NCBI GenBank assembly: GCA_964594985.1
Contig: CAZQNQ010000018.1
Coordinates: 22,548 to 86,547, forward strand
DNA from: an uncultured Bifidobacterium sp.
Lineage (GTDB): Bacteria; Verrucomicrobiota; Verrucomicrobiia; Limisphaerales; JADLHS01
Direction: 5' to 3'
DNA: 64,000 nt
Shown here: positions 1 through 64,000 of the stretch, one piece after another
Position numbering within the stretch: the stretch's first letter is position 1
How the letters are laid out: each line of letters begins with the position of its first letter
Translations under genes and position numbers: made by a program
The notes under the pieces: generated by a model
What the model saw: only the letters and a program-made list of their open reading frames with translations
Database searches by the model: none
What the model was told of the DNA's origin: nothing

Positions 1-368
1 TGCGCGAGTTCGAGCGACGCCTGGGAGTTGGCGAGTTCCCCTTCCGCCGAACTCACATTGGCGCGATACGTCGCGGAGTCCAGTTGTGCGATGACCTGGT
101 TCGACTTCACCTCGGAATTGAAATCCACGTAGAGCTTCTGGATGATGCCGGAGATCTGGCTGCCGACCTCGACGTTCAAGACCGGCTTGAGCGTGCCCGT
201 GGCGGTGACCACCTGCGTCACATCGCCGCGCCCGACCTTGACGGTGGTGAATTCCGGCTTCACCTCGCCCTTCTTTTTGAACAGCCAGAAGCCGCCCGCC
301 CCGGCGCCCGCCAGCAGCAGCAATATAATAATCCACTTCAGCACACCTGATTTTTCGTCGTTACCCAT
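1..368 (-). CDS. HlyD/MacA-type efflux periplasmic adaptor subunit, N-terminal part (3' end off window)
   Basis: Not in the ORF track because the window edge truncates it. Manual translation from ATG 368-366: MGNDEKSGVLKWIIILLLLAGAGAGGFWLFKKKGEVKPEFTTVKVGRGDVTQVVTATGTLKPVLNVEVGSQISGIIQKLYVDFNSEVKSNQVIAQLDSATYRANV. This gives a TM anchor followed by the typical adaptor start (V.VgrGdv...v.atGtl.P...veVgSQiSG.I..l.VdfNs.Vk.gQviAqLD). Confidence 0.8.
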   Translation of the reverse strand, partial: MGNDEKSGVLKWIIILLLLAGAGAGGFWLFKKKGEVKPEFTTVKVGRGDVTQVVTATGTLKPVLNVEVGSQISGIIQKLYVDFNSEVKSNQVIAQLDSATYRANVSSAEGELANSQASLELA

Positions 369-492
369 AGTTACAAGACGACATTAGACGCAGAAAATCA
401 CCGAATCGTCAAAAAATCTTCGCAGCCCTGAACGCTTCCGCCTTTTCCCGGTCAATACTCACAATCATCATCACCCGGCCGATTGATCCGAA

Positions 493-1365
493 ATGAAGCA
501 CCACCTCCAGCGCAATCTTGGCTACCTCCTGATCGGAATCGGACTGTTGTTGGCAGCCTGCGGCATCTATGGGCTGACACAGCCGGATGAGTTTCGGGCG
601 ACTGTGCGACTAGCAATCCCTCAGAAAACGCCTCCAGACTTTGATGCCCTCATCAAAAACACTTACGGACTGAGAAGCGAACAAGATTTCAACACCTATA
701 CAACCGCCACAATCCAATCCGACGGTGTTATGAGCAACGTTGTCTGGGAACTCAAACTGGACTCGGAGCAACATATCCAACCGGCCAAGGCCATCGCTGC
801 ATTACGAAAGCGCTTGGAGATTCGCCAAATTCCAAATACTCAGCTCTTTGAGATTACTTTGACCGAAAGAACGCCAGCCCAGGCAGCGAAATGCGCGAAC
901 GCCATCGCGATTGCTTACAAAGCCTGGGTTCTTAATAGACACCAGGCGCTTGTTCAAGGAGGCATCCGAGAATTGAAGCACCAGCTCGAGTTACAACAAC
1001 AAAAAGTTTCAAAACTGGAGACGGAGCTTTCGCAACTGAGGGAAACACTCAAACTGCCCTCACCCGAACCGGCAGAAGCAGAATTAGAAGTCAATTACCC
1101 GGAGTATCGCCAAGCCAAAAATATACTCAATGATGAGAAGCGCATCGAGAGATTGGTTGCTCGCAAGATCAGCATTGAAGAAATCGATCTTCAGTCGCCA
1201 AGCAGCTTCCCACAAATTGTAATCGTCGAGACAGCCGTCCCACCCACCTCTCCGGTGCGCCGGAAAAATTTACTCAGCATAGTTCTGCTAGTTGCGGGAT
1301 TGGGTTGCTGTCGTTGGGGTCTGACGGTTATGCGCGACGCAAAACACATCACCAATATCGCTTAG
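493..1365 (+). CDS. Wzz/GumC-like polysaccharide chain-length determinant domain protein (no kinase domain)
   Basis: N-terminal TM (LGYLLIGIGLLLAACGIYGL). Wzz-type motifs FRATVRLAI, VMSNVVWELKL and FEITLTERTPAQAAKCANAIAIAY. Long coiled coil (LELQQQKVSKLETELSQLRETLK) and C-terminal TM (LLSIVLLVAGLGC). G+C visibly lower than the next gene. Confidence 0.6.
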   Translation: MKHHLQRNLGYLLIGIGLLLAACGIYGLTQPDEFRATVRLAIPQKTPPDFDALIKNTYGLRSEQDFNTYTTATIQSDGVMSNVVWELKLDSEQHIQPAKAIAALRKRLEIRQIPNTQLFEITLTERTPAQAAKCANAIAIAYKAWVLNRHQALVQGGIRELKHQLELQQQKVSKLETELSQLRETLKLPSPEPAEAELEVNYPEYRQAKNILNDEKRIERLVARKISIEEIDLQSPSSFPQIVIVETAVPPTSPVRRKNLLSIVLLVAGLGCCRWGLTVMRDAKHITNIA

Positions 1366-1431
1366 TGCTCCCTCGCTCACATCAACCATTGTCAAACCCC
1401 GGCCATTTCAGAACAATCCCGCGCAGCAAAA

Positions 1432-2505
1432 ATGAATCGCCGCCCCAATCTCATCCCCGCCGCCGTGTTCATCGTCCTCGGACTTGCCCTCGGCAGCTAT
1501 GGCGGGCTGCAGTTGCGTCAGGCTGCGTCACGTTATCAGGCCTCTGCCAGTGTGCGTGTCATCCGGGGCGAGTCGGACCTCGCCAAACTTCCCGCCGCCG
1601 CCTCGGACCTCGTGTTCCAGCAAAACGAATCCGAAGTCAGCCGCTCCGAAACCGTCCTCACCAAGGTCGTCGTCAAACTCGATCTGGCGCGCGAATGGGG
1701 CAAAGCTCGTGGCGGCGAACCCCTCCCGACCGCCGAAGCCGTGGCGGAGTTGCGCAAACGTGTCAGCGTGGTTGAGCAATCCGGCTCGGCCTTGTTGCAG
1801 ATCGCGGCAATCGGAGAAACTCCCGCGCAAGCCCAGACGCTGGCGAACACCTGGGCCGACGCGTTTTGCGAAGCACGCCTGGAACGGCGGCAACAAGCCG
1901 CGCGGGAAGTGATGGATTCCCTCGCCGCTCCCTACCAAGAGAACGAAGCGAAATTCCAACGCGCCGCGGAACGCGTCACCAAAGCCCGCACGGCGCTTGA
2001 TCCCGCCGTGCGGCATCTGGAGTCTCCACCGCTGCCGACTGAGAGCCCGGAGTTGCGCGAGTTGCGCCAGGAATCCGCCCGGATGACCATGATCGTCATG
2101 GTCCAGTCCAATCAACTCGCCCGCAGCCAATCCCTGCCTCCCGCCGACCTGCAAAAGCTGGCCGATCAATTCACGCGCACAACGAATCATGTCAACGAGT
2201 TGGAGGCCATGATCCAGGCCGAGATGCAAAAGCAGGAGGCGTTGCAAAATTTCTGGGATGCCCAACAGGAATTGGATCAGGTCAACATCGTCCTCACGCC
2301 GCTGCAGAAAGCGATGGCCGAACAGCGCACCGTGGCCGAAGCCACCAACAATCCCCCTGCCATCGTCGCCGAGCCGGCGGACTCCGCGAAAAAATTGCCC
2401 GCCCGCAATCCGGTTGCCTTCGGCTGTCTCATCGGCGCGGTGGTGATGCTGTTGGGCGGGGCAAAACTGTTGGGCACGAGCGGCCCAACCAAGGCCGACA
2501 CATAG
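1432..2505 (+). CDS. Wzz/GumC-like polysaccharide chain-length determinant domain protein, paralog of the previous gene
   Basis: Same architecture. N-terminal TM (AAVFIVLGLALGSYGGL); YQASASVRVI; SRSETVLTKVVVKLDL; LLQIAAIGETPAQAQTLANTWADAF; coiled-coil middle; C-terminal TM (FGCLIGAVVMLLGGA). Confidence 0.6.
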   Translation: MNRRPNLIPAAVFIVLGLALGSYGGLQLRQAASRYQASASVRVIRGESDLAKLPAAASDLVFQQNESEVSRSETVLTKVVVKLDLAREWGKARGGEPLPTAEAVAELRKRVSVVEQSGSALLQIAAIGETPAQAQTLANTWADAFCEARLERRQQAAREVMDSLAAPYQENEAKFQRAAERVTKARTALDPAVRHLESPPLPTESPELRELRQESARMTMIVMVQSNQLARSQSLPPADLQKLADQFTRTTNHVNELEAMIQAEMQKQEALQNFWDAQQELDQVNIVLTPLQKAMAEQRTVAEATNNPPAIVAEPADSAKKLPARNPVAFGCLIGAVVMLLGGAKLLGTSGPTKADT

Positions 2506-2580
2506 AGCACCCTTCAAAAGCATATCGGAAACGAGGTACCAGTGCCCTCCTTTCCCAGTCCTTTCCAATGAACCGGAGCG

Positions 2581-2644
2581 CCTCCTCTCCCCGTCCCTCT
2601 CCCCATCGGATGGGGAGAGGGTGGCCGGGAGGCCGGGTGAGGGG
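2581..2644. repeat. Palindromic 'PSDGER' repeat, copy 1 (intergenic)
   Basis: cctcctctccccgtCCCTCTCCCCAtcggaTGGGGAGAGGGtggccgggaggccgggtgagggg. Inner 11-13 bp perfect stem plus an outer stem. Related copies at 24656-24717 and 63712-63773, with the asymmetric bulge on the same side in all three. Confidence 0.85.
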
Positions 2645-2664
2645 AATCCATTTCCGACGAACAT

Positions 2665-3780
2665 TTGGAGGACTGTTCCAACATTTGCACTTTGCTCATC
2701 GCGCGCCGCGCTTATGCTAGCGCCGTGCTCGACACCCTGACGCAACAACTGGACCGCGCCGAATCGCTCACCACTGCGCAAATCGCCGCCGCCGTGGTCG
2801 AACTCATCGCCGAATCGGTTTCCATCGAAAGCAAAGCCGCGTTCCTCACCGCGTTGGCCCAGAAAGGCGAAACGCCCGACGAAATCGCCGCGTTCGCGAA
2901 GGAAATCCAGTCGCGCTCGATCCAGCCGCCGCTCGATCCGGCCACCCGCGCCGGGGAAATCCTCGACGTCTGCGGCACGGGCGGCGATCACGTCGGCACG
3001 TTTAACATCTCGACCACCGTCGCCATCGTGTGCGCGGCGGCGGGCGTCGTCGTCGCCAAGCACGGCAATCGGGCCGTCACCTCCAAATCCGGCAGCGCGG
3101 ACGTGCTCGAAGCGCTCGGCATCCGCGTGGACCTGTCGCCCGCCGAAGCCGCCGTCGCCTTGCGCGACCACCATTTCGCTTTCATCTTCGCCCCAAACTA
3201 TCATCCGGCGTTCAAGCACATCGCCCCGGCACGCAAACTCTGCGCCGAACGGAAGCAGCGGACCATTTTCAATTTCCTCGGCCCGCTGTTGAATCCGATC
3301 CGCCCGACCGCGCAACTGCTCGGCGTGCCCAAGGCCGAACTCTGCGAACCGCTCGCGCGCGTGTTGCAATCGCTCGGCCTGCGCCGCGGTATGGTGGTTT
3401 CGGGAACAGTCCCAAGTCCCGAGCCCAACAAGGTTCAAGGTCTCGATGAACTTTCCACGCTCGGCCTGAACACCGTCGCGGAGTTTTATCAGGAACGCGG
3501 CTTCGCCACTTCCACGCTCGACCCGAAGGAATTTCCACTGCAACCCGCGACCCGCGCCGATTTGCACGGCGGTGACCGTGAAGTGAACGCGGAAATCATC
3601 CGCCAGCTTTTGTCCGGCAAAGATCGCGGCCCGAAGCTGGACGCGGTATTGTTGAATGCCGGTGCGGCGTTGTTCGTGGCCGGGCGTGTCCGTTCGATGG
3701 CCGAGGGCTGGGAATTGACGGCGAGCGTGATTGCGGAAGGGAAGGCGTGGGCAAAGCTGGAGCAATTGCGGTCGCGGTGA
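2665..3780 (+). CDS. trpD: Anthranilate phosphoribosyltransferase
   Basis: GTGGDHVGTFNISTTVAIVCAAAGVVVAKHGNRAVTSKSGSADVLEALG and FIFAPNYHPAFKHIAPARKLCAERKQRTIFNFLGPLLNP are classic TrpD blocks. The track start 2665 is TTG; an in-frame GTG at 2725 (VLDTLTQQL) is an equally plausible start. Confidence 0.9.
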   Translation: MEDCSNICTLLIARRAYASAVLDTLTQQLDRAESLTTAQIAAAVVELIAESVSIESKAAFLTALAQKGETPDEIAAFAKEIQSRSIQPPLDPATRAGEILDVCGTGGDHVGTFNISTTVAIVCAAAGVVVAKHGNRAVTSKSGSADVLEALGIRVDLSPAEAAVALRDHHFAFIFAPNYHPAFKHIAPARKLCAERKQRTIFNFLGPLLNPIRPTAQLLGVPKAELCEPLARVLQSLGLRRGMVVSGTVPSPEPNKVQGLDELSTLGLNTVAEFYQERGFATSTLDPKEFPLQPATRADLHGGDREVNAEIIRQLLSGKDRGPKLDAVLLNAGAALFVAGRVRSMAEGWELTASVIAEGKAWAKLEQLRSR

Positions 3781-3788
3781 TTTCTCCC

Positions 3789-3868
3789 GGGAGCGCTGGC
3801 GTCTCGCCGGCGAGTCCCAGCTCCAATATCAGTCGGCGACAACTTGCCGGCGAGACGCCAGCGCTCCC
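3789..3868. repeat. Long G+C-rich hairpin (23-bp perfect arms), possible terminator or repeat element after trpD
   Basis: GGGAGCGCTGGCGTCTCGCCGGC (3789-3811) is the exact reverse complement of GCCGGCGAGACGCCAGCGCTCCC (3846-3868), with a 34-nt loop. It starts 9 nt after the trpD stop. Same design as the hairpins at 21797-21869 and 40775-40908. Confidence 0.75.
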
Positions 3869-3954
3869 AGGCGCTTTGGTTTCTGCGCTTGCCTTCCCCG
3901 GCCCGACTCGCTAGGGAATACGGCGGCGACGGCAGTCACCAACCCAAAATCACC

Positions 3955-4812
3955 ATGTATAAAATCATCGGAGTGGACGGGAAGGAGTATGGCCCCGTCA
4001 GTCTCGACCAGTTACGCCAGTGGCTCGCTCAGGCCCGGGTCAATGGCGACACAAAAGTAAAAGCCGAAGGCGACCCCGAATGGCAAACGTTGAAAACATT
4101 GCCAGCGCTGGCCGATGCCTTCGCAAAACCACCCCCGATCATGGCTCCCGGAACCAGCCCGGCCAAAACCAGCGGTTGGGCCATCACCTCGCTCGTGCTC
4201 GGCATCCTGGGTTTCTTCAGTTGCGGCATCGCGGCGGTCTTCGGTCTGGTGGCCGGCATCGTTGGCCTGAAGAAAATCAAAAACAGCGAAGGTCGTTTGA
4301 CCGGCTCTGGACTGGCGATCGCGGGCATTGTCGTTTCGGGCCTCATGATCCTGATGCTGCCTTTGTTCGCAGCGATGCTGCTGCCCGCCCTGGCCAAGGC
4401 CAAAGCCAAGGCGCAAAACATCAGTTGCATAAACAACGCCAGGCAAATCGCCCTCGGCGTAATGATCTATGCCACCGACAACACCAATTGTCCCAATGCC
4501 GCCACCTGGTGCGACGCCATTCTGCCCGAGGTCGGCAACCAACAGGTTTTTCTCTGCAAAGCAGGAAACGAAAATGACCGCAGCCACTATGCCTACAATG
4601 CCAAGTTGAGCGGCGTGGATCTCGACCAGATAAAAAACCCGGCCACGACCGTGATGATCTTTGAGACCAGCGGCGGCTGGAATCAAAGTGGCGGCCCGGA
4701 GTTGCTGCTCGCCATTCCCCGCCACAATCGTGGAATTGTCGTCGGGTTTGTGGATGGGCACGTTGAAACGATTACGGAACCCCAATTCGCGCGGTTGAAT
4801 TGGGAGCCATGA
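3955..4812 (+). CDS. GYF_2 (DUF4339-like) domain membrane protein with DUF4190-like TM segment and pilin-like H-X9-DG C-terminal domain
   Basis: N-terminal module MYKIIGVDGKEYGPVSLDQLRQWLAQARVNGDTKVKAEGDPEWQTLKTLP. TM helices WAITSLVLGILGFFSCG and GLAIAGIVVSGLMIL. Pilin-like helix LLPALAKAKAKAQNISCINNARQIALG. C-terminal HNRGIVVGFVDGH matches H-X9-DG. ATG 3955 is preferred over the track start 3844, which lies inside the hairpin repeat. Confidence 0.8.
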   Translation: MYKIIGVDGKEYGPVSLDQLRQWLAQARVNGDTKVKAEGDPEWQTLKTLPALADAFAKPPPIMAPGTSPAKTSGWAITSLVLGILGFFSCGIAAVFGLVAGIVGLKKIKNSEGRLTGSGLAIAGIVVSGLMILMLPLFAAMLLPALAKAKAKAQNISCINNARQIALGVMIYATDNTNCPNAATWCDAILPEVGNQQVFLCKAGNENDRSHYAYNAKLSGVDLDQIKNPATTVMIFETSGGWNQSGGPELLLAIPRHNRGIVVGFVDGHVETITEPQFARLNWEP

Positions 4813-4847
4813 ATCGGGCGGAGTTCAACCATTAACTGGATCACATC

Positions 4848-5306
4848 ATGTATAAAATCATCGGCGCGGATGGAAAAGAGTATGGTCCGATCAGTCCGGA
4901 TCAATTGCGCGATTGGCTCCGGCAGGGCCGCGTGGGACCGCAGACTCCGGGGCGCCCGGAATCCGGCGGTGATTGGCGGCCGCTCTCCAGTTATCCCGAG
5001 TTCAATTTCGCGCCCGGCCTGGCCCCGCTGGCGCCACCCACCCTCGCTGACCGGGCTTCCAAGAAAATTGCCGCGGGCGTCTGCGGCATTTTGCTCGGCA
5101 CACTGGGTATCCACAAATTCATCCTCGGCTATACGGGGGCTGGGCTGGTCATGTTATTGGTCGGCGTTTTAGGAGGGATACTTACTTGTGGGGTCGCTTC
5201 ATTTGTCATTTGGATCATCGGCCTGATCGAAGGAATCCTGTATCTCACCAAATCCGACGAGGAGTTCGTGCGGACCTACGTGGACGGTCGCAAAGAATGG
5301 TTTTGA
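4848..5306 (+). CDS. GYF_2 domain protein fused to TM2 domain
   Basis: MYKIIGADGKEYGPISPDQLRDWLRQGRV..., then the TM2 signature KKIAAGVCGILLGTLGIHKFILGYTGAGLVMLLVGVLGG...IWIIGLIEGILYL. Confidence 0.8.
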   Translation: MYKIIGADGKEYGPISPDQLRDWLRQGRVGPQTPGRPESGGDWRPLSSYPEFNFAPGLAPLAPPTLADRASKKIAAGVCGILLGTLGIHKFILGYTGAGLVMLLVGVLGGILTCGVASFVIWIIGLIEGILYLTKSDEEFVRTYVDGRKEWF

Positions 5307-5339
5307 GCGCAGCAAACGGCAGACAACAATCATCACATC

Positions 5340-5807
5340 ATGTATAAAATCATTGGATCCGACGGAAAGGAATACGGCCCGATCAGCCTGGAGCAATTGA
5401 AACAATGGCTGCTGGAAGGCCGGTTGAACAAACAAACCAAGGTGCTGCCGGAAGGTGCCACCGATTGGCGCACCGTGGGCGAACTCCCCGAGTTGGACGT
5501 CATCATGCCCCCCGCCGCACCGCCGAACTTCAGTTCCCTCCGCACTGGCGCGGACATCCCCAACTATCTCTGGCAATCCATCGCCATCACCGTGTGCTGC
5601 TGTCTGCCCTTCGGCATTGTGGCGATTGTTTATGCGGCCCAGGTCAAATCGAAAGCCAGCATCGGCGACATCGCCGGCGCGCAGGAGGCGTCGAACAAAG
5701 CCAAGATGTGGTGCTGGATCGGCTTTGGCATCGGCATCGTGATCAACATCATCGTGATCGCGTTGCAATTCATCGCCATCGGCGCCAGCAGCGGGCGCAA
5801 CCTGTAG
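5340..5807 (+). CDS. GYF_2 domain protein fused to CD225/dispanin (interferon-induced TM protein-like) domain
   Basis: MYKIIGSDGKEYGPISLEQLKQWLLEGRL..., then the CD225 signature PNYLWQSIAITVCCCLPFGIVAIVYAAQVKSKASIGDIAGAQEASNKAKMWCWIGFGIG. Confidence 0.8.
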   Translation: MYKIIGSDGKEYGPISLEQLKQWLLEGRLNKQTKVLPEGATDWRTVGELPELDVIMPPAAPPNFSSLRTGADIPNYLWQSIAITVCCCLPFGIVAIVYAAQVKSKASIGDIAGAQEASNKAKMWCWIGFGIGIVINIIVIALQFIAIGASSGRNL

Positions 5808-5814
5808 AGAATCC

Positions 5815-6249
5815 ATGAATCCCACCGGCTTGACCACGCCCGCCCCCCGACCGCCGCTGAGTCGCGGGGTGTGCTGGAGCGTGGTCGGGCTGGCGGGAAT
5901 TGTCGCACTGTTCGTGTTCTTCCGCTACAGCCCGACCGAGCACAACTTTTTTCCGCGCTGCGTCTTTCATCTGGTCAGCGGCTGGGATTGCCCCGGCTGC
6001 GGCGGCCAACGCGCGCTGCATCAATTGCTGCACGGCAACCTCGGCCTCGCCCTGCGTCAAAACGCGCTGTTCATCCTGCTGCTGCCGGTCGGTGGCTGGT
6101 ATTTGCTCCGCTTTGTTTTGCAGAAATCCACCGGTCGCACCCTGCCCTCGCCCTTCAGTCATCACCTTTGGCCGTGGATTCTCTGCGTCATCGTGATCAG
6201 CTTCGGCCTCGTGCGCAATCTCCCGGGCTTCGACTGGCTGCGCCCGTGA
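5815..6249 (+). CDS. DUF2752 domain membrane protein
   Basis: CVFHLVSGWDCPGCGGQRALHQLLHGNLGLALRQNALFILLLP matches the DUF2752 core (CP..tG..CPgCG.tRa). The start is 8 nt after the previous stop. Confidence 0.75.
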   Translation: MNPTGLTTPAPRPPLSRGVCWSVVGLAGIVALFVFFRYSPTEHNFFPRCVFHLVSGWDCPGCGGQRALHQLLHGNLGLALRQNALFILLLPVGGWYLLRFVLQKSTGRTLPSPFSHHLWPWILCVIVISFGLVRNLPGFDWLRP

Positions 6250-6259
6250 CTCCCGCCGC

Positions 6260-6661
6260 ATGAAGTTCACCCTGCGCCTCGGCGATGGTCACAATCTGGC
6301 CCGCGAACACGCCTGGGCCTGTTGCACCACGAACTTCGCCTTCCCTGGCAGCGGCTCATTGCTGGCGGGACGCCGGGTCGGTTATCTCCAGCTCGCCCTC
6401 ACGCTGACCGGCTTTACGCTGACCACGTGGTTCGGCCTCAAATTCACCGTTTGGGGAATCCGCCACTTACCCGAACTGCTCCAACCCACGGGCGACCCGC
6501 TCGATAACTTGCTCATGGTCTGGCATGAATGCCGATGGGCGCTGGCCGGGCTGGGCTTGTTTGGCATGGCGTGGATCTGGGCGCTCCTGACCAGCATGGG
6601 AATTCTCCGCGCCGCCCGGTCTCAAGCTGCTCCCGGTGCAAAGCCCCCCGTCATCCGCTGA
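6260..6661 (+). CDS. Hypothetical multi-pass membrane protein (last gene of the GYF operon)
   Basis: 133-aa ORF with GC3-rich codon usage and about 3 predicted TM helices (YLQLALTLTGFTLTTWFGL; WALAGLGLFGMAWIWALLT). Starts 11 nt after the DUF2752 stop. I recognise no family. Confidence 0.55.
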   Translation: MKFTLRLGDGHNLAREHAWACCTTNFAFPGSGSLLAGRRVGYLQLALTLTGFTLTTWFGLKFTVWGIRHLPELLQPTGDPLDNLLMVWHECRWALAGLGLFGMAWIWALLTSMGILRAARSQAAPGAKPPVIR

Positions 6662-6721
6662 TAAAGTCGGTGCGCCGCCCCGCTGAATTTTCAACGGCTC
6701 TTAGTTGCAACCAAATTTCCG

Positions 6722-6749
6722 TTGACGGGTTTGAGAGCCGCGCTAGGAT
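6722..6749 (+). promoter_or_regulatory. Candidate sigma70-type promoter for the PEP-CTERM gene
   Basis: TTGACG (6722-6727), 16 nt spacer, TAGGAT (6744-6749), about 60 nt upstream of ATG 6813. The same TTGAC[GT]-N16-18-TAnGnT pattern recurs at 7658, 24830 and 21648 (minus strand). Confidence 0.3.
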
Positions 6750-6812
6750 TGCGCCGAACTCAGGATCAAACTTGGGCAGATACTTGGGCAGAAATTTGAT
6801 CCACCAACTCGT

Positions 6813-7538
6813 ATGAAATCGCTAAAACTGGGCCTCTTACTACTACTTTGTGGCGGCATAACGATGTCGTCCTTTGCGCAAAGCAACGTTTACTCCATCA
6901 ACATCGTTGGCTACATCAACCGGACCCTTTTCCCGGGAAACAATCTCATCGCCAATCAACTGATTGCTTCCCCCAACCATTCCATCAACAACATTCTGCT
7001 GGGTGTGGCGGATGGCGCGACCTTCACCAAATGGGACGCCTCGGCCAACACCTTTTTGCCACTCTCCGTCTTCAGCCTCAGCAGCCAGACGTGGTCCATC
7101 AACTACGACCTGAATCTGGGCGAAGGCGCGCTGCTGCATTCGCCTTCGTTCACCATCAATACTTTCGTTGGCAACGTCGCGAATTACACCAACATCGTTG
7201 ACCTTGGTCCGGGCGGACAGTCCTGGTCGCCCAACTATGCCGACGGTCTTCACCTGATCGCCTGCCCCGTGCCCGTGGGCGGCCCCGTCAGCACAATGTT
7301 CGAGAAGGTCACCGGACGCGCGGCTCAAGCGGGCGAATCGGTCAGCATCCTCAATGAAGCCTCTCAAACTTACATCACCGCCACCTTTGACGGTTTCAGT
7401 TGGGATAACGATCCGAACCTGGGCGTCGCGCAAGCCGCTTGGTTCAATCTCGGTCCGGTGAATGTTCCCGAACCCTCCAGCATGGCGCTCGCGGGCCTGG
7501 CGTTCGGCGCACTGCTGGCCGTCCGCCGCCGGCGTTGA
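6813..7538 (+). CDS. PEP-CTERM sorting-domain secreted protein
   Basis: Signal peptide MKSLKLGLLLLLCGGITMSSFAQS. C-terminal VPEPSSMALAGLAFGALLAVRRRR (PEP motif, TM helix, basic tail). Confidence 0.85.
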   Translation: MKSLKLGLLLLLCGGITMSSFAQSNVYSINIVGYINRTLFPGNNLIANQLIASPNHSINNILLGVADGATFTKWDASANTFLPLSVFSLSSQTWSINYDLNLGEGALLHSPSFTINTFVGNVANYTNIVDLGPGGQSWSPNYADGLHLIACPVPVGGPVSTMFEKVTGRAAQAGESVSILNEASQTYITATFDGFSWDNDPNLGVAQAAWFNLGPVNVPEPSSMALAGLAFGALLAVRRRR

Positions 7539-7563
7539 TTTTCCACTCCTGCTTTACAGATTC

Positions 7564-7598
7564 AGGTCAGGTCGTATTCGGCCTGACCTTTTTCTTTG
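7564..7598 (+). terminator. Rho-independent terminator candidate
   Basis: AGGTCAGG (7564-7571), 10-nt loop, CCTGACCT (7582-7589), then TTTTTCTTTG. Located 26 nt after the PEP-CTERM gene stop. Confidence 0.55.
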
Positions 7599-7657
7599 CC
7601 GCAATCGCTTGAGTATTGGCAGAAATTGGCAAACTCAGACTCCACGTTGCCCCCGCG

Positions 7658-7686
7658 TTGACGCTCCCCGCCGAAAAGCCTACGCT
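7658..7686 (+). promoter_or_regulatory. Candidate sigma70-type promoter for the fumarase alpha gene
   Basis: TTGACG (7658-7663), 17 nt spacer, TACGCT (7681-7686). This would give a very short leader before ATG 7698. Confidence 0.3.
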
Positions 7687-7697
7687 GAGACTGCATT

Positions 7698-8576
7698 ATG
7701 AGTGAACTGCTGAATTCCCTGATCGAGCTGATCCGTCGCACGTCCGCCGAAATTCCCGACGACGTCCACAAGGCCATCCTCACGTCGCTCGAGAACGAGA
7801 AGAAGGATTCCCTCGCGCAAAACGCCCTCAAGATCGTGGACCAGAACATCGCGCTCGCAAAAAACAAATCGCAGCCCATCTGTCAGGACACCGGCAGCAT
7901 TTTGTTCTACGTGGATGTGCCGGTCGGTTACGACCAGATCACGTTCGCCGAGACCGCGCGCGAAGCCGTGAAAGCCGCGACCAAGAAAGGTTATCTCCGC
8001 CAAAACTCCGTGGATTCGCTCACCGGCAAGAACGACGGCACGAACTGCGGCCCGGGCGCGCCCGCGTTTCACTTTCATCAACATCGCGCGCCGGAGATTT
8101 CCGTGAAGCTCGCGCTCAAGGGCGGCGGTTGCGAAAACGTCGGCGCGCAATACTCGCTGCCCGACGACGGCCTCCACGCGAATCGCGACCTCGACGGCTG
8201 TCGCAAGGCGATCCTCGACGCGGTGTTGCAGGCGCAGGGCAAAGGCTGCGGCCCGGGCATTCTCGGCGTGTGCATCGGCGGCGACCGCGCCACGGGCTAC
8301 GAGATGAGCAAAACCCAATTCCTCCGGCGCCTCGACGACCGCAATGCCGAACCCAAACTCGATGCGCTCGAACAGGACGTTTTGAAAACCGCGAACGAAC
8401 TCGGCATCGGCCCGATGGGTTTCGGCGGCAAGACGACATTGCTGGGCGTGAAAATCTGCACGGCCAACCGCGTGCCCGCGTCGTATTTCGTGAGCGTCAG
8501 CTACATGTGCTGGGCCTTCCGCCGCCAGGGCGTGACGCTGGATGCGGACGGGAAGGTCGGGAAGTGGTTGTATTGA
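7698..8576 (+). CDS. Class I (Fe-S) fumarate hydratase / L(+)-tartrate dehydratase, alpha (N-terminal domain) subunit
   Basis: KNKSQPICQDTGSILFYVDVP, and later ALKGGGCENVGAQYSL and MGFGGKTTLLGVKI, are typical of the Fumerase N-terminal domain. At 292 aa this is the alpha subunit only; no beta subunit gene is seen in the window. Confidence 0.85.
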   Translation: MSELLNSLIELIRRTSAEIPDDVHKAILTSLENEKKDSLAQNALKIVDQNIALAKNKSQPICQDTGSILFYVDVPVGYDQITFAETAREAVKAATKKGYLRQNSVDSLTGKNDGTNCGPGAPAFHFHQHRAPEISVKLALKGGGCENVGAQYSLPDDGLHANRDLDGCRKAILDAVLQAQGKGCGPGILGVCIGGDRATGYEMSKTQFLRRLDDRNAEPKLDALEQDVLKTANELGIGPMGFGGKTTLLGVKICTANRVPASYFVSVSYMCWAFRRQGVTLDADGKVGKWLY

Positions 8577-8601
8577 GCAAAGCAGCTCAATGCCCCGCTT
8601 T

Positions 8602-8696
8602 TTGTGTTAACCCGGTTAGCTTAAAACCGATTTGTTTTAAGCAAAACTCGTTTTGCTTTACACAAGCGGCGGTTGTTGCAAGGCTGCTTAACACAA
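8602..8696 (+). other. A+T-rich leader with nested inverted repeats upstream of fic
   Basis: Outer inverted repeat TTGTGTTAA (8602-8610) / TTAACACAA (8688-8696). Hairpin GCTTAAAAC-cgattt-GTTTTAAGC (8619-8642). Overlapping hairpin AAGCAAAAC-tc-GTTTTGCTT (8639-8658). Function unknown. Confidence 0.5.
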
Positions 8697-8706
8697 GCAA
8701 AGCGAT

Positions 8707-9816
8707 ATGAAGCCATTTGAGCCAGAAGTCCTCCCGCCAAAAGACCTCGATTTGCTGGCGCTCATGCCGATAGTGGGCAAGGCCAATCGGGCTATTGCCA
8801 CGCTGGAAGGCCTGTTCTATGGCATTCCAAATCCGAACGTCCTGCTTTCACCCATCACCACGCAGGAAGCCGTGCTTTCTTCAAAAATTGAAGGCACGCA
8901 GGCAGACTTCGAGGACGTTTTAAAATTCGAGGCTGGTGAACCGCCGGATGATCCATCGCGTCGTGAAGACATTCACGAAATTATGAACTATCGGAAAGCA
9001 CTGCGGCTCTCCGAAAAACTTCTGCAAGACCGGCCCTTTTGTTTGAATGCTCTGCTCAAACTCCATGAAGTACTGATGGACAGTGTGCGCGGACACAATA
9101 AGGCGCGCGGTCGCTTTCGCACCAGCCAGAACTGGATTGGCAAACCGGGTAGCCCGATTGAAGAAGCCGTCTTTGTTCCGCCATCTCCGTTGCACTTGCA
9201 AGACCACTTGGGCCATTGGGAATCCTATTGGCATTCAGATGCGCCGGATGCCTTGGTTCAACTTGCCCTGGTTCATGCGCAATTTGAAATCATCCACCCG
9301 TTCATTGACGGCAATGGTCGGATCGGACGCATGGTCATTCCGCTCTTCTTGTTCGAGAAAAAGATTTTAAGCCGGCCCTGCTTTTATCTCTCCGCCTACT
9401 TTGAAGCTTATCGCGATGATTACATCGCCCGACTGCGGGAATTGGGCCAACCCGGCAGTTGGACCCGCTGGTGCGCTTTCTTCCTTGAAGGCGTGGCAGT
9501 GCAAGCCGAAGCCAACACCAACAAGGCCCGCGCCATTCAAGATCTCTACGAACGCCTTAAGAGTCAGGTCATCGAACTGACGCACTCACAATTTGCTGTG
9601 CCACTGCTGGATTTCTTGTTTGAGCGCCCGATCTTTCGCGCCAGTGACGTTACCAAGCTGGAACACATGCCTAGTGGGCCGATGGTGGCGAATTTACTCG
9701 GCAAACTGAAGCAAAACGGAATCCTGCACACGGTCCGCGAGGGGGCTGGACGACGACCCCAGGTTCTTGCCTTGGCCGAACTCATCAACCTTTGTGAAGG
9801 AAAGAAAGTATTGTGA
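8707..9816 (+). CDS. Fic family protein (AMPylase-type), with N-terminal inhibitory helix and C-terminal wHTH-like region
   Basis: Fic motif HPFIDGNGRIGR. Upstream SSKIEGT fits the [ST]xxxE[GN] auto-inhibition motif. G+C lower than the flanks. Confidence 0.9.
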   Translation: MKPFEPEVLPPKDLDLLALMPIVGKANRAIATLEGLFYGIPNPNVLLSPITTQEAVLSSKIEGTQADFEDVLKFEAGEPPDDPSRREDIHEIMNYRKALRLSEKLLQDRPFCLNALLKLHEVLMDSVRGHNKARGRFRTSQNWIGKPGSPIEEAVFVPPSPLHLQDHLGHWESYWHSDAPDALVQLALVHAQFEIIHPFIDGNGRIGRMVIPLFLFEKKILSRPCFYLSAYFEAYRDDYIARLRELGQPGSWTRWCAFFLEGVAVQAEANTNKARAIQDLYERLKSQVIELTHSQFAVPLLDFLFERPIFRASDVTKLEHMPSGPMVANLLGKLKQNGILHTVREGAGRRPQVLALAELINLCEGKKVL

Positions 9817-9866
9817 TGACGAGGCAATGCGTTGACGTGATGCCTCCTCATAAGCACGCTTTGAAC

Positions 9867-11105
9867 ATGAAAGTCATATTCATTTCTACGCTTCTCGTCG
9901 CTGTTTCCGCACAGGCGCAATTGCCGACGGCTTCGCCCAAGGCGGCGGGATTTGATCCGGCACGGTTGGAGGTGTTGCACGCGACGACGAAGCGGTTCGT
10001 GGCCGAAGGCCAGCACGCGGGGCTCATCACGTTGCTGGCGCGCGACGGGAAGATCGTGGATTTCCAGACCTACGGTTATCGTGATGTGGAGCGGCAGTTG
10101 CCGATGGAGCGCGACACGATTTGCCGCGCGTATTCGATGTCCAAGCTCATCACGTGCGTCGCCACGTTGATGCTGGTCGAGGACGGGCGGTTGAATCTGG
10201 ATGATCCGGTGGCGAAGTATCTGCCGGAGTTCAAGGACGTGAAGGTCTGGACCGGCGGCACGGCGGACGCGCCGCAACTCGAACCGCTCAAGCGGCCCAT
10301 CACCATCAAGCATTTGCTGACGCACACGAGTGGACTGGTCTATGACTTCTCCACCGGCAATCCGGAGATGGCGAAGTTGTGGCGGAACGCGGATTTGTGG
10401 ATCGGACCAGGGTTGACCAATTTCATCACGAAGCTCGCCAAATTGCCGCTTCAGCACCAGCCGGGCGACGCGTGGACGTATGGCGTGAATCAGGACGTGC
10501 AAGGCGCGGTAATCGAGCGCGTGACGGGCCAGACGTTCGGCGCGTTTCTGGAGGAGCGGATTTTTCGCCCGCTCGGCATGAAGGACACCGGTTTCGATGT
10601 GCCGCCGGAAAAGATGAATCGCCTCGCGAAGACTTACAAGCACGGGCCGGACGGGAAGTTTGTGGAGGATCAACCCATCGTCGAGACATGGCCGGAGGCG
10701 GGACGCGGCATTGAAGCGGGTGGCGCGGGAATCTTTTCCACGGCGGGAGATTTCGCGCGGTTCGCGCAAATGCTCTGCAACGGCGGTACACTCGACGGCA
10801 AACGCATCCTTGGTCGTAAGACCGTCGAGTTGATGACGGCGAATCATCTGGTGACATTGCCGAACAATCAGGCGGCGACGCGCCAGAAAGGTTTTGGTCT
10901 TGGTGTGGAAGTGACGACCGATCTCGGCCAACTCTCGATGCCGTCGTCAGTCGGGCAATTCGGCTGGTATGGCGCGGCGACGACGTATTGCCAGATTGAT
11001 CCGAAGGAACGGCTCGTGGCCATCGCGTTCGCGCAACACTTCCCGTTCAACGAACACAATTTCTTCGCAGTGTTCCAGACGGGATATTATCAGGCGTTGA
11101 AGTGA
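9867..11105 (+). CDS. Secreted serine hydrolase, beta-lactamase (class C/PBP4*-like) family
   Basis: Signal peptide MKVIFISTLLVAVSAQAQ (ATG 9867 preferred over track start 9813). SxxK motif in RAYSMSKLITCVATLML; HLLTHTSGL. Confidence 0.85.
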   Translation: MKVIFISTLLVAVSAQAQLPTASPKAAGFDPARLEVLHATTKRFVAEGQHAGLITLLARDGKIVDFQTYGYRDVERQLPMERDTICRAYSMSKLITCVATLMLVEDGRLNLDDPVAKYLPEFKDVKVWTGGTADAPQLEPLKRPITIKHLLTHTSGLVYDFSTGNPEMAKLWRNADLWIGPGLTNFITKLAKLPLQHQPGDAWTYGVNQDVQGAVIERVTGQTFGAFLEERIFRPLGMKDTGFDVPPEKMNRLAKTYKHGPDGKFVEDQPIVETWPEAGRGIEAGGAGIFSTAGDFARFAQMLCNGGTLDGKRILGRKTVELMTANHLVTLPNNQAATRQKGFGLGVEVTTDLGQLSMPSSVGQFGWYGAATTYCQIDPKERLVAIAFAQHFPFNEHNFFAVFQTGYYQALK

Positions 11106-11180
11106 CGTGCTGATTGGCCGACGCGGCAGTTCATTTCGCACCGGCAGCGTTGGCCAACTCTGTGACTCCGCCGTAAGAAT

Positions 11181-12461
11181 TTATTTCCCGGTGCCGCTGG
11201 GGGCCACTTCGCTCGCCAGACAGGCTTCCACCCGCTGCCAGGCGATCGGGGAACTCAAAATGCCGGTGTGATCAAAGTGCAATCCCAGCACGCTGCTGGC
11301 CCGTTTCTGGATCGGGATCAAGAGCTGGCTTTCCAGGCTCACGACGCCGTCGTTCTCATCCGGCAGCCCGAACCCACCCGAACTCTTGTAGCTGAAAATC
11401 AGATCGTAGCGGGTGGATTTCGGCCAGGGCTGGGACACCAAGCTTTGTTGATAAGGACTGCCGACCACCATGTCCTTCCAGGAAGGCGCGGGGTAACGGA
11501 GATGCTCCGCGCCCTTGGCCGCCGCCTCGTGGCCACCCCACGGACTGGAGATGGAAATAAAATGCGTGACGAAAGTCCCCTGCCCTTCGGCCACGCCCGG
11601 CAGACGTTGGATTGCGCCACATGACACCAGTCCGCCCATGCTGTGCGCCACGACGCAGAGGCGCGGGAAGCCGTGGCGTTTTTGCAGAACAGTCATCCCG
11701 GTCGCCAAGGCGTTGGCGGATTTATCCAAGGCAATGCCGCTGGGATAATAGAAGAGCCAGGGTTGATATTTTGTCCGATCAAGCGCGCCGAGCAGCGGCT
11801 TCCAATCCTGGAACGAGCCAGCCATCCCGTACACAAACACCACGGGAATTTTTTCCGGCTGATACGGTTCAAGGAAATAAATGCCCATGCCATTGCGTTG
11901 CAGAAATTCGTACGGCTTCCACAATCCCATCTCGCCGTTCGTGGCGCTGAAACGCGGGTCTTCGAGCTGGATGACTTCACCCAGCGCCACTGGCAGGGCC
12001 TCGCCCAGATCCGGGTTCTCCGCCGGCAGCACAAAACTTTGGCCGCGCGGCAGACCATTCGTCGCGGACAGCCGCAAGCGGAGGCCTTCGCTGCGGGCCT
12101 TGTCGCTCAGCGGCGTGGGGCGGACATTTCGGATGAGGTCCACCGGTTCGCCGCCGTCGTATTGCTGGTTGTCATTCAGATCGGTGAACGCCCCGACCGC
12201 GTAGTCCCGATCCTGTCGCAACAGGAAGACCGCCACTCCTTCAGTCCCCACTGGCTGGAAGCCGATCATTTCATTCGTGCCCCCCACGGCGGTCAAGGCC
12301 AGCGCATACGTCGGCGCGGTGGCGGGCGGCATGGTCACCTGCACGTGAATCACACCGTGCGCCTCGATCTGTTTCACGTTTTGTTTAAGCCCGATCAGCG
12401 CACAGGAGGAAGTCAGCAGACCGCCTGTGAGCAGGACGAAAAGTTGCCGCAATGGTTTCAT
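11181..12461 (-). CDS. Alpha/beta-hydrolase (lipase/esterase-like) lipoprotein
   Basis: Lipobox LLTSSC. IPVVFVYGMAGSFQDWKPLL...YQPWLFYYPSG...LCVVAHSMGGLV (GxSxG nucleophile elbow). Paralogous core to 16307-18223. Confidence 0.7.
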   Translation of the reverse strand: MKPLRQLFVLLTGGLLTSSCALIGLKQNVKQIEAHGVIHVQVTMPPATAPTYALALTAVGGTNEMIGFQPVGTEGVAVFLLRQDRDYAVGAFTDLNDNQQYDGGEPVDLIRNVRPTPLSDKARSEGLRLRLSATNGLPRGQSFVLPAENPDLGEALPVALGEVIQLEDPRFSATNGEMGLWKPYEFLQRNGMGIYFLEPYQPEKIPVVFVYGMAGSFQDWKPLLGALDRTKYQPWLFYYPSGIALDKSANALATGMTVLQKRHGFPRLCVVAHSMGGLVSCGAIQRLPGVAEGQGTFVTHFISISSPWGGHEAAAKGAEHLRYPAPSWKDMVVGSPYQQSLVSQPWPKSTRYDLIFSYKSSGGFGLPDENDGVVSLESQLLIPIQKRASSVLGLHFDHTGILSSPIAWQRVEACLASEVAPSGTGK

Positions 12462-12482
12462 AAATTTGCAAGCGGTCAGAAT

Positions 12483-15023
12483 TCAACGCCGCCGGCCCCC
12501 GCCCCCGCCGCGCATGCCGCCGCCTTGAAAAGCCGGGCGACTGTTCTGAAAACTCTGCTGCCGTTGCGCGCCCATCTGGCGGGCGCGATTCTCATTGTCC
12601 AACGACTGCCGTTGCTGCGGCGTGACGTTGGACTGTTGCCACTGCTGCGGCTGGGCGGCGGTTTGCGGCTGCGTGACCGGACGAGTGCTGGGTTGCGGTT
12701 GCGTGACTGGTCGGGCGCTGGGTTGTGGCTGTGCAGCCGGGCGGGCGTTAGGGACGTTGCCACCACTGCCCGGGCGCGCGACCTGTTGCCAACCGCCGCT
12801 GCCGTCCGGGCGATAATAATTTCCGTCCTTGCCGGCGATGATGTGGCCGTTCACGTTGACCACCCCGCCTTGCTCGCCCCGCACGCCGCCGATCTGCGTG
12901 GTGTTGCCGGTGTTCGGATTGTAAACCGTCGCGCGGCCGGCGCTGCCTTGATTGCCGGTGGCTTCGTTGCCCCAGGTGACCTTGCCTCCGACGGCGGCGG
13001 CCCCGGTCTTCTCATTGTAAGCCGCCCCGCGCCCGCCATAGGCGTAGTTGCCCGTGTAAACATTTTCCACCGCGCTGCGTTGGCCGACGACGCGCGTGCC
13101 GGTGGTGGAATTGTACGCGCGCCCGTACTTGGTGGCCCATTGATTGCCGGTCCACGCGTTGTAACCCGCCGCGCCCCGCGACACGCCGGTCCACGCGCCG
13201 TTCTGATGGTAGATGTAGCCGGACGTCCCCGCCCAGCCATACGGCCCCCAAGCCGTGACCCCGCCGTACGCGTTGTAGTAAGCGCCGTAACAGGAATACC
13301 AATACGGCCCCCAATACGGGGCCGGCGGACAATAGCACCACCAATAGTAATCATCGTAACTTGACCAACACACCGAGTAGCCGAACGCCCACCCGGCCCA
13401 CGGCGTCCAGCAGGGATTGCAGCCATACCCGTACGAAATCGGGTAGGCCACATAGGTCGTCGCGCCGACATACGCCGGATAATAATAGCCCGTGCCGTAA
13501 ACCACCGTGCCATCCGAGCCGACCATGGCCCCGTAATAACCCGGCGTTGTGCCGACCCAGACGAAGTCTTCATCAAAATTGTAGATGCGAACGTAGGTCA
13601 CATAGTGCAGCGGCGCGCTCGGCGGGATGGAATAGATCGCCGCCGGCACATTCGTCGCCACCGCCCACGGACCGGTGGCCGCGCCCGCCACCCACCACAC
13701 GCCGCTTTGACAGGCATACCAGGCGTCGCCGTCCATTTTGATCACGGGCGTCGCACAATTGACCACGTAATGCAAGGGCGTGTCGGCAATCGGCTGCAAC
13801 TGCGGGTTGCCATCGTAAGTCGGTACCGGCTCGAGTTTCGCGTTCTTGCGATCCACCTTGATCGTGTGCGGGATGTTGTTGGCGATGAGGGCTTCCTGCG
13901 CCTGCTCCGTGTCGGGCACGGACGCCTTCACGTTTTCCTTGGGACTGTCATCCGGGATGGCGGCAAAATCCTTGGGCAACTGTCCGGCGGGCACAAATTC
14001 CCACGGGCCCGCAAACGTCCCGGCCCGGAACCAACGCCCCGAGATCAGCACGTAATTCTTCTGATCCCCCAACGCTTTGAAGACCTGCGCCGCCGTGTTG
14101 GTGGCGTAGAGCAGTTGGGTCGGCGGCAGCGGCGCCCATTGCGGCTCGCCCTGCAACACGATCAACTCCGTCGGCGTCGTGGTGATCAGCAACTCCGGCA
14201 CCGGCGTGGTCTTGAGCGACGGCTTTTGTTTCGTGTCGGGATGCTCCTGTCCGGCGAGCAGGTCCACTTGTTTGGCATCCACGGCCAGCCGTTGGGCGGT
14301 GCGCAAGGCCACGGGAACATTCGTCACCACAGTCCACGGCCCGGCGAGGGTTGGGGCGGTCACATAACCATCGAACAGGTGCAGGTAAAATGGACCGGAC
14401 TTCTGCCGGACGATAAGGGCGCGGGTGTTGAACATCCGCTCGAAGTCCGTGCCCGGCACGGGCCGATAAACGGGTTGCCCTTCCACCGGCACCAACATCG
14501 CCGGCTTGGTGCGGAACAAAATCACCGGCGGCTCGTTCCGCAACGGTTGCCCGGCGGATTTCTGGCGCGCTTCCAGAATGGCGAGACTCGCTTCGAGCCG
14601 GTCGAGCGCGATGCTCCGCACTTCGGTCGGCAGCAACGAGCGCAGCGTTGCCAGGTATTTTTCCGCCGGCGCGTCGTCCGAGGGAAAGTCCGCTGACGTG
14701 ATTTCCAGCCGCTCAAACAAGACCTCGCGCTCGGCGCGATCCACCTGCGTCTGCGCCGTGAACCGGATCGTGCCAAACGTGGCCTGCCGCGCGCCGACCG
14801 GCTGGATGGCGACGGCGGAAATGGCCTTGAATGTGAAGTAATCCCAGGACTCCAACTGCGGTTGGTAAATCGTGTTGGTCACGTCATCCCGCACGATGAC
14901 CCGCGGCCATTCCAGCGGCACGGCTTCCTCGGATTGACCGAAGGCATTTCCGCCAGAGCCCGGCACCAAGGCCAGACTCAACCAGCCGGCAAGTTTGAGG
15001 TGGAGGTGAAATCGGTTTTTCAT
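12483..15023 (-). CDS. Large secreted protein with Tyr/Trp/Gly/Cys-rich low-complexity region and PQ-repeat, Arg/Gly tail; function unknown
   Basis: Signal peptide MKNRFHLHLKLAGWLSLALVPGSGGNAFG. Central YYYPAYVGATTYVAYPISYGYGCNPCWTPWAGWAFGYSVCWSSYDDYYWWCYCPPAPYWGPYWYSCYGAYYNAYGG. Repeated G-x-N/T-x-W/Y-TG motifs. C-terminal ARPAAQPQPSARPVTQPQPSTRPVTQPQT...GGGMRGGGGGRRR. Confidence 0.7.
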   Translation of the reverse strand: MKNRFHLHLKLAGWLSLALVPGSGGNAFGQSEEAVPLEWPRVIVRDDVTNTIYQPQLESWDYFTFKAISAVAIQPVGARQATFGTIRFTAQTQVDRAEREVLFERLEITSADFPSDDAPAEKYLATLRSLLPTEVRSIALDRLEASLAILEARQKSAGQPLRNEPPVILFRTKPAMLVPVEGQPVYRPVPGTDFERMFNTRALIVRQKSGPFYLHLFDGYVTAPTLAGPWTVVTNVPVALRTAQRLAVDAKQVDLLAGQEHPDTKQKPSLKTTPVPELLITTTPTELIVLQGEPQWAPLPPTQLLYATNTAAQVFKALGDQKNYVLISGRWFRAGTFAGPWEFVPAGQLPKDFAAIPDDSPKENVKASVPDTEQAQEALIANNIPHTIKVDRKNAKLEPVPTYDGNPQLQPIADTPLHYVVNCATPVIKMDGDAWYACQSGVWWVAGAATGPWAVATNVPAAIYSIPPSAPLHYVTYVRIYNFDEDFVWVGTTPGYYGAMVGSDGTVVYGTGYYYPAYVGATTYVAYPISYGYGCNPCWTPWAGWAFGYSVCWSSYDDYYWWCYCPPAPYWGPYWYSCYGAYYNAYGGVTAWGPYGWAGTSGYIYHQNGAWTGVSRGAAGYNAWTGNQWATKYGRAYNSTTGTRVVGQRSAVENVYTGNYAYGGRGAAYNEKTGAAAVGGKVTWGNEATGNQGSAGRATVYNPNTGNTTQIGGVRGEQGGVVNVNGHIIAGKDGNYYRPDGSGGWQQVARPGSGGNVPNARPAAQPQPSARPVTQPQPSTRPVTQPQTAAQPQQWQQSNVTPQQRQSLDNENRARQMGAQRQQSFQNSRPAFQGGGMRGGGGGRRR
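12660..12749 (-). repeat. 3 x 30-bp tandem repeat inside the CDS (encodes RPxxQPQPSx units)
   Basis: ggtttgcggctgcgtgaccggacgagtgct / gggttgcggttgcgtgactggtcgggcgct / gggttgtggctgtgcagccgggcgggcgtt. Confidence 0.8.
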
Positions 15024-15068
15024 ATTGGCTTCCTTTCCTTGGATGGGATGGTTGAGGCGATTAAGATT

Positions 15069-16310
15069 TCAGGGGCGGAACCACGCGCTGCCGAATTGGA
15101 TATAGATCGCAACGTCGTCCGGGCCGACCGCGACGTCCAGCCCCATGTGCAAACCGTGCTTGCGCGCAATCTCGTAACGAAAACCCACGCCGCCCGTCAC
15201 CACGGTGCGTTCGCTCTCGAAGCGCTCAAAATCATTCCAAGCGACGCCCGCGCCGGCAAAGCCGATCAGACTGAAGCGGCCCCAGCATTGCCAGCGCAGT
15301 TCGAGTTCCGCATCGGCCGCGTGTTCACCGACGTAGCGCCGCACCGCCGCACCGCGCAGATGGACATACGGCCGCGTGTAGAACGGGACGTCATCGAAAC
15401 TGAAAAAGCCCTCGGTCTTCAGGCTCAGCGTCAGTTCTTCCGCCAGCGGATGATAATAGAGCAGCGTCAGGCTGGCGGTTTCGTAATTGAAATCGCTGCC
15501 CACCACTTCGTTGAACACCCCGCCTCCGACTTCGGCATAAATCCCCTTCGTGGGCGTGAAGAGATTGTTGCGGGAATCGTAGATGAGCTTCGGCGTCAGT
15601 CCGGCGAGGAAGGAGTCCATTTCCGGCGGCGTCACCCCGGGCGGCAGGCTGCCGGCATCAAAGCTGACGTTGGCATCGCCAAAAATATAGCCCACCCCGA
15701 CACGCCAGGGAGATTGGCCGAGCCGATAGCGCCCCTCCACGTTGGCGCCCGTGAGTTCGATGTTGTAGCCCAGCGGATTGGCGGCCTGCCCGGTGTCGCC
15801 AATGCCATAGAAATCCAGATTGATGGAGCCGGTCATCAGCCCGACCTGCGTCTCGAACTGGCCCTCCTGCCAGTTGCCGATGTGCCCGGCCAGCAACGCC
15901 CAGGAACCGTTCTCCGTCGCCATGCCCCCGGCCACCGTCATGTTCGGCTTGCGATAACTCCCATCGGGGTTGGGTTCCCCGCGATCAATGAAAATCAATC
16001 CGAGGGTGCCGCCATAACCGACCGCCGGCTCCGTGATGGGCATGAAGATCGGCACGAAGCCATAGATCGTGTCCAGAAATTCGCCCACATCCAGCATGCC
16101 ATCCTCCCGATCGAAAAGACTCGGGGCGGGGGCATTGGTGGCGGTGGAAGGGATCTGGTTAGTAGCGCCCGGTGAAACGGCGTCTGCTGTTGCCCGGTTC
16201 GTTTGCGCCCAAGCCGATTGCGCCGCACCCAACAATAGAACCATCAGCGCAATCCCAAGTCCGCGGGCGAGGAACTCCAGCGATAACCGGTAATGCTGCG
16301 GGCACGTCAT
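15069..16310 (-). CDS. Omp85-superfamily outer-membrane beta-barrel (surface-antigen/BamA-like barrel) without recognisable POTRA domains
   Basis: Signal peptide ...LLLGAAQSAWAQ. Barrel motifs YDSRNNLFTPTKGIY, VPFYTRPYVHLRG, GGVGFRYEIARKHGLHMGLDVA; C-terminal aromatic FGSAWFRP. Only about 60 aa lie between the signal peptide and the barrel. Confidence 0.75.
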   Translation of the reverse strand: MTCPQHYRLSLEFLARGLGIALMVLLLGAAQSAWAQTNRATADAVSPGATNQIPSTATNAPAPSLFDREDGMLDVGEFLDTIYGFVPIFMPITEPAVGYGGTLGLIFIDRGEPNPDGSYRKPNMTVAGGMATENGSWALLAGHIGNWQEGQFETQVGLMTGSINLDFYGIGDTGQAANPLGYNIELTGANVEGRYRLGQSPWRVGVGYIFGDANVSFDAGSLPPGVTPPEMDSFLAGLTPKLIYDSRNNLFTPTKGIYAEVGGGVFNEVVGSDFNYETASLTLLYYHPLAEELTLSLKTEGFFSFDDVPFYTRPYVHLRGAAVRRYVGEHAADAELELRWQCWGRFSLIGFAGAGVAWNDFERFESERTVVTGGVGFRYEIARKHGLHMGLDVAVGPDDVAIYIQFGSAWFRP

Positions 16311-18223
16311 AGCTTGATCGCGTTTGTTCCCTGGGGCAGGGATTTCAAGTGTTCCAACAAAATCCGCCGCACCTCCTCAATGGCCGCCGGCTTGGTCTGG
16401 ACGGTGTGACCACTGTTCACGATCAACTCAGACTCGGCGTAGTCCAGATGCGCGCTGGTGTATTTGACCACGCCATCACTGCCGAGTTTCGGATCGCCGT
16501 CGCCTTTCACGGCGATGATGGAATGGACTTTGACCCCCGGGGCCGGGGGGATTTCGGCGAACGCCTGCAACACCGGATTCTTCGGCGACATGCCGGCGAC
16601 ACTGCTGGGCACCCCCCGCAATTCGGGCGGCAATTTCGAGCCCTCGAACACTTTGGACAGGTCGGTGCTGATCCGGAGGATATCGAAGGGAAGGGACATG
16701 AAACTGGCGAGAATGTTCTGCAGAAACATGGTGATCTGATAACTGCCACGGTGCGGCGTGGCGAGGAACACCACCCGCTTCACTGCGGGGATTGACTGGA
16801 AAAAAAAGTTCCGCTGCAGCATGGCCCGGTCTTCGGGCGTCAGCGCGATCGTGTCAAAGTCGGCATCCGTCACGGCTTTCCAGAGCTTGTCCTGGACGTC
16901 CGTCACGGCCAGTTTGGCGAGCAGGCCGCCCTGGCTGTGTCCGATGAGCACCATCTGCTGCAACGCGGGATCGCGGCCCTGGGGATCCAGGCGGTGGATG
17001 GTGTTCGTCAGCGCATCGCGAAACTCCGCCGCCGTGAACAACACCGGCTTGCCGCTGTTATAGATATAATACCAGAGTTGATACCGGGAGCCGATCAGCG
17101 GGTCCGCCTGCAACGAGTTGGCCATCTCCGCCCACCAGGTGGGCGTGCTGAACGTGCCGTGAACGAACACCACCGGCACCCGCCCGGGTTCGTACGGCTG
17201 CATCTGGTAAACATCGCTTTTGACGATCTGGTGGTAGGAGAAGAATTGCTGCTTGCCGATTTCCCAAACCCAGGAGCTGTTGAGCGCATAGGCCAGCGGT
17301 GTGGTCGTGTCGGTCCGGATCGGGATCTGTTGCCCGGCCAGCTCAATCGTCCGTCGCTGGAATCCCGAAACCAATTCCAACGTGACCACCGCTTCCCCGC
17401 TGCTCCATTCCTTGACGTCTTTGGGCCCGCGCAGGATGAGGGTTGCGGGGATGTGCCGGCCCGTCGTCGAACCTTTGGCGTTATTGATGACGCCGATCAA
17501 CGTCGCGCCCAGACCACCCTGCTCGTTGCGCACCGACAAGCCCCGCACCTTGAATTCATCCGCCGCAAAAAAACTGGTGTTCTGCAACAACTCCTCGGTC
17601 TGGCTGCAAGGGTACCATTCCAGTTTGACCGTCCCCACCGCCAGGGCGCGTCCGCCGAGTTCCAACTTGAGCATGCGGTTGCTACTGCCGACGATGAAGG
17701 CTTGGGCCAGCGCGAAGTTGTAAAGATCGCACGCGGACCGGAATTGCGGCTCAAATGGTCCGGCGGGCTTTTCCTCCCCACCGCCGAAGAGATACAAGTA
17801 AGCATAGATCGCCGCACTGAGGTAATAGTCCTGCGTTCGTTTCGGCACCCAAGGTTTGATGCCCCGGCTGGTGCTGAGTTTTTTTGCATGCGCATAACAC
17901 AGTTCCGACAGGGCGAACAACACGTCGCGCCGCTGATCCGCGCTCGCCTTCTGATGCAACAGCCGCAATACCTCCTCCGGGTTTTCGGTGAACTTCTGCT
18001 CCAGATCAAACCGGTAGAGCACCAGCCGCGTCTCGCTGCTGTACGAACTCCCGCTCAAAGCGCTCTGATTTGCGCTGCGGTAAGCCTTGGTAAACGTGGT
18101 CTTGCGCGCGGAGATCGGATAGCTGCATCCCGCCCCCACCATCAGAACCGCCACCAGTCCCCAAGTGAGACTGCGTCGCAGGCCGCTCCGGCGGTTGCTC
18201 GCGGTTGGAATGTTCATGGCCAT
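16307..18223 (-). CDS. Large alpha/beta-hydrolase (lipase/esterase-like) lipoprotein
   Basis: Lipobox MVGAGC after ATG 18223 (or 18217; the track start 18298 is upstream). VPVVFVHGTFSTPTWWAEM...YQLWYYIYNSG...MVLIGHSQGGLLA (GxSxG). The stop overlaps the start of the Omp85 gene (16307-16310, ATGA). Confidence 0.7.
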   Translation of the reverse strand: MAMNIPTASNRRSGLRRSLTWGLVAVLMVGAGCSYPISARKTTFTKAYRSANQSALSGSSYSSETRLVLYRFDLEQKFTENPEEVLRLLHQKASADQRRDVLFALSELCYAHAKKLSTSRGIKPWVPKRTQDYYLSAAIYAYLYLFGGGEEKPAGPFEPQFRSACDLYNFALAQAFIVGSSNRMLKLELGGRALAVGTVKLEWYPCSQTEELLQNTSFFAADEFKVRGLSVRNEQGGLGATLIGVINNAKGSTTGRHIPATLILRGPKDVKEWSSGEAVVTLELVSGFQRRTIELAGQQIPIRTDTTTPLAYALNSSWVWEIGKQQFFSYHQIVKSDVYQMQPYEPGRVPVVFVHGTFSTPTWWAEMANSLQADPLIGSRYQLWYYIYNSGKPVLFTAAEFRDALTNTIHRLDPQGRDPALQQMVLIGHSQGGLLAKLAVTDVQDKLWKAVTDADFDTIALTPEDRAMLQRNFFFQSIPAVKRVVFLATPHRGSYQITMFLQNILASFMSLPFDILRISTDLSKVFEGSKLPPELRGVPSSVAGMSPKNPVLQAFAEIPPAPGVKVHSIIAVKGDGDPKLGSDGVVKYTSAHLDYAESELIVNSGHTVQTKPAAIEEVRRILLEHLKSLPQGTNAIKL

Positions 18224-18322
18224 CGAATTTTCTCGGCGGCGGGGTGGCCGATGCCCATCGCGGCACCGCCAAAACCCGACGCTGAAGCCCCGGGCCACCG
18301 GAGGACCCGGGCTGACGCCGGA

Positions 18323-18916
18323 TTACTGGCTGACCCGCAAATCCTGCAACGCTTCCGTCACCGCCGCCTGGATGTGTTCCTTGCGGACCTCCTCCGGCGC
18401 ATTGCGCAGGACCGGTCGCACGACCGAGGAACGCTTCAACACCTTCGACGTGGCGGGGTCAACCAGATCAATGACCAGCAAACCGGCTTCCGAATAATTC
18501 ACCGCAGTGATCACGTTGCCTGATGCGTCATGAGCCTTTTCGCCGATTTCCTCCCCTTCCCGCCCCAGTCCGAAATAATCATCCACCAAAAGCGTCGCCG
18601 CGCCGTTCCCAAGGACGACGAGGTAAGCCACCGCCAACTCGGCCTGGCCATCCACTTTCTTAAAGCCCTTGGCGGTCAGATTCTCCGTGATGGCTTCCTG
18701 GATCGCGCCATGCACGAACTTCCGCCGCTCGCCCCGCTCGCCCCGCTGCGCCAAGGCGGAAGCCTTGTTCGCGACGAAATTAAAAGTGCCGGGGCGGATC
18801 GGACCGGTATCCACCTGCAACGGCGGGTTGGAAGTGGAAGAACAACCGGCAAACGCCAGCACGGCGGTCAACGCCAGGACAGAGATACGAAAGAGGTGCA
18901 ATGTGGAGGATTTCAT
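18323..18916 (-). CDS. Lipoprotein, DUF4136-like
   Basis: MKSSTLHLFRISVLALTAVLAFAGCSS (lipobox; ATG 18916). ...AELAVAYLVVLG...GLLVIDLVDPATSKVLKRSSV resembles the DUF4136 pattern. The family call is tentative. Confidence 0.5.
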   Translation of the reverse strand: MKSSTLHLFRISVLALTAVLAFAGCSSTSNPPLQVDTGPIRPGTFNFVANKASALAQRGERGERRKFVHGAIQEAITENLTAKGFKKVDGQAELAVAYLVVLGNGAATLLVDDYFGLGREGEEIGEKAHDASGNVITAVNYSEAGLLVIDLVDPATSKVLKRSSVVRPVLRNAPEEVRKEHIQAAVTEALQDLRVSQ

Positions 18917-19108
18917 TTTGCGACAGGTGTGGATGGTTGGTTTGAAAATAATACTTCCGGGCCGGGCCAATCACGAACCGGCCCATCGGAACAGGCCGCG
19001 CGGCGGGAGGACTTGCCGGCCCCGACCGGTGGGCGGCGACAGGCAAATCACCTGCCGCTGCGCCACCGCCGGTTGATTTAAGCTCAGGAACAATCGGACA
19101 ACGTCAGG

Positions 19109-19792
19109 TTACTTCTTCGGCTCGCCTTCCGCCGGTGTTTCGGGCATTTTCGCCGCCGTGATGGCCGCGACGACCGTGTTCAACTCGGCTTCCAGTTCAT
19201 CCAGGTTTTCCTTCACCTCCACGCCTTCCTTCTTGGTCTTCTTGAAAACCCCCTTCAGCGCGGAAATGCCCTGCACCGTCAGATCGGTGCTGAGCGCCGT
19301 GCGCAAATCCTTCAAGTCCGCCAGATAAATCGGGAACGATTCCTTGGCGTCCTGGGCGGATTTCTTGATGTTGCCAAACGCTTCCTGCAACTTGGCCTTA
19401 CGTTTCCGGGCCAGGTCGCGGATCTTTTCGTTCTGCACCGCGGCGATCTGGGCTTCCCATTGCTGGAAATACTCGGCCCCCTTGGCTTGCATGGTTTCGG
19501 CGTTCTTCTTGGCCGTGTTGCCGGCGTTTTCCACCTGGGTCACGCTCTTGGCAAACGCTTCATATGCCTTGCGCGGGTCCTTGCTCGCCGCCGCCACCAG
19601 ATCATCCATCGCCTTCATCGAGGCGTCCACGGCGATCTTGATGTTCAAGACGTCGGTGCGCAGGGTGTTGATTGATTCGCCGGTCTGGTCGGCTTGTTTG
19701 TAACCAGAGGAACTGGCGCAGCCAGCCATCAACGCCGCGCACACGAGTGCGAGCAGCGGCGTCAACCATTGGGATGTGTTTTGTTTTTTCAT
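19109..19792 (-). CDS. Coiled-coil lipoprotein, DUF2959-like
   Basis: MKKQNTSQWLTPLLALVCAALMAGCASS (ATG 19792). Helical repeats with ...AEYFQQWEAQIAAVQNEKIRDLARKRKAKLQEAF...LADLKDLRTALSTDLT. The family call is tentative. Confidence 0.5.
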   Translation of the reverse strand: MKKQNTSQWLTPLLALVCAALMAGCASSSGYKQADQTGESINTLRTDVLNIKIAVDASMKAMDDLVAAASKDPRKAYEAFAKSVTQVENAGNTAKKNAETMQAKGAEYFQQWEAQIAAVQNEKIRDLARKRKAKLQEAFGNIKKSAQDAKESFPIYLADLKDLRTALSTDLTVQGISALKGVFKKTKKEGVEVKENLDELEAELNTVVAAITAAKMPETPAEGEPKK

Positions 19793-20037
19793 AGGAGTTA
19801 CAGGTGTTGCCATGTTGTTAATTTCGTCCGCCCCCCGTGGTCGGTTCGCCCGCCGCGGACCGGGCCGCGAACTCTTTCTCGACTGGAAAATCTCAAGCCC
19901 GGATTGCATAACTGGTTTTGTCGCTTACGGAAAGGCCAAAATGACGGGGTCACCTTGAAACCGTCCTCCGCTCGCAATCCAAAATTCTTCAACACATAAC
20001 TCTGCTGGCGGCGGACGGTTTCCATCCGCCACGCGGA

Positions 20038-20676
20038 TCAAAACCGCACCGTGGCATAGATGATGCCGGTGGCCAGTTGCGCATCCCGCGAGAGATTATC
20101 CTCGTAATTCAGCCGGAGGCCGACACCGATCACCGTAAAGTGAAACGCGGTATCCAGCGTGTAGGTCATGGTGCGCAGATCCGTGAACTCCGCATATCGG
20201 ATCGCCGGCGTGGTGTGCAGCAGGCCCGGGATGATGGTGATGCCAATGCCCGCGCCCAGCCCGTATCCCGGCGTCCAGTCTGTTTCGGGCGTATAGGCCA
20301 AGGCGTCATTACGCGCCACCGAGAGCCCGGCCCCGATGTAGGGATTCAAGAAACCGGTCAGGGAAACGCCGAAGCGCGCGTCCACATCCAGTTCATCGCG
20401 CCGGAACGGCTGGGTATCCTGGGAATCCAGATGCAGATAGTCCGCCCGCAGACTGAAATTCGAGAACAACAACTTTCCCACTTCCCACTTCATTCCCGCG
20501 GCGACGCCCAGCAGGTCAGCATCACCACCCGGCAACCTGGCCTGCCCGAATGCCGGCCCGGCCTCGATGGAAAACTCGGCCGCCGGATCATCCGCCCGCG
20601 CCACGCCACCAGCGACCAACAACAACCCTGCCCCCAACAGCGGCAGACCCGCCCGTTGCAACGATTTTATGTTCAT
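20038..20676 (-). CDS. Small outer-membrane beta-barrel protein (OmpW/porin-family-like)
   Basis: Signal peptide MNIKSLQRAGLPLLGAGLLLVAGGVARA. Alternating-hydrophobicity strands; C-terminal IIYATVRF. Confidence 0.65.
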   Translation of the reverse strand: MNIKSLQRAGLPLLGAGLLLVAGGVARADDPAAEFSIEAGPAFGQARLPGGDADLLGVAAGMKWEVGKLLFSNFSLRADYLHLDSQDTQPFRRDELDVDARFGVSLTGFLNPYIGAGLSVARNDALAYTPETDWTPGYGLGAGIGITIIPGLLHTTPAIRYAEFTDLRTMTYTLDTAFHFTVIGVGLRLNYEDNLSRDAQLATGIIYATVRF

Positions 20677-20719
20677 GGAAGTTTCCTTTCAGTGGTTGGT
20701 TGTTCTTGTTCTCTGCCGG

Positions 20720-21496
20720 TCAATTGGTGACGTAATAGGGCAGCCAGCGTTTGATGATGGTGTTGGCGCGACCGTCCTTCTGCATTTTGGCGAGCGCCTG
20801 ATTGGCCGCCGCCAACAGTTCCGGATCCGATTTGCGCACCGCCCAGGAGAGCCGTTCTTCCGTCAGAAAAATCGGGACGACCGCCAGCCCCTCCGCCTCA
20901 TTCATGCTGGCCTGCCAGGAGGCCATGGTTGAATCACTGATGAACAGATCAATTTTTTTCTTCACCAGCGCCTTGGCGGCCTCCTGCGGCGACTTGAACT
21001 CCTTGCGCTTGTTGCGGCCAAATTCCTGTTGCACCAGAAAATCACCCGTGGTGGCCTTGAGCACCCCGATGGTGCCGCTCGGCACGATGGGAAAGCCCAT
21101 GACATATTTGTTGAGATTCTCCCGCCGCACCAATGCCACCTGCCCCACACTGAGATAGGAATCAACGAATGCCACCCGCAACGCCCGCGCCGGCGTGACC
21201 GACATGCTGGACATGATGATGTCCGTCTTCCCTTCCACCAACGCCGGGATCTGATCCTCCCAGGCGACTTCCACCAGCTTGACCGGCCGCCCCAGTTCCT
21301 CGCCCAAAGCCTTCGCAAAATCCGCTTCCAACCCGATCGTCTTGCCCGCTTCCTTGTAAACCATGGGCGCAAACCCAAGCGTCACGCCCACCCGCAGCGG
21401 AGTCGGGGCATTCGTCTGCGCCTGAGCCATCCTCCCCCCGCAGGCCAGCAAGAGCGTGATGATGAGAAATCGGGTGAGGCTAAGTGTTTGCTTCAT
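20720..21496 (-). CDS. Periplasmic substrate-binding protein, family 3 (amino-acid ABC type), orphan
   Basis: LRVGVTLGFAPMVYKEAGKTIGLEADFAKALGEELGRPVKLVEVAWEDQIPALVEGKTDIIMSSMSVTPARALRVAFVDSY is typical of SBP_bac_3. ATG 21496 (MKQTLSLTRFLIITLLLACGG). No permease or ATPase gene is adjacent. Confidence 0.8.
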   Translation of the reverse strand: MKQTLSLTRFLIITLLLACGGRMAQAQTNAPTPLRVGVTLGFAPMVYKEAGKTIGLEADFAKALGEELGRPVKLVEVAWEDQIPALVEGKTDIIMSSMSVTPARALRVAFVDSYLSVGQVALVRRENLNKYVMGFPIVPSGTIGVLKATTGDFLVQQEFGRNKRKEFKSPQEAAKALVKKKIDLFISDSTMASWQASMNEAEGLAVVPIFLTEERLSWAVRKSDPELLAAANQALAKMQKDGRANTIIKRWLPYYVTN

Positions 21497-21619
21497 AAAC
21501 ATACAATGCTGCGACTGCATTCGACTGGTTTCCTCGCCGGCGACCCAGTGCTGATACAACCACACTTGAATCGGCCAGAAGAGACGGCGGGTTCAGGCCC
21601 GCCGCTGTTGATTTACGGC

Positions 21620-21648
21620 ACCTTAGCCACTTGGCTGGGCAGCGTCAA
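21620..21648 (-). promoter_or_regulatory. Candidate sigma70-type promoter (minus strand) for the SBP gene, just downstream of repeat D1
   Basis: Minus-strand reading: TTGACG (21648-21643), 17 nt spacer, TAAGGT (21625-21620). Confidence 0.3.
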
Positions 21649-21668
21649 AAACTATATCGTAACGCGGA

Positions 21669-21772
21669 GTGTGACTGGAACTGCCGCTCACCGCCGCGAT
21701 TCTTAATCGTAATCTTAATCTTGTTCTTAATCTTCAGGCCCGGGAGATTAAGATTAAGAAAAAGATTAAGAG
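21669..21772. repeat. About 100-bp repeat 'D' copy 1 (G+C-rich head plus TTAAGA/TCTTAA-rich hairpin)
   Basis: gtgtgactggaactgccgctcaccgccgcgattcttaatcgtaatcttaatcttgttcttaatcttcaggcccgggagattaagattaagaaaaagattaagag. About 90% identical by eye to 33408-33505, in the same orientation. Confidence 0.85.
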
Positions 21773-21796
21773 CGCGTAATAAAAAGACCGTTGCGG

Positions 21797-21869
21797 GTAG
21801 GGCGCGCCAGTCCCTGCGCGCCGTTCCGTGCCAGTCAGCCGCCGGCGCGCAGGGACTGCCGCGCCCTAC
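21797..21869. repeat. Long G+C-rich hairpin (26-bp arms, 1 mismatch)
   Basis: GTAGGGCGCGCCAGTCCCTGCGCGCC (21797-21822) versus GGCGCGCAGGGACTGCCGCGCCCTAC (21844-21869). Confidence 0.8.
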
Positions 21870-21922
21870 CTGCCACAGCAAAAAGTTCATTTTGTTACAG
21901 GCTCTAAGCCGAATCCATGCAG

Positions 21923-22084
21923 TTGGAACAGGCAAACAGAGAAGACCGAGAGTAGCGAAGTCAGATATTCGACGTTGTTACTCCAGTTCCGGAGCCACTG
22001 TTTTGTGGCTGCCGGACTTCGTCTCAAACCGTCCAGGCCCGCATCGTTTCCGGCTCTGTTTTCTCCGTTCCCTCCTGTTCAAAA
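21923..22084 (-). repeat. E-type palindromic repeat, copy with about 100-nt central insert (intergenic)
   Basis: Arms ttGGAACAGGCAAACAGAGAAGACCGAGAG (21923-21952) and GGCTCTGTTTTCTCCGTTCCCTCCTGTTCAAAAG (22052-22084) match the arms of the copies at 62498-62602 and 63011-63099. Confidence 0.5.
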
Positions 22085-22246
22085 GAATCGTTCCGGCTAA
22101 GAGCAAAAGCTGCGCGACAGTTCCAGTCGCATCCCGTGACGCGCGCCACCGCACACGGCGGCTTGACCTTTTGCGGCTGGTCGTCATGATTCGCGCCGTG
22201 ATGAAACCTCATCACCCAACTCCGACCGACGCCCAATCCGCCGCCT

Positions 22247-23245
22247 ATGATCACCGTCGCCGTCTTTGACACCAAACCTTACGACCGCGAAGCGCTGCAA
22301 CAGATCGCCACCCCCGGCATCGCGTGGCACTTCCTCGACTTCCGCCTGACGAAAGAAACCGCGCCGTTGGCCAAACCCGCCCGCGCCGTTTGCGTGTTCG
22401 TCAACGACCAGTTGAACCGTCCCTGTCTCGAAGCGCTCGCGGAGCAAGGCGTCGAACTCATCGCGCTCCGCTGCGCCGGCTTCAACAACGTGGACCTCGC
22501 GGCGGCGAAAGCACTCCAACTCACCGTCACCCGCGTGCCCGCTTATTCGCCGCACGCCGTGGCCGAACACGCCGTGGCGTTGCTGCTGGCGTTGAACCGC
22601 AAGATTCATCGCGCCTACAACCGCGTGCGAGAACAAAACTTTTCGCTGCACGGCCTGGTCGGATTTGATCTCCACGGCAAGACCGCCGGCATCATCGGCA
22701 CGGGCAAGATCGGCCGGCTCGTCGCCCAGATCCTGCGCGGCTTCGGCATGACCGTGCTCGCCTACGACCCGTTTCCCGCGACCGACTGGGCGCAACAGCA
22801 CGGAGTGACTTACGGAGACGCCCGCACCCTCATGCAAAACAGCGATGTGGTTTCGCTCCACCTTCCGCTGACGCCGGAAACCAAACACCTGATCCGCGAG
22901 GAGACTCTGGCGGTGATGAAACCCGGCAGCGTGCTCATCAACGTCAGCCGGGGCGCGCTGATTGATACGACGGCACTGATCGCCGCGCTCAAGTCCGGAC
23001 AACTGGCGGGCGTGGGTTTGGACGTCTATGAGGAAGAGGAAGGAATTTTCTTTGAAGACCTGTCCGGCCAGGTGTTGCAGGACGATGAACTCGCCCGGCT
23101 GCTCACGTTTCCCAACGTGCTGATCACCGCGCACCAGGCATTCCTCACGCGCGAAGCCCTCGCGGAGATCACCCGCGTCACCGTCGCCAACCTCACCGCG
23201 CTCGCCGCCCGCACCGCGTTTGTGCCGGGGTCGGTGTTGACCTGA
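22247..23245 (+). CDS. ldhA: D-lactate dehydrogenase (D-isomer-specific 2-hydroxyacid dehydrogenase)
   Basis: Collinear with E. coli LdhA as I recall it: MITVAVFDTKPYDREAL..., LRCAGFNNVDLAAAK, RVPAYSPHAVAEHAVALLLALNRKIHRAYNRVREQNFSL, GKTAGIIGTGKIGRLVAQILRGFGM, NVSRGALIDT, TAHQAFLTREAL. Confidence 0.9.
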   Translation: MITVAVFDTKPYDREALQQIATPGIAWHFLDFRLTKETAPLAKPARAVCVFVNDQLNRPCLEALAEQGVELIALRCAGFNNVDLAAAKALQLTVTRVPAYSPHAVAEHAVALLLALNRKIHRAYNRVREQNFSLHGLVGFDLHGKTAGIIGTGKIGRLVAQILRGFGMTVLAYDPFPATDWAQQHGVTYGDARTLMQNSDVVSLHLPLTPETKHLIREETLAVMKPGSVLINVSRGALIDTTALIAALKSGQLAGVGLDVYEEEEGIFFEDLSGQVLQDDELARLLTFPNVLITAHQAFLTREALAEITRVTVANLTALAARTAFVPGSVLT

Positions 23246-23356
23246 AATGTTTTGAGGAACTTGAAGCGCACGCGTAAAGCACCGAAACTGCCAAGAACGC
23301 CAGCCGCCCCGGCCTCAGGCATTCACTCCCCGGCCACTAAATCAGGGCAAGGCCAC

Positions 23357-24448
23357 TCAGCGCCTGAACCGCTCTGCCACCGCTGAATTGGTGGTGATGG
23401 CCAGGCTGAAGTATTCCCCAGCAGCTATCGCAGCCACATCGCTCAAACCTGCTGGCACTCCATACTTGGTCCTCGACCCATGCCCCCAAACAACCACATT
23501 CCCATCTGCTTTTAGTGCCATGCTATAAGCTTGGCTGGCGGCGATAGCCACAACATTCGTTAACAGCTGGCCCTCAATCATAACTAAGCCACTGGCTCTG
23601 CATTCAGGGTCCGCATGCACCTTCCCGTTAATCACCACCAACCCGCGAGCTTCGTTCTCAATGTCCGCCTTAGACTTCTGTTTTGTCCGAATCCCAGTTG
23701 CTTGTCCATAATCATTGGCACCCCATCCGAAAACCGTCCCATCACGTTTCAAGGCGAGGCTATGATTCCGACCAAGCGCGGCAGCAACTACATTGCTCAA
23801 CGAAGTTGGAGGCCGCAAATCAGGCATATCCAACCCTGGCGTCCAACCAATTACACCGCCATCCGACAAGATCGCAATACTACGCTCAGTCGCATCACCG
23901 GCAGAGGCAATTCCCACGACATTACTAAACTCGACACTATACTTGTCTGGCATCGGCCAACTGACTATGCGCCCACTCTTTGTCAGCGCTGAACTGCGCA
24001 TGTGGCCCGTTGCAATTGCAACGACGTCTTTCAAGTCAAGTGGTGGCCCAATAGGCGTTTTCTTTCCTAACGGTTTTGACCCCCAACCTACCACCGTTCC
24101 GTCATCTTTGAGTGCCATGCTGTAGTCATGTCCGGCGCAGATTGACACAACATTAGATAACCCTGACGGCACGGTTGCCTGCCCAGAATAATCAGAACCC
24201 CAACCATAAACGTGGCCGTCTTGACTAAGTGCCAGTCCGTGCGCCGTGCCTGCCGCTACTTGAACAATGTTACTCAGCTGGACACTTGCTATATGCACTG
24301 TTCCTGTTGCTGGTTTTGCAATCCCGTCGTCGCCAACGCACCGCCCCCACATCACGACGCTCCCAGATACAGCCCCCAAAACGCACCAACACGAAGAAAG
24401 TATAAACAAAGCGACCAAAGTGATAAACATAACCAGTTGGGATTTCAT
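23357..24448 (-). CDS. RCC1-repeat (beta-propeller) protein with N-terminal signal/anchor
   Basis: About 7 repeats of the type HSLALKRDGTVFGWGANDYGQATG, HGLALSQDGHVYGWGSDYSGQATVP and YSMALKADGNVVVWGHG. N-terminal MKSQLVMFITLVALFILSSC. G+C lower than the flanks. Confidence 0.8.
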   Translation of the reverse strand: MKSQLVMFITLVALFILSSCWCVLGAVSGSVVMWGRCVGDDGIAKPATGTVHIASVQLSNIVQVAAGTAHGLALSQDGHVYGWGSDYSGQATVPSGLSNVVSICAGHDYSMALKDDGTVVGWGSKPLGKKTPIGPPLDLKDVVAIATGHMRSSALTKSGRIVSWPMPDKYSVEFSNVVGIASAGDATERSIAILSDGGVIGWTPGLDMPDLRPPTSLSNVVAAALGRNHSLALKRDGTVFGWGANDYGQATGIRTKQKSKADIENEARGLVVINGKVHADPECRASGLVMIEGQLLTNVVAIAASQAYSMALKADGNVVVWGHGSRTKYGVPAGLSDVAAIAAGEYFSLAITTNSAVAERFRR

Positions 24449-24655
24449 AACGACTATTACTGCTCCACTGTAGTGACAGCGTCCAAGATTCCCCGGCGTG
24501 CTGTTATTCCAAACTTCGTAATTGGAACAAGCGCCATGAAACTCCCACCTTTAACTCCGGGCAAGACCAATTTTGCCAAAGTCTCATCATCTTTGGCTTC
24601 TGCCGCTTAGAGTGTACTGCAAAAAGAATGTCGGAAACGGGGGACTGGCAAAACG

Positions 24656-24717
24656 CCCCTCACCCCGGCCCTCTCCCCATCCGATGGGGAGAGGATGGCC
24701 GCAGGCCGGGTGAGGGG
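24656..24717. repeat. Palindromic 'PSDGER' repeat, copy 2 (intergenic)
   Basis: CCCCTCACCCCGGCCCTCTCCCCATCCGATGGGGAGAGGatggccgcaggCCGGGTGAGGGG. Both the inner and outer stems are intact. Confidence 0.85.
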
Positions 24718-24829
24718 TTTTCTCATCTCAACCCGGAAATTATTTCTGAGAACCAATCTAGGCGTTTCGCTCGACACGAACTGCATGAAGACAGACATTG
24801 GAGACCAAGAAACTTACCGGGCGTCACGG

Positions 24830-24859
24830 TTGACTTGCGTCGCGGCAGTTCGATAGGCT
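24830..24859 (+). promoter_or_regulatory. Candidate sigma70-type promoter for the second Omp85-like gene
   Basis: TTGACT (24830-24835), 18 nt spacer, TAGGCT (24854-24859), giving a very short leader before ATG 24868. Confidence 0.25.
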
Positions 24860-24867
24860 TTCAGCGC

Positions 24868-26106
24868 ATGGCAAATACCTCGCGTCGCCTGCCCCGTCTT
24901 TTCCTCAAAACGACTGGTTCGGTTTTCGTCTCAGTCGTTTTATTTTCCAACCCGACGCCCGCTCAAGAAGGCACGTCCCGGAATTCTTACGCTGATGGGG
25001 CGGCGCCATTGCTGACCATGCCCGGGGCGGATGCGCCGGAGCGAACAGGAGCCGGCGATATCGTTGACTCAAAGCCACCGGCGTCTGACCCGGCTTCGAC
25101 CAACAAGAACGAATTCCTGGTTGCTCCCATCCCATCTTACAAGCCGACCTTCGGGTTTGGCCTACAGGTGATGGCCGGTTACCTCTTCGCGGTGGATCCA
25201 GAGGACAAAGTTTCGCCCCCCTCTTCGGTCATGTTGATGGGATACGCTGCTGAGAACGGGTCCTGGCTGGGAGGGTTCGGGAGCCGGTTCTTCTTGAAGG
25301 AAGACCAGTATCGCCTGATCGGCGGCGTCTTTACCGGGCGCTTGAACTACGACTACGCCGGCGTGGGAACCGACGCCGGCGATAGCGGGCGAACCGTCCC
25401 GCTGGAACAAAACATGACGGCGGTGATTCTTGAACCGCTGACTCGGATTGCGCCGCATCTGTACCTCGGCCCCCGGTATCTTTACGCCAACATGCGGACG
25501 ACGGCGGATCTCGCCTCCCTCGGTAATCCGGCGCTCCCGCCCCAGGTGGAGCGGGAGTCACTCCAGTCCATGATTGGTGCCCATCTCCAATACGACACCC
25601 GCGACAGCGTTTTTAACCCCCGCAAAGGAATGCTCGTTGACTTTCACGCCGATTTTCACGACCGGGCCTGGGGCGACGATTTTAACTACCAGGTGTATAA
25701 GCTTTATTGCAACCAATACTTTTCCCTGGGCGAGGGGCAGGTGCTGGCCGTGCGCGCCGCCGCCCAGGTGTGCGCCGGTGATGTCCCGTTCTATTCTCTG
25801 GCGACGATTGGGCGGGGGCCAGACTTGCGCGGCTACGAGTATGGCCAGTATCAGGACGAAACGCTGCTGGCCGCCCAAGCCGAATACCGGCTTCGACTGA
25901 CCAAACGGTTCGGCGTGGTGGGCTTTGCGGGCGTTGGGGCCGTCGCTCCTTCGCTGTCCGATTATTCGGCAGATGATCTTCTACCCAGCGTCGGCGCGGG
26001 CTTGCGCTATGTCTTGGCGGTGAAAAATCAAATCTCCATGCGACTCGACTATGCTTATGGCCGGGATGGCGGGAAATTGTATTTCACCGTGGGCGAGGCT
26101 TTTTAG
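24868..26106 (+). CDS. Omp85-superfamily outer-membrane beta-barrel without recognisable POTRA domains (paralog of 15069-16310)
   Basis: ATG 24868 (MANTSRRLPRLFLKTTGSVFVSVVLFSNPTPAQ); the track start 24628 lies in the repeat. YDTRDSVFNPRKGML, VPFYSLATIGRGPDLRGY, GAGLRYVLAVKNQISMRLDYAYG, C-terminal YFTVGEAF. Confidence 0.75.
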   Translation: MANTSRRLPRLFLKTTGSVFVSVVLFSNPTPAQEGTSRNSYADGAAPLLTMPGADAPERTGAGDIVDSKPPASDPASTNKNEFLVAPIPSYKPTFGFGLQVMAGYLFAVDPEDKVSPPSSVMLMGYAAENGSWLGGFGSRFFLKEDQYRLIGGVFTGRLNYDYAGVGTDAGDSGRTVPLEQNMTAVILEPLTRIAPHLYLGPRYLYANMRTTADLASLGNPALPPQVERESLQSMIGAHLQYDTRDSVFNPRKGMLVDFHADFHDRAWGDDFNYQVYKLYCNQYFSLGEGQVLAVRAAAQVCAGDVPFYSLATIGRGPDLRGYEYGQYQDETLLAAQAEYRLRLTKRFGVVGFAGVGAVAPSLSDYSADDLLPSVGAGLRYVLAVKNQISMRLDYAYGRDGGKLYFTVGEAF

Positions 26107-26261
26107 CCACTACCCAGGCGGAGGTCGTGCTGCCGATTAGAGCATTTTAATTTTTTCCATAGCCTCAAAAATTCACAAAAACCTCAAACTACTGCTTTGA
26201 TTTGTGCTTTTTGTGCCTCTTTGCGGCTCCAGTTTTAATTAAACAGCTATAGATGGCGCAG

Positions 26262-26420
26262 TCACGCGCGAAGCCCTCGCGGAGATCACCCATGTCACCA
26301 TCGCCAATCTCACCGCGCTGGCCGACCGCACTCCCGTTTGTGTCCAGATCAGTGTTTGACTTGAATTGTTTCGGGGAACTCCGCGCGCTTGCGTAAAGCA
26401 CCGAAGCCGCCGGGAAGGCC
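26262..26420 (+). pseudogene. Relic of the ldhA 3' end plus its downstream flank (second copy)
   Basis: The first 30 nt (tcacgcgcgaagccctcgcggagatcaccc) are identical to 23145-23174. Similarity (about 80% by eye) continues past the stop codon to gcgtaaagcaccgaa. The relic encodes TREALAEITHVTIANLTALADRTPVCVQISV*, versus TREALAEITRVTVANLTALAARTAFVPGSVLT* in ldhA. Confidence 0.75.
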
Positions 26421-26507
26421 ATTGACCGGGCTCAACATTCCGATCCTTTCTTGGCTCAGACTAACACTACACGGCCCGAAAAAGTCGAGTCACGTCAATA
26501 ATTTGAA

Positions 26508-26738
26508 TTAAAGGAATATCCGGCTAATCCCAATGCAAACATCAATGATTAATGGCCATAATGAAGAATCGCTTTGCTTTTCTTCATCAGCACTTAAAAT
26601 TTGTTCTTCAGATTGTTTTCTCAGCCCCTCTTGGCCTTCTGGTTCTGGTGGAAGCGCAGCACAACCAATGCAGATGCAACAAATACAAGAACAGCAAACA
26701 GCTTGAAATGCCATTCGGATCTTGACCGCCGAAATCAT
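26508..26738 (-). CDS. Hypothetical small Cys-rich membrane protein (ORFan, low G+C)
   Basis: 76-aa ORF with MAFQAVCCSCICCICIGCAAL (7 Cys in one hydrophobic helix), an acidic middle, and a second hydrophobic stretch LWPLIIDVCIGISRIFL. Starts 21 nt after the upstream gene stop. Codon signal is weak. Confidence 0.3.
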   Translation of the reverse strand: MISAVKIRMAFQAVCCSCICCICIGCAALPPEPEGQEGLRKQSEEQILSADEEKQSDSSLWPLIIDVCIGISRIFL

Positions 26739-26758
26739 ACGCTTCGTTCTGAGTTTGC

Positions 26759-27163
26759 TTAACGCTCTTTCATCAAATTCTCACGATTTGCACCAGCCAC
26801 GTCAGTCTTCCATGCTTCTACAACTTTCCAACCGCCATCTTTATCGAGCTGCTCCAATGTGAACCAATAAATGCTGTTTTCCTCGGCGATCTTCTCCATC
26901 TGCAGTATCAATCTAACTGGATATTCAATCATTGTCTTCCCGCCTTCCAACTTGCTGGATCGAATGATGCCATGGTCATCAGGTTTGAAGCCTGGCAATT
27001 GTCCCCCCTTTGCAAGTTTGATGGAGTAGTTGGCTGCATCTACGAACAACACAACCATGGGATCGCGCTTAAGGTCTTTTGCGTTCGGCTTGGAAGCACT
27101 GCAAGCACCCCAAAAAACAATCCCGAATATAAGAATAAAAAAGGCGCAAATTTTTATTTTCAT
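26759..27163 (-). CDS. Hypothetical small lipoprotein (ORFan, low G+C)
   Basis: MKIKICAFFILIFGIVFWGACSAS (lipobox-like). 134 aa, no family recognised. Lies in a clearly A+T-richer stretch (about 26430-27200). Confidence 0.5.
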   Translation of the reverse strand: MKIKICAFFILIFGIVFWGACSASKPNAKDLKRDPMVVLFVDAANYSIKLAKGGQLPGFKPDDHGIIRSSKLEGGKTMIEYPVRLILQMEKIAEENSIYWFTLEQLDKDGGWKVVEAWKTDVAGANRENLMKER

Positions 27164-27279
27164 AAATCACTGACCTCCCCCCGAGAATCAGGCCGGAGTT
27201 GAGTTGAGAGTGAGCTGCAACCTCGGCTGGACCTGGATAAAGCTGCGGAGCCGAGGCCAGTGGCCCCGGCTCCGGTCGC

Positions 27280-28089
27280 TCAATATTTTTCCGCCACGAA
27301 CTTGCGGCCTTTCAACGACCCTTGATCGTCATACGAGCCTTTCATCGAGCGTTTGGGCAGCTCGATCTTTTCGCGCGGCACTTTCTTATAGGGGATCAGG
27401 CTCAGGATGTGCCGGATGCCATTGAGCCGGGCGCGCTTCTTCTCGTCGGAACGCAGGATGTACCACGGCGCCCATTTCGTGTCCGTGGCCTTGAGCATGA
27501 TGTCGCGGGCGCGGGAATACTCGAACCACTTGGTGCGCGACGGCAGATCCATCGGACTCAATTTCCATTGGCGCACCGGGTCGGTGATGCGTGCCTCGAA
27601 CCGCCGCTTCTGTTCCTTGTCGCCAACCTCGAGCCAGAGCTTGATCAGGATGATCCCGCTATCCACGATGAACTTCTCCACCTCCGGGCAGCGCTCCAGA
27701 AACAAATCATGCTGCTCCTTCGTGCAGAAGCCCATCACGTGTTCCACGCCGGCGCGGTTGTACCAACTGCGGTCGAAGATGACGACCTCGCCCGCCGCCG
27801 GGAAATGCGCCATGTAGCGCTGGATGTAGATCTGCGACTTCTCACGATCCGACGGCGCGGGCAACGCCACGACGCGGAAGACACGTGGGCTGACCCGTTC
27901 GGTGAGCGCGCGGATCGTGCCGCCCTTGCCGGCTCCATCGCGCCCCTCGAAAATGATGATGACGCGCAGACCCTTGTGCTTGACCCAATCCTGGAGCACG
28001 CACAACTCGCCCTGCAGTTTGCGCAATTCCTTTTCGTATTTCTTGGTCTTCAGTTTCTTGTCGCCGTCCGTCTCGGTGTCTTTACTCAT
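27280..28089 (-). CDS. ppk2: Polyphosphate kinase 2
   Basis: KYEKELRKLQGELCVLQDWVKHKGLRVIIIFEGRDGAGKGGTIRALTERVSPRVFRVVALPAPSDREKSQIYIQRYMAHFPAAGEVVIFDRSWYNRAGVE is the canonical PPK2 block. Confidence 0.9.
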   Translation of the reverse strand: MSKDTETDGDKKLKTKKYEKELRKLQGELCVLQDWVKHKGLRVIIIFEGRDGAGKGGTIRALTERVSPRVFRVVALPAPSDREKSQIYIQRYMAHFPAAGEVVIFDRSWYNRAGVEHVMGFCTKEQHDLFLERCPEVEKFIVDSGIILIKLWLEVGDKEQKRRFEARITDPVRQWKLSPMDLPSRTKWFEYSRARDIMLKATDTKWAPWYILRSDEKKRARLNGIRHILSLIPYKKVPREKIELPKRSMKGSYDDQGSLKGRKFVAEKY

Positions 28090-28159
28090 AATTTTTTCCA
28101 GTTCCTGGTTCGTTCGATTTGGTTGCTGTGGCCATCATCATTCATTCCACCCCGGACCG

Positions 28160-30043
28160 TCAACGACTCAAGCGGGGATGGGTCATGTTCTCCGGTTTCA
28201 ACAGTTCATCCAGCTTGTCTTTGGTCAACCAGCCTTTGGCGATGACGAGATCATAGACGCTGCCGCCGGTCTTGAGCGCTTCCTTGGCGATGGCCGCGGA
28301 TTTTTCGTAGCCCAGCACCGGGTTCAAGGCGGTGACGAGGCCGATGGAATTCTGCACGTACTCGCGGCAGCGCTCGCGGTTCGGCTCGATCCCGGCAATG
28401 CACCGCGTCGCGAGCACGATGGCCGCGTTGCGCAACAGCGTGAGGCCGAAGAACAGATTAAACGCGATGATCGGCTCGGCCATGTTCAACTCCAGTTCAC
28501 TCGCCTCGGAAGCCATCGAAACCGTCACGTCGTTGCCGATGATCTGGAAACAGATCTGGCTCACGACTTCGGGCACGACGGGATTCACCTTGCCCGGCAT
28601 GATGGACGAACCGGGCTGCATCGCGGGCAGGCGGATTTCGTAGAGACCGCAGCGCGGACCGGACGAAAGCCAGCGGAGGTCGTTGCAAATTTTCGAGAGC
28701 TGCACGGCGGCGGTCTTCATTGCGCCGCTCATGAGCGAGAACTCCCCCGAGTCCTGGGTCGCTTCGACAAGATTCTCCGCGAGACGCACGGGCGCGCCGG
28801 AAATTTCCGCCAGCTTCCGCGTGCAGAGCGGCGCGTAGCCCGCCGGACTGTTCAACCCGGTGCCGATCGCTGTCGCCCCCATGTTGGTTTCGAGCAACTC
28901 GGTGCCCGCGTGATCAAGGTGGCGGATGCCATCGCCGATCATCACGGCGTAGGCGCTGAATTCCTGGCCGAGCGTCATCGGCACGGCGTCTTGATTTTCC
29001 GTGCGGCCCATCTTGATGACGTCCGCAAACTCCTTCGCCTTGGCTTCGAGCGCGGTCTTGAGTTCGCGCAAGCCGCCGAGCGTGTCGCGCAGGGTGAACC
29101 AGACGCCAAGCTTGATCGCGGTGGGATACGCGTCATTGGTGGACTGCGAGCAATTGACGTGATCGTTCGGGTGACAGAACTGGTATTCGCCTTTCTTGTC
29201 CCCGAGCAATTCGAGCGCACGATTGGCGATGACTTCGTTGGCGCACATGTTCGTCGAAGTGCCGGCACCGCCCTGGATCATGTCCACACAGAACTGGTCG
29301 TGCAGTTTGCCCGCGAGAATTTCGTCGCACGCCTTGGCGATAGCGTCAGCAATCTTGCCGTCGAGCACGCCGAGTTCGGCGTTGGCCACAGCACAGGCCT
29401 TCTTCACACACGCGAGGGCCCGGACAAAATGTTCGTAATGCCGGACGTGGATGCCGGAGAAGGGAAAGTTCTCAATCGCGCGGATGGTCTGCACGCCGTA
29501 GTAAGCGTAATTCGGCACATCGCGTTCGCCCAGCGAATCGTGCTCGCGCCGAGTATCGGAAAGCACGGGCGCCCCGGCCTCCTTGGCGAGCCGCTCGGAA
29601 GCCGCGCGCAACCGGTCGCCCATCCGGCGGGCGACCTGCCCGACGAGCCGATAAAAAATCTCCGGGGTCGCGGCGCGCACCGCATCCAGTTCCGCCCGGG
29701 AAATCTGCCAGATGGTCGTGCCTTGAGTCGTCCGCCCGGACGTGCCGTGCGGCGTGTCATCCAGCATCACGCCTTCACTGAGGATGGCACCGGGTTGCGC
29801 CACGCCGAGGAGCACGCTGTTGCCGTGCTGACCGCGCACCAGTTCAACTTCGCCTTCGATCACCAACCCCAGCCACTGGCGTGGCGCGGATTCATGGAAG
29901 AGATAATCGCCGGCTTTGTAAGTGACCGCGGCGCCGCGCTCGGCAACGGCGGCGAGTTCTTCCGGCTTGATGCCGATGCGTTGGGCGGCGGAAGCAATGG
30001 TGTTGGAATCGAGTTTCATGGTTTCAAAGGAGGTTTGGTTCAA
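28160..30043 (-). CDS. aspA: Cyclic-nucleotide-binding domain fused to aspartate ammonia-lyase
   Basis: N-terminal ~150 aa are CAP/cNMP-like (VTYKAGDYLFHESAPRQWLGLVIEGEVELVR...ISRAELDAV). The remainder is collinear with E. coli AspA: EHDSLGERDVPNYAYYGVQTIRAIENF, GGAGTSTNMCANEVIAN, NCSQSTNDAYPT, GSSIMPGKVNPVVPE (AspA-type signature). Confidence 0.85.
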   Translation of the reverse strand: MNQTSFETMKLDSNTIASAAQRIGIKPEELAAVAERGAAVTYKAGDYLFHESAPRQWLGLVIEGEVELVRGQHGNSVLLGVAQPGAILSEGVMLDDTPHGTSGRTTQGTTIWQISRAELDAVRAATPEIFYRLVGQVARRMGDRLRAASERLAKEAGAPVLSDTRREHDSLGERDVPNYAYYGVQTIRAIENFPFSGIHVRHYEHFVRALACVKKACAVANAELGVLDGKIADAIAKACDEILAGKLHDQFCVDMIQGGAGTSTNMCANEVIANRALELLGDKKGEYQFCHPNDHVNCSQSTNDAYPTAIKLGVWFTLRDTLGGLRELKTALEAKAKEFADVIKMGRTENQDAVPMTLGQEFSAYAVMIGDGIRHLDHAGTELLETNMGATAIGTGLNSPAGYAPLCTRKLAEISGAPVRLAENLVEATQDSGEFSLMSGAMKTAAVQLSKICNDLRWLSSGPRCGLYEIRLPAMQPGSSIMPGKVNPVVPEVVSQICFQIIGNDVTVSMASEASELELNMAEPIIAFNLFFGLTLLRNAAIVLATRCIAGIEPNRERCREYVQNSIGLVTALNPVLGYEKSAAIAKEALKTGGSVYDLVIAKGWLTKDKLDELLKPENMTHPRLSR

Positions 30044-30074
30044 CGACCCAAGCTAAGCGTATGGTTAGCCATAG

Positions 30075-30377
30075 TCATTTCAGGACATCTCTAATTACAA
30101 CTCTGTTTGTGGGATTGTTATCAACCAAGTAATCATAAACGACAACAACTTTGGCAGTGGCATTCGTGCCTTCAAATACAAAATTCCACTCTGCATTTTT
30201 TGCGTCACGCTTGGCCTCTACACACTTCAAATCGTTGGTCAATGAACCGAGCGATTCGGTAGCGAAATGGTATGCTGCGGGCAATGAAAGCGGGGGGAAG
30301 ACGCCGATCACCCAGTGTGCTGCGGCAATACCAGCCATGGCGATCAAAACCACAAAAATAAGGCTGATGCGTTTCAT
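30075..30377 (-). CDS. Hypothetical small membrane-anchored protein (low G+C)
   Basis: ATG 30377: MKRISLIFVVLIAMAGIAAAHWVIG..., about 100 aa. Sits between dcuA and aspA. No family recognised. Confidence 0.4.
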   Translation of the reverse strand: MKRISLIFVVLIAMAGIAAAHWVIGVFPPLSLPAAYHFATESLGSLTNDLKCVEAKRDAKNAEWNFVFEGTNATAKVVVVYDYLVDNNPTNRVVIRDVLK

Positions 30378-30396
30378 AAAAGCGTGGCGCCTATGC

Positions 30397-31731
30397 CTAA
30401 CTGAAGAACACTTTGGCAATGATCAGGCCGATGCAGACCGCGGCAATCGTACAGATCAATCCTGGCAGCATGAACGAGTGGTTCAGCAGATATTTGCCGA
30501 TGCGCGTCGTCTTCGAGCGGTCAAATTGCATCGCCGCGATGAGCGTCCCGTAGTTCGGGATGAAGAAATAGCCGTTCACCGCCGGGAACATGGCGATGAG
30601 AAAGGGCGCGGGGATGCCGAGCGAAAGCCCCAGCGGCATGAGCGCCTTCGCGGTCGCGGCCTGGCTGTAGAGCAACATCGAAGCGATGAACAGCCCGATC
30701 GCGAAGGTCCACGGGGCGGCCTTCGCCATGTCGCTCAAGCCCCCGATAATCACCTCCCGATTGGCATTGATGAACGAGTCGCCGAGCCATGCGAGGCCCA
30801 GGATGCCGATGATGGCGGTAACGCCCGACTGGCAGGTCTTGGACTTCGGCACGGCACCGACGGGCGCCTTGGTGACCACGAGAATGACCGCCGCCACCGT
30901 GAGCATGATGATCGCAATGGCGACCGGCATCTTGAGTTCGGTGGGTTCCTCCCCGGAGCCAATCACGGTGCGGATCTGGGGGAAAATGCCCGCGAGCACG
31001 ACGATGGCAACGCCGATGAAGAAGATGACCGCACTCGCTTTCGCGCCCGGCTTCAGCGGCGGCGGGGCCGCACCGGAAACCTTGCCGGGCGGCGGAAGTT
31101 CGCCCGAGGCGAGCAGCCGCTGGTACTCCGGATCGTCTTTCAACTCCTTGCCGACCCGCAATTGCGCGAAGGCGGCCAGCAACACCGCCAGCAGCGTGGC
31201 CGGCACGCAGATGAGCAGAATCTGCACGAGGCCCAAGCCGTGAGACGCCAGAATAGTGATCATCGCGGCCGTGGCCGCCGACACCGGACTCGCAGTGATC
31301 GCCTGTTGCGAAGCGATGGTCGCCACGGCCATTGGTCGCTCGGGGCGGATCCCATTCTCGTGCGCCACTTCGTAAATCACCGGCAGCAGCGGATACACGA
31401 TGTGTCCGGTGCCGGCCGCGAAGGTGAACGCATAGGTCACGAGCGGCGCCACGATGGTCACCTGCTTCGGATTCTTGCGGATGATCTTCTCCGCCACGCG
31501 CACGAGGAAATCAATGCCCCCGGCCACTTCCATCGCCGAAGCGGCCATGATGACGGTGAGCACAATCAGCAGGACATCGCCCGGCAGACTGGCCGGCACG
31601 ACCCCGAAGCCAACGACGAGCACGAGCAACCCGACCGCGCCCCACAAGCCCAGGCCCACTCCGCCCGCCCGCGCCCCCATCCCCAGCGCGCCGAGGATGA
31701 CCAGAAATTCAAGAACGAGTTTGATGCTCAT
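30397..31731 (-). CDS. dcuA: Anaerobic C4-dicarboxylate transporter, DcuA/DcuB family
   Basis: MSIKLVLEFLVILGALGMGARAGGVGLGLWG...IMAASAMEVAGGIDFLVRVAEKIIRKNPKQVTIVAPLVTYAFTFAAGTGH...QQAITASPVSAA is collinear with E. coli DcuA. Confidence 0.85.
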   Translation of the reverse strand: MSIKLVLEFLVILGALGMGARAGGVGLGLWGAVGLLVLVVGFGVVPASLPGDVLLIVLTVIMAASAMEVAGGIDFLVRVAEKIIRKNPKQVTIVAPLVTYAFTFAAGTGHIVYPLLPVIYEVAHENGIRPERPMAVATIASQQAITASPVSAATAAMITILASHGLGLVQILLICVPATLLAVLLAAFAQLRVGKELKDDPEYQRLLASGELPPPGKVSGAAPPPLKPGAKASAVIFFIGVAIVVLAGIFPQIRTVIGSGEEPTELKMPVAIAIIMLTVAAVILVVTKAPVGAVPKSKTCQSGVTAIIGILGLAWLGDSFINANREVIIGGLSDMAKAAPWTFAIGLFIASMLLYSQAATAKALMPLGLSLGIPAPFLIAMFPAVNGYFFIPNYGTLIAAMQFDRSKTTRIGKYLLNHSFMLPGLICTIAAVCIGLIIAKVFFS

Positions 31732-31744
31732 AATGGTTGGTGGG

Positions 31745-33271
31745 TTAGCGAATCAAATCGTAGCGGATCACAAAGTTAAGCCGGCTGCCGTCGCGGTCCC
31801 CACCACCCTGGGTGTCCTTGCTGCCAAAAAGATATTCCAATCCCATCCGGAATGATTTGGTCGGATGCCAGACCAGATTGACGCTGGCGTATTGCGTGTC
31901 TTCAATCGCGAAACCTCCGAGGGACGCCTCCGGTTCGACGTAGATGTAACCGTAGCTGGCCGTGGACCGGAACTGCGGCGACCACTCGTGCGTGTAACCC
32001 AACATCGCCGCCCCCACGGGAATGGCCCGAAGCTTGCCGGAACTGTCGGGTGCGGCATCGAGATCGGCGCTGCCGATGTCATTCACGTAGCGCGCCATGC
32101 CTTCGCCGTACGCGACCTGCCACAAAAACTTGTCCGCCGAGAACACCTTGAACGCGCCCGAGGCGTTGACTCCCCAACCAAAGACCGTGTCGTCCGGTGC
32201 GTTGTCCGCTTCGTAACCGATGCAGCGAAACAAACCGGCCAACTGCACATGGCCAACGTCGCCTTCCCAGCGCCAACCCGCCACGCCATCCGGCGTACGG
32301 GAAACGGTCTTGGCCCCGGCCGGCAGTCCGGGCGCGGTGAGATTCAGATCTGATTCCGGCTGCTCCAGGCTGAACAGCAGGTGCATCTTGCCAGCACCGT
32401 CATAGATGGGCGGTGAATAGCGGATCTGCGGCTGGCGCTTGTTGATCATCGCGTTCGGCCCGGCGTAATCCAGTACATCCGGGAACGCGTCAATGTCCAT
32501 GAAAGCGGAAAAGGTCTGGCCCGCGAGAATGTTCCACGCCTGCCCATAGAAATGCCGGACGCGGAACTTCATGGCGCCGGAAGTCGAGTCGTCGAAGAAA
32601 TCGTTCTCGTTGTAGATCCGCAACTGCCCCTCCTCGCCCACGGGCCGCCGCGCCTCGAAACTGACCCGCGTGGCTTTCGCGTGGATGGTGGAACGCGGGC
32701 CGCCGTCGAACCCGGCCTGTCCCGGCACGGGAATGCTCGAGGGCACGAACTGATTGGGATTGCCGTTGTCCTCCGCATCCGCAATCACGTCGAGCCGGGC
32801 CGAACCGCCAAAGCGAATCATGGTTTGCGCCCCGGGAATCGGGATGAATCCCTTCAATGCCGGATCAATCGTGGCGTTGTTGGGACGCGGTGCCGCGAGC
32901 TGCTGGTCGGCGAAGGTGTCGTAGTCAGTAATCAAACTGCGCTCGATCAATCCCAGTCCCACGAACGGTTCCGGCAGCAGGATTTGTTTCTCTCCGATCG
33001 TGAGAGAGTGCAGGTTGGTGTCACCGGTCGCCGTTGGTGGCGGAGCGCCCTGATTGGTGCCCACGGCAGACCCGGGAGGCGGCTCCAGTTCCGCCAGCTT
33101 GGAGCGCGCCTCTTGCAACGAAGTTTCCAACTGTTGCATGGTGGCGCGCAAGGCCTCAATGTCCTTGGCGCGCGGATCTTCCTGGGCGGCCACCGGAGCC
33201 GCGGTTGTCAGCAACAACACCAGCGACAGGACGCTCCAGCGCAGTTCAGCACACGGTTGTTTCATAGGCAT
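31745..33271 (-). CDS. Outer-membrane porin with N-terminal coiled coil (DcaP-like)
   Basis: ATG 33271/33265 (MPMKQPCAELRWSVLSLVLLLTTAAPVAAQ). Coiled coil DIEALRATMQQLETSLQEARSKLAELE, then beta-strand-rich TMIRFGGSARLDVIADAED...KFRVRHFYGQAWNILAGQTFSAF. The track start 33547 lies in repeat D2. Confidence 0.55.
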   Translation of the reverse strand: MPMKQPCAELRWSVLSLVLLLTTAAPVAAQEDPRAKDIEALRATMQQLETSLQEARSKLAELEPPPGSAVGTNQGAPPPTATGDTNLHSLTIGEKQILLPEPFVGLGLIERSLITDYDTFADQQLAAPRPNNATIDPALKGFIPIPGAQTMIRFGGSARLDVIADAEDNGNPNQFVPSSIPVPGQAGFDGGPRSTIHAKATRVSFEARRPVGEEGQLRIYNENDFFDDSTSGAMKFRVRHFYGQAWNILAGQTFSAFMDIDAFPDVLDYAGPNAMINKRQPQIRYSPPIYDGAGKMHLLFSLEQPESDLNLTAPGLPAGAKTVSRTPDGVAGWRWEGDVGHVQLAGLFRCIGYEADNAPDDTVFGWGVNASGAFKVFSADKFLWQVAYGEGMARYVNDIGSADLDAAPDSSGKLRAIPVGAAMLGYTHEWSPQFRSTASYGYIYVEPEASLGGFAIEDTQYASVNLVWHPTKSFRMGLEYLFGSKDTQGGGDRDGSRLNFVIRYDLIR

Positions 33272-33407
33272 TCGCAGTTGTCCACCCGCTGCATCAGCCC
33301 GGACGAACGGCGCAAGCATTCCTCCCGCCGTCGGAGCTGGTAATGTGTTGAGTGACGCCAGTTTACCAACCTGCAACCACCCTGTAAAGCCCGCCACGTC
33401 CCGCCGG

Positions 33408-33505
33408 GTGTGACTGGAACCGCCGCTCACCGGCGCGGTTCTTAATCTTACTCTTAATCTTGTTCTTAATCTCCCGGCCCGGGAGATTAAGATTAAGAGT
33501 AAGAG
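33408..33505. repeat. About 100-bp repeat 'D' copy 2
   Basis: gtgtgactggaaccgccgctcaccggcgcggttcttaatcttactcttaatcttgttcttaatctcccggcccgggagattaagattaagagtaagag. See copy 1 at 21669-21772. Confidence 0.85.
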
Positions 33506-33578
33506 AATTGGTTGCGCGGCAATTTCGGTCGTACCCCATCCCGCCACCTCCGGGCGCTGTTTTCATTCACCGCCCGGC

Positions 33579-34970
33579 TCACAATTCCACAACATCCATC
33601 ATCCTGGGCAACGTGCATTTGAGTTTGAAGCGTTGCTGGATCTTTTGCGCCAGCGCCTCCCGCGGTCCATCTTCCCCATGCGTCAACACCACCCGCGGCT
33701 TGCTCGACGCGATCGCGCTGAACCACGTCAGCAAATCCGTTTGCCCCGCGTGCGCACTGAAGCCGCCGAGCGTGTGGACCTGGGCCTTCACGGCAATCTT
33801 TTCACCAAAGATGCTGACGAGCTTTTCGCCGTTGATAAGGCGGCGGCCCAAAGAGCCGTTGCCTTGATAGCCGACGATGAGCACGTGTGTGTCGGGTTTC
33901 CAGAGGTTGGCTTTGAGATGATGCAGGATGCGTCCGGCGTTGCACATGCCGGCTCCGGCCATGATGAGACACGGCCCGGCCACATCGTTGATCTTCATCG
34001 AATCCTGGGACGTGACGCTCATCGTCATCGTCTTCAGATCTGCGCTCAACGGTTTCTCGCTGACGAATTTCGTCATCGCCGCGTCGAACAATTCCCGGTG
34101 CCGCATGTAGATGGTTGTCGCCTGGATGGCCATCGGACTGTCGAGGAAGATCGGGAACGGGCGGACCTTCTTTTTCCGGAACATCCACGCGAGCAGACTG
34201 GTGATCAATTGCGCCCGCCCCACGGCGAAGGTCGGCACGAGGATCTTGCCGCGTTGCTCGACGGTGGTTTTGACAATGCGCACAAACTCGTCCACGGTCT
34301 CGGTGAAGGGCCGATGATCGTGATCGCCATAGGTGGATTCCAGGAAGACCAGGTCCGCCTGCTGGAACGGCTCGAAATCTTTCAGGATGAGTGCGCCTTT
34401 CGGACCGAGATCGCCGGAGAACACCACTTTCTTTTGCTTCCCATCCTCCTCGATGAGCAACTGGATGCTGCCCGAGCCGAGCATGTGGCCGGATTCGGCC
34501 CAGATCGCCTGGATGCCGGGAGCAACCGGCACCGGCGTCTGATACGGGACGGGCGTCAAAAGCTGGATGAGGGCCTCGGCATGTTCGGGCGTGTAAAGCG
34601 GCTCCTGCAATTCTTCCCCCGCGCGCTGACGATAGCGGTTCTTGCGTTCGTTATCGGAAACCTGCAACCGGGCCGAGTCGCGCAGGATGAGCGACGTCAT
34701 TTCAATCGTCGCCGGCGTGGCGTACACCGGCGCATTCTGACCGCGCTTGGTCAGCAACGGCAGCCGCCCGGTGTGATCCAGATGTCCGTGCGTGAGCAAC
34801 ACCGCATCCAGCTTCTGCTTCGGACCGGTGGGCGGACGATTCAAGGCTTCCGATTTCTTACCGCCTTGGAACAGGCCGCAATCCACGAGCACACATGCGG
34901 TCTTGGTCTGGACGTAATAGGACGAGCCGGTGACTTCGCCGCCAGCGGCGCCAACGATGGTGATCTTCAT
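33579..34970 (-). CDS. MBL-fold beta-CASP ribonuclease (RNase J/CPSF-like)
   Basis: ATG 34970: MKITIVGAAGGEVTGSSYYVQTKTACVLVDCGLFQG...LLTHGHLDHTGRLP...ESGHMLGS...LESTYGDHDH...GGFSAHAGQTDL, i.e. the MBL and beta-CASP motifs. Confidence 0.85.
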   Translation of the reverse strand: MKITIVGAAGGEVTGSSYYVQTKTACVLVDCGLFQGGKKSEALNRPPTGPKQKLDAVLLTHGHLDHTGRLPLLTKRGQNAPVYATPATIEMTSLILRDSARLQVSDNERKNRYRQRAGEELQEPLYTPEHAEALIQLLTPVPYQTPVPVAPGIQAIWAESGHMLGSGSIQLLIEEDGKQKKVVFSGDLGPKGALILKDFEPFQQADLVFLESTYGDHDHRPFTETVDEFVRIVKTTVEQRGKILVPTFAVGRAQLITSLLAWMFRKKKVRPFPIFLDSPMAIQATTIYMRHRELFDAAMTKFVSEKPLSADLKTMTMSVTSQDSMKINDVAGPCLIMAGAGMCNAGRILHHLKANLWKPDTHVLIVGYQGNGSLGRRLINGEKLVSIFGEKIAVKAQVHTLGGFSAHAGQTDLLTWFSAIASSKPRVVLTHGEDGPREALAQKIQQRFKLKCTLPRMMDVVEL

Positions 34971-35023
34971 GGGGTAGTGCTTTTGGTTTGGTTGAGTTTG
35001 AAAATAATCCGTCCGGTCGCAAC

Positions 35024-35734
35024 TCAGAAATGAAACGTGAGTCCGACTTGAACTCCTTGGTTGAGCATGTCGTATTTGAACTGACTCGGGCCGCTGCCGG
35101 TTTCGTAATCCGCATAAACCCAGCGGTAGCCAGCCTGAAGCGATCCCCAGTCCGCGAACTGCCAGCTCAAGGACGGCAGCAGTTGCCAGGTGAGTTCCGA
35201 GCCGACGCCGAATCCGCCGATGTCCCCGCGCAGATTGAAGCTGAAGTTCCGGCCCAGCGGCTGACTGAAGTTGCCGCCGACAATCGGATCCCACCAATCC
35301 TGGGTGCCGGAAGGACTGTAACCAAACGGCCCGCTGATTCCACCGCTGAGATTGCTGTATCGCATCCCCGCCAGGGCCTCGAAGTTCCGGCAGAGCCGGT
35401 AACTCACGGTAGGCTCGACCATCCACTGTTCAAATTCGGCGCTGACGCCGTTCTTGGAGGCGCCGAGTTCCAGGTCAATCACATCAACAGTCAACGCCCA
35501 GCGACCATGGCCGATGCGGACTTTGCCCATGAGGGTGAATTCGAGATTTTCCCAGACCTCATCAAAACCCACGTTCAGATCGGCGGGAATCCCTTTCACC
35601 GCAACATCCCCCGACATGCCGGCCGCAAAACCGTAGAGCGAGACATCGCAGGTCCATTTGTTGGTTTCGTCCGCGCGCAACAGCGAGGGCAGCATCGCGA
35701 GGGCAAAAACCGAGGACCAGACCAAGTGTTTCAT
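35024..35734 (-). CDS. Small outer-membrane beta-barrel protein
   Basis: ATG 35734: MKHLVWSSVFALAMLPSLLRADE signal peptide. Amphipathic strands; C-terminal GVQVGLTFHF. Confidence 0.65.
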   Translation of the reverse strand: MKHLVWSSVFALAMLPSLLRADETNKWTCDVSLYGFAAGMSGDVAVKGIPADLNVGFDEVWENLEFTLMGKVRIGHGRWALTVDVIDLELGASKNGVSAEFEQWMVEPTVSYRLCRNFEALAGMRYSNLSGGISGPFGYSPSGTQDWWDPIVGGNFSQPLGRNFSFNLRGDIGGFGVGSELTWQLLPSLSWQFADWGSLQAGYRWVYADYETGSGPSQFKYDMLNQGVQVGLTFHF

Positions 35735-35810
35735 GGTGGTAGTGAGTTTGAATTTCTCGCCATCACAGCGCCCGCCCCGCGCGGAGAAAACCCGCGCCGT
35801 CAGCCCCTCC

Positions 35811-36467
35811 TCAAAACGCTGACGACACGGACACCACCCACGTCGGATCATCTTCATCCGGGTTCAAGGCATACGCGGTCACATCCACCCGCTTGATCGT
35901 CGCTCCCAGCAACAGACCCCGCTGGATGTCCCGGTCGCTGTCATAAGCCCGCGTGCGTTGGGTCACCACCCCGAACCGGAACCATGGCACCGGGGCGAGC
36001 GTCAGTTCCGACCAGTTGTAAAAATAGCTGTCGTCCGAATCGCTCGTGCTGAACAACTGTTCGCCTTCGCTGTACAACATCAGCTTCCACCAGCGCAACG
36101 ACCCGCGATAACCCAGTGCGCCCCCATCCACATCGCCGACCACCCAGCCCAGCATCGGCGTGATCTGCCACTTCAACTCGTCTCCGCCGGCGAAACCATA
36201 CCCCGCCCATAATGAAGCGGTATCCTGGGCTTCGTAGTTGTAGCGCCCCTCGAAATGCCAGCGCCCATAGTCCGCCGTGACGGTCGGCTGGACGTAATCG
36301 TCCTGGTCCGGCACCACGTAGGCGTAAGCCGACACCCCGAACGCCCATTTGTTCCCGGTGACTTCGTCCATGGCTTTCGTGCTGGCTTGCGCGGCAGTGC
36401 TTTCGTCTGCCCACACTGGAGCGGTAGAAAGCAACAAGCCGGTTAAGATGACATTTAGTTTTCGCAT
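35811..36467 (-). CDS. Small outer-membrane beta-barrel protein (hypothetical)
   Basis: ATG 36467: MRKLNVILTGLLLSTAPVWADE signal peptide. Aromatic-girdle-rich strands; C-terminal VVSVSSAF. Confidence 0.55.
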   Translation of the reverse strand: MRKLNVILTGLLLSTAPVWADESTAAQASTKAMDEVTGNKWAFGVSAYAYVVPDQDDYVQPTVTADYGRWHFEGRYNYEAQDTASLWAGYGFAGGDELKWQITPMLGWVVGDVDGGALGYRGSLRWWKLMLYSEGEQLFSTSDSDDSYFYNWSELTLAPVPWFRFGVVTQRTRAYDSDRDIQRGLLLGATIKRVDVTAYALNPDEDDPTWVVSVSSAF

Positions 36468-36483
36468 AAATTTGATCCCAAGT

Positions 36484-37146
36484 TTATCCACCCAAAGCAA
36501 TCGTGAGGCCCACCAATACGAGCCCCAACACCACCATCCCCACCCCGAAGCCCATGGGCGCGCGCCCCACGCAGCGGCCATAGGCGATTCCGGCCAGGAA
36601 CAACATCAGGACGGCGACCAGATTCGACACGCGCATCGCGTGATCGGCTTGCTGAATAAAGATGAACGGCAGCGCCACCGGCAGCGTGGTCAGGAATACC
36701 AACAAGAACACCCCCAACGCCCCCCACCAATCGGTGCCGCTCAAGCTCACCCGCTCCGGCGGTTCGGGCAATTGCTTCAACCGCTCATGAATCGCGGCGA
36801 ACTCCGCCGGCTGCACCACCGACGCCACCAACGGCGGCAACGCCCCCGCGATCAGGGTCGCCGCCTGATGCGGTGCGGTGGCCTGACGCACAGCGCGAAA
36901 GATCTTGAGATTGCGCCCCTTGTTGGCCAGACACGCCATGAGATACAGCACGCCATCAATGATCCCCCAGGCCAGATTGCAACCGAGCGCGCCGATCAAC
37001 ATGAGGCGGACTTCGGAACGTTCGGCGGTAGCGACGCTGAGCGAACCGGTGAACGTGAGCACCATGATCAGTCCGAACAGCACCTCGGAAATGCGTTCCG
37101 CTGGTTCGAGGACCCGTTTGGAAGAACTCATGTGATCGTTGCTCAT
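36484..37146 (-). CDS. VIT-family-like integral membrane protein (putative Fe/Mn transporter)
   Basis: RISEVLFGLIMVLTFTGSL...IGALGCNLAWGIIDGVLYLM plus 3 C-terminal TM helices. This resembles proteins I recall as annotated 'VIT family'. The call is tentative. Confidence 0.5.
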   Translation of the reverse strand: MSNDHMSSSKRVLEPAERISEVLFGLIMVLTFTGSLSVATAERSEVRLMLIGALGCNLAWGIIDGVLYLMACLANKGRNLKIFRAVRQATAPHQAATLIAGALPPLVASVVQPAEFAAIHERLKQLPEPPERVSLSGTDWWGALGVFLLVFLTTLPVALPFIFIQQADHAMRVSNLVAVLMLFLAGIAYGRCVGRAPMGFGVGMVVLGLVLVGLTIALGG

Positions 37147-37296
37147 GGAATACGCTGGCTGCCTTTAGGTTCTACGACAACCCGCCGGAACGGAAGATAA
37201 TTATTGTCATCCCCAAGCAGCAGCGAAAAAGACGCAACGTCAGCACCAACGCTGAAAATTAAAGCCGCCGCGCAACAGAAACTTGCCGCCCGGTCG

Positions 37297-38082
37297 TTAC
37301 ACGGATAGATGCCGGCGGCGAGCTGAAGAAAGCATGATGACACCAGCCAGAGCGAGCATTGCCGCACTGGCCGGCTCGGGAATGATGTTGCTCACCCGGA
37401 TGTTATCCACCGCGTAATTTACATGCCCTGCTGACGATTCGACGTGGAACAGCAGTTGGCCGTTGTTATGGTTGTTAAACACGTTGCCCGTGATGGCCAG
37501 CCCGGTCAAAGTCGCCGTGGACTGAACCACTCCAAGTCCATTCAATTGGGAAACGGTCGCTGAATAAGTGGCGGCGACGGGATTAACAATGAACTGGAAG
37601 AAATAAGGGACGCCAACGGCCAGATCCACATCGAGCGCTTCCCAACTGGTGCCATCAATGGCTTCCAAAGCCGACGCAATTCCGGCGTTGTAAATCAAAC
37701 GGATGCCGGCCGCGTACTCCCCATAAGTTCCATCCATGACATAAAAACTCCCGCTGGCCGGCACCCCGCCGGGATTCGCATCCATTTGCAGCAACAAGGA
37801 GATTTCGTAAGCCGCCGTTGCCACGTCAACGCCCGCCGTGTTATTCCTAAAATCCCGGTGCGCTTCCTGACCAAACTCCGTGGAAGCCTGGGCCGCCTGG
37901 TTGCCACCGACCGAAGTATTCATAAACCCCGGCGCGTTAGCATCAAATTGTCCCGGAGCCACCCAATCCGCGCCCCAGTTCGAGGTGTCTTCGCCGACCT
38001 CGAAGGTCTGCACCAAGGTTTGCGCCGGGGCATTGATTGCAACCATTGTGACCAGCAGACAACAAGCATTTATCAGTTTCAT
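37297..38082 (-). CDS. PEP-CTERM sorting-domain secreted protein
   Basis: Signal peptide MKLINACCLLVTMVAINAPAQ. C-terminal IPEPASAAMLALAGVIMLSSARRR. Confidence 0.85.
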   Translation of the reverse strand: MKLINACCLLVTMVAINAPAQTLVQTFEVGEDTSNWGADWVAPGQFDANAPGFMNTSVGGNQAAQASTEFGQEAHRDFRNNTAGVDVATAAYEISLLLQMDANPGGVPASGSFYVMDGTYGEYAAGIRLIYNAGIASALEAIDGTSWEALDVDLAVGVPYFFQFIVNPVAATYSATVSQLNGLGVVQSTATLTGLAITGNVFNNHNNGQLLFHVESSAGHVNYAVDNIRVSNIIPEPASAAMLALAGVIMLSSARRRHLSV

Positions 38083-38239
38083 ATTTCAACTGGTTTGTGT
38101 TGTTAGGTGTCGTTGGAGCCGGGGCAATCCGCCCTGCCCGGAGCAACGCGGACACCGGTGCGGCTTGAAAACATTCACGTTGCTACCAGCCATTTTAGTT
38201 GCTGGCAGACAGGCTTGCAAGCCGGTTTGGTTTCAAATG

Positions 38240-38974
38240 TCAAAACTTCCAACCCGCCGCCAACGAGGCCCGCATGGATTGCACCCAGATATCGCTGCTC
38301 ATCTCGATCCACTCCGCCGTGCCTTCGATTTTGATGAAAAACTCGTCGCTGACATCCCAGCGCAACCCGACCGCCGCGTTGAGCGTGAAGAAGGTGTCCG
38401 TGTACGTCGGCTGATACACCGACACCACGCTTCCCCACCAGTAATCCCACCAATAATAATAGCCAGGCGGCCCGGTCGGGATGCCGGTGTCCACGTAGAA
38501 ATAGCCCAAGCCACCGGAAACATAGGGCGTCAACGGGCCTTCCAGCAGATGAAAGTCCAGATTGAACCGGCCCTCCTGCACGAACGATTCGCCGTTTAAG
38601 ACTTCGCCGTTCCATGACGCCTGATAGTCCGGATATCCCGCCGTGAATTCCGCCCGCACGGAGAAATGACTGTTGATGTGGTAGGCGAGCCCGAAGCCCC
38701 AGAGATCATCGCTGTCAAAATCAAATTTCAGATCGCTGGTGGCATACGGCGGGTTCGGTCCCGGCGCGGTCGGCAAGGTGACGCTCTGCATGACGCCCGG
38801 CTCGGCCGTGAAGTATTGCCCCAACAAATAAAACTCGCCGCGTTGCGCGCGGGTGTTGTCGGCGCGCGACTCCAGCAGGAAGGGATTATATTGGGCCGGG
38901 CCCGGAGTGGCTGCGGCTGAACCCAAAAGCAACAATAAGAACAGCGACTGCGCCGGGTTTCGTTTCAGTTTCAT
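38240..38974 (-). CDS. Outer-membrane beta-barrel protein
   Basis: Signal peptide MKLKRNPAQSLFLLLLLGSAAA. Tyr/Trp/Gly-rich strands; C-terminal SLAAGWKF. Confidence 0.6.
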   Translation of the reverse strand: MKLKRNPAQSLFLLLLLGSAAATPGPAQYNPFLLESRADNTRAQRGEFYLLGQYFTAEPGVMQSVTLPTAPGPNPPYATSDLKFDFDSDDLWGFGLAYHINSHFSVRAEFTAGYPDYQASWNGEVLNGESFVQEGRFNLDFHLLEGPLTPYVSGGLGYFYVDTGIPTGPPGYYYWWDYWWGSVVSVYQPTYTDTFFTLNAAVGLRWDVSDEFFIKIEGTAEWIEMSSDIWVQSMRASLAAGWKF

Positions 38975-39018
38975 AATTCAGTTGGCTGGGGGGCATTCGG
39001 TCGTGACGACGCCAGTCA

Positions 39019-39540
39019 TCACCGCGTCTTGCGGGGCACGATTCCGCGGACGGTCCGTTCGGCGTCCACCCCGACCGCGACTCGTTTCGGTTGCGGCCGG
39101 CTTTGTTTTTGTTTGATGGGAACTTGAACTTCTTCTCCGCGCGCCGGCGCGCGATCAACCGGCTCATCGGCCAGCCAGTGAATGGCGGTCTCGTAGTCGC
39201 TGAACGCCTGCACCTGCAAGCCCCGGATGCGGCTGATAAAAGCAAAACTGCGGATGCCGCCGTGAACGTCGAGACGATAAAGGATCGCCAGCCGTTGCCG
39301 CCGCGAGAAGCCCGCGGCCCGAAACGTCCCCACCAACGCCGCCAGCTCCGTCGTCGTGAACTGCGGCCGACTTGGGATGGGAATAAATCGCAGATCCAGC
39401 AGCGCACAGTTGAGGCCGCGGGTGCGACACGCCTGCGCCAGCCCCCCAAGCGCCTGCTTGGTCGCCTCAAAATTGAGGACTTCATCGGCATTCAGGCGGA
39501 TGAACTCGCTGGCGCGGATGACTTGTAATTCTACCGGCAT
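39019..39540 (-). CDS. Hypothetical protein
   Basis: 173-aa ORF (MPVELQVIRASEFIRLNADEVLNFEATKQALGGLAQACRTRGLNCALLDLRF...) with normal codon bias. No family recognised with confidence. Confidence 0.5.
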   Translation of the reverse strand: MPVELQVIRASEFIRLNADEVLNFEATKQALGGLAQACRTRGLNCALLDLRFIPIPSRPQFTTTELAALVGTFRAAGFSRRQRLAILYRLDVHGGIRSFAFISRIRGLQVQAFSDYETAIHWLADEPVDRAPARGEEVQVPIKQKQSRPQPKRVAVGVDAERTVRGIVPRKTR

Positions 39541-39639
39541 GATGCCCCTCCAGTTTGCTTTGGGATGGTATTCATTTCTGGCCCGCTACCCTTGATTGTG
39601 GTCGTCAGCTCATTCATACAGAAACATCCGCTGCTCATC

Positions 39640-39734
39640 ATCTTCCCGCGCTCCACTGCTCCCCTCTTGCTTACACCTTCGTCCCCTGCTTTGTCCAGCG
39701 CGCCGATGTGAGATTTACAGTTGCTGACTATCCA
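39640..39734 (-). pseudogene. Relic of the 3' part of a third HAD-hydrolase paralog
   Basis: Minus-strand frame gives (TGA)WIVSNCKSHIGALDKAGDEGVSKRGAVERGK, versus DRKSHIGTLDKAWDEAVAKGWTVVSMK in the intact paralog 46519-47508. DNA ccttcgtcccctgctttgtccagcgcgccgatgtgagattt versus gcttcgtcccacgctttatccaatgtgccgatgtgggactt. No start codon and no upstream body. Confidence 0.5.
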
Positions 39735-39740
39735 TCATTC

Positions 39741-39803
39741 AGGAACAACAACTGACACCGGAAACGGAACTTCAGATTTGTTCCCGGTTCGCTCCATTTC
39801 CTC
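39741..39803 (-). repeat. E-type palindromic repeat, degenerate copy
   Basis: aggaacaacaactgacaccggaaacggaaCTTCAGATTTGTTCccggttcgctcc shares the loop CTTTCAGATTTGTTC with 40953-41030. The flanking tcattccggg (39828-39837) equals the HAD stop context at 41027-41036. Confidence 0.5.
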
Positions 39804-39946
39804 AGGGTGAATTCTCACTTCACCAACTCATTCCGGGCTGAATTTATTACGTGGCAATCTGTTATCCATATTGAAGGTTGCGTGCCTCACTCTGCTGTGG
39901 TAGTCGTGGGCGTTCCCAAGTTCCACCATCAACAAATAGCAACCAT

Positions 39947-40501
39947 ATGAAACATAAAACATTGAAAGTATGCGTTATTCTGGGTCTCGCTCTTCTGGGC
40001 TGGGCCACTCAACCTAAGACCCAGGCCATGGATATGAGCGTCGCCGGTTTCGCTTCGTATGTGGATCTGAATGCAGGCGGGAATACCTCAGGGGGCGGAG
40101 CCTTGGTGCGGTTCGGATTGGCCGACTGGTTCGCGGTGGATGCCCGGGCCAGCTATTTCGATATTGGCGATCTGGACGCGGCCTTGGTGCCATTGGAGGC
40201 GGTCGCCCTGTTCCGGGTGCCGCTGCTGGAAGATCGGTTGGTCCCTTACGCGGGGTTGGGGATCGGTTATTACATGTTTACCGACTCCGACTTGGCGTCA
40301 GTGTCGGTTGACGACAATGTGGGCTACTTCCCGGTCGTCGGCGTTGAGTTTCGCTTTGGCAAGGAAATGCAATGGTCGGTCTTTGGCGAGGCCCGGTGGC
40401 TCTTCATCTTCAGCGATGTGGAGGCGGCCACGGGCTCGGGGTTGAACAGTGACGACATGAGCGGTGTTGGGATCAATTTGGGCGTCTCACTGAAATTTTA
40501 A
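39947..40501 (+). CDS. Small outer-membrane beta-barrel protein
   Basis: ATG 39947: MKHKTLKVCVILGLALLGWATQPKTQA signal peptide. About 8 amphipathic strands; C-terminal GINLGVSLKF. Confidence 0.65.
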   Translation: MKHKTLKVCVILGLALLGWATQPKTQAMDMSVAGFASYVDLNAGGNTSGGGALVRFGLADWFAVDARASYFDIGDLDAALVPLEAVALFRVPLLEDRLVPYAGLGIGYYMFTDSDLASVSVDDNVGYFPVVGVEFRFGKEMQWSVFGEARWLFIFSDVEAATGSGLNSDDMSGVGINLGVSLKF

Positions 40502-40774
40502 GCCGGGCGGATCGCGGACAACCGAGCCTTGGAACGAACCGAGGCGGTTGGTTTGATGTTCCCCCAAGCCTTCGGAGGTCGCCAGTTGTGTTTTGCGCTG
40601 GCGGCCTTCCAAATTTGAGTCCCTGACTGAAATCCATCCCGCCGCACACCAGACGACTCGATTTGGTTTAAGCCAGTTGGATTCGGCGTGATAGTCGCAC
40701 TCCCCTCCCCGGCGGATTTCGATTCCGACATTCTTTGAGAACTCGAACGCCAAAGTTGGCGCGCGGCAATAACT

Positions 40775-40908
40775 GTAGGGCAGGCTTTCCAGCCTGCCAG
40801 TGCGGGCGACTTTCCAGTCGCCCGTTCCCAGCGCTTCCCACACCAGACCCAAGCGAAACACGGGGTTGGAAAACCCCATGCACCGGCAGGCTGGAAAGCC
40901 TGCCCTAC
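40775..40908. repeat. Long hairpin element (24-bp perfect arms, two internal mini-hairpins)
   Basis: GTAGGGCAGGCTTTCCAGCCTGCC (40775-40798) is the exact reverse complement of GGCAGGCTGGAAAGCCTGCCCTAC (40885-40908). Internal stems GGGCGAC-tttcca-GTCGCCC (40803-40822) and GGGGTT-ggaa-AACCCC (40862-40877). Confidence 0.85.
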
Positions 40909-40952
40909 TTTCCGCCCGCGCCGGTTTGCGGCCGGCGACTTCGGAGTTCGGG

Positions 40953-41030
40953 TTAATCAAGAGGAAACAGACTTTCAGATTTGTTCTCTGTTCCCTCCGT
41001 TTGCTCCGGTTCAATCGCTTCCAGTTTCAT
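40953..41030 (-). repeat. E-type palindromic repeat abutting the HAD stop codon (ATGA junction)
   Basis: Minus strand: ATGAAACTGGAAGCGATTGAACCGGAGCAAACGGAGGGAACAGAGAACAAATCTGAAAGTCTGTTTCCTCTTGATTAA. ATG 41030-41028 overlaps the HAD TGA 41029-41027. Mini-ORF MKLEAIEPEQTEGTENKSESLFPLD. Confidence 0.75.
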
Positions 41031-42004
41031 TCCGGGAAAATGGCCTTCCAATCGTCCCTCATGCTCACCACCGTCCAACCTTTGGCAACGGCATCGTCCC
41101 ACGCTTTGTCCAGCGTGCCGATGCGGGATTTGCGGTCGTAAGCCCATTCGCGCTTCTCGTCGTCGTGATGGACGAGCAACGCGAACCGCGCGCCGCCGCC
41201 GGCGGTCGTCCATTGGAGCATTTGCAGGTCGCCGTCGGAATTGCCGAAGGCCGCGATGGGCCGTCGCCCGATGTGCTGCTGGATGCCGACGGGTTTGCCC
41301 GCCTTGTCGTCCACGAAGTTGATCTCGGGCAATTTCAGGATCACCGGCTTGCCATCGCGCAACTCGAACTTGAGCTTGCCACTGCTGCCGATGACTTGCT
41401 CGGGTGGGATGCCATAAACTTTTTCCGTCCACGGCCGCATGAACTCGATACCGCCGCCGGAGACGATGAACGTCTTGAAGCCGTTCGCGCGCAGGTAAGC
41501 GAGCAGTTCGAGCATCGGTTGATAAACCATCTCCGTGTAGAGCTTCCCGGTCTTGGGATGTTTCGCGGTGGCGATCCAGTCTTTGACCAATTGCTCAAAC
41601 TCCTCGGTGGTGATGCCGGCGTGCGCCGCCACGATGATCTCCAGCAATTCCTGCTCGCTCACGGCCACGTTCTCTTCCTTGGGCGTGCTGAGGAGTTTGT
41701 TGAACGGTGATTTCGTTTTCCATTCGGGATGCTGGGGCGCAAGGGCTTTCACGCGATCCAGCGCGAAACGCAACTGGAAATAAATCGGCTGCTCGGCCCA
41801 AAGCGTGCCGTCGTTGTCGAACGTGGCGATACGTTCGGGCGCGGGCACGAAGTCCGGCGAACCTTCTTTCGTCACCTTCTCGACGAAGGCGACGATGGCT
41901 TGTTTGGGCGCGGTATCGTTCCACGACGGCAGCGGATCGGCGGCGTGAAGATTGGGTAACAGCAGGAGACTGGTGATTGCAATCAAGTGAGGGATGGTTT
42001 TCAT
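41027..42004 (-). CDS. Secreted HAD-superfamily hydrolase (HAD-IB/acid-phosphatase-like), copy 1
   Basis: Signal peptide MKTIPHLIAITSLLLLPNLHA. Motif I IATFDNDGTLW, motif II FIVSGGG, motifs III/IV K...AFGNSDGDLQML. About 85% identical by eye to 46519-47508. Confidence 0.8.
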   Translation of the reverse strand: MKTIPHLIAITSLLLLPNLHAADPLPSWNDTAPKQAIVAFVEKVTKEGSPDFVPAPERIATFDNDGTLWAEQPIYFQLRFALDRVKALAPQHPEWKTKSPFNKLLSTPKEENVAVSEQELLEIIVAAHAGITTEEFEQLVKDWIATAKHPKTGKLYTEMVYQPMLELLAYLRANGFKTFIVSGGGIEFMRPWTEKVYGIPPEQVIGSSGKLKFELRDGKPVILKLPEINFVDDKAGKPVGIQQHIGRRPIAAFGNSDGDLQMLQWTTAGGGARFALLVHHDDEKREWAYDRKSRIGTLDKAWDDAVAKGWTVVSMRDDWKAIFPE

Positions 42005-42045
42005 GTGAGGTTTTGGTGCTTGTCAGGTTATGGCGTTTGATCAGT

Positions 42046-42873
42046 TCATTCCGGGAACACAAAGGTGATGGAGAACCGCAATCCCCAGTCCGGGCCGCCG
42101 GTGGGCTTGTCCGCGTAATAGCGTCCGCCGAGTTGGAAACTGACCGGCATGTTTCCGATCTTCACCAATTGCGTAATAAAGAGATTCAGCGGCACGGTCC
42201 ATTGCTCGTTCTCCCAGTCATAAGTGGACTCGGTGTTGAAACCAAAGGTCGTGTGTGACTTGGTGGTGTAATTGAGGAACGGTTGCAGGAACGTGGCGCT
42301 GACATCCTGCCGGCTGCTTTCCCCCGCGAACGACCAGAGATGTTGCGCCAACACACCGACCGTCCAGCCATGCGATTGCTTTAGAAAGATCGCCGACGGG
42401 CCGGCCCCCCACTTTTCACTGCCAAGCAAATCATCCGTGGCGGTGGGCAACTGGATGATCGGGCCAACGCCCCAGATCGGCGCACCCGCCTTTTCCTTTT
42501 CCGGCGAGAACCACAGCGTCACCGTCGAGTCGCCCAGGCCACTCTGGCTGCTGGTGCCGACGCGATCTTCCTGATAAATGTAGGGCACGATGGTGCGCGA
42601 CAGAATTTTCCAGTCGTCATTCAACTGGAACGGAATGACCGGCTGGATGTTCAGTTTGTATTGAAAACCATCGTCATTCGGCCCGCCGCCGAAATCGAAG
42701 TTGTTCTGCAACGGCACGCTGATGAGTGAAGCGGCGGGGTTGTTCAACTTCTTCGCCAGCTCCGCCATGTCCGCGCCGGCGGGCACGGGGTCGGGTGACT
42801 GAGCGGGGGTGGCGTGGCTGGCACCGAGGACGGCGGCAACGACGGGAATCAGGAGTTTGGTTTTCATTTTCAT
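42046..42873 (-). CDS. Outer-membrane transporter-like beta-barrel (MetA-pathway/phenol-degradation-like family)
   Basis: Signal peptide MKMKTKLLIPVVAAVLGASHA. LNNPAASLISVPLQNNFDFGGGPNDDGFQYKLNIQPVIPFQLNDDWKILSRTIVPYIYQ resembles that family. The call is tentative. Confidence 0.55.
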   Translation of the reverse strand: MKMKTKLLIPVVAAVLGASHATPAQSPDPVPAGADMAELAKKLNNPAASLISVPLQNNFDFGGGPNDDGFQYKLNIQPVIPFQLNDDWKILSRTIVPYIYQEDRVGTSSQSGLGDSTVTLWFSPEKEKAGAPIWGVGPIIQLPTATDDLLGSEKWGAGPSAIFLKQSHGWTVGVLAQHLWSFAGESSRQDVSATFLQPFLNYTTKSHTTFGFNTESTYDWENEQWTVPLNLFITQLVKIGNMPVSFQLGGRYYADKPTGGPDWGLRFSITFVFPE

Positions 42874-42895
42874 AGGCTGATGAGTTTTGCTGGGC

Positions 42896-44407
42896 TTACT
42901 TCATTTCCTCGAACTCGCCAGGCTTCCACGTTTTATCGAACCACGGCTGGAGCGGACCGTAGAGACGCAGGACGGTGCTCCAGCCCTTGCCGGGGACAGT
43001 TTGCACCCAATTCTTTTCATGACCGGCGGGCGGAGTCGGGCCGAACCACAAATCAACCGAGGTGTCCGCGTTGATGATGAGATCCTTCTTGCGGCTGCCG
43101 ATACTCGGGAACGGCGTGTCGGTCTGCAACTCCGAGCGCGTCTGGTTGTCGTAAAGAACGAGCGACCAGAAATCCTTGGCCGGGATGCCGGCGGGTAGGT
43201 GGAGTTGGTAGGTCTTGCTGCCATCAAGGGCCCGGCCTTGGGAATCCACGAACGCACCGGCATACTGCGAACCGACGCCGACCATCTTCATGGACATCGC
43301 CGGCGTCACGAAGGTGGCGTAGTAGAAAAACATCGTGCGCGCGTCGAGATTGCGCACGCCGGGCTGCTTCAGGAATTCGTAGCTGCCGCCGATGAACGAG
43401 GTACACCACGCGCTGTTCGGATAGAAGTAGGCTTCCTTCAAACGGGTTCGGAAAGTCAGGGCGCGCGCGGTGGCGTTGCCCACGGCTGCCGCCTCGGCGA
43501 GAATCTTTTTCATGCGCGCATCGGGGGCGAAGGGCTTGCCCTTTTCGATGCCGATGGCGGCGAGCAGACCGAGCGTCTCCGGGTCCGCCGCATCGGTCGG
43601 CTCCTCTTGCACCACTTCATTGACCTCGTCGAAGAAGGACATGTCGCTTCCGTGGATCGTGTTGAACGGCTTCCCTGAGACGTTCACGAATTTCATCGGC
43701 GGCGGATTCTTCGCTTGGGCGAGCGGATAAACCTTCATGAATTTCTTCATGCTCTCGACTGCCGGCTTTGGGTCGCCGTCCACGAGAAAGCCGCGCACCG
43801 CGCAGACGTTACCGAAGGTCTTGGAGTGAACGACAAAACAGCCCGGCGGAATCTCGCCCTTGTAGCCGGGCGGCACGAGGAGATATTTGCCGCCTTTACC
43901 TTTGTCGGGACCGGCGTTCCCCACGTCCGTGACGTAGCGGAACCAGGCATCGTTGATGATCCCGAGCACGTTGGGCGGAGTCTCCACTACCAGTGGACCG
44001 TCCTTCAGGTCGAACCACGTGAAGAAATAGACCGTCTCGGAATTGGCCGTGAGAAACAGCGGCTTCGAATCCATGAGCGTTTCCGTGTACAGCATCGTCT
44101 GGTTGTCGGCGCCCTGACCGCGGATTCCCGCCCGGAGCGCGTGGACTGACGCACCCGGCATGGCGATCAGGAACGCCTGCACGCCACGCTGGAAGTCGAG
44201 GTTCTCGTAAACTTTTTCCACCGTGACGTCGTCCGGGAAACCATCGAAGAACTTCAGGGTGCCGAGCCGGGTCTCGACCGAGTCTGGCGTGGTGATGGAC
44301 GGCGGAATGTCCGTCGTCATCTTCATCTTTGGTGGAGTCTGCGCATGAAGCGAAACCGCGAGACAGAGCGCGGCGACGATTGAAGGGACTCGGAACAATT
44401 TTTTCAT
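42896..44407 (-). CDS. DUF1254/DUF1214 domain secreted protein
   Basis: Signal peptide MKKLFRVPSIVAALCLAVSLHA. ...TVYFFTWFDLKDGPLVVETPP...GPDKGKGGKYLLVPPGYKG (DUF1254 block). C-terminal ...FWSLVLYD...LYGP (DUF1214 block). Confidence 0.8.
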   Translation of the reverse strand: MKKLFRVPSIVAALCLAVSLHAQTPPKMKMTTDIPPSITTPDSVETRLGTLKFFDGFPDDVTVEKVYENLDFQRGVQAFLIAMPGASVHALRAGIRGQGADNQTMLYTETLMDSKPLFLTANSETVYFFTWFDLKDGPLVVETPPNVLGIINDAWFRYVTDVGNAGPDKGKGGKYLLVPPGYKGEIPPGCFVVHSKTFGNVCAVRGFLVDGDPKPAVESMKKFMKVYPLAQAKNPPPMKFVNVSGKPFNTIHGSDMSFFDEVNEVVQEEPTDAADPETLGLLAAIGIEKGKPFAPDARMKKILAEAAAVGNATARALTFRTRLKEAYFYPNSAWCTSFIGGSYEFLKQPGVRNLDARTMFFYYATFVTPAMSMKMVGVGSQYAGAFVDSQGRALDGSKTYQLHLPAGIPAKDFWSLVLYDNQTRSELQTDTPFPSIGSRKKDLIINADTSVDLWFGPTPPAGHEKNWVQTVPGKGWSTVLRLYGPLQPWFDKTWKPGEFEEMK

Positions 44408-44420
44408 GGTTGTTTTTCTT

Positions 44421-45848
44421 TCATTTCACCTTCTCGATGTCCGGCAGCACCCATGTTTTGTCGAAGAACGGCTTTTCCGGTCCATAGAGACGGAATAGAA
44501 CCTCAAACTTTCCACTGGCACTCGTGGGCACCCAATTCGATTCCCTGCCTGCCGGCGCTTTCGATCCAAAGTAAACATCCACCGAGCCGTCGCTGTTTTT
44601 CTGCAACCCCGGCGTATTGGACCCGCGGCTGGACCACTTCTGCTCGCGGATAAGCGCGTGGGTGGCGCGATCATAGACCGTCGCCGACCAGTAGAGTTTG
44701 ACGGGCGCGTTGGCCGGCACATGCAGGCGATAGGTGCCGCCGCCGTCGAACGCGTTGCCATCTTTGTCCACGATGGTCATCAGATAGAACTGTCCCACTC
44801 CGATGCGTTTCGCGCTGAAATACGCCATCGAATATGTGATGCCACGGTCAATCACGGGATAGGCGGCGGGATTGGCGAAATCCGTCTGCAGGCCCTCGGC
44901 AACGGCTGGGGAGGCTGGGAGCGCCCAGTGCTTGCCTTCATTGAACGGTGGCGAGAAAAGGCCTTTGTATCGCTCTTCGAGAAATGCGTGCGCTTCAAGC
45001 ACGGCATCTTTGAGAATCTTCACGGTCTTTGCGTCCGGGTTGAATGGTTTGCCTTTTTCGATTCCGATCGTCTTGAGCTGGTCAATCATGACCTTGTCGC
45101 GTTCCAGCCACGGCTCCCGCTGCACGAAGCGGTCGAGCATCTCAAAAAACCGCAGGTTGTAGGGAATGGTGCTGTCGAATACGACGTCAATCGCATCCAC
45201 GAACTTCGTCGCCGGAGGATGGGCGGCTTGCGCCAGCGGATAAAACTTCACCCGCTTGCCGTAGGCCACAGCCTTGGCGATGTCGTCGTCGCTGCCGCTC
45301 TTGAGATTGGAACGCAGGATGACGAACCCGGTGTAAGTCCGCGATTGCAACGGGATGTAACCCTCCGGCGCTTTGTCTATGTAACCCGGCGGCAGGATCA
45401 GATATTTGCCGCCCTTGCCCTTGTCCACGCCCGCCGGGCCGACATCCTCCAACGCCGTCTGCCAGGACTCGTCAATGCTGCCGGTGATCGAGCTTTCGGC
45501 ATCCGCCGGCGGAATCTCCAGCACCATCGGCCCCGCGTCCTTCGTGTTGAAGAACGGGAAGACATAGATCGTGTCCGGGTTGGGCGTGAGCGTCTGGTTC
45601 TTCCAACTGAGGGGGCGCGACCAATAGACGACCTCGTTGAAACCCGCCCCAGCCTGCGCCACCGCGGCGAACATCAGTTCCGCGTTCACCGCGGGCATGC
45701 CCCAGATGACAGCTTCCACGGCGCGGCGGTGGACGCTGCGCTCCGCCAGTTGATCGGCGGTGAAGGTTTTCTCCTGCGCGAGCGCGGAGGTGGATATAAT
45801 TGCGCCCAACGCGAGGCCGAGCGACATCAGGATGTTTCTGGTTTTCAT
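44421..45848 (-). CDS. DUF1254/DUF1214 domain secreted protein, paralog
   Basis: Signal peptide MKTRNILMSLGLALGAIISTSALA. ...TIYVFPFFNTKDAGPMVLEIPP...GVDKGKGGKYLILPPGYID...YWSATVYD...LYGPEKPFFDKTW. Confidence 0.8.
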   Translation of the reverse strand: MKTRNILMSLGLALGAIISTSALAQEKTFTADQLAERSVHRRAVEAVIWGMPAVNAELMFAAVAQAGAGFNEVVYWSRPLSWKNQTLTPNPDTIYVFPFFNTKDAGPMVLEIPPADAESSITGSIDESWQTALEDVGPAGVDKGKGGKYLILPPGYIDKAPEGYIPLQSRTYTGFVILRSNLKSGSDDDIAKAVAYGKRVKFYPLAQAAHPPATKFVDAIDVVFDSTIPYNLRFFEMLDRFVQREPWLERDKVMIDQLKTIGIEKGKPFNPDAKTVKILKDAVLEAHAFLEERYKGLFSPPFNEGKHWALPASPAVAEGLQTDFANPAAYPVIDRGITYSMAYFSAKRIGVGQFYLMTIVDKDGNAFDGGGTYRLHVPANAPVKLYWSATVYDRATHALIREQKWSSRGSNTPGLQKNSDGSVDVYFGSKAPAGRESNWVPTSASGKFEVLFRLYGPEKPFFDKTWVLPDIEKVK

Positions 45849-45859
45849 GGTGCGAATGT

Positions 45860-46492
45860 TTATTTCTTCGCCGCCTTGCCCGCCATGTAGCTGGTGATGA
45901 GACAGCGGTAGGATGGCAGGTGATTGGAGAACAACGCGCCCAGCCCCTCGATGTCATTGCGCCAGTCGCGGTGCAGTTCGCACGCGACACCGAACCAGCT
46001 CATGAGCTGGCAGCCCGCCTGTTCCATGCGCGACCACGCCGCGTCGCGGGTCGTTTTGTTGAACGTGCCGGAGGCGTCGGTGACGATGAACACTTCATAA
46101 CCTTCCTCGCGCGCCGAAAGGGCCGGGAACGCCACGCACACTTCTGTCACGATACCCGCGATGAGCAACTGTTTCTTCCCCGTGGCCTTCACCGCCTTCA
46201 CGAAATCCTCGTTGTCCCAGGCGTTGATGTTGCCGGGGCGCGCGATGTAAGGCGCATCGGGAAACAGCGCTTTCAACTCCGGCACGAGTGGGCCGTTGGG
46301 GCCGTCCTCGAAACTCGTGGTGAGAATCGTGGGCAGCTTGAAGTATTTTGCGGCGTCAGCCAGCGCGAGGACGTTGTTCTTGAAGTCGTCCGGCGAGAAA
46401 TCCTGGACGCAGTTGGTCAGGCCGGATTGATGGTCCACGAGCAGGACGGCGACGTTATTCTTGTCGAGACGGTGGTATTTGAATGCGTTCAT
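45860..46492 (-). CDS. ycaC: Isochorismatase-family cysteine hydrolase, YcaC-like
   Basis: ATG 46492: MNAFKYHRLDKNNVAVLLVDHQSGL...FKNNVLALADAAKYFKLPTILTTSFEDGPNGPLVPELKALFPDAPYIARPGNINAWDNEDFVKAVKATGKKQLLIAGIVTEVCVAFPALSA...VTDASGTF...MSWFGVACELHRDWRNDIEGL. Near-collinear with E. coli YcaC as I recall it. Confidence 0.88.
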   Translation of the reverse strand: MNAFKYHRLDKNNVAVLLVDHQSGLTNCVQDFSPDDFKNNVLALADAAKYFKLPTILTTSFEDGPNGPLVPELKALFPDAPYIARPGNINAWDNEDFVKAVKATGKKQLLIAGIVTEVCVAFPALSAREEGYEVFIVTDASGTFNKTTRDAAWSRMEQAGCQLMSWFGVACELHRDWRNDIEGLGALFSNHLPSYRCLITSYMAGKAAKK

Positions 46493-46518
46493 AATGATCG
46501 GGGGTAATTGGTTGATGG

Positions 46519-47508
46519 TTATGGTTTGGCTGGAAAGATTGTTTTCCAATCGTCCTTCATGCTCACCACCGTCCAGCCTTTGGCGACGGCTTCGTCCCAC
46601 GCTTTATCCAATGTGCCGATGTGGGACTTGCGATCGTAGGCGAATTCACGCTCGGCATCGGTGTGATGGACGAGGAGCGCAAAGCGCGCGCCATTGCCGG
46701 CGGTAGTCCATTGCAACATTTGCAGGTCGCCGTCCGAATTGCCAAACGCGGCGATGGGCCGGCGCCCAATGTGTTGCTGGATGCCCACTGGCTTGCCGGC
46801 TTTGTCGTCAATCAGATTGATCTCCGGCAACTTCATCAGCACGGGCTTGCCATCGCGCAGCTCGAACTTCAGCTTGCCGCTGCTGCCCACGACTTGCTCC
46901 GGCGGGATGCCATAAACATTCTCCGCCCACGGCCGCATGAACTCGATGCCGCCGCCGGAGACGATGAACGTCTTGAAACCGTTCGCGCGCAGATAGTCCA
47001 GCAGTTCGAGCATGGGCTGATAAACCATCTCCGTATAGAGTTTCCCGGTCTTGGGATGTTTGGCGGTGCTGATCCAATCACTGACCGACTTGCTAAACTC
47101 CTCGGTGGTCATGCCCGTGTGCGTGGCGGCCATCATTTCCAACAATCCCTTTTCACCGCCGGCCAATGCGGCTTTCAGATCGCCTTTCAATAACGAGGCG
47201 AACGGCTCTTTCGTTTTCCATTCGGGATGCTGTGGGGCGAGGGCTTTGACCCGGTCGAGGGTGAACGCCAGTTGGAAATACATCGGCTGCTCGGCCCAGA
47301 GCGTGCCGTCGTTGTCGAAGGTGGCGATGCGCTCAGGCACCGGCACAAAGTCCGGCGAACCTTCTTTTGTCACTTTCTCGACAAAGGCAACAATGGCTTT
47401 CTTTGGTGCAGTGTCGTTCCACGAAGGAAGCGGGTCTTGCGCGAAAGTGGTAGTGAGGCCGACAAGGATGATTGCCAACGGAACAATGAGTTTGTGGATG
47501 GTTTTCAT
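46519..47508 (-). CDS. Secreted HAD-superfamily hydrolase, copy 2
   Basis: MKTIHKLIVPLAIILVGLTTTFA signal peptide. Same HAD motifs as copy 1 (IATFDNDGTLW, FIVSGGG, AFGNSDGDLQML). Confidence 0.8.
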   Translation of the reverse strand: MKTIHKLIVPLAIILVGLTTTFAQDPLPSWNDTAPKKAIVAFVEKVTKEGSPDFVPVPERIATFDNDGTLWAEQPMYFQLAFTLDRVKALAPQHPEWKTKEPFASLLKGDLKAALAGGEKGLLEMMAATHTGMTTEEFSKSVSDWISTAKHPKTGKLYTEMVYQPMLELLDYLRANGFKTFIVSGGGIEFMRPWAENVYGIPPEQVVGSSGKLKFELRDGKPVLMKLPEINLIDDKAGKPVGIQQHIGRRPIAAFGNSDGDLQMLQWTTAGNGARFALLVHHTDAEREFAYDRKSHIGTLDKAWDEAVAKGWTVVSMKDDWKTIFPAKP

Positions 47509-47517
47509 AAGCAGTTT

Positions 47518-48594
47518 CTAGTTGGGGTGATCCGAGGTGGAAGTGGGATTCAGCGGTTGCAAATGGACGGGCCGGAACAGCGCCAGAAATCTGGCCAGCA
47601 TGCGACGGAAGCGCACACTCAAGCCAAGCATCAGTGCAAACGAGACGAGAACCATCAGACCGGCTGGCTGCCACCATGGCGTCGGACGCTGAGTTATCGC
47701 GGCACCTGATGCACTAGTGGCGGTAGCTGTAGCAGCGGTTGAAGCCAACGCTGGATTCGGAATAACCGTGAACGCGCGGGCGGAAAAATCATTTGTCTGA
47801 AGCTGCTTCGCTTCCACATCAAACCAGATGAGTCGCGCCGCAGGAATGGTGAACTGCCCGGGGCGCTGGCAAACGTAAGTGATGACATCGCGCCGCCCGC
47901 CTTGCAACGCCCCTCGCTCAACCTGGTCGTTGATTTGTCGCTTTGTGTAGATGCCCAGGCCCTCGATCTGCCCAGCCGGAAACGGTGGGAACACCATGCC
48001 CGGCACCTCCGGCGCGCTGAATGTGACTGTCCGCGTGAAAGCCGTACCCGTTAGAACATTGGTCTGGCCCGGTTCAGGCTGCCAGGCTTCCTCGACTTTC
48101 AGTCCTTTCGCACTGATGACTGTGCCAAGGTTTTCCGCGCCCGGCGGTGATTGAACGGTGAATGATAACGGAGTGGTGGTCACCGTGGCGGGCACCTCAT
48201 TGGTGTCGAGCGGAGTGCGCTTGAACGAAAAACGCACCTTCAAGGCGGGAACGGATTGCGCCCCCGCCCGCGTGGCAAACGCGGACAATTCATGCCGCTG
48301 CACCGTGTAGCTCGTCTCGTCAATCGTCTCGCTGCTGACGATCGGATGTTCCAACGGCGGCACGAGCAGCACGCCCTGTGGATCGGGCAGATCAAACGCT
48401 GCGGCACTGGCAAAGTATCCCGGCGCGAGCAGCTCAACCACGATGGTGACCTTCTGGCCAACCCAGACCACGTCATTTGTCGCAAGACTGGTCCGCACTT
48501 TTGCATCCTGCGCGAACCCGTGGCCGTACAAAAGCACAACAACGAGGCAAAAAAGTTTTTGAACCGAAGCAGGTGTTTGCGACAAAGAACTCAT
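47518..48594 (-). CDS. BatD-like protein (last gene of the Bat/MoxR operon)
   Basis: Signal peptide, Ig-like-looking N-terminal region (VWVGQKVTIVVELLAPGYFASAAAFDLPDP), C-terminal TM WWQPAGLMVLVSFALMLGLSV. Its ATG overlaps the upstream stop (48591-48594). Confidence 0.6.
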   Translation of the reverse strand: MSSLSQTPASVQKLFCLVVVLLYGHGFAQDAKVRTSLATNDVVWVGQKVTIVVELLAPGYFASAAAFDLPDPQGVLLVPPLEHPIVSSETIDETSYTVQRHELSAFATRAGAQSVPALKVRFSFKRTPLDTNEVPATVTTTPLSFTVQSPPGAENLGTVISAKGLKVEEAWQPEPGQTNVLTGTAFTRTVTFSAPEVPGMVFPPFPAGQIEGLGIYTKRQINDQVERGALQGGRRDVITYVCQRPGQFTIPAARLIWFDVEAKQLQTNDFSARAFTVIPNPALASTAATATATSASGAAITQRPTPWWQPAGLMVLVSFALMLGLSVRFRRMLARFLALFRPVHLQPLNPTSTSDHPN

Positions 48595-49298
48595 TTGGCT
48601 TCCTCCTTTACGCCTTTCGTGTCGTTCTGTGAAGCCTGTGCCTGATAGGCAAATTTCGCCCGCAGAAAATCGCCCGGCGTGGTCTGCACCCGCCGCAACC
48701 AGGTGGCCCGCAGTTCCTCGTCCGACATCTTTTCGCCGTTCATCTCCACCGGCTGACCCTTTTTGTCAGCGCCCTTCTGGTCGAACACAATCTCATCCGG
48801 CTTGTAGGCATCCGCCGATTCCTGACGATCTTCACCCGCTTTATCAATGAGCTGCTTGCGCGCAAGGGCCAGCGCCTTGTTCTCCTCGGCTTCCTTCCAG
48901 CCGGGACGGAAGCCCAATGCCCGGTCGTAGCTTTCAATGGCGGAGTCATACTTCCCATGCATCAACCACGCGTTACCTTGATCGAACGCGCCGTCCGCGC
49001 CCGGCACGCGCGCAAAGGTTTTCGCCGCCGCCTCGAAATCGCCATTGCGATATTGCGCCACGCCGATGCGCCAGGGATCACTGTAAGCCTGCGCCGCTTC
49101 GGCAAACTTCTTCTCCGCGAACAGATGATCGCCCCGCTGATCTGCCGTTCGCCAGAACTGTGGATTGCGAATTGTCCCGACGGTGAGAATCAACAAAAAC
49201 AAAACTCCAAGGCCGATTTGAACAGAAGCAAACGAAGAGCGCGAAGCCTTGGTGGCTTCACTTCTTTGCTTACTTTGCTGACTTCTGTTTGAGTTCAT
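48591..49298 (-). CDS. TPR-repeat membrane-anchored protein (BatC-like)
   Basis: TM IGLGVLFLLILTV. TPR-like AEKKFAEAAQAYSDPWRIGVAQYRNGDFEAAAKTFARV...GNAWLMHGKYDSAIESYDRALGFRPGWKEAEEN. The first ~26 codons are encoded by an F-type repeat. Confidence 0.7.
   Translation of the reverse strand: MNSNRSQQSKQRSEATKASRSSFASVQIGLGVLFLLILTVGTIRNPQFWRTADQRGDHLFAEKKFAEAAQAYSDPWRIGVAQYRNGDFEAAAKTFARVPGADGAFDQGNAWLMHGKYDSAIESYDRALGFRPGWKEAEENKALALARKQLIDKAGEDRQESADAYKPDEIVFDQKGADKKGQPVEMNGEKMSDEELRATWLRRVQTTPGDFLRAKFAYQAQASQNDTKGVKEEAK
49215..49298 (-). repeat. F-type palindromic repeat forming the 5' coding end of the TPR gene (ATGA junction with the VWA gene)
   Basis: Minus strand: ATGAACTCAAACAGAAGTCAGCAAAGTAAGCAAAGAAGTGAAGCCACCAAGGCTTCGCGCTCTTCGTTTGCTTCTGTTCAAATC. 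ATG 49298-49296 overlaps TGA 49297-49295. Confidence 0.75.
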
Positions 49299-51256
49299 TT
49301 AGCAGCCGCAGTTGAAAGCATCCAGCCCTTGCGGAAAAACGGCAGCAACAGCACCGCAAGCACCGGCGTCAGCCAGTAGCCGCTTTCCGCCCAGCGATTG
49401 CTTAAATCACCGCCGCTCACGCTGGCAAACTTCGCCGCGCCCGCGACGATCTTCATGTCCGCATCATCCGCTGTAAGTCGCACCGAGCTTGCATCCGCCG
49501 CCCGCGCGGCAGTCGTGAGCGCGTCCAGTTCCACTCCCGGCAATAACGGCGGTAGCAAACGCACCGGCGTGCTGGAAGATTTGCGCCACGCCGAGATGGC
49601 TGCGGCTTGTTCCGGCGCGATGCTGTCCGTGATCCACAGAATCGAACCGCCACCCGCATCAGCGAGAGTTTGATCGGCCAGCTTGAGCGCTGCCGCTGCC
49701 GCATCTCCGTCTGATGGCATGATCTTCGGGTCGAGCGCCTGCGCGAAGGTGTCAATGATGCCGCCGTCCTTGGTCGCGGGCATGACGACGTGAGCTGAAC
49801 CGGCGTAAGCAATAAGCGAAGTCTTCGCCCCAGCTCGTTCCTTCATGAGGTCGTGAATCTTTTCCGTCACGCGCGTCAGGCGACTGGGCGGCACGTCCTC
49901 GGTGGTCATCGAAGGCGAAACCTTCACGACGATGGCGAGCGCCGCCGTATCATCCGCGAACGGCGCTGGCTCGCGTTTCCATGTCGGCCCGGCAATGGCG
50001 ATGACCGCCACCACCCAACCGACGGCGATCAATTCCAGCGGACCGAAGCGGGATTTCTTTTCTTCGCCGCTCAAGAGATGTGCCAGCAGGTGTGGGGCAA
50101 TGATCCCGCGCCAAGGTTGCATTGCGTCCGTGCGACGGCGCAGCAACCACCACAGCAACGCGACCGGAATCAACGCGAGCAACCACCCTGGTCGGATGAA
50201 ATGGAATGCCGGCGTTGTGATGGCTAAGCCGATCGGCACAAAAGAAGCGAAAGCAGGTTGCGGCGCACCCGTGTTTGCCGCCTTTGCGCTCTTCTGTTTC
50301 AAAAGTCCGAACGCGTGAAACAGCATTGAGAACCCCAGCGCCACCGCCAGCGGCCACCAATAGACGTCGCGCCGCGGCCGATGCGTGATGGTCTGGGCTT
50401 TCTGCGTCTCCAGTTTGTTGAGCTGGCCGTAGATCTCATCAAGTTGCTTGCGGTCGGCGGCATGCGAATAAAGCCCACCGGTCGCCGTCGCCACGTTCTT
50501 CAGCGTGTCCACATCCAGCGCGTCCTCGCCCGCCGCCTTGGGATCGCCGACCGCGACGGTATGGATGACAATGCCTTTGTCCTTCGCGATCTGCGCTGCT
50601 TTCGTGGGGGGCACTTGACTCGCGGTATCATTGCCATCCGTGAGCGCGATGAGCACGCGCTCCTTCACCGTGCTGTGATCAAACACATTGATCGCCAGAC
50701 CGAGCGCGTCGCCAAAAGCGGTCTGCGGCCCCGCCATCTTCACCTGCGCTTCATCGAGCAACTGGTGGCAGACTTTCAAATCCTCGGTGAACGGCGCTTG
50801 CACAAACGGCGCGCTGCCGAAGAAAATCAAACCGACGCGATCGCCTTTGCGCTTCGCAAGAAAATCATCCAGCACTTCCTTCACCGCCGTAAGGCGATCC
50901 ACCGTTTCGCCCTTGGCGTTCTTGAAATCCTTCGTCTCCATCGAACCCGACAAATCCACCGCAAGCAGCAGGTCGCGCACAGGAATCTCCTTCGTGATGG
51001 GCGGCTCAATGAGCTGCGGTCGCGCCAACGCCAGCACCGCCGCGCCCCAGCAAACCCATACCGACAACCACCGGAACCATCCGCCCCGCGAAATCACCGC
51101 GCCGGGGCTGGGATGTTGGCCGCTATGTTCCGCCAATCGCGCCAGAAATGGCACGACCAATCCCGGCTTCGTTTCGCGCCGCGCTGGCACGAGCCACCAG
51201 ATCAGCAGTGGCAACGCGAGTAACGCGAGCAACCAAGGATGAGCGAGGGTCAGCAT
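49295..51256 (-). CDS. VWA-domain membrane protein, BatA-BatB-like fusion
   Basis: BatA-type N-terminus MLTLAHPWLLALLALPLLIWWLVPARRE. First VWA LLAVDLSGSM...TDGNDT. TM helices, then a second BatA-like N-terminal/VWA-like half (FIRPGWLLALIPVALLWWLLRRR...VKVSPSM...ITDS). Confidence 0.8.
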   Translation of the reverse strand: MLTLAHPWLLALLALPLLIWWLVPARRETKPGLVVPFLARLAEHSGQHPSPGAVISRGGWFRWLSVWVCWGAAVLALARPQLIEPPITKEIPVRDLLLAVDLSGSMETKDFKNAKGETVDRLTAVKEVLDDFLAKRKGDRVGLIFFGSAPFVQAPFTEDLKVCHQLLDEAQVKMAGPQTAFGDALGLAINVFDHSTVKERVLIALTDGNDTASQVPPTKAAQIAKDKGIVIHTVAVGDPKAAGEDALDVDTLKNVATATGGLYSHAADRKQLDEIYGQLNKLETQKAQTITHRPRRDVYWWPLAVALGFSMLFHAFGLLKQKSAKAANTGAPQPAFASFVPIGLAITTPAFHFIRPGWLLALIPVALLWWLLRRRTDAMQPWRGIIAPHLLAHLLSGEEKKSRFGPLELIAVGWVVAVIAIAGPTWKREPAPFADDTAALAIVVKVSPSMTTEDVPPSRLTRVTEKIHDLMKERAGAKTSLIAYAGSAHVVMPATKDGGIIDTFAQALDPKIMPSDGDAAAAALKLADQTLADAGGGSILWITDSIAPEQAAAISAWRKSSSTPVRLLPPLLPGVELDALTTAARAADASSVRLTADDADMKIVAGAAKFASVSGGDLSNRWAESGYWLTPVLAVLLLPFFRKGWMLSTAAAK

Positions 51257-51259
51257 GGG

Positions 51260-51847
51260 TTACACCGATGGCTTTTCCAGAGCAGGCAACGAAGGGAGCA
51301 ACGGTCTGCCGGTAGATGGATACTTTGTGGTTTTTGCGTCCTTCGATTCAAGGCCGGTCTGGTGATTCTTGATCCAATGCCGGACGGCCTGCGTCAGTTC
51401 TTGAATTTTCTGCTCATCGAGTGCCGCAACGGTGCGCGGATCGTAAATGGCGTTCTCCAGCGTTGCGCCCAAGCCGTTACTAAAAGCGGCATTCGATCCG
51501 GTGTGATCCAGAAACTCAAACCAGGGCTTCCCTGTGAGGGTGGCGACCTGTTCACGTGGGAAAGCCGTAAGCGCGACACGTTTCAAAAGTTCGGAAAGCG
51601 CAAGCATTGTGGCGGCGCGTTGATCTTGGATTTTCAAAGCTGTCTCCAATCGGGCGAGTTCGGGCAAGGCTTCGCGCCGATAACGGTTGTGTTGCCAGCG
51701 GATGAAACTCTTGAGCGCGAAGGCGACCAGGAAAATTAAAGCGAAAGCCATCACCCAATACCAGCCTGACGCGGGCGGCCACCAGGACACAGGCGCGGGC
51801 CCGAGGATGTCGTGCAGGCGATCCAGACTGGCGGCGTTGGTGTTCAT
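51260..51847 (-). CDS. DUF4381 domain protein
   Basis: LHDILGPAPVSWWPPASGWYWVMAFALIFLVAF is the typical DUF4381 start. Its ATG overlaps the DUF58 stop (51844-51847). Confidence 0.65.
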   Translation of the reverse strand: MNTNAASLDRLHDILGPAPVSWWPPASGWYWVMAFALIFLVAFALKSFIRWQHNRYRREALPELARLETALKIQDQRAATMLALSELLKRVALTAFPREQVATLTGKPWFEFLDHTGSNAAFSNGLGATLENAIYDPRTVAALDEQKIQELTQAVRHWIKNHQTGLESKDAKTTKYPSTGRPLLPSLPALEKPSV

Positions 51848-52812
51848 CGCAAACGCGCTCCGAGTTGATGCCGGATCTGGTCCACGACACTTTCGCTCGT
51901 GCTCAACGGAATCACAGGCGTCTCGCGATGCAGTAGAAATTTTCTGCCGGCAGCACGCTGTTCGGCGAATGTCTCGCGAAACCGCGTCCGTAAACCGCGA
52001 TCATTGGTATCCACTTCCAGTTGTTGCACGCCATCACCGAAGACAAGCGGGCCAGCGGCGGGCAGTTCAGTTTCCAGTGGATCATGCACGAACGCGAACA
52101 ACACATCGTTGTGCCGCGCGATGCGCGTGAGCAACTGGCGCGATTCCTCATCGTGTCCCGCGCCGTCGCTGATGATGCAGACGAGGCAATCATGCTTGGC
52201 CAGCCGGTCACAGCGGCGCAATACGTCGTTGAACATGCCAGGATTAGGACGGACGCCGGAGTTGAGTGACAGCGCCCGGTTTTGTTCGACAATCGTTTGA
52301 AGAATCCGCATCACCGTGGCCTGACTGCGTTGCGGCCGGATCTCAACAATTTGTGAATCGTTGAACACCAAGGCGCCGACACGGTCTTTCTGGGACAACA
52401 CGCGCCACGCGCCGAGCGCGGCCATCTCGGCGGCGGTGACGGACTTCATGTTCTTCACGCTGCCGAAAAACATGCTGGCGCGTTGGTCCACAAGCAGCAG
52501 CGTGGTGCGCTCGCGTTCCTCGGTGAAAACGCGACTGTGGGTTTTGCGCGTGCGTGCGGTGACTTTCCAATCGATCTGCCGGATGTCATCGCCGAGTTGG
52601 TAGCGCCGGATTTCCTCGAAATTCAACCCGCGCCCGCGCAACCGTGAGGCGTGTCGGCCGGAGAGGAGTGATTGAATGGGTTGACGGGGAAGAAAACTGA
52701 AACCGTGCGCACGATGCTGCAAAGCAACCAAGTCACCCAAACTGACGTAAACACCGGGAGCTTCGGTTTGAACAGAAGGACGCGAAGATAGCGAAGGCGA
52801 ACTGGAGTTCAT
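51844..52812 (-). CDS. DUF58 domain protein (MoxR-operon partner)
   Basis: ATG 52812. ...LRGRGLNFEEIRRYQLGDDIRQIDWKVTARTRKTHSRVFTEERERTTLLLVDQRASM is the DUF58 core. The first ~16 codons (MNSSSPSLSSRPSVQTE) come from an F-type repeat arm. The track start 53034 reads through the GxxExxY gene in another frame. Confidence 0.8.
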   Translation of the reverse strand: MNSSSPSLSSRPSVQTEAPGVYVSLGDLVALQHRAHGFSFLPRQPIQSLLSGRHASRLRGRGLNFEEIRRYQLGDDIRQIDWKVTARTRKTHSRVFTEERERTTLLLVDQRASMFFGSVKNMKSVTAAEMAALGAWRVLSQKDRVGALVFNDSQIVEIRPQRSQATVMRILQTIVEQNRALSLNSGVRPNPGMFNDVLRRCDRLAKHDCLVCIISDGAGHDEESRQLLTRIARHNDVLFAFVHDPLETELPAAGPLVFGDGVQQLEVDTNDRGLRTRFRETFAEQRAAGRKFLLHRETPVIPLSTSESVVDQIRHQLGARLR

Positions 52813-52847
52813 AACTCTTTGCTCCCTTTGCGTTCTTCTGTTTCCAC
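52765..52847 (-). repeat. F-type palindromic repeat at the GxxExxY-1 / DUF58 junction
   Basis: Minus strand: GTGGAAACAGAAGAACGCAAAGGGAGCAAAGAGTTATGAACTCCAGTTCGCCTTCGCTATCTTCGCGTCCTTCTGTTCAAACC. The loop holds TGA (52811-52809) of GxxExxY-1, overlapping ATG (52812-52810) of DUF58. Confidence 0.75.
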
Positions 52848-53309
52848 TTTCGTTCCAAACCCGCCGCCGTCTGCGCCGGGGAGGATGAGCCGATGAATCC
52901 CATCGACAAGACGGGCTTCGTGAAAGTTGATGAGCAGCCCCAGCGGCGCATTGAGGAGCTTCATGTAACTCAGCAACTGCGCTTTGTGGATGGGAAGAAC
53001 TTTTTCCACGGCTTTTAGTTCGAGGATGAGGCAATCGCCCACATACACGTCCAGCTTCAAAGGCTCATCGAAAATGAAGCCTTTGTATTCGACCGGAACA
53101 ATCAGTTGTTGTCGTGCTGGAATATTTTGCAATGACAACTCTCGCATCAAGCACTTCTCGTAAATGGATTCGACCAGGCCCGGCCCTTTCTCGCGATGCA
53201 CTTCAATCGCCGCGCCGATGACCTTGCGGCTCAACTCGTCCGCGCGTTTGAATTTTGGATGCACAGCTTGAACAGAAGAACGCAAAGATCGCGAAGGGGT
53301 CTCATTCAT
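52809..53309 (-). CDS. GxxExxY protein (PD-(D/E)XK nuclease-like fold), copy 1
   Basis: KVIGAAIEVHREKGPGLVESIYEKCLMREL (G-x-x-E-x-x-Y) and D...ILELKAVEKVLPIHKAQLLSYMKLLNAPLGLLINF (E-x-K). ATG 53309. The ORF is also open in-frame up to ATG 53348, which overlaps the moxR stop. Confidence 0.85.
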   Translation of the reverse strand: MNETPSRSLRSSVQAVHPKFKRADELSRKVIGAAIEVHREKGPGLVESIYEKCLMRELSLQNIPARQQLIVPVEYKGFIFDEPLKLDVYVGDCLILELKAVEKVLPIHKAQLLSYMKLLNAPLGLLINFHEARLVDGIHRLILPGADGGGFGTKVETEERKGSKEL

Positions 53310-53348
53310 CCCTTTGCGATCTTCGCTGCCTTCTGTAGAAGTCCTCAT
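53266..53348 (-). repeat. F-type palindromic repeat at the moxR / GxxExxY-1 junction (ATGA junction)
   Basis: Minus strand: ATGAGGACTTCTACAGAAGGCAGCGAAGATCGCAAAGGGATGAATGAGACCCCTTCGCGATCTTTGCGTTCTTCTGTTCAAGC. ATG 53348-53346 overlaps the moxR TGA 53347-53345. Confidence 0.75.
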
Positions 53349-54313
53349 GCGACGGCAACCTGTTTCAACACTTCATCCAAGACGGCATCCTTCGTGACGC
53401 CTTCCGCCTCGGCTTCATAAGTGAGGATCAACCGGTGCCGCAGACAGGCGTGCGCGACGGCTTTCACGTCCTCAGGCGTGGCGGTATCGCGGCCCGCCAG
53501 CCAGGCCCGGGCGCGCGCGCCGCGATCCAATGCCAGCGTGCCCCGGGGGCTCGCGCCGACCTTGAGCCACTGCGAGAGCTTTGAGCCCTTGAAGTCAGCC
53601 GGACGGCGCGTGGCGGCGACCAAAGCCACAATGTATTTCTCCACCGCTTCGGCAACCTGCACGGCGAGCACTTCCTTCCGCGCATCAAAAACCGTCTGCG
53701 CCGCGATCTTGCCGTTGTCTTGGCCTTTTGTATCCGCATCTTCGCCACGAACCAGACGCAGGATTTTCTTTTCATCCTCGTCGTTCGAGTAACCGACAAA
53801 GACGTGCAGGAGAAAGCGGTCCATCTGCGCCTCGGGCAACGGATACGTGCCTTCCTGTTCGATGGGATTTTGCGTGGCCATGACGAGAAACAGCTCCGGC
53901 AGCTTGTGCGTTTTGCCGGCGATGGTGACCTGACGTTCCTCCATTGCTTCGAGCAACGCCGCCTGGGCCTTGGCGGGAGCGCGATTGATTTCGTCAGCGA
54001 GAATGAGGTTGCCGAACACCGGCCCTTGCTGGAATTGGAATTTTCCGCCGGCCGCTTCGCCGGTGTAAATCTCCGTCCCGGTGATGTCGCTGGGCAGCAG
54101 GTCCGGCGTGAACTGGATGCGACTGAACTCGCTCTCCAGATTGGCGGCCAGCGTCTTGATGGTGCGCGTCTTGGCGAGGCCGGGCAAACCTTCCATCAAC
54201 ACATGCCCGTTGGCGAGCAGCGCGATGAGTAACTGGTCAATGACTTCGTCCTGGCCGATGACGGCGGCGGCGATGCGTTTCTTGAGGTCGAGGATCTGGT
54301 CGCGAGTGGTCAT
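53345..54313 (-). CDS. MoxR-family AAA+ ATPase
   Basis: VIGQDEVIDQLLIALLANGHVLMEGLPGLAKT (Walker A), LILADEINRAPAKAQAALLEAMEE (Walker B/sensor), GASPRG. Confidence 0.92.
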   Translation of the reverse strand: MTTRDQILDLKKRIAAAVIGQDEVIDQLLIALLANGHVLMEGLPGLAKTRTIKTLAANLESEFSRIQFTPDLLPSDITGTEIYTGEAAGGKFQFQQGPVFGNLILADEINRAPAKAQAALLEAMEERQVTIAGKTHKLPELFLVMATQNPIEQEGTYPLPEAQMDRFLLHVFVGYSNDEDEKKILRLVRGEDADTKGQDNGKIAAQTVFDARKEVLAVQVAEAVEKYIVALVAATRRPADFKGSKLSQWLKVGASPRGTLALDRGARARAWLAGRDTATPEDVKAVAHACLRHRLILTYEAEAEGVTKDAVLDEVLKQVAVA

Positions 54314-54421
54314 ATTCGTAATGTGCAGCTCAGGGGCTGGCTTCCTGTTTTTAGTTGGAGAGGGGGACTCTTACGAGCCCCCCTCATGGTTTCATGTGGA
54401 AACCGAAACGGACGTTCTTGA

Positions 54422-56023
54422 TTACCGCGTCTTGAGCGACTCAAGTTTCTTCAACCGATCAAGGGCAGCTTCCTTTTGCAGCATCCCATAGTTGATGCCG
54501 CTGGGGTTGAGCGTCGAGCCGGTCTGAAACGGATACTGATCGAAGTCGGCGAAAAACTCTTTGATCTGCTGCTGGATGGGGACAAGCAACCACATCTGTT
54601 GGCCAAAGAATTTCATGGCTTCGCCACCTTCCTTGAGTCCCCGTTCATAGGGGTCCATGCGCAGATTGGTGATCATCGCCCACGAGGTCACTTCCCGCGT
54701 GGCCGTGGCGATATTGCCTTCGCTGGCGACGGCGAAGCTGACCTTCCAGTCGTTCCAGCGAACGGCGTTGAGATTGCCCCCTTGATCGAAGTAGAAGAGC
54801 CGTTCGCGGGGACCGGCCTTTTCCTTGCCCTGGAAGTACGGCAGGAAATTATAGCCATCGAGATGCACCTTGAACTGCTTGCCGTGGAACGTGGCGCCCT
54901 TGGCCAGTTGTTCTTTGACATCCGGCACCCCCGCCGCCGCCAGCAACGTCGGGAACCAATCGAGGTTGGAGATCATGTCGTTGTAAACCGTGCCGGGCTT
55001 GATCACCCCGGGCCAGCGGATCATCATCGGAATGCGGAAACCGCCTTCCCAAGTCGTGCCCTTCTCACCGCGGAACATCGTCATGGCGCCGTCGGGCCAC
55101 AGCGCGATCTCCGCACCGTTGTCGGTGCTGTAGATCACGATGGTGTTATCGGCGATCTTCAACTCGTCGAGCAAATTGAGTAGTTCGCCCACCATCCCGT
55201 CGTGCTCAACCATGCCGTCGGCATGGATGCCCTTGCCCGTCTTGCCGACCGACTCCTTCTTGAGATGCGTGAAGACGTGCATGCGGGTGGCATTAAACCA
55301 CATGAAGAACGGCTTGTTCGCCTTGGTCTGGCGTTGGATGAAATCCTTGCCAGCGGCGAGGAACTCTTCATCCACTGTCTCCATGCGCTTTGAATTAAGT
55401 GGTCCGGTGTCTTCGATCTTGCCGTCGGCGGTGGATTTGATGACGCCGCGCGGACCAAACTTCTTTTTGAATTCCGGATCTTTCGGATAGAAGTAACCTT
55501 CCGGCTCCTCCTCCGCGTTGAGGTGATAGAGGTTGCCAAAGAATTCATCGAAGCCGTGCTTGGTCGGCAGATGCTTGTCCTGATCGCCGAGGTGATTCTT
55601 GCCGAATTGTCCGGTCGCGTAACCCTGCTGCTTCATCGCGTCGGCAATCGTCGGCATCCACTCGGTGATGCCGTGGTCATCCCCCGGCATGCCGATGGTC
55701 AACAGGCCGGTACGGAACGGCTCCTGCCCGAGGATGAAACTGGCGCGGCCCGCCGTGCAACTTTGTTGCCCGTACGCGTCGGTGAACAACGCGCCTTCCC
55801 GGGCGAGGCGATCAATGTTCGGCGTCTTGTAACCCATCAAGCCCATCGTGTAAGCGCTGATTTGCGGGATGCCAATGTCATCGCCCCAGATGACGAGGAT
55901 GTTGGGTTTCTTGGCTGGCGTCTGGGCTTGCGCATTGGCGGTAGCGATGACACAGGCAACGATCGCAGTCGTAATAACATGAAGTCTTCGCACCCAGCCG
56001 TTGGTCAGTATTGGTATTTTCAT
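54422..56023 (-). CDS. Arylsulfatase (type I sulfatase family), secreted
   Basis: KKPNILVIWGDDIG...YGQQSCTAGRASFILGQEPFRTGL (C-x-A-x-R variant of the formylglycine motif), GKNHLGD, TDNGAE. Confidence 0.85.
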   Translation of the reverse strand: MKIPILTNGWVRRLHVITTAIVACVIATANAQAQTPAKKPNILVIWGDDIGIPQISAYTMGLMGYKTPNIDRLAREGALFTDAYGQQSCTAGRASFILGQEPFRTGLLTIGMPGDDHGITEWMPTIADAMKQQGYATGQFGKNHLGDQDKHLPTKHGFDEFFGNLYHLNAEEEPEGYFYPKDPEFKKKFGPRGVIKSTADGKIEDTGPLNSKRMETVDEEFLAAGKDFIQRQTKANKPFFMWFNATRMHVFTHLKKESVGKTGKGIHADGMVEHDGMVGELLNLLDELKIADNTIVIYSTDNGAEIALWPDGAMTMFRGEKGTTWEGGFRIPMMIRWPGVIKPGTVYNDMISNLDWFPTLLAAAGVPDVKEQLAKGATFHGKQFKVHLDGYNFLPYFQGKEKAGPRERLFYFDQGGNLNAVRWNDWKVSFAVASEGNIATATREVTSWAMITNLRMDPYERGLKEGGEAMKFFGQQMWLLVPIQQQIKEFFADFDQYPFQTGSTLNPSGINYGMLQKEAALDRLKKLESLKTR

Positions 56024-56074
56024 AATGGTGGTTCCGATGCTTGTTTATTTGCGGCTCATGAAATGTCTCGTGCG

Positions 56075-57646
56075 TTACTTGCCTTTATTACCCGCTTCCA
56101 GCTTCTCGATGACCTGATCAATCGAGAAGCTCGCAGGCTTCTGCCGGGGCGGGAATTCCTTGTAAGTGGCAAGGTAGGCCCCGACCTTTTCTGCCGAAGG
56201 CAACACCAGATAGGCATGTTTCATGAACCAAGCCTCCCAATTGGCTGAGGCGTCCCAGGCGTATTCGTAGGGGTCGGACTTGAGATCAATGACGATCGGC
56301 GCCCGCAGGCTCGTGAGCGGCATGCGCCACACCGCCATGCCCGTGGCGAGTTGCACCGTGTAATGAAATTTGAAGCGATCATCCCGATACGCGAGCAGGT
56401 CGCCGTCATCGCTGAAGTAAAAATACTCGTGCCGGGCGCTGGTCTTGGACTGGCCGGTGAGATAAGGCACCTGATTATATCCATCCAGATGGACTTTGAA
56501 GGTCTTGTCACCGGCTTTGACGCCTTTGGTGGCATTCTCGCGCAGATTGGCATCGCCGCCCGCCGCCGCGACCAGGGTCGGCAGCCAGTCTTCCGCCGAG
56601 AACAGCTCCGTGAAATTTGAGCCGGGTTTGACCTTTCCGGGCCAACGGATCAAGGCGGGAACGCGAACCGCGCCCTCCCAACCGGTATCCTTCTCCGAAC
56701 GGAACGGCGAAGCGCCCCCATCGGGCCATTGATTCTTCATCGCGCCGTTGTCGGTTGTATAGATGACGATGGTGTTGTCGGCGATCTTGAGATCATCCAG
56801 CAATTTGAGCAGTTCTCCGACCTGACCGTCATGCTCGGTCATGCCGTCAGCTTGCGTGCCCAAGCCCGTCTTGCCGGCGGATGCCGGCTTGAGATGCGTA
56901 AAGATGTGCATCCGCGTCGAGTTGAACCAGCAGAAGAACGGCTTGCCCGATTTATTCTGGCGTTCGATGAAATCCTTCGCCGCTGCCATGAATTCCTCGT
57001 CCACCGTCTCCATGCGCTTCTTGGTGAGCGGTCCGGTGTCCTCGACTTTGCCATCCGCCGTCGCTTTGAGCACGCCGCGCGGACCAAACTTTTTCTTGAA
57101 CTCCGGGTCTTTGGGATAATCCTCATTCTCGGGTTCTTCCTCGGCATTCAGGTGATACAGATTGCCGAAGAATTCGTCGAAACCGTGCTTCGTCGGCAGG
57201 AACTCATCTCGGTCACCCAGATGGTTCTTTCCGAACTGTCCGGTTGCGTAGCCCAACGGCTTCAAAAATTCCGCGATCGTCGGGTCCTCCTTCTGAATAC
57301 CGATGGGCGAACCCGGCAGGCCCACCTTCGTCAGGCCGGTGCGGAACGGACATTGTCCGGTGATGAACGCCGCGCGTCCAGCGGTGCAACTTTGCTGGCC
57401 ATAATAGGTGACAAACACCCCGCCCTCGTTGCCGATGCGGTCAATGTTCGGCGTCGTGAATCCCATCAGGCCACGGCTGTAGGCACTGATGTTCGCTTGA
57501 CCGATATCATCGCCAAAAATGACGAGGATATTGGGTTTCTTGGTTTGCGCTTGGGCAACGGAGAAGCCAGCCCCGGCGAACGACAGTGCCAGGACAGCGA
57601 CGCCAAACTTTGGTAGCAAGCCACGGAGGGAGTTTGGTATTTTCAT
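56075..57646 (-). CDS. Arylsulfatase (type I sulfatase family), secreted, paralog
   Basis: KKPNILVIFGDDIG...YGQQSCTAGRAAFITGQCPFRTGL, GKNHLGD, TDNGAM. Confidence 0.85.
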   Translation of the reverse strand: MKIPNSLRGLLPKFGVAVLALSFAGAGFSVAQAQTKKPNILVIFGDDIGQANISAYSRGLMGFTTPNIDRIGNEGGVFVTYYGQQSCTAGRAAFITGQCPFRTGLTKVGLPGSPIGIQKEDPTIAEFLKPLGYATGQFGKNHLGDRDEFLPTKHGFDEFFGNLYHLNAEEEPENEDYPKDPEFKKKFGPRGVLKATADGKVEDTGPLTKKRMETVDEEFMAAAKDFIERQNKSGKPFFCWFNSTRMHIFTHLKPASAGKTGLGTQADGMTEHDGQVGELLKLLDDLKIADNTIVIYTTDNGAMKNQWPDGGASPFRSEKDTGWEGAVRVPALIRWPGKVKPGSNFTELFSAEDWLPTLVAAAGGDANLRENATKGVKAGDKTFKVHLDGYNQVPYLTGQSKTSARHEYFYFSDDGDLLAYRDDRFKFHYTVQLATGMAVWRMPLTSLRAPIVIDLKSDPYEYAWDASANWEAWFMKHAYLVLPSAEKVGAYLATYKEFPPRQKPASFSIDQVIEKLEAGNKGK

Positions 57647-57901
57647 AGTCTTCTACTTTTTGTTTAGTCTGGTCCGCAACCGAAGATTTCATCCCCCTTT
57701 GCGGACTGAGAGGGGACGAAAACTGATAAAGAACGTAAGTGAACTCGATTTGAAATCCAACTAAGATTCTGGAAATCAGGTGACTCTTAAAGACTGCAAT
57801 GCAATAGATTGGACTCTTGGCTCAATTCGTTAATACAAGCACGACTCAGAAAATTTCGATGTCGGCGTGGTCTTCGTCCGTGGACAGAATTGAACTTCTG
57901 A

Positions 57902-59059
57902 TCAATTTCTAACCAACCCGGGACAACGATCCAGTCGCGCCTCAATCTCACCCAGCATGGCCCGATAGCGAGGAGCACCGACGCCGCCAAAATCCCGCCG
58001 GAACTCTTCCACGGTCAAACTCTCCGGCAGATCGTTAATCTCCGGGAAAAAATCCGCCGTCGTAAAACCGGTCCGCAACCGGGATTGCGAAGCCATCGCC
58101 GCATCGAACGAGTCGGTGGTCGCCGCCGCGAAGCGCACGCCGGCGCGATCCGCCGCCAGGTCGCCGAACGAAAACCCGCTGCCATGCGCCAACGCATCAA
58201 GTTCCTCCTTCAGCAACCCGCCCGCGTCACTCAAAAATGGGTCCTCCACCACCGCCAGGGCCGCGCTCAGACAAAAATGCCGCGCCCAATCCTCCCGCCC
58301 GGCCAGTTTCGTTCCCGCCCGGGCCGCGACGGCCTCTCGAACCAATTCACTGTCCCGCTTCAACCCGGCGTACCGCGCCAGGCGCTCGTGCCCGATGACG
58401 ATTCCCAAGGCCAGGATGGCGGCGCGATTCTGGGTCAACGTATCGAATTGCGGCGCGGCATCCGGCAGCGGCGTGAATACAACCTGCATCAGGACCGCGA
58501 AGCGTTGTTCGCCCGCGTTGGACCATTGCGGAGAGGCCGCAACAATGCGTTGTAATTGCATTTCCGTGGCGCGGCTCAATCCCGTCGCTTGCCCCGGCCA
58601 GCTCGCCCACCCCAGACCGAGCAACAGCAACCCGATCGCCGCCACCGTCACCCGCCAGCCGTGCTGCCGGAACAACAGTCCCGCCACGACGCCGAGCGTA
58701 CAGGCCGACACCGGCACGATGATATTGGCGAGCATCGGCCAATGCCCCAGTTTCGCCACCCGGATGAGCAGCGCCACCCCGACGACGACCACCGGCAGCA
58801 GCACCAAGCGCAACCAGCGCGCCAGCGGCTTCTCTCCCGGACCGACGGCGAACGCGGTGATCGCTCCCAAGGAACCATACAACGTCGTCTGTAATCCCAC
58901 GACGCAGAGAAAATAGGCGACCTTCCAACTCAATCCCAGTGAAGCATGGACCGCTTGCGCAAGCCCGAGTGGCGGCAACAATGGCGCGGGCAACAATACC
59001 AACGCCAGGAGCGCCACCCCGACGGCCACCCTGCTCTTGGTACTCGCAAACATGGCCAC
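57902..59059 (-). CDS. Hypothetical polytopic membrane protein with C-terminal soluble domain
   Basis: The track start 59059 is GTG; an ATG lies at 59053. About 5 TM helices in the first ~170 aa (e.g. VAYFLCVVGLQTTLYGSLGAITAF, LRLVLLPVVVVGVALLI). No family recognised. Confidence 0.5.
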   Translation of the reverse strand: MAMFASTKSRVAVGVALLALVLLPAPLLPPLGLAQAVHASLGLSWKVAYFLCVVGLQTTLYGSLGAITAFAVGPGEKPLARWLRLVLLPVVVVGVALLIRVAKLGHWPMLANIIVPVSACTLGVVAGLLFRQHGWRVTVAAIGLLLLGLGWASWPGQATGLSRATEMQLQRIVAASPQWSNAGEQRFAVLMQVVFTPLPDAAPQFDTLTQNRAAILALGIVIGHERLARYAGLKRDSELVREAVAARAGTKLAGREDWARHFCLSAALAVVEDPFLSDAGGLLKEELDALAHGSGFSFGDLAADRAGVRFAAATTDSFDAAMASQSRLRTGFTTADFFPEINDLPESLTVEEFRRDFGGVGAPRYRAMLGEIEARLDRCPGLVRN

Positions 59060-59070
59060 AGGGTCTCAGT

Positions 59071-59862
59071 TCAGACGGGTTGCAGCCGCTTTCGGACTGC
59101 CGTCGGCAGACTCCGCACCACCAGCCCCACCGCTTCCTCGGGCGAATCGGTGACGTGGCCAAATCCGATCTCTTCCTTGGCGAACACGCCGGCCTTCATC
59201 ATCTCCTGCCCCCATTCGCGCAGGCCTTTCCAAAAAGCCGACCCCATCAGGATGACGGGGAACGGCCCGATCTTCCGGCATTGCACCAGCGTCGCCGCTT
59301 CGAAGAGTTCGTCCAGCGTGCCCAAGCCGCCGGGCATGACGATGAACGCGCACGAGTATTTCACCAGACAGACTTTGCGCGTGAAGAAATAATGGAACTC
59401 GAGGCTGCGATCCACGTAGGGATTCTCCGCCTGCTCATGCGGCAGGATGATGTTCAATCCGTAACTCTTGCCGCCGGTCTCATGCGCGCCGCGATTCGCC
59501 GCCTCCATGATGCCCGGCCCGCCGCCGGTCAACGTGGCGAAGCCCGCCTTGGCGAGTTCCGAGCCGACCGCGCGAGCGAGCTTGTAATAGGGATGCGTCT
59601 CCTTGAAACGCGCCGACCCGAACACCGTCACAGCCGGGCCGACCTGATAGAAAGTCTTGAACGCGCGCTCGAACTCCTGATTGATGCGTTTGAGCCGGGC
59701 GCGTTCCTTCTGCGGCGTGCGGGCGTGGCCCAGGAATTCCTGTTCCGCGCCGGCGGGCAATTCGTAGCCGGGCAACCCGACCTTGCTCCAATGCTTCTGC
59801 CAACTGCGTTCCCATTCCCCCAGCGTTGGCTGCTGATAAGGTCGCTTGGTTGTTCGCTTCAT
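59071..59862 (-). CDS. LOG-family protein (TIGR00730 Rossmann-fold nucleotide-binding; cytokinin riboside 5'-monophosphate phosphoribohydrolase-like)
   Basis: ATG 59862. VTVFGSARFKETHPYYKLARAVGSELAKAGFATLTGGGPGIMEAANRGA...FIVMPGGLGTLDELFE (PGGxGTxxE). Confidence 0.85.
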   Translation of the reverse strand: MKRTTKRPYQQPTLGEWERSWQKHWSKVGLPGYELPAGAEQEFLGHARTPQKERARLKRINQEFERAFKTFYQVGPAVTVFGSARFKETHPYYKLARAVGSELAKAGFATLTGGGPGIMEAANRGAHETGGKSYGLNIILPHEQAENPYVDRSLEFHYFFTRKVCLVKYSCAFIVMPGGLGTLDELFEAATLVQCRKIGPFPVILMGSAFWKGLREWGQEMMKAGVFAKEEIGFGHVTDSPEEAVGLVVRSLPTAVRKRLQPV

Positions 59863-59903
59863 AATCAGTTCCCCAGCCCGGCGCGACCAGATCCCGAAAG
59901 CGC

Positions 59904-60386
59904 TTACTTCAATCGGCTGGCCACTTCGTCGAGCAAATTTTGATAAGGGCGGCTGCGCACGTTCGCCAGCTTCTGTTCCTCGGCAAAAAACGCGTCGCCC
60001 GCGTCCTTGACGATGAACGCCTGACATTGCAACCGATAGGCGCCCGCGCCGAGGTCCACCAGACTGACCTTGACCCGCACCAGCGTCTGCGCGCCATAGT
60101 GCGAACCGATCACGCCTTCGTAGGCGATGTTGGTCATGCGCGAGGCTTCCTTCTCGAAGACCAACTGACCGCCCGCGGAACCGGCCTTGTAGCCGTCCTC
60201 CTGAAACACCGCCACCGCCGTCTTGGAAATCACTTCCGGTTCCTGCCCCCGGATGATCACCGAGGCGAAACTGGCCGAGGCCGGCTTGGTGGCGCCGCAA
60301 CCCGCGCCAAACAACACCAGCAGGGCGCTCAGGAGAACCGCGCCCCGGACCGACCGTGCGGCGATAACAGCGAGATGGGATTTCAT
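59904..60386 (-). CDS. Hypothetical lipoprotein
   Basis: ATG 60386: MKSHLAVIAARSVRGAVLLSALLVLFGAGCGA (lipobox). 160 aa, no family recognised. Confidence 0.5.
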   Translation of the reverse strand: MKSHLAVIAARSVRGAVLLSALLVLFGAGCGATKPASASFASVIIRGQEPEVISKTAVAVFQEDGYKAGSAGGQLVFEKEASRMTNIAYEGVIGSHYGAQTLVRVKVSLVDLGAGAYRLQCQAFIVKDAGDAFFAEEQKLANVRSRPYQNLLDEVASRLK

Positions 60387-60429
60387 GATGATTGGGAAAC
60401 AAGATGGCTGGCGGGTGCTGCCGGACCGA

Positions 60430-60816
60430 CTATTCCCCCTGCGTGTGCGCCCGTTGCCGCGCGGCCAGATAGCGGTCCATTTCGGCGACATCCTTGAACA
60501 CCGCGACGCCGGGCAGCGACTTGATGATCTCGAAGACCTCCTGGATCTGCGGCTGCATGTGGATGAACGACACCTGCCCGCTGCGCTCCTTCAAAGTTTT
60601 GCGCGTGGTGGAAAACACCCGCAACCCGGCGCTGCTGATGAATTTCAAGTTCGCGAGATCAAAGATCAAGTCCTTCACCCCGCCGCCCAATACCGGCGCC
60701 AGTTGCTTCTCCAGTTCGGGAGCGGTGGCGGTGTCGAGACTGCCGGCGAGTTTGATGGTGACGGCGCCGGCATTCGCCCCGGCGAGATTCTTTTGGATTT
60801 GGATTTCCAGTGGCAT
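60430..60816 (-). CDS. STAS-domain anti-sigma-factor antagonist (SpoIIAA/RsbV-like)
   Basis: VTIKLAGSLDTATAPELEKQLAPVL...LIFDLANLKFISSAGLRVF, with the phosphorylatable Ser context ISSAGL. Confidence 0.85.
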   Translation of the reverse strand: MPLEIQIQKNLAGANAGAVTIKLAGSLDTATAPELEKQLAPVLGGGVKDLIFDLANLKFISSAGLRVFSTTRKTLKERSGQVSFIHMQPQIQEVFEIIKSLPGVAVFKDVAEMDRYLAARQRAHTQGE

Positions 60817-60863
60817 GTGATTTCGATGGTTAAATTTTCAACGTGGCTCTTGCGGGCAAAAGA

Positions 60864-62501
60864 CTATTCTCCGTGTGTTTCCAATACAAGCCGCTTCCGC
60901 AGGCGCAGGACATTCGCCCCGGCTTCGCGTCGGTAGGAAATTTCGTCAACATAACGCCGGACCAATCCGATCCCCCAGCCGCCGGGCAGATCATCGTCCT
61001 CGGCCTGGGGCTTGGACGACGTGGCCGCCGTCGGATCAAACTCCGGCCCGCCATCCCGCAACTCAATCGTGAACGCCGCCGCGGTATGTTCGAGAATGAC
61101 TTGAAAAGTCTTCTGCGCCTCGCGCTGCAACGCGTGGTTGACGATGTTGCTGCCGCATTCCTCCAACGCCAGCGCAAGACCGAACAACAATTTTTCCGGC
61201 ACGCCCTGCCCCGCAGCAAACTCCTGCATGGCCTCGACCGCGCGCATGACCTCCTCCGGCGTGGCGTGCAGTTCCAAACTGACACGAGATGGATTTTGAA
61301 CAGGAGGTAACGGAGACAACTGAGACTCGGCAGAGGAATTCTCCGTTCCCTCTGCTTGCTCCTGTTGAATCTTCAGTGTCAAAATCGCAATGTCATCGGA
61401 CTGCGGCGCGCCGTTGGCAAACGCGCGGACTTTTTGCAGCAGGCTCGCGGTGATTTCAGCCGCAGCTCGACCAGCCAACGCGCCAGCCTCCACTAACAGC
61501 CGGTCATTGCCATAACATTCCTCCTGCGGATTGAACGCCTCGCTCACGCCGTCGGAATACAAAATCAAAGTGTCGCCGGCACCCAACGTCAACTCGGTGC
61601 GCTCGAATCCCAGCCCCGGCTCGAAGCCGAGCGCCGTGCCGAGATTCTTCACCGCCCAGCGCGGCGTGCCACCCGCCGGCAACAGCACCGGACGACAATG
61701 CCCGCCGTTGGCAATCACCAGCCGGCCCGACTTCGGCTCGAACACCGCGCACAAAAACGTCACGAACATGCCCGAAGGATTGTCCGCCGCGAGTTCGTCA
61801 TTGAGCCGCGCGAGAATCCGCTCCGGCTCGGCGATGTCCCGCGCGAGCAACCGCGCCAGACTGATTGCGCGCACCATGAACATCGAGGCCGGAATCCCCT
61901 TCCCCGAAACGTCGCCGAGAAAAACCACCAGCCGTTCCGGTCCCGCCGCGCATACGCCGTAAAGATCGCCGCCCACTTCGCGCGCCGGTTCGAGGATCGC
62001 GCCGAAACTCACGCCATACGCCTGTTCAAACGGCGAAAAATCATGCGGCAACATGCCCATCTGAATCTCGCGCGCCACGCGCAGTTCGCTGGCGATCTGC
62101 TCCTTCACCGCATCGCTGTACGCCTTCGCCTTGAGCAACGATCGGACGCGGGCCTTCACTTCGAGCATGTCGAACGGCTTGGTGAGATAATCGTTCGCGC
62201 CCGCCTCGAACCCGCGCGTCTTGTTCTGCACCTCTTCGAGCGACGAGAGAAACATGATCGGCACTTCCGCCGTCTCCGGCATCGCGCGCAGCCGGCGGCA
62301 CACCTCGTAGCCGTCCAGGCCCGGCATCATGATGTCGAGCAACACCAGATCGGGCGGCATCTTCGCGGCGACCTGCAACGCCATCTCGCCATTCAGCGCA
62401 AGACTGAGTTTGTGGTCCGCCTTCAGCCCCTCGACGAGGATATCGAGATTGGCCTTGGCGTCATCCACCAGCAACACGCGGCAATCGGAAAGATTTTTCA
62501 T
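60864..62501 (-). CDS. Response-regulator receiver + PP2C/SpoIIE phosphatase + RsbW-like HATPase (anti-sigma Ser kinase) fusion
   Basis: REC: VLLVDDAKANLDIL...DLVLLDIMMPGLDGYEV. PP2C: GGDLYGV...FLGDVSGKGIPASMFM...LILYSDGVSEA. Linker from an E-type repeat. C-terminal LALEECGSNIVNHA...ELRDGGPEFDP...GGWGIGLVRRYVDE (HATPase_c_2-like). Confidence 0.85.
   Translation of the reverse strand: MKNLSDCRVLLVDDAKANLDILVEGLKADHKLSLALNGEMALQVAAKMPPDLVLLDIMMPGLDGYEVCRRLRAMPETAEVPIMFLSSLEEVQNKTRGFEAGANDYLTKPFDMLEVKARVRSLLKAKAYSDAVKEQIASELRVAREIQMGMLPHDFSPFEQAYGVSFGAILEPAREVGGDLYGVCAAGPERLVVFLGDVSGKGIPASMFMVRAISLARLLARDIAEPERILARLNDELAADNPSGMFVTFLCAVFEPKSGRLVIANGGHCRPVLLPAGGTPRWAVKNLGTALGFEPGLGFERTELTLGAGDTLILYSDGVSEAFNPQEECYGNDRLLVEAGALAGRAAAEITASLLQKVRAFANGAPQSDDIAILTLKIQQEQAEGTENSSAESQLSPLPPVQNPSRVSLELHATPEEVMRAVEAMQEFAAGQGVPEKLLFGLALALEECGSNIVNHALQREAQKTFQVILEHTAAAFTIELRDGGPEFDPTAATSSKPQAEDDDLPGGWGIGLVRRYVDEISYRREAGANVLRLRKRLVLETHGE
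61291..61376 (-). repeat. E-type palindromic repeat translated in-frame as the inter-domain linker
   Basis: Minus strand: CTGAAGATTCAACAGGAGCAAGCAGAGGGAACGGAGAATTCCTCTGCCGAGTCTCAGTTGTCTCCGTTACCTCCTGTTCAAAATCC = LKIQQEQAEGTENSSAESQLSPLPPVQN. Same frame as the mini-ORF of copy 62498-62602. Confidence 0.75.
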
Positions 62502-62602
62502 GGAACAAAAAAATTCTTAACAGGAGACAACAGAGGAAACAGAGGAATAAAAAAGTAAATCTCCATTCCCTCTGTTTCCTCCTGTTCAAATTCTGGTTTC
62601 AT
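62498..62602 (-). repeat. E-type palindromic repeat downstream of GxxExxY-2, containing a 34-codon mini-ORF
   Basis: ATG 62602-62600 lies 1 nt after the GxxExxY-2 TAA (62606-62604). MKPEFEQEETEGMEIYFFIPLFPLLSPVKNFFVP. Its TGA (62500-62498) overlaps ATG (62501-62499) of the REC-PP2C gene. Confidence 0.8.
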
Positions 62603-62603
62603 C

Positions 62604-63005
62604 TTATTGATTTGCTCCGGGCAAAATCAACCGGCTGACCCCATCCGTCACTTTCATTTCAAAGAAGTTGAGCAGGAGTCCGATGGGAGCATTGAGCAGT
62701 TTCATATAACTGAGGAGTTGCGCTTTGTGGATGGGCAGAATCTTCTCCACCGCCTTTACCTCCACCAACACACAACCCTCGACCAACACATCCAATCGCA
62801 ACGGTTCTTCCCGAGTGAAGCCTTTATACTCCACCACTACCTGCTTCTGGCTGACACAACTCAAACCGCGCAAACCAAGTTCCTTTGTGAAACACCATTC
62901 GTAGATGGACTCAATCAGTCCCGGCCCCTTGTCGCGATGCACTTCAATGGCGGCGGCAATGATCGTCTCCGTCAGTCCGGATGCTTTTTGATACAAGGGG
63001 TGCAT
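62604..63005 (-). CDS. GxxExxY protein (PD-(D/E)XK nuclease-like fold), copy 2
   Basis: ATG 63005: MHPLYQKASGLTETIIAAAIEVHRDKGPGLIESIYEWCFTKEL...LDVLVEGCVLVEVKAVEKILPIHKAQLLSYMKLLNAPIGLLLNF. The track start 63086 is a TTG inside the repeat. Confidence 0.85.
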   Translation of the reverse strand: MHPLYQKASGLTETIIAAAIEVHRDKGPGLIESIYEWCFTKELGLRGLSCVSQKQVVVEYKGFTREEPLRLDVLVEGCVLVEVKAVEKILPIHKAQLLSYMKLLNAPIGLLLNFFEMKVTDGVSRLILPGANQ

Positions 63006-63010
63006 GGAAT

Positions 63011-63099
63011 TCTTAACAGGAGGCAACGGAGGAAACAGAGAAATAAAGAAATCTTTTCTCTGTTCTCTCCGTTTCCTCCTGTTCAAGTTCAGGTTTCAT
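63011..63099 (-). repeat. E-type palindromic repeat upstream of GxxExxY-2 (ATGA junction with the hybrid-kinase stop)
   Basis: Minus strand: ATGAAACCTGAACTTGAACAGGAGGAAACGGAGAGAACAGAGAAAAGATTTCTTTATTTCTCTGTTTCCTCCGTTGCCTCCTGTTAAGAA. ATG 63099-63097 overlaps TGA 63098-63096. The mini-ORF MKPELEQEETERTEKRFLYFSVSSVASC stops 7 nt before ATG 63005. Confidence 0.8.
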
Positions 63100-64000
63100 G
63101 TCAATGCCTTCAGTGCTTGCTCCAATCGGATCTGCGCGTCAGCAAACGAATAGCCTTGGACGAGCTTTTCAAACTCCGTCCAGGTGTCATCGGCAAACAA
63201 AGGTTGCAATGCGGTCCGGTTCGTTTCGATGAAATCCGCCGCGCCAGGATCGAACTCTGAAAGCAGCTTCGTCAATTGCGTCGCCGCTTCCCGCGACTTC
63301 ACGGGATCAACCAGCGGCGCGGGAGTGGCCGCAACTGGCTTCGCGGCGGGCGAACCCAGGCTGGCGTTCAGCCCGGCGATCAACGGATCAAGCGCCGCCG
63401 CGACTTGTTGCTTCGCGGACTCCACTTCTGCCGCCGGCGCTTTGCTGCGGATGACTTTTTCCAACGCGGTCGCGACGCCGTGAACGGATTTCGCGCCGAT
63501 GTTGCCCGCCACGCCCTTGAGCGTGTGGGCGAGCCGCTCGGCGAGCGCGACATCACCCGCCGCGAGCGCGGTGGTGATTTCTCCGACCGCCGGACCTTGT
63601 TGCTCGACGAACTGGCGCAGTAGTTTCAAATAGAGTTTCCGATTGCCAGCGACACGGGTCAGGCCGTCGTTCGTATCAAGGCCGGCGATGGAGGGGAGGT
63701 CGTCGCCAGTTCCCCTCACCCCGTCCCTCTCCCCATCGGATGGGGAGAGGGTGTCCGCAGGACGGGTGAGGGGTTTGTAGAACCGTCCGACCGTCTCAAA
63801 CAGGTTGCTTGGATCAATCGGCTTCGAGATGTGATCGTTCATGCCGGCGGCCAGGCAACGTTGCTTCTCCTCCATCGTCGCGTGCGCCGTCATGGCGATG
63901 ATCGGCAACGTGGCGAAGCGCGCGTCGGCACGGAGTCTCGCCGTCGCCTGATGGCCATCCATCACCGGCATCTGCAAATCCATCAGCACCAGATCGAACG
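63096..64000 (-). CDS. C-terminal part of a hybrid sensor kinase: receiver domain end + HPt domain (5' end off window)
   Basis: FDLVLMDLQMPVMDGHQATARLR...IIAMTAHATMEEKQRCLAAGMNDHISKPIDP (REC), then LAERLAHTLKGVAGNIGA (HPt HxxKG). The reading frame stays open to the window edge. Confidence 0.8.
   Translation of the reverse strand, partial: FDLVLMDLQMPVMDGHQATARLRADARFATLPIIAMTAHATMEEKQRCLAAGMNDHISKPIDPSNLFETVGRFYKPLTRPADTLSPSDGERDGVRGTGDDLPSIAGLDTNDGLTRVAGNRKLYLKLLRQFVEQQGPAVGEITTALAAGDVALAERLAHTLKGVAGNIGAKSVHGVATALEKVIRSKAPAAEVESAKQQVAAALDPLIAGLNASLGSPAAKPVAATPAPLVDPVKSREAATQLTKLLSEFDPGAADFIETNRTALQPLFADDTWTEFEKLVQGYSFADAQIRLEQALKALT
63712..63773. repeat. Palindromic 'PSDGER' repeat, copy 3, inside the REC-HPt linker coding sequence
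   Basis: CCCCTCACCCCGTCCCTCTCCCCATCGGATGGGGAGAGGGtgtccgcagGACGGGTGAGGGG. Translated on the minus strand in-frame as KPLTRPADTLSPSDGERDGVRGTG. Confidence 0.85.

Follow-up and report, generated by a model that had tools for sequence, protein, structure and literature searches.

The 64,000-nucleotide stretch of DNA analyzed in this study (the window) contains nine loci that an earlier note described as imperfect palindromes phased on stop codons, and the locus raises the question of what these repeats are and why several of them lie at ATGA junctions between genes. The sequences and ATGA coordinates quoted in that note were checked in the window and are as described, and the placement of units exactly at stop/start junctions holds within the window. 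As shown in Table 1, strong hairpins are found at six of the nine loci, two further copies are decayed (the 3′ arm of the 41k copy is truncated, and a 110-nt loop splits the arms of the 21.9k copy), and one, at 39741-39803, is doubtful; the last is not detected by the arm profile and aligns loosely to the 41k copy only.

Table 1. Repeat units and associated genes in the window; gene calls are crude long ORFs, and z values refer to folding.
Feature	Position	Strand	Remarks
E unit U1	63011..63099	-	Upstream of GxxExxY-2; fold −42.1 kcal/mol, z −8.2
U1 prefix ATGAAACCTGAAC	63099-63087	-	Hybrid kinase natively stops at the TGA in this prefix
U1 arms	5′ arm 63086-63056, 3′ arm 63043-63011	-	Inverted repeat 29 nt, 90%
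GxxExxY-2 gene	62604..63005	-	133 aa, begins MHP; PD-(D/E)XK nuclease, PF13366 and TIGR04256
E unit U2	62498..62602	-	Downstream of GxxExxY-2; direct repeat of U1; z −6.2
U2 arms	5′ arm 62590-62556, 3′ arm 62547-62515	-	From arm profile
E unit, 61.3k copy	61291..61376		In-frame insert within gene 60864-62501; z −3.9
F unit F1	53266..53348	-	Directly 3′ of native moxR ATGA; z −5.7
GxxExxY-1 gene	52809..53264	-	Start GTG 53264 or ATG 53348
F unit F2	52765..52847	-	z −4.6
Solo F unit F3	49215..49298		Directly after native VWA/TPR ATGA; z −5.1
Solo E unit, 41k copy	40953..41030	-	After HAD gene; ATGAAAC prefix, truncated 3′ arm; z −2.4
Doubtful decayed E-like copy	39741..39803		Loop ACAAATCTGAA common to 41k copy; z −1.3
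Split E unit, 21.9k copy	21923..22084		5′ arm 22084-22052, ~110 nt unrelated loop, weak 3′ arm 21953-21932; z −2.0

The E and F units are two types of one architecture, in which a TTGAAC-type tag is followed by three 9-bp motifs, a loop, and the inverse. The units are 60-90 bp in size with arms of ~28 nt; E units carry the motif nnAACrGAG, and F units carry n(n)GCrAAG. TTGAAC stands at the arm start in 67 of ~130 and 86 of 207 cases (two counts over genome loci), and the 3′ ends read GTTCAA(A) or GTTAAG. The homologous repeat family is genuine: besides the folds, the E-arm pattern AACAGGAGNNAACRGAGNNAAC gives 8 matches at ≤2 mismatches in the window versus 0 in 100 shuffles, and the arm profile finds both arms at 63011/63056, 62515/62556, 61295/61336, 53268/53308, 52767/52812, 49217/49260, and 21932/22052 and a single arm at 40984. 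The description of all copies as lying in one orientation is empty because the repeat is a palindrome, in which the purine arm comes first whichever strand is read (4 of the 8 pattern matches are plus and 4 minus); direction is definable only by the ATGAAAC prefix, in three E copies. A regular expression for this prefix has 3 matches in the window but 0 in 256 related loci. True GTAG REPs are also present in the window, at 40775-40908.

E arms are widespread in Planctomycetota and Verrucomicrobiota. A scan of one-genome-per-species contigs matched at least 120 stretches; 69 of 80 among the matches listed belong to these two phyla by record title, and most of the matches listed have a partner arm. 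The nine loci are probably members of a family of repeats found in the PVC superphylum (Planctomycetota, Verrucomicrobiota, and their relatives).

Two cassettes in the window are complete: F1-GxxExxY-1-F2 occupies the moxR/DUF58 ATGA junction, and U1-GxxExxY-2-U2 separates the kinase gene from the RR gene. The other five units are solo or decayed. Both GxxExxY genes are bracketed by units of the same type, an association absent from the earlier note; the nearest relatives of GxxExxY-1 (L175, L177, and L172) are likewise all F-flanked. U1 ends in GTTAAG, the TAA of which closes a 28-codon mini-ORF 11 nt ahead of the GxxExxY-2 ATG, and the 34-codon mini-ORF of U2 (62602-62501) terminates at a TGA overlapping the ATG-AAA with which the RR-SpoIIE gene natively starts. 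The tag of F1 is TTCTAC instead of TTGAAC and lacks a TGA, so that the ORF from ATG 53348 continues in frame into GxxExxY-1. The 19-codon tail of GxxExxY-1 extends into the F2 5′ arm and ends at the TGA of the F2 loop, where ATGA (52812-52809) ends this ORF and starts DUF58; the F2 3′ arm encodes extra N-terminal residues of DUF58. ORFs thus follow one another through the two cassettes at intervals of −4, +11, +1, and −4 nt (≤11 nt), which bears out the operon continuity noted earlier. The tolerance of units in coding sequence is also confirmed: the 61.3k copy, translated as QQEQAEGTENSSAESQLSPLPPVQ, lies within the linker that joins the SpoIIE domain to the HATPase_c_2 domain, and some orthologues have this insert whereas others lack it. 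F3 falls within codons 1-27 of the TPR gene, before the part that encodes its membrane helix.

Both GxxExxY proteins of the window match TIGR04256 (124.9 and 132.8 bits; cut-off 35) and PF13366 (120.4 and 126.8 bits; cut-off 22). The D72...E82-x-K84 motif, the predicted PD-(D/E)XK core, is invariant in the alignments, and the match to the core of Cas4 is weak. A search for a solved structural relative found none, the structure model (pLDDT 46) is too poor for use, and family and profile searches found no membership of a recognised transposase family. GxxExxY matches 14,115 cluster representatives at 50% identity (E ≤ 0.001), and we know of no function for this very large family.

The link between repeats and nuclease genes extends beyond the window. 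All 8 E loci with a GxxExxY match, among at least 120, have the gene directly against the E arms. The flanks of 53 of 72 related GxxExxY loci (74%) are complementary above the 99th percentile of shuffles; these loci come from the best 80 matches to a four-sequence query and therefore sample one subfamily only. Spans measured from a 5′ arm to the following 3′ arm have a bimodal distribution, with ~99 units at 50-100 nt and 26 spans at 450-702 nt, all 26 of which contain GxxExxY; the gene-carrying cassette form is itself multicopy. The flank type equals that of the nearest-neighbour protein in 66 of 70 cases (29.5 expected, maximum 45 in 2000 permutations). Two cassette architectures occur, hairpin-gene-hairpin and gene inside one hairpin, and one simple mechanism does not explain both. 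Near-perfect arms bracket the whole gene at L138 and L153 (27/27) and L192 (26/27), and the two units within a cassette duplicate each other directly (z +3.2 and +2.5).

Occupied and empty sites can be compared at several junctions. The moxR/DUF58 junction is a bare ATGA overlap with no unit in L122 and L123, and it is a 4-nt overlap, per the gene table, in a JGI contig of 92% identity; since these empty sites lack even a solo unit, the gene and both units appear to have arrived at a unit-free site. Where the window has its solo unit after the HAD gene, the equivalent position in metagenome locus L137 is occupied by a complete unit-GxxExxY-unit cassette, and the HAD end is duplicated in L137 (66 nt). 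A split E unit is found at the kinase/RR junction of L206. No direct repeat indicating target-site duplication was found at the moxR/DUF58 insertion beyond a 1-nt ambiguity, nor at B-type ends, and the exact ends of the element are not definable from the sites compared.

These data bear on whether the units instead form an independent REP-like or MITE family served by another enzyme, with GxxExxY genes as passengers or as homing genes lodging in or next to existing units. At least 112 of the at least 120 E-unit genome loci have no GxxExxY match within 8 kb, and 56 viral-contig stretches have units and no GxxExxY, so units may spread by another agent. More than 90% of E units are solo, no GxxExxY remnant was found at the 21.9k unit or beside the other solo units of the window, and the duplication of unit 1 and unit 2 would be expected if the gene had been copied into a unit by recombination. 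However, repeat type follows the GxxExxY clade, the moxR/DUF58 empty sites have no solo unit, no recurrent other enzyme gene was seen beside units, and the span survey found no other cargo ORF between arms. We regard an independent family as rather improbable.

The earlier note had interpreted the units as stop-codon-phased spacers that carry or target ATGA and keep translational coupling, with mini-ORFs relaying ribosomes. Within the window, the phasing stands: all 4 unit-bearing host stops are ATGA versus 8 of 47 other long-ORF stops (hypergeometric p ~0.002, post hoc). The chained ORFs and the TTCTAC tag of F1, free of the TGA that would interrupt the reading frame leading into GxxExxY-1, are in keeping with such a role, as are the 14 of 21 closest E-type GxxExxY genes that end in ATGA or GTGA and the excess of ATGA ≤30 nt upstream of arms (32/109 sense versus 18/112 antisense, p = 0.024). 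The note itself proposed comparing repeat-bearing with repeat-free junctions, and among long-ORF stops in at least 120 genome loci, those with an E unit 0-40 nt downstream are ATGA in 4 of 34 cases versus 211 of 1739 others (p = 1.0). This is the outcome that the note had named as refuting its claim; across the family, units are not phased on stop codons or on ATGA. K-type cassettes come after TAG stops 18 nt upstream, and the missing prefix in related loci also argues against a coupling role. The kinase ACA-TGA, the moxR/DUF58 and VWA/TPR ATGAs, and the RR gene ATG-AAA are native and present in unit-free relatives; at least three of the ATGAs predate unit insertion. The ATGA pattern is a local feature of the source genome and no family rule, and a coupling spacer is an unlikely explanation of the units.

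The 5′ arms contain 3.1% T and the 3′ arms 3.4% A; at such frequencies the arms cannot encode stops, which results in read-through, in-frame tolerance, and mini-ORFs. The mini-ORFs are by-products of these stop-free arms: both strands are equally open (2.07 of 3 frames per unit on each), and the reading frame differs from copy to copy. [quoted passage not shown]

The hairpin itself could be the selected feature if the units acted as structured RNA, i.e., as mRNA stabilisers, terminators, or RNase III sites like those of rRNA intervening sequences. The predicted hairpins are strong (−27 to −42 kcal/mol, z −3.9 to −8.2), and the near-perfect gene-bracketing arms of L138, L153, and L192 resemble an intervening sequence. 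On the other hand, variable positions in 77 distinct units lack covariation (200 matches versus 209 ± 10 expected, z −0.9) and G:U pairs show no strand bias (sense-strand G:U 160 versus A:C 134, p = 0.14; cross arms 91 versus 88), which argues against a selected RNA stem, and within a cassette, complementarity between hairpin partners is below that of randomly paired arms (z −2.7 and −2.2). The units searched gave no Rfam match at gathering score. Terminator-like sites (G+C-rich stem plus T run) are at chance level (27 versus 23.6 ± 5.5 expected), the unit ends read GTTCAA(A) or GTTAAG, and units lie inside operons and inside a CDS. A structured RNA function therefore seems very unlikely.

We consider it probable that the units are the inverted-repeat end modules, and the gene-less MITE-like or solo leftovers, of small selfish cassettes that carry a GxxExxY PD-(D/E)XK nuclease gene. 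The nuclease association, the co-variation of repeat type with protein clade, the presence and absence at orthologous sites, and the stop-free arm composition are shown by the data above. The nuclease would recognise the 9-bp motifs as DNA and drive copying via homing or transposition. The ATGA pattern would result from insertion next to ATGA stops that were already there, about a quarter (24%) of the long ORFs of this genome ending in this way, and host selection would then keep downstream genes translated through arms unable to stop the ribosome. More tentatively, and with less likelihood, GxxExxY proteins may be the enzymes of an unrecognised class of mobile element, in which a 125-aa PD-(D/E)XK nuclease recognises 9-bp motif arrays in inverted repeats and, in Planctomycetota and Verrucomicrobia, inserts copies of itself and of its gene-less derivatives at gene junctions; the arms would have evolved to lack stops in all six frames, which would let the element reside in tightly coupled operons and even in genes.

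A cognate dispersed inverted-repeat family gives GxxExxY a testable function, as the REP-RAYT link did for REPs. The units would account for many spurious features of PVC annotations (N-terminal extensions, tandem "fusions", and mini-ORFs) and may also explain why GxxExxY contigs are often ~1 kb, as assemblies are expected to break at repeats. That such elements persist in 4-nt gene overlaps and protein linkers has a simple and general explanation in their stop-free arms.

Among known systems, the attC sites of integron gene cassettes, which have R''/R' core sites (GTTRRRY) and a nearby IntI integrase, seem a poor match by eye to the unit ends GTTCAA. PD-(D/E)XK homing endonuclease genes and ORF-bearing 23S rRNA intervening sequences are similar in that a small nuclease ORF is bracketed by repeats of a putative target, presence varies at orthologous sites, and the gene can occupy the loop of a long stem. 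Nevertheless, the present units lie outside introns, inteins, and rRNA, and their putative target is a dispersed repeat rather than a unique conserved gene site; the flanking direct-duplicate units are consistent with homing, whereas the moxR/DUF58 empty sites have no unit. Rickettsia palindromic elements, which PMC3733652 mentions as background, are inserted in frame in protein genes, where they are tolerated as extra peptide segments. The present units share the palindromic in-frame form but are unrelated in sequence and host phylum; the Rickettsia elements are not known to have an associated enzyme gene, and only 1 of the 9 copies here lies wholly inside a host protein, with two more lengthening N-termini.

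MITEs and insertion sequences resemble the family in their terminal inverted repeats, in the bimodal sizes with a short gene-less and a longer gene-carrying form sharing the same ends, and in insertion next to coding sequences. In contrast to them, no target-site duplication was seen at the sites compared, the protein belongs to no recognised transposase family, and many cassettes have a full hairpin on each side instead of one arm. REPs and REPINs with their RAYTs are GTAG- and CGTC-tagged palindromes (Nunvar 2010; Bertels & Rainey 2011). Like the present units, they are imperfect palindromes of small size that have a conserved tag at one end and are scattered mainly close behind genes; their termini can supply a stop codon, and some copies lie inside ORFs (PMC3733652). 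In both systems the enzyme gene is flanked by repeats, each repeat type pairing with its own enzyme clade. The differences are that the tag is TTGAAC or a variant rather than GTAG or CGTC, that the arms are three 9-bp motif repeats of ~28 nt as against a REP palindrome of 20-40 bp, that the gene encodes a 125-135 aa PD-(D/E)XK nuclease and not an HUH tyrosine (Y1) transposase, and that the gene-carrying form is multicopy. The units thus have neither a GTAG/CGTC tag nor a RAYT gene, while the type-clade cognacy characteristic of REPs is present (66/70 versus 29.5). The family would best be read as a system akin to REP/RAYT elements or MITEs but with another enzyme at its centre, with mobility presumably conferred by the nuclease.

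Two long open reading frames of the window match PF13366 / TIGR04256 (GxxExxY, a PD-(D/E)XK nuclease family). The domain begins at residue 38 in both, after 37 codons that belong to a repeat unit; the genes proper start MHP, at the positions shown in the table. Each gene is flanked by palindromic units of the same type, an arrangement of unit, gene and unit (a cassette) that the earlier note had missed. A search for GxxExxY remnants beside the solo units of the window, i.e., the copies that stand without a gene, found none.

GxxExxY genes and other features of the window
Feature	Window coordinates	Description
GxxExxY-2	start 63005 (ATG)	between E units U1 and U2
GxxExxY-1	putative start 53264 (GTG)	between F units F1 and F2
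GTAGGGC pairs	40775-40908; 21790-21876; 3786-3871	G+C-rich inverted pairs starting GTAGGGC, e.g., GTAGGGCAGGCTTTCCAGCCTGCC ... GGCAGGCTGGAAAGCCTGCCCTAC
Third palindrome family	21700-21771; 33440-33505	6-nt periodic arms, TCTTAATCTTAATCT ... CCCGG ... AGATTAAGATTAAGA; full of TAA, unlike E and F
CCTCTCCCC ... GGGGAGAGG type palindromes	2584-2632	
Identical 13-nt gene ends	41026-41038; 42045-42057	TTCCCGGAATGAA; ends of HAD and of the gene upstream of HAD

Read on the minus strand, the nine loci are as the earlier note described them, and its ATGA coordinates are correct. The E unit consists of TTGAAC-AGGAG, two nnAACrGAG motifs, a loop, and the inverse with the end CTCCTGTTCAA. The F unit has the same layout but carries AGAAG and n(n)GCrAAG motifs, and the two are therefore types of one design, in which each arm consists of three 9-bp repeats with a TTGAAC-like tag as its cap. 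With up to 2 mismatches, the E-arm pattern has 8 matches in the window, compared with 0 in 100 shuffles. These fall 4 on each strand, and the claim that all copies share one orientation carries no information, because a palindrome whose first arm is rich in purines looks alike on either strand. The only cue to direction is the ATGAAAC prefix common to three E copies, whose host genes are all on the minus strand. A profile built from 431 arms found paired arms at seven window loci and a lone arm at 40984, and it did not detect 39741-39803. The predicted folds of six units are much stronger than those of shuffled sequence (z of -3.9 to -8.2); those of the copies at 41k, 21.9k and 39.7k are not (-2.4, -2.0 and -1.3, respectively). 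On these fold and profile results, the proposed family of nine is reduced to six good copies, two decayed copies, and one doubtful copy (39741-39803). The GTAGGGC pairs resemble classical GTAG-tagged REP doublets and look like a second palindrome family unrelated to E and F; in the intergenic region at 21.7-22.1 kb, all three families are stacked.

The association between units and nuclease genes extends beyond the window. An E-arm scan of one genome per species matched at least 120 stretches, most with a partner arm nearby, and 69 of 80 titles among these matches are Planctomycetota or Verrucomicrobiota. A GxxExxY relative is encoded in 8 of the 120 stretches listed, in all 8 directly against E arms. 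The reverse search collected 80 metagenome loci encoding relatives of the two window proteins, a sample of one subfamily, and 72 of them contain the complete gene. By gapped local alignment with shuffled controls, the upstream and downstream flanks are complementary above the 99th percentile of shuffles in 53 of the 72, and some inverted-repeat signal is present in 58. Two layouts occur: hairpin, gene and hairpin, as in the window, and 5' arm, gene and 3' arm, in which the gene occupies the loop. Measured from a 5' arm to the 3' arm that follows it, spans have a bimodal distribution, with approximately 99 units of 50-100 nt and 26 spans of 450-702 nt; all 26 contain GxxExxY, and no other cargo genes were found between arms in the spans searched. 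When flanks were typed as E, F or K (a third type with AACGAAG motifs), 66 of 70 proteins had the flank type of their nearest neighbor; 29.5 were expected, and the highest count in 2000 permutations was 45. Flank type thus follows the GxxExxY protein tree; the nearest relatives of GxxExxY-1 are all F-flanked, and those of GxxExxY-2 are all E-flanked. Tandem unit-GxxExxY-unit arrays were observed in related loci (L110 1780-2560 and the downstream flanks of L141 and L134), in which the second gene copy has an internal deletion or is cut down to its final codons (PGAN..TGA) ahead of the following unit; such arrays point to frequent recombination between units. Two related metagenome contigs, L172 and L180, carry orthologous gene-in-loop insertions with different arm sequences, yet each pair is nearly complementary (28/29 in L172), unlike solo units.

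Comparison of orthologous sites shows units and cassettes both present and absent. In two relatives with DNA (L122 and L123), moxR and DUF58 are joined by an ATGA overlap with nothing between, and in a third (92% MoxR identity) the gene table gives a 4-nt overlap; the insert in the window comprises F1, GxxExxY-1 and F2, from just after the moxR ATGA to the DUF58 ACC. At the 3' end of the HAD gene, a related locus (L137) has a unit-GxxExxY-unit cassette at the site that holds a solo unit in the window. The final ~66 nt of the gene occur on both sides of this cassette (L137 2360-3055), as diverged copies reading KNGWIVISMKNDWKKIFAFEP and stop before it and KNGWTVISMKNDWKVIFPFESKL and stop after it. 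This suggests that flanking donor sequence was co-transferred or that the target duplication was unusually long. At the junction of the hybrid kinase and RR-SpoIIE (RR) genes, L204 is without the unit, and in L206 the 5' and 3' arms are approximately 370 nt of other sequence apart; palindromes of the CCTCTCCCC ... GGGGAGAGG type sit in this filler (L206 5670-5870). The 61.3k copy is an in-frame linker insert of 18-28 residues, present in library proteins P0121, P0122, P0124, P0125 and P0135, absent from P0139, P0145, P0159 and P0181, and reduced in L204 to a remnant with a 54-nt internal deletion.

The earlier note had proposed that the units are phased on ATGA stop codons. With genes approximated by long ORFs, ATGA ends 4 of 4 unit-followed host genes in the window versus 8 of 47 others (p ~0.002 by post hoc hypergeometric arithmetic), so that the association holds in the window; it does not hold family-wide. 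ATGA stop contexts are unusually common across the whole window, ending 12 of 51 long ORFs (~24%), and TGA accounts for 31 of the 51 stops. The kinase gene ends in ACA-TGA in relatives without the unit, the ATGAs of moxR|DUF58 and VWA|TPR are ancestral overlaps, and the RR gene natively starts ATG-AAA; the ATGAs at these places, at least three, predate the units. The proposed prefix motif has three matches in the window and none in 256 related loci. Among long-ORF stops at the 120 E-arm loci listed, ATGA is found at 4 of the 34 that an E unit follows within 0-40 nt and at 211 of 1739 elsewhere (p = 1.0). A weaker signal is left near GxxExxY, where ATGA precedes an arm by at most 30 nt in 32 of 109 cases on the sense strand versus 18 of 112 on the antisense strand. 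It is mainly due to the GxxExxY genes themselves: of the 21 closest of E type, 14 end in ATGA or GTGA. Taken together, the ancestral ATGAs, the missing prefix and the E-arm counts indicate that ATGA phasing is no family rule; it is peculiar to this genome or, at the widest, to one sub-lineage. A landing preference after ATGA in this lineage, which all three resolved sites fit against a 24% background, is only suggestive. Of the two gene ends that share TTCCCGGAATGAA, the first alone is followed by a unit, and the shared sequence may reflect a preferred target, be a footprint, or have arisen by chance.

The tolerance of the units within and between genes is explained by their composition. In 77 distinct units, the 5' arm has 3.1% T and the 3' arm 3.4% A. 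A stop codon needs T together with A or G, so that no frame of either strand can contain one within the arms; stops are possible in the tag (T-TGA-AC) and the loop only. This composition accounts for the mini-ORFs, for N-terminal extensions by read-through and for the in-frame linker, as well as for the role of the tag TGA as the single commonest stop position of long ORFs running into a unit (8 of 77). A unit has on average 2.07 of 3 frames open (we estimate ~0.9 for random sequence of this length), and the sense and antisense strands, compared for a translational relay, showed no difference. Mini-ORF frames differ between copies, so no peptide is conserved. Proteins of ~275-295 aa (e.g., P0363, P0376 and P0377) have two GxxExxY domains and are probably products of read-through of tandem cassettes across the stop-free unit.

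The hairpins look strong, and a selected RNA stem was considered for this reason. However, the variable positions of each 9-mer (nn and r) do not covary between arms (200 matches versus 209 +/- 10 in randomly re-paired arms), and mismatches on the sense strand show no excess of G:U over A:C (160 versus 134; cross arms, 91 versus 88); both results argue against a selected stem. Rfam gave no match at gathering thresholds, and a terminator scan found terminator-like sites at chance level only. In a cassette, the arms that form a hairpin are less well matched than randomly paired arms (z of -2.7 and -2.2); the first and second units are alike as direct repeats (z of +3.2 and +2.5). Conservation lies in the 9-bp motif of each arm and not in the pairing, and inverted repeats recognized in DNA by a protein therefore fit better than an RNA stem. 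Since motif type tracks nuclease clade, the GxxExxY protein is indicated as the candidate that would read the motif. Its D...E-x-K positions are invariant in the alignments; a PDB sequence search found no solved relative, PHROGs gave no match, and the sole PADLOC match was weak, to a Cas4 core. A structure of GxxExxY-2 predicted with AlphaFold from 24 aligned sequences, a shallow set, was unusable (pLDDT of 46). With 14,115 cluster representatives at 50% identity, the family is very large; these representatives include two-domain read-through fusions and many fragments.

A literature search found no description of these repeats, which is no proof that none exists. The closest analogue is REP/REPIN with RAYT. 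In REP sequences, as in the units described here, the tag can supply stop codons and copies also occur inside ORFs (PMC3733652). The two systems also share tagged palindromes that follow genes, an enzyme gene with its repeats on either side, and repeat types that are cognate with the enzyme, but the units differ from REP in both tag and enzyme. The bimodal sizes and shared ends are reminiscent of MITEs and their IS elements, although the unit/cassette system has no known transposase and no visible target duplication. The unit/GxxExxY system is therefore placed in neither family.

Follow-up and report, generated by a model that had tools for sequence, protein, structure and literature searches.

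Why a second copy of the end of a dehydrogenase gene should lie about 3 kb downstream of the gene itself is the question raised by this locus, which sits within the 64,000-nucleotide stretch of DNA that we analysed as a whole (the window). The initial annotation had read the intervening DNA as one 3-kb insert, carrying an RCC1-repeat gene and an Omp85-type barrel gene, that had integrated into the 3′ end of ldhA.

The ldhA tail and its displaced copy

The left core gene (22247-23245, plus strand) is an intact ldhA-like D-2-hydroxyacid dehydrogenase gene of 332 aa (Pfam 2-Hacid_dh_C, 2e-58; 2-Hacid_dh, 8e-30), and its homologues in the relatives compared, which are related soil bacteria, are likewise 332 aa long with 88-95% identity. 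It is followed by 110 nt of native downstream flank (23246-23355, plus strand), which shows homology as far as 23343 to the flank of ldhA in L086 and as far as 23355/23356 to the relic flanks of L082 and L118. This flank has no Rfam match and no significant fold.

Alignment confirmed the direct repeat that had been picked out by eye. Window positions 23145-23302 and 26262-26421 align in 160 columns at 81.9% identity, with two indels of one base each (BLAST E about 4e-38 in a 5.8-kb search space), the first 30 nt match at 30/30 positions, and the similarity does continue past the stop codon. Copy A (23145-23302, plus strand) comprises the last 101 nt of ldhA, in frame, and the first 57 nt of its flank. 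Copy B, the relic (26262-26421, plus strand), is a displaced and frameshifted version that runs from −101 to the stop and through 57 nt of native flank; its translation reads VTREALAEITHVTIANLTALADRT, after which the frame is lost. Orthologous relics are present in L118 (8252-8463, −101 to +110) and L082 (13169-13394, about −72 to +155). A chance or low-complexity origin of the similarity, for which nothing speaks other than the G+C-rich composition, has a negligible probability and is refuted by the E value, by 160 nt of collinearity extending past the stop codon and by the relics in two other genomes. Left behind by an old insertion and now decaying, this second ldhA tail is a genuine footprint, though of an ordinary kind.

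Native flank is retained to +110 in the left copy of the window, and in the right copy to +110 in L118 and to +155 in L082, where it enters the last 17 nt of an L086-type neighbouring gene. The duplicated segment thus spans at least 211 nt, at least −101 to +110 around the ldhA stop, and at least 110 nt of it are non-coding native flank. Both relics bear clade-derived bases (AATCTC, CAC-CCC) that L086, L083, L089 and L103 lack. The window and L118 relics are 86.6% identical to each other, a degree of divergence similar to the 0.11-0.20 measured at 4-fold sites between these lineages and in keeping with one ancestral event. The L082 relic lacks the first 30 nt. Nor is the identical start a conserved core: over this stretch the L118 relic has 2 mismatches to the window and 7 to the gene of L118 itself. 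Diagnostic sites are also swapped: in its A/G/GAC states the window relic agrees with the functional allele of L082/L118, and in its GACAAC the L118 relic agrees with that of L102. These states, at only about 4-6 sites, would need gene conversion or allelic exchange.

A patchwork between and beyond the copies

The RCC1 fragment (23355-24524, minus strand) is strain-specific and compositionally foreign. It consists of an RCC1-repeat lipoprotein-like gene (23357-24448) and of 76 nt matching, at the donor-type locus, the 3′ end of the gene upstream. The low G+C content that had been remarked on was borne out (GC 0.53; GC3 0.51 vs. 0.78 ± 0.03 in core genes, z = −10). The fragment is 85.8% identical to positions 714-1886 of L104, where the gene lies in a different operon; it is missing from L082, L118, and L102, and identical only in L081. 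Its slot holds an unrelated gene of 168 aa in L082 and 167 aa in L118, and just 72 nt in L102. In the spacer that follows (24525-24760) lies a REP-like palindromic repeat (24655-24720; hairpin −53 kcal/mol, z = −3.2), with two more copies in the window (2584-2644 and 63712-63776) and others in L103, L008, and L090. The "PSDGER" repeat of the initial annotation is the translation of this palindrome.

The Omp85 module (24761-26111, plus strand, 1351 nt) is made up of a 107-nt leader, a POTRA-less Omp85 barrel gene (24868-26106) and 5 nt. The predicted structure agrees with the original call, having a signal helix, a disordered stretch (27-77), a barrel (82-408) and no POTRA domain, with TamA/BamA barrels as top structural matches. 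GC3 of the gene is 0.70, against the core value of 0.78 ± 0.03. The edges of the module are sharp and recur in other genomes: the 1351-nt unit is found at 91-94% identity beside ldhA in L082, L118, and L102, between a histidine kinase and a catalase in L090-L099, and with other flanks in L101. Shared in this position with three related lineages, the module is old.

Between the module and the relic lies a junction in two halves. The left half (26112-26135, plus strand) is common to L118 (8209-8240), and the right half, ATAGATGGCGCAG (26249-26261, plus strand), abuts the relic and occurs in L118 as ATCAGATGGCGCAG. In L118 the halves are joined directly, and the relic starts at the identical base (−101), preceded by the shared junction ATNAGATGGCGCAG. 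In the window they are separated by an AT-rich insertion of 113 nt (about 26136-26248), which is bounded by ATTAGA / ATAGA so that its ends are ambiguous by 5-6 nt. The imperfect palindrome noted earlier at this position folds as a hairpin (26160-26235, z = −2.6), and no further copy of the insertion was found in the window or any fetched locus. Because the relic and its exact junction are common to L118, a metagenomic lineage, the event would be ancestral, older than the RCC1 gene and the present cargo. The Omp85-relic spacer of L082 has no homology to that of the window or L118; given this spacer and the missing 30 nt, further rearrangement must be assumed in L082.

Beyond the relic, outside the repeats, a low-GC segment (26422-27276, minus strand, GC about 0.45) carries a 134-aa lipoprotein-like gene (26759-27163; GC3 0.50, z = −11 vs. 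core) with no Pfam or NCBIfam match; none of the fetched loci has a homologue. The segment is a separate acquisition, and at this position L082 carries a 216-aa gene unrelated to it. The idea of one 3-kb insert thus had to be given up for a patchwork of a strain-specific RCC1 fragment, an older shared Omp85 module and a window-specific AT-rich insertion.

The gap between ldhA and ppk2 in related genomes

The right core gene, ppk2 (polyphosphate kinase 2; 27280-28089, minus strand; Pfam PPK2, 3e-93), is convergent with ldhA, and homology to the relatives on its side stops 3 nt beyond the ppk2 stop. In L089 the site is empty, with a gap of 25 nt. L086 has a 138-nt flank after ldhA and then a single gene (262 aa); L083 has an ISL3 fragment and a DUF7832 gene; and L082 has its 168-aa gene, Omp85, the relic and the 216-aa gene. 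In L118, ldhA is followed by the 167-aa gene, Omp85, the relic and then a two-component/sulfatase block, and in L102 by the 72 nt and Omp85, within which the contig ends. The cargo proteins are mutually unrelated. Since the site is empty in one relative and differently filled in each of the others, this lineage of Verrucomicrobiota (Pedosphaerales-like) has a gene-flux hotspot between ldhA and ppk2. All relatives compared lack a second full ldhA, so decay of a tandem paralog is not indicated; together with the uninterrupted site of L089, this upholds the view of a displaced 3′ end left by insertion. The distance rankings of ldhA and Omp85 agree, L082 and L118 being closest and the window further, which likewise speaks for a single ancestral event.

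The lack of mobile-element genes also held. There is no tRNA in the window, and a Pfam scan of 28 selected window ORFs (0.5-40.5 kb) returned no integrase or transposase. This set included the called ORFs of 6.8-38.1 kb minus 38 short or overlapping ones (e.g., 21631-22269), and 3 of the 28 had no family match (493-1365, 35811-36581, and 37297-38082). No integrase or transposase was seen among genes called within ±10 kb in L082, and no recombinase within ±10 kb in L082 or L118. Loss of an integrase since the insertion event is possible. We found no similarity to plasmids, phages, or viral contigs, and neither a circular intermediate nor a donor with the exact pre-insertion arrangement.

Origin of the repeat

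The explanation that we favour, with a probability of roughly 55%, is that a recombination-driven, integrase-independent insertion displaced the original ldhA tail and was followed by repeated remodelling, the repeat being the scar of one old hotspot insertion. The repeat, the empty site, the differing cargo of the relatives, the junction common to L118, the composite structure and the missing recombinase genes are observations, whereas the order of events is inferred, as is the mechanism, for which structure alone provides the basis. In an ancestor common to the window, L118, and L082, incoming DNA would have borne the Omp85 module as well as a second ldhA tail with its flank, reaching at least from −101 to +110 as counted from the stop codon. 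Housekeeping recombination would have inserted it, whether a circularised fragment integrated by one Campbell-type crossover or the joining was illegitimate and anchored by homology. The ldhA gene would have remained intact, and a second, now useless tail copy would have ended up downstream of Omp85. Each lineage may then have remodelled the locus independently. In the window, the 1.17-kb RCC1 fragment, cut from another operon, would have gone in between the native ldhA flank and Omp85, the 113-nt AT-rich hairpin into the Omp85/relic junction, and the low-GC 134-aa gene between the relic and ppk2. Short patches were probably exchanged between the two tail copies by gene conversion.

The duplication of at least 211 nt including native flank, the clade-specific bases and the lack of a nearby recombinase gene point away from site-specific integration and towards recombination of the homologous or illegitimate type. 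The interpretation in the initial annotation is partly supported: insertion with a displaced tail stands, while site-specific integration into the gene's 3′ end is not supported. A remnant of a classical integrative element is unlikely. Here a tyrosine or serine recombinase would have placed a circle into the 3′ end of ldhA, leaving a replacement tail (attL) and the original tail downstream (attR), and the integrase and most of the element would later have been deleted, with Omp85 left. The layout of gene, insert and displaced 3′ end, the sharp left boundary equal in the window and L118, the intact 332-aa ldhA, the empty site in L089 and the 30-nt identity in the window would all suit such an element, but no recombinase gene accompanies them in the 28 scanned window ORFs (0.5-40.5 kb) or within ±10 kb in L082 and L118. 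Moreover, the duplication matches the L086 native flank for at least 110 nt past the stop, a mimic that nothing would maintain on an element; the derived bases shared by the copies imply that the second copy originated in this clade; the 30-nt "core" has diverged in the L118 relic and is absent from that of L082; and other relatives acquired different cargo at the gap with no relic left.

Local tandem duplication from ldhA −101 through Omp85, with subsequent deletion of most of the second copy except the ldhA tail, we consider quite unlikely. It fits a relic from this same clade and the absence of mobile-element genes, and its structure is indistinguishable from single-crossover integration. 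However, Omp85 must then have been downstream of ldhA beforehand, and the duplication must have been followed by an exact deletion of the extra Omp85. None of the relatives shows two Omp85 copies, a longer piece of ldhA or any intermediate stage, and the L082 post-relic flank leads directly into the L086-type native neighbour, not a second cargo copy. Very improbable is a small mobile cassette, the Omp85 module with defined ends travelling with an ldhA-tail homology arm and leaving a new relic at each of repeated entries into related genomes. The equal ends of the unit in three unrelated genomic contexts speak for this, as does the Omp85 4-fold divergence below that of ldhA and ppk2 (P = 0.02-0.04), and the chimeric window relic, resembling the L118 relic at its start and the functional allele of L082/L118 in its middle, would be compatible with a crossover point of its own. 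Yet the module ends have no inverted repeats, consistent target duplication or structure, the boundaries are functional gene limits (promoter region, stop codon), no duplicated target brackets the module in its other contexts, and Omp85 distances rank the lineages like ldhA at a constant ratio of about 0.6, which fits a rate difference and vertical descent.

Campbell-type integration is a single crossover of circular DNA with a chromosomal homology segment, as with suicide plasmids. The insertion that we favour resembles it in that two direct copies of the complete homology segment, from −101 to +110 or beyond, enclose the insert, with the left copy joined to intact ldhA and the right copy to native downstream DNA. 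Unlike with suicide plasmids, no plasmid/replicon functions or circular form are known here, and the circle would be an accidentally circularised chromosomal fragment. The topology would be identical whether the insert came in by a Campbell-type crossover, by an ends-in event or by site-specific integration using a long mimic of the target. Some integrative elements and prophages in the 3′ ends of protein genes carry a replacement tail, e.g., e14 in icd of E. coli. They share with this locus the order of gene, element and displaced tail and the preserved gene function, but here there is no integrase, the duplication reaches far into non-coding flank, and what lies between the repeats is pieced together from parts of different ages rather than being one element.

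[quoted passage not shown] 2017, PMC5361080, and references therein). There, as proposed here, incoming DNA that is anchored in a gene's conserved part supplies a new 3′ end and downstream cargo, and the old end is orphaned downstream. In contrast, the new and old ldhA tails are the same sequence (82% identical) rather than alternative toxin tips; the single orphan forms no array, nothing like the selective logic of immunity retention applies, and the duplication takes in non-coding flank. Many hotspots of horizontal gene transfer lack mobile-element genes and change their content by recombination at the core genes on either side (Oliveira et al. 2017, PMC5635113). The present locus is like them in its conserved flanks, ldhA and ppk2, its differing, unrelated accessory genes across the examined lineages (one being empty), and its lack of integrase and tRNA. 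Its turnover is best explained by recombination through those flanks, of which a handful of mosaic sites are the only hints at this locus. Unlike in those hotspots, the duplicated gene tail is preserved as a scar, which a simple flank double crossover does not leave, so at least one event at the locus was not plain allelic replacement. The insertion footprint is a known kind of event, gene gain by recombination, and not a single mobile island.

The displaced ldhA tail and its age

The ldhA-like gene at 22247-23245 encodes a D-isomer 2-hydroxyacid dehydrogenase (Pfam 2-Hacid_dh_C and 2-Hacid_dh) of 332 aa, the same length as in its relatives, and this target gene is intact. We confirmed that its last 101 nt, together with 57 nt of downstream sequence (23145-23302), recur at 26262-26421, as the initial annotation had claimed. 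The two copies show 81.9% identity over 160 columns with two 1-nt indels (BLAST E about 4e-38), and their opening 30 nt are identical. Read in the ldhA frame, the second copy gives VTREALAEITHVTIANLTALADRT before the frame shifts and is therefore non-functional; in annotation, "pseudogene fragment" is the appropriate label for this relic.

Relics of the same tail were also present in two of the fetched loci, L118 and L082. Relative to the ldhA stop codon, the L118 relic starts at the same base (-101), is preceded by the same junction sequence (26112-26135 and 26249-26261 in the window, between Omp85 and the relic), and reaches +110. The L082 relic extends from about -72 to +155 and ends within the last 17 nt of an L086-type neighbouring gene, its spacer and first 30 nt having been replaced. 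The left copy in the window retains the native flank as far as +110; with L118 and L082 taken into account, both copies include -101 to +110 or more, and the original duplication therefore covered at least these 211 nt. The 30 identical nt at the start do not represent a recombination core, because they are not conserved in the L118 relic, which has 2 differences from the window and 7 from L118's own gene in this stretch, and are missing in L082. We also considered whether the 30 nt were a recent patch on an older relic, given that the L082 relic begins where the identity ends, and rejected this because the L118 relic holds the stretch behind the same junction. Derivation of the junction from degraded ldhA sequence further upstream was likewise rejected, the similarity not being significant. 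A possible microhomology for an illegitimate joint is a 9-nt stretch (TGCTGATCA) that the L118 junction shares with ldhA positions -127 to -119 (P only about 0.05 against shuffles); the window has none.

The window and L118 relics are 86.6% identical to each other, within the range of 4-fold-site divergence between the two genomes (0.11-0.20), functional-to-relic identity inside one genome is 82-85%, and the lineages are ranked identically by ldhA and by Omp85. Together, these values are compatible with one event, which took place in the common ancestor of the window, L118, and L082 lineages or somewhat earlier. Both relics carry clade-derived bases missing from L086, L083, L089, and L103, indicating that the duplicated copy originated within the clade rather than being supplied by a distant element. 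At a few sites swapped between copies and lineages, states of the L082/L118 functional allele (A/G/GAC) appear in the window relic, and the GACAAC of the L102 allele in the L118 relic. This suggests gene conversion or allelic exchange, based on a small number of sites (about 4-6 that are mosaic across the ldhA tail and relic, in few sequences).

The native downstream flank of ldhA (23246-23355) is homologous to the sequence after ldhA in L086 and to that following the relics of L082 and L118. This non-coding DNA (L086 11000-11137; L118 8354-8463) is about 84-86% identical between lineages, approximately as coding sequence. Rfam searches of 21500-28500 returned only spurious miRNA-family matches on palindromes upstream of ldhA and none in the conserved flank, which folds no better than shuffles; over 110-140 nt, the flank is about as conserved as coding DNA, with no RNA family or fold detected. 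The palindromes with the spurious matches lie at 21698-21876 and comprise an AT-rich TCTTAATCTT hairpin and a 34-nt GC-rich hairpin. Similar sequence occurs in L086 at 9776-9885 and 13229-13368, also downstream of ppk2, so these palindromes represent another dispersed hairpin family.

Composition of the DNA between the repeats

The initial annotation treated the DNA between the repeats as one 3-kb island, a view that did not survive comparison with relatives. The RCC1 fragment (23355-24524) occurs in the window and otherwise just in L081, a short identical contig from SRR16797999; the Omp85 module is common to L082, L118, and L102, and the slot of the RCC1 fragment is elsewhere filled by other genes. 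The insert is thus a patchwork. Given this make-up and a low-GC segment beyond the relic, the compositional island is not delimited by the repeats, as neither its start nor its end coincides with them. The low-GC segment (26422-27276) carries an orphan 134-aa lipoprotein-like gene with a GC3 of 0.50 and is separate from the material between the repeats. For annotation, the RCC1, Omp85, and 134-aa genes are best handled as three separate acquisitions of different ages.

The individual components described initially were all recovered. The minus-strand RCC1-repeat gene lies at 23357-24448 and has a GC3 of 0.51, compared to 0.78 ± 0.03 in core genes. Contig L104 contains an 85.8% identical sequence in which the gene belongs to another operon; the window fragment keeps 76 nt of the upstream gene of that L104-type operon, indicating a cut-out fragment and not a cassette. 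The "PSDGER" repeat is a translated palindromic repeat (24655-24720) that forms a strong hairpin and has two further copies in the window. It belongs to a REP-like GC-rich palindrome of about 65 nt (90-92% identity), found at 24655-24720, 2584-2644, and 63712-63776 in the window and also in L103, L008, and L090; its translation, PSDGER/GEDGRRPGEG, artificially lengthens the Omp85 ORF upstream to 24628. Two paralogues of a PD-(D/E)XK nuclease family (PDDEXK_3; 52809-53348 and 62604-63086) have a low GC3 of 0.58-0.60, and one of them is about 600 nt from a REP-like copy. The AT-rich palindrome does form a hairpin, within a window-specific insertion of 113 nt (about 26136-26248) that separates the two halves of the junction, is absent from L118, and is flanked by a 5-6-nt repeat (ATTAGA/ATAGA). 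Neither the window nor any fetched locus has another copy of this insertion, which could be terminator-like or MITE-like.

The Omp85-family gene (24868-26106; Pfam Omp85, 5e-17) was correctly called POTRA-less. In the AlphaFold model (pLDDT 80), a signal helix is followed by disordered residues 27-77 and a barrel at 82-408, with nothing domain-like ahead of the barrel, and the top Foldseek matches are TamA/BamA barrels (E 2e-12). The Omp85 superfamily is characterised by a 16-stranded barrel, with POTRA domains in BamA/TamA/TpsB-type members; on this model, the cargo protein has an Omp85 barrel, and POTRA is absent. The protein matched P0121 from an NCBI contig at 100%, and a metagenome_contigs scan returned a single 2.3-kb contig. 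The module as a whole (24761-26111) has sharp ends and is 91-94% identical in L082, L118, and L102, in each next to ldhA; further instances lie between histidine kinase and catalase genes in L090-L099 and within other flanks in L101. This promoter-plus-gene unit (L090 5894-7244; L101 168-1524; L102 2488-2949) has the same ends (5' ...TGGYYNGGCG, 3' ...TTTTAGCCACT) in three unrelated contexts at 91-94% identity. At these ends, we found no inverted repeats, consistent target duplication, structured end, or recombinase.

The GC3 of the Omp85 gene (0.70) is intermediate. Despite weaker codon bias, the gene diverges less than ldhA and ppk2 at 4-fold sites, with a ratio of about 0.6 in all genome pairs (for example, 0.125 compared to 0.199 and 0.198). 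A recent horizontal exchange of the gene between the window and L082 was rejected, since all pairs show a constant ratio to ldhA and a congruent ranking. A hypervariable slot travelling with the module in L090-L099 was also dismissed, as these contigs represent one population differing only in tandem-repeat copy number. Another Omp85-family gene (15069-16310) lies upstream of ldhA in a conserved cluster with alpha/beta-hydrolase genes and is present in all relatives; at only 27% identity, this paralogue was discarded as the source of the module.

The gap between ldhA and ppk2 in relatives

Syntenic contigs were obtained from exact-protein look-ups of LdhA homologues at 88-95% identity; a scan of species-representative genomes with LdhA gave at most 78% identity and no synteny and was of no use for junctions. 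The genes upstream of ldhA (SBP_bac_3, DUF2959, DUF4136, and hydrolases) are conserved in L082, L083, L086, L089, and L118, and the convergent ppk2 downstream (27280-28089, minus strand, in the window) is conserved in the first four and was not found within 8 kb in L118. The content of the gap differs in every lineage, and its cargo proteins are mutually unrelated. The gap is empty in L089, with 25 nt between the genes, contains the 138-nt flank and one 262-aa gene in L086/L087, and holds an ISL3 transposase fragment and a DUF7832 gene in L083/L084. L082 has a 168-aa gene, Omp85, the ldhA-tail relic, and a 216-aa gene; L118 has a 167-aa gene, Omp85, the relic, and then a two-component/sulfatase block in place of ppk2; and in L102, 72 nt after ldhA are followed by Omp85, where the contig ends. 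The same core flanks, differing cargo, and empty site are those of the horizontal gene transfer hotspots of Oliveira et al. 2017 (PMC5635113), and the ldhA-ppk2 gap is a gene-flux hotspot of the kind they described.

In L118, a close relative of L082, the sequence after the relic (8464-16208) encodes a PAS-histidine kinase, two response regulators, a sulfatase, and a second hydrolase paralogue, without ppk2, which indicates a larger rearrangement or insertion on the right side of the hotspot. Elsewhere in the window, a Fic/DOC-family gene with low GC3 (8707-9816; 0.59) lies between a fumarase and a beta-lactamase-family gene. This site may be a second variable slot, since SMI1/SUKH and ParE-like genes adjoin the fumarase gene of L086.

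Origin of the displaced tail

The topology to be explained is an intact gene, an insert, and a second tail-plus-flank copy of more than 200 nt that continues into native downstream DNA. We favour integrase-independent recombination, at a probability of roughly 55%. A circular fragment with a tail-plus-flank segment would enter by a single homologous crossover; alternatively, an ends-in or homology-anchored illegitimate event, as invoked for displaced 3' ends, might have produced the same layout. As in Campbell-type integration, the whole homology segment is doubled in direct orientation around the insert, and as in the displaced 3' ends of rhs and T6SS loci (PMC5361080), the old 3' end is kept downstream of the new 3' end and cargo.

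A degraded integrative element, in which a site-specific integrase brought a mimic of its target, would give the same topology, and direct repeats do bracket the insert here with ldhA kept whole. However, the duplication reaches far into the non-coding native flank (at least 211 nt of homology), there is no short conserved core with arms of independent origin, and the insert is not present or absent as a unit among relatives. The machinery is also missing: as reported initially, the window has no tRNA, and Pfam scans of 28 selected window ORFs (0.5-40.5 kb) revealed no integrase or transposase. Neither these ORFs nor the genes called within ±8-10 kb in L082 and L118 included a tyrosine or serine recombinase. 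We found no terminal inverted repeats or target-site duplication for the whole insert or the Omp85 module and no attC-like integron site, the leader and end of the module folding no better than shuffles and no integrase being found. Plasmid and phage searches with the 4-kb region gave no match, and viral contigs had no relatives of the Omp85 or 134-aa proteins, only RCC1-repeat proteins at 23-28%. We consider a degraded integrative element unlikely. Local tandem duplication followed by decay would leave a second gene 3' end as well, and we rate it slightly lower still: it needs more steps, and no intermediate is left in any relative. A longer or complete second ldhA was not found in L082-L089, L102, or L118, and the relics of L082 and L118 are likewise just the last 72-101 nt of the gene. 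Recurrent entry of the Omp85 module into genomes appears very improbable. In that scenario, the 1.35-kb unit would be a recombinase-less mobile module with an ldhA-tail "homing arm", re-entering relatives by RecA-mediated single crossover, a proposal we hold to be equally remote; if true, the relic would be a recurrent by-product of homology-guided gene spreading and not a one-off scar.

Together, these results confirm the repeat and support its initial interpretation in part. The displaced gene tail is real and old and lies in a hotspot that is probably driven by recombination, and strain-specific insertions were later added to it. Of the initial proposal of integration into a gene 3' end, the old displaced tail behind a shared junction stands, and the single island does not. 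The event is of a known kind and reveals no new kind of system. It provides a clean, datable case of accessory genes gathering between convergent core genes without recognisable mobile-element machinery, in uncultured Verrucomicrobiota of soil and freshwater, and a duplicated gene tail alone is insufficient to identify an integrase-type island.

Follow-up and report, generated by a model that had tools for sequence, protein, structure and literature searches.

A translated hairpin repeat as interdomain linker in a fused, HsbR-like regulator of a Limisphaerales-like genome

The regulators HsbR and CrsR carry REC, PP2C and kinase domains in one protein (PMC6482189). In both the HsbR-HsbA system of Pseudomonas aeruginosa (PA3346/PA3347) and the CrsR-CrsA system of Shewanella oneidensis, the receiver, the PP2C phosphatase and the GHKL kinase/anti-sigma domain lie on a single polypeptide, next to a gene for a STAS antagonist and downstream of an Hpt-containing phosphorelay component (PMC6482189). 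Rv1364c of Mycobacterium tuberculosis likewise places the opposing activities of a PP2C phosphatase and an RsbW-type kinase in one protein, together with STAS (PMC7693655). Short palindromic selfish repeats can also be read as protein. In-frame RPE/MITE copies within functional genes (PMC10969869) and intragenic REPs, including the GTAG REPs of Opitutus terrae (PMC3733652), have been documented; such copies contribute some 20-30 residues in frame at structurally tolerant sites and are absent from orthologues.

The window analysed here, a 64-kb stretch of DNA (64,000 nucleotides) from a verrucomicrobial (Limisphaerales-like) genome, would carry an HsbR/HsbA-type partner-switching module, arranged as hybrid kinase with Hpt, REC-PP2C-kinase regulator and STAS antagonist (Table 1). 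Pfam placed in the 545-aa ORF all three domains that the initial annotation had named, in a layout that matches the HsbR/CrsR type. A protein with both antagonistic activities had been regarded as unusual in its own right, a view that does not stand against HsbR and CrsR, which share the layout (PMC6482189), or against the fusion of PP2C, kinase and STAS in Rv1364c (PMC7693655). The likeness to HsbR and CrsR is one of domain architecture and gene neighbours, the present regulator, unlike those two, being from the Verrucomicrobiota; by this analogy we infer HsbR-like biochemistry. Compared with Rv1364c, it has REC where that protein has a PAS-type sensor, and in its family STAS is usually a separate gene. 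NCBIfam holds no HsbR model, and the best whole-length match, to the Pseudomonas RssB model (residues 6-377), fell far under the cutoff. A sequence search of the PDB returned no three-domain structure, the matches being confined to REC and REC-PP2C relatives such as the RssB-like 3eq2.

In an alignment of 39 orthologues, residues D179, D197, D317 and D369/D370 on the PP2C side and E448, N452, D483, G485 and G507/G508/G510 on the kinase side were invariant. We take the former to be the PP2C metal ligands and the latter to represent the N and G boxes and ATP binding of the kinase. Judged from the alignment, the catalytic residues of both phosphatase and kinase are intact.

The STAS protein is presumed, by analogy with HsbA and CrsA, to be the substrate and partner of the regulator. 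Its gene lay 3′ of the regulator gene in the relatives' loci that were read far enough downstream, and in a few relatives of 663-691 aa (P0032, P0044, P0101, P0102 and P0119) STAS was also fused to the regulator. Synteny of the hybrid kinase, regulator and STAS genes was conserved across the relatives' loci, and the hybrid kinase, of which the window holds the C-terminal part, had full-length orthologues in L083, L211 and L213. From its adjacency, this upstream kinase is the likely phosphodonor for the REC domain of the regulator.

Table 1. Coordinates of the regulator locus and of the associated hairpin repeats, numbered from the first nucleotide of the window.
Feature	Coordinates	Strand	Basis
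Regulator gene, REC + PP2C/SpoIIE phosphatase + RsbW-type GHKL kinase, 545 aa	60864..62501	-	ORF, Pfam
REC domain, residues 9-119	62145..62477	-	Pfam PF00072 Response_reg, E = 2.3e-24
PP2C/SpoIIE phosphatase domain, residues 188-378	61368..61940	-	Pfam PF07228, E = 8.1e-48
HATPase_c_2 domain (RsbW-type serine kinase / anti-sigma), residues 412-536	60894..61268	-	Pfam PF13581, E = 2.4e-25
E-type hairpin repeat, 74 nt, in-frame interdomain linker, residues 378-402 IQQEQAEGTENSSAESQLSPLPPVQ	61296..61369	-	arm matches, AlphaFold2
18-nt spacer, residues 403-408 (NPSRVS), between repeat and kinase Leu-Glu-Leu	61278..61295	-	spacer comparison
STAS anti-sigma-factor antagonist gene	60430..60816	-	Pfam STAS; NCBIfam TIGR00377 above cutoff
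Intact intergenic E hairpin, junction of GxxExxY gene and regulator gene	62516..62589		fold z = -5.7
GxxExxY / PDDEXK_3 gene between hybrid kinase and regulator, E hairpins on both sides	62604..63005	-	Pfam; NCBIfam TIGR04256
Intact intergenic E hairpin, junction of hybrid kinase stop and GxxExxY start	63012..63086		fold z = -7.2
Hybrid histidine kinase, C-terminal part (REC + Hpt)	63096..63989	-	Pfam Response_reg + Hpt

The boundary between phosphatase and kinase had been annotated as a translated E-type repeat at 61291-61376. This was borne out by a full copy of slightly narrower extent (Table 1), in which the 30-nt arm consensus TTGAACAGGAGGAAACGGAGAGAACAGAGA was matched with 3 mismatches at 61296-61325(+) and with 6 mismatches at 61340-61369(-). 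At three mismatches or fewer, four arm matches were observed in the window against 0.00 expected from 100 shuffles. In all, the E repeat was present within the 64 kb as three full hairpins and two solo arms (22053-22082 and 40985-41014), and the two remaining hairpins stood at gene-gene junctions, as had been noted. The coding copy formed a weaker hairpin (z = -2.3) than these intergenic copies (z = -5.7 and -7.2). A mini-ORF of 34 aa (62498-62602, minus strand) that runs across the hairpin next to the regulator gene is spurious; as first described, it is read in the same repeat frame as the linker, and the two translations align (EQEETEGME...LSPVKN in the mini-ORF and QQEQAEGTE...LSPLPPVQN in the linker).

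In the AlphaFold2 model, the segment that separates the last strand of PP2C (371-378) from the first strand of the kinase (406-412) consisted almost entirely of residues I378-Q402. Residues 382-402 had pLDDT values below 50 and no secondary structure, between confidently modelled domains. The repeat-encoded linker is thus predicted to be disordered, in line with the suggestion that it be checked for disorder. A selected hairpin in the mRNA was rejected: RNAalifold gave a positive covariation term (+1.78) over seven coding copies, with double changes at only two pairs, and a selected RNA structure was unsupported.

Intact E hairpins were found on more than 120 metagenome contigs and were mostly intergenic. 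With its two inverted arms of about 30 nt, its multiple copies and its wide occurrence in related metagenomes, the E repeat resembles REPIN/RAYT elements and MITEs; its arms start TTGAACAGGAGG and, unlike REPIN/RAYT-type REPs, it has no GTAG or CGTC tetranucleotide at the palindrome end. Like RPEs and intragenic REPs, the coding copy belongs to a multi-copy family, is read in frame without stops, is absent from orthologues and lies at a site that the fold tolerates. It differs from them in sequence family and in having entered a C-terminal tail that would later have become an interdomain linker through gene fusion. The inverted arms were clear; at the coding insertion, however, the likeness of the ancestral site (AAAGTGAAC / AAGTTGAAC) to the end of the repeat itself meant that no target-site duplication was recognised. 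Metagenomic stop-to-stop ORFs through hairpins proved on inspection to be GC-rich spurious frames or upstream leaders, and no further convincing intragenic E copies were found among the sampled metagenomic hairpins with long ORFs.

The initial annotation had proposed asking whether relatives have one gene or two at this position. Among the 119 closest REC-PP2C homologues (86-93% identity, ranked by similarity to the fused, repeat-bearing query), 101 had two genes, one for REC-PP2C and one for the kinase, and 18 were fused; both states occurred with and without the repeat. The split state was also present in 6 of 13 species-representative genomes, and parsimony on an NJ tree without support values gave a split root. 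Stop and start overlapped in the split pairs as ATGA or GTGA, and the called genes overlapped by 4 nt in L087-L090 and L213. Two translationally coupled genes with an overlapping stop and start would be the usual state of the family. In this, most close relatives of the window's regulator are unlike HsbR and CrsR, as is the window's own regulator in its repeat-derived linker. From the sequences we infer that the change ran from split to fused, and reversal from fused to split may have occurred in some E-bearing lineages.

The two states were distinguished by the length of the junction segment. In split genes this segment was 23, 29, 38, 50, 50, 80, 98, 98 or 107 nt, in every case 2 mod 3, and in fused genes it was 24, 81, 93, 93 or 102 nt, in every case 0 mod 3; that of L214 (a 65-nt unit plus a 33-nt spacer) was also a multiple of 3, and the rule rests on DNA read at these loci, nine of them split and six fused. 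Any net indel that turns a tail segment of 2 mod 3 into one of 0 mod 3 joins the genes, and the reverse change splits them. Where the repeat was present, the difference between fused and split lay outside it, in the spacer on its 3′ side. The homologous spacer was 23 or 32 nt and contained ATGA when the genes were split, and was 18 nt in the window and L083 (net -5 nt) and 33 nt in L214 (net +1 nt), where the change from 32 to 33 nt kept the old ATG in frame (GGSMTLEL). By this comparison, the 18-nt spacer of the window appears to be the leftover of the old phosphatase tail and overlapping stop/start, and the site of the fusing indel; the spacers are too diverged for the change from 23 to 18 nt in the window's lineage to be reconstructed at nucleotide level. 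In the P0010 class the repeat abuts Leu-Glu-Leu directly.

The same toggle was seen in the absence of the repeat, L006 being split (EHS*/VTL) and P0066 fused (ESRVIL). A large clade of 522-aa proteins was fused through a 10-aa linker lacking the repeat, with the old start codon retained as an internal Met or Val. Bacteroidales PP2C (~33-43% identity) and HATPase_c_2 (~26-35% identity) regions, matched as segments, also lay in one frame.

In eight two-gene relatives the phosphatase had a C-terminal tail encoded by the E repeat, in the position and frame of the window copy. These eight split proteins ended ...KVQQEKTEGTE..LSPFPPVQ plus 6-9 aa, and the unit was read at that position and in that frame in the DNA of split L087, L088, L089 and L213. 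The repeat was therefore translated before any fusion. In L213 the tail after the repeat (SGRKGLA*) matched the repeat-free tail SGKEGRA* in frame, and the insertion was therefore frame-neutral. Orthologues without the repeat had linkers of 10-18 aa or repeat-free tails; its absence from them identifies the repeat as an insertion, not ancestral coding sequence.

The account that we consider probable as a whole begins with an HsbR/HsbA-type module whose phosphatase and kinase genes had not yet fused. A single, frame-neutral insertion would have placed the REP/MITE-like 74-nt E repeat in the 3′ tail of the phosphatase gene, where it would have been read in a stop-free frame that yields an acidic peptide rich in proline. 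The window's lineage would later have lost a net 5 nt from the 23-nt spacer 3′ of the repeat, whereby the stop/start disappeared and the ORFs were joined. The 25 repeat-encoded residues would then act as a passive disordered tether of PP2C to kinase.

A more active role for the repeat would follow if the segment had been co-opted, either as a flexible tether that makes fusions viable or through a raised local indel rate. Repeat-bearing genes were fused in 13 of 22 cases and repeat-free genes in 5 of 97 (Fisher p = 3.6e-8; genes not phylogenetically independent), and all three genes carrying R2, a second, unrelated GTAG-tagged hairpin family (beginning GTAGCC) whose copies in L211 and L212 lie in frame at the position of E, were fused. 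This enrichment hints at a repeat less than fully neutral toward fusion. Pairwise identity of the repeat (0.62-0.88) was close to whole-gene identity (0.77-0.84) and mostly exceeded identity at third codon positions (0.52-0.66); the linker is therefore not drifting freely, and constraint, gene conversion or a younger age of the repeat are possible reasons. The counts, however, came from homologues ranked by their similarity to a query that is itself fused and repeat-bearing, the 522-aa clade works with its short repeat-free linker, and neither covariation nor any other sign of selected structure was detected. That hairpin repeats in a short coding tail 5′ of an overlapping stop/start promote fusion, by tether or by local indels, is regarded as unlikely. 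If true, selfish REP-like elements would be a recurrent source of new interdomain linkers, with E and R2 at the phosphatase/kinase junction as instances, together with the translated repeat that the neighbouring hybrid kinase also carries in its REC-Hpt linker (63712-63776).

The single insertion in the preferred account is suggested by the uniformity of the full coding copies. These were exactly 74 nt in five of five cases, as against 5 of 84 intergenic copies (range 54-84), with the 74-nt unit at the same site in L083, L088, L089 and L213, and all five began TTCAAC, not TTGAAC. Recurrent site-directed insertion into the phosphatase tail, possibly after fusion in the window's lineage, would suit other observations: the target AAA GTG/TTG AAC... 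resembles the TTGAAC end of the repeat, the unrelated R2 occupies the same place, and conservation above that of synonymous sites is expected of young copies near a master sequence. Repeat-bearing genes were moreover scattered on the NJ tree, with about 13 state changes (no support values; repeat states called by pattern matching on protein tails), a pattern that agrees with multiple insertions or recombination no less than with many losses. Against recurrence, in addition to the shared length and 5′ end, loop-encoded residues were common to closely related proteins (NSSAESQ vs NSSTQSR), and the loops of coding copies had a mean similarity of 0.72 vs a median of 0.58 for random intergenic pairs, in slices that included stem bases. 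For that reason loop similarity did not decide between single and multiple insertion, and unit length was more useful. Repeated insertion is judged distinctly improbable.

The initial annotation had suggested that an intergenic junction copy lost its stop and start signals, such that the repeat itself made the fusion. Part of this stood: relatives do have two genes here, the lineage already carried the repeat beside the junction, other copies in the window sit at gene-gene junctions, and fused genes are overrepresented among lineages with the repeat. The remainder conflicted with L087-L089 and L213. Wherever the DNA of a split relative was read, the repeat lay inside the upstream ORF, with the overlapping ATGA 23 or 32 nt further downstream, and the repeat never held the stop/start. 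The tail frame was equal in split genes with and without the repeat, the insertion having shifted no frame, and the fusing indel fell in the downstream spacer. Repeat-free fused genes were numerous, the same fusion occurring with unrelated linkers, a pattern named in advance as evidence against the suggestion. An origin of the fusion in a junction copy is very unlikely.

A sequencing or assembly frameshift that falsely joins two genes, as might be suspected from the one small indel between the states and from the split state of most relatives, is hardly credible: the identical 545-aa protein was read on three contigs from at least two other, independent Logan runs (SRR16797978 and SRR16797999), 545-aa fused products with a common 18-nt spacer class occurred in four other 90%-identity clusters drawn from ENA, NCBI and Logan (P0001, P0002, P0004 and P0006), and this spacer class was also found in L083 (97-kb contig) and L084 (30-kb contig).

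The locus combines known processes and represents no novel type of system. Intragenic REPs that are translated have been described before, in Verrucomicrobia among others, and with the HsbR/CrsR architecture already known little functional insight is added. Its relatives provide natural intermediates between a selfish hairpin repeat and a protein linker, in a series from repeat-free split genes, through split genes with a repeat-encoded tail, to fused genes with a repeat-encoded linker. They also present a partner-switching phosphatase and kinase that toggle between two coupled genes and one as the length of one short segment changes modulo 3. Such regulators are easily mis-called as frameshifted genes or novel fusions, and peptides like QQEKTEGTE...SPLPPVQ should be annotated as repeat-derived.

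The GxxExxY/PDDEXK_3 gene was considered as a general mobilising nuclease of the E repeat and rejected, such a gene lying within 400 nt of only 2 of 84 randomly sampled hairpins. The E-bracketed GxxExxY arrangement of the window was also present in L090 and L211. A Y1_Tnp gene was observed in L083 at 18919-19374.

A copy of the hairpin repeat E was translated as the interdomain linker of the 545-aa regulator, and this feature is real. The 74-nt coding unit specified residues 378-402, between PP2C and HATPase_c_2 (Pfam: Response_reg 9-119, SpoIIE/PP2C 188-378, HATPase_c_2 412-536). The 30-nt arm consensus, TTGAACAGGAGGAAACGGAGAGAACAGAGA, was matched with three or fewer mismatches four times in the window versus 0.00 expected from shuffles. 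The initial annotation had proposed an in-frame repeat copy as the linker, and the arm matches and domain boundaries confirmed this; the site stood, while the extent narrowed from 61291-61376 to 61296-61369. Also as proposed there, the mini-ORF at 62498-62602 reads its own E copy in the frame used by the regulator's coding copy. Structure prediction, suggested as a check on linker disorder, gave residues 382-402 a pLDDT below 50 and no secondary structure, with confident flanking domains (AlphaFold2, 39-sequence alignment). The coding copy was predicted to fold more weakly (z = -2.3) than the intergenic copies (z = -5.7 and -7.2).

Locations of the regulator gene, its neighbours and repeat copies (window coordinates unless a locus of a relative, L-number, is named)
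Feature	Location	Strand	Remark
Regulator gene	60864-62501	-	ORF, 545 aa
Coding E copy, arm 1	61296-61325	+	3 mismatches to consensus
Coding E copy, arm 2	61340-61369	-	6 mismatches to consensus
Intact E hairpin	62516-62589		at gene junction
Intact E hairpin	63012-63086		at gene junction
Solo E arms	starting 22053 and 40985
STAS anti-sigma antagonist gene	60430-60816		directly downstream of regulator gene
Hybrid histidine kinase gene	63096-63989	-	REC + Hpt end; upstream of regulator gene
GxxExxY/PDDEXK_3 gene			wedged between hybrid kinase and regulator
R2 hairpin	L211 11139-11204		GTAG-tagged, in frame, phosphatase/kinase junction
R2 hairpin	L212 ~1737-1802		GTAG-tagged, in frame, orthologous junction
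Further R2 copies	L211 12110-12181 and 5338-5361

A whole-protein query returned thousands of fused proteins, most of them 520-522 aa long and joined by a linker of 10 aa (e.g. KVNAGACMNL), in a match list biased towards fusions. In an unbiased set retrieved with the REC-PP2C part only (residues 1-377; 119 closest usable relatives, 86-93% identity), 101 of the 119 were REC-PP2C proteins without a kinase domain (376-463 aa, most 384-392) and 18 were fused. Six of 13 close loci were split among species-representative genomes of Verrucomicrobiota/Limisphaerales, which include some obviously mis-binned MAGs. Read as DNA, split loci had the kinase as the next gene, with a 4-nt overlap at the phosphatase stop (ATGA or GTGA); the genes called in L087, L088, L089, L090 and L213 overlapped in this way too. 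Both states appear from these sequences to recur at all depths, since some Bacteroidota relatives have two genes (L054, L057, L068, L075) and others have PP2C (~33-43% identity) and HATPase_c_2 (~26-35%) matches lying in a shared frame. When the unbiased set was arranged on an NJ tree, parsimony gave a split, repeat-free state at the root. The two-gene ancestor of the initial annotation was thereby upheld, by this root and by the 101 split relatives.

The E-encoded peptide formed the C-terminal tail of eight split proteins (e.g. KVQQEKTEGTEKFSSRSPLSPFPPVQESGEAS, then the stop), and one further split protein carried an E remnant. In split-locus DNA the E unit occupied the window's site and frame and was followed by a spacer ending in the overlapping ATGA. 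This spacer, measured from the repeat to the kinase's Leu-Glu-Leu, was 23 nt in L087, L088 and L089 and 32 nt in L213, all split; it was 18 nt in the fused window and L083 genes (net -5 from 23) and 33 nt in fused L214 (+1 from 32), where the old ATG is in frame (GGSMTLEL). Because split genes carry E and fused ones differ in the spacer, the repeat itself being unaffected, E would already have been translated as a phosphatase tail, and a small indel downstream of the repeat would later have fused both genes. E insertion preserved the frame of a split gene, since the post-repeat tail of L213 (SGRKGLA-stop) matches the repeat-free tail SGKEGRA-stop in an identical frame. The proposal that a junction repeat lost its stop and start and so caused the fusion was not sustained: E lies inside the upstream ORF, and the indel in the spacer.

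The segment from the PP2C-ending Lys codon to the Leu of the kinase's conserved Leu-Glu-Leu measured 23, 29, 38, 50, 50, 80, 98, 98 and 107 nt at nine split loci, always 2 mod 3, and 24, 81, 93, 93 and 102 nt at fused loci, always 0 mod 3, the sixth, L214, also being a multiple of 3. The old start codon survives as an internal Met or Val in short fused linkers; fused L002 reads ...TGC ATG AAT CTG GAA... versus ...TCA TGA / ATG AAG CTG GAG... in split L034. A repeat-free toggle was seen between L006, split (..EHS-stop / VTL..), and the protein cluster P0066, fused (..ESRVIL..).

The phosphatase tail clearly tolerates repeat insertion, because the unrelated repeat R2 (GTAGCCGCCGACGTGAGGAGGCGG...CCGCCTCCTCACGTCGGCGGCTAC; peptide GSRRREEAE...HVGGY) sits in frame at E's spot in L211 and L212. 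All three R2-bearing protein clusters (P0009, P0016, P0099) were fused. In the unbiased set, fusion was found in 13 of 22 genes with E, an E remnant or R2 versus 5 of 97 lacking all of these (Fisher p = 3.6e-8). The counts are phylogenetically non-independent and come from a set ordered by similarity to a query that is itself fused and repeat-bearing. This leaves room for a repeat-derived tether or hairpin-induced indels favouring fusion; a long tether is not required, since the large 522-aa clade has a 10-aa linker.

A single E insertion followed by frequent deletion is favoured from the sequences, and E remnants in L001 (KVQPGKTESTTRKTL) and P0003 (KVQSPPAE..) fit it. Recurrent targeting of the phosphatase tail, or gene conversion, is a possible alternative. 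E-bearing genes are dispersed over the tree, with about 13 changes, and repeat identity between lineages (61296-61369 versus L083, L087, L088 and L089) was 0.62-0.88, like whole-gene identity and mostly above the third-position 0.52-0.66; both findings count against a single origin. However, all five full coding copies are 74 nt long and start TTCAAC, not TTGAAC, while intergenic copies span 54-84 nt, with 74 nt in only 5 of 84, and close relatives have loop-encoded residues in common. Single insertion with deletion is thus preferred. The linker appeared conserved though predicted disordered, without RNA covariation, and no compensatory changes were seen in the hairpin of coding E copies; the repeat's conservation may reflect weak constraint on the peptide, gene conversion involving other copies, or a younger age.

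The PP2C metal-binding aspartates and the kinase N and G boxes were invariant in 39 orthologues. HsbR and Shewanella CrsR are described as combining receiver, PP2C and kinase/anti-sigma parts and as both phosphorylating and dephosphorylating their STAS partner (PMC6482189), and M. tuberculosis Rv1364c joins PP2C and GHKL kinase as the regulator does, additionally with STAS (PMC7693655). Given these precedents and the invariant residues, two opposing activities in one protein is a known design, and the initial annotation's evolutionary idea, sound as to the ancestor, failed on rarity as on mechanism. The order hybrid kinase (with Hpt), regulator, STAS recurred in L083, L211 and L213, a layout apparently shared with the HptB-HsbR-HsbA pathway. 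STAS was also fused C-terminally in P0032, P0044, P0101, P0102 and P0119 (663-691 aa; REC-PP2C-kinase-STAS), a four-domain layout resembling Rv1364c, and L087, L090 and L211 had two tandem STAS genes instead. The RPEs of Rickettsia are a well-known case of palindromic repeats read in frame; intragenic REP dimers encode 20-30 aa and, among GTAG REPs, are most abundant in the verrucomicrobium Opitutus terrae (PMC10969869; PMC3733652). The locus adds one case to each of two known categories, intragenic REP-like elements that are translated and regulators of HsbR type; its natural intermediates form an unusually complete series.

Intact E hairpins occurred on at least 120 metagenome contigs (>120), mostly intergenic; long ORFs across them were only apparent and spurious. 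No transposase was tied to E. In L083, a gene for a RAYT-like tyrosine transposase (Y1_Tnp; 18919-19374) is located 7 kb downstream of the regulator. GxxExxY/PDDEXK_3 genes are bracketed by E hairpins in the window (62516-63086), L090 (634-1201) and L211 (9354-9985), and a 62%-identical paralogue (52869-53252, within 52817-53296) by inverted variant-repeat arms (TTGAACAGAAGAACGCAAAG...). The bracketed gene looks like a small mobile cassette; against this, just 2 of 84 randomly sampled metagenomic E hairpins adjoin such a gene, which also rules it out as a general E associate. In L083 (9564-9986) two inverted E arms surround ~360 nt without it, holding copies of a 'CCCTCTCCCC...GGGGAGAGGG' repeat; the cargo between E arms can therefore vary. 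A different palindromic repeat (63712-63776, encoding PLTRPADTLSPSDGERDGVRG; other window copies 2582-2646 and 24656-24720) lies in frame in the REC-Hpt linker of ORF 63096-63989(-), so that this signalling cluster has two interdomain linkers with a translated repeat; the L211 orthologue has it, and the linkers of L083, L213 and L085 are unrelated.
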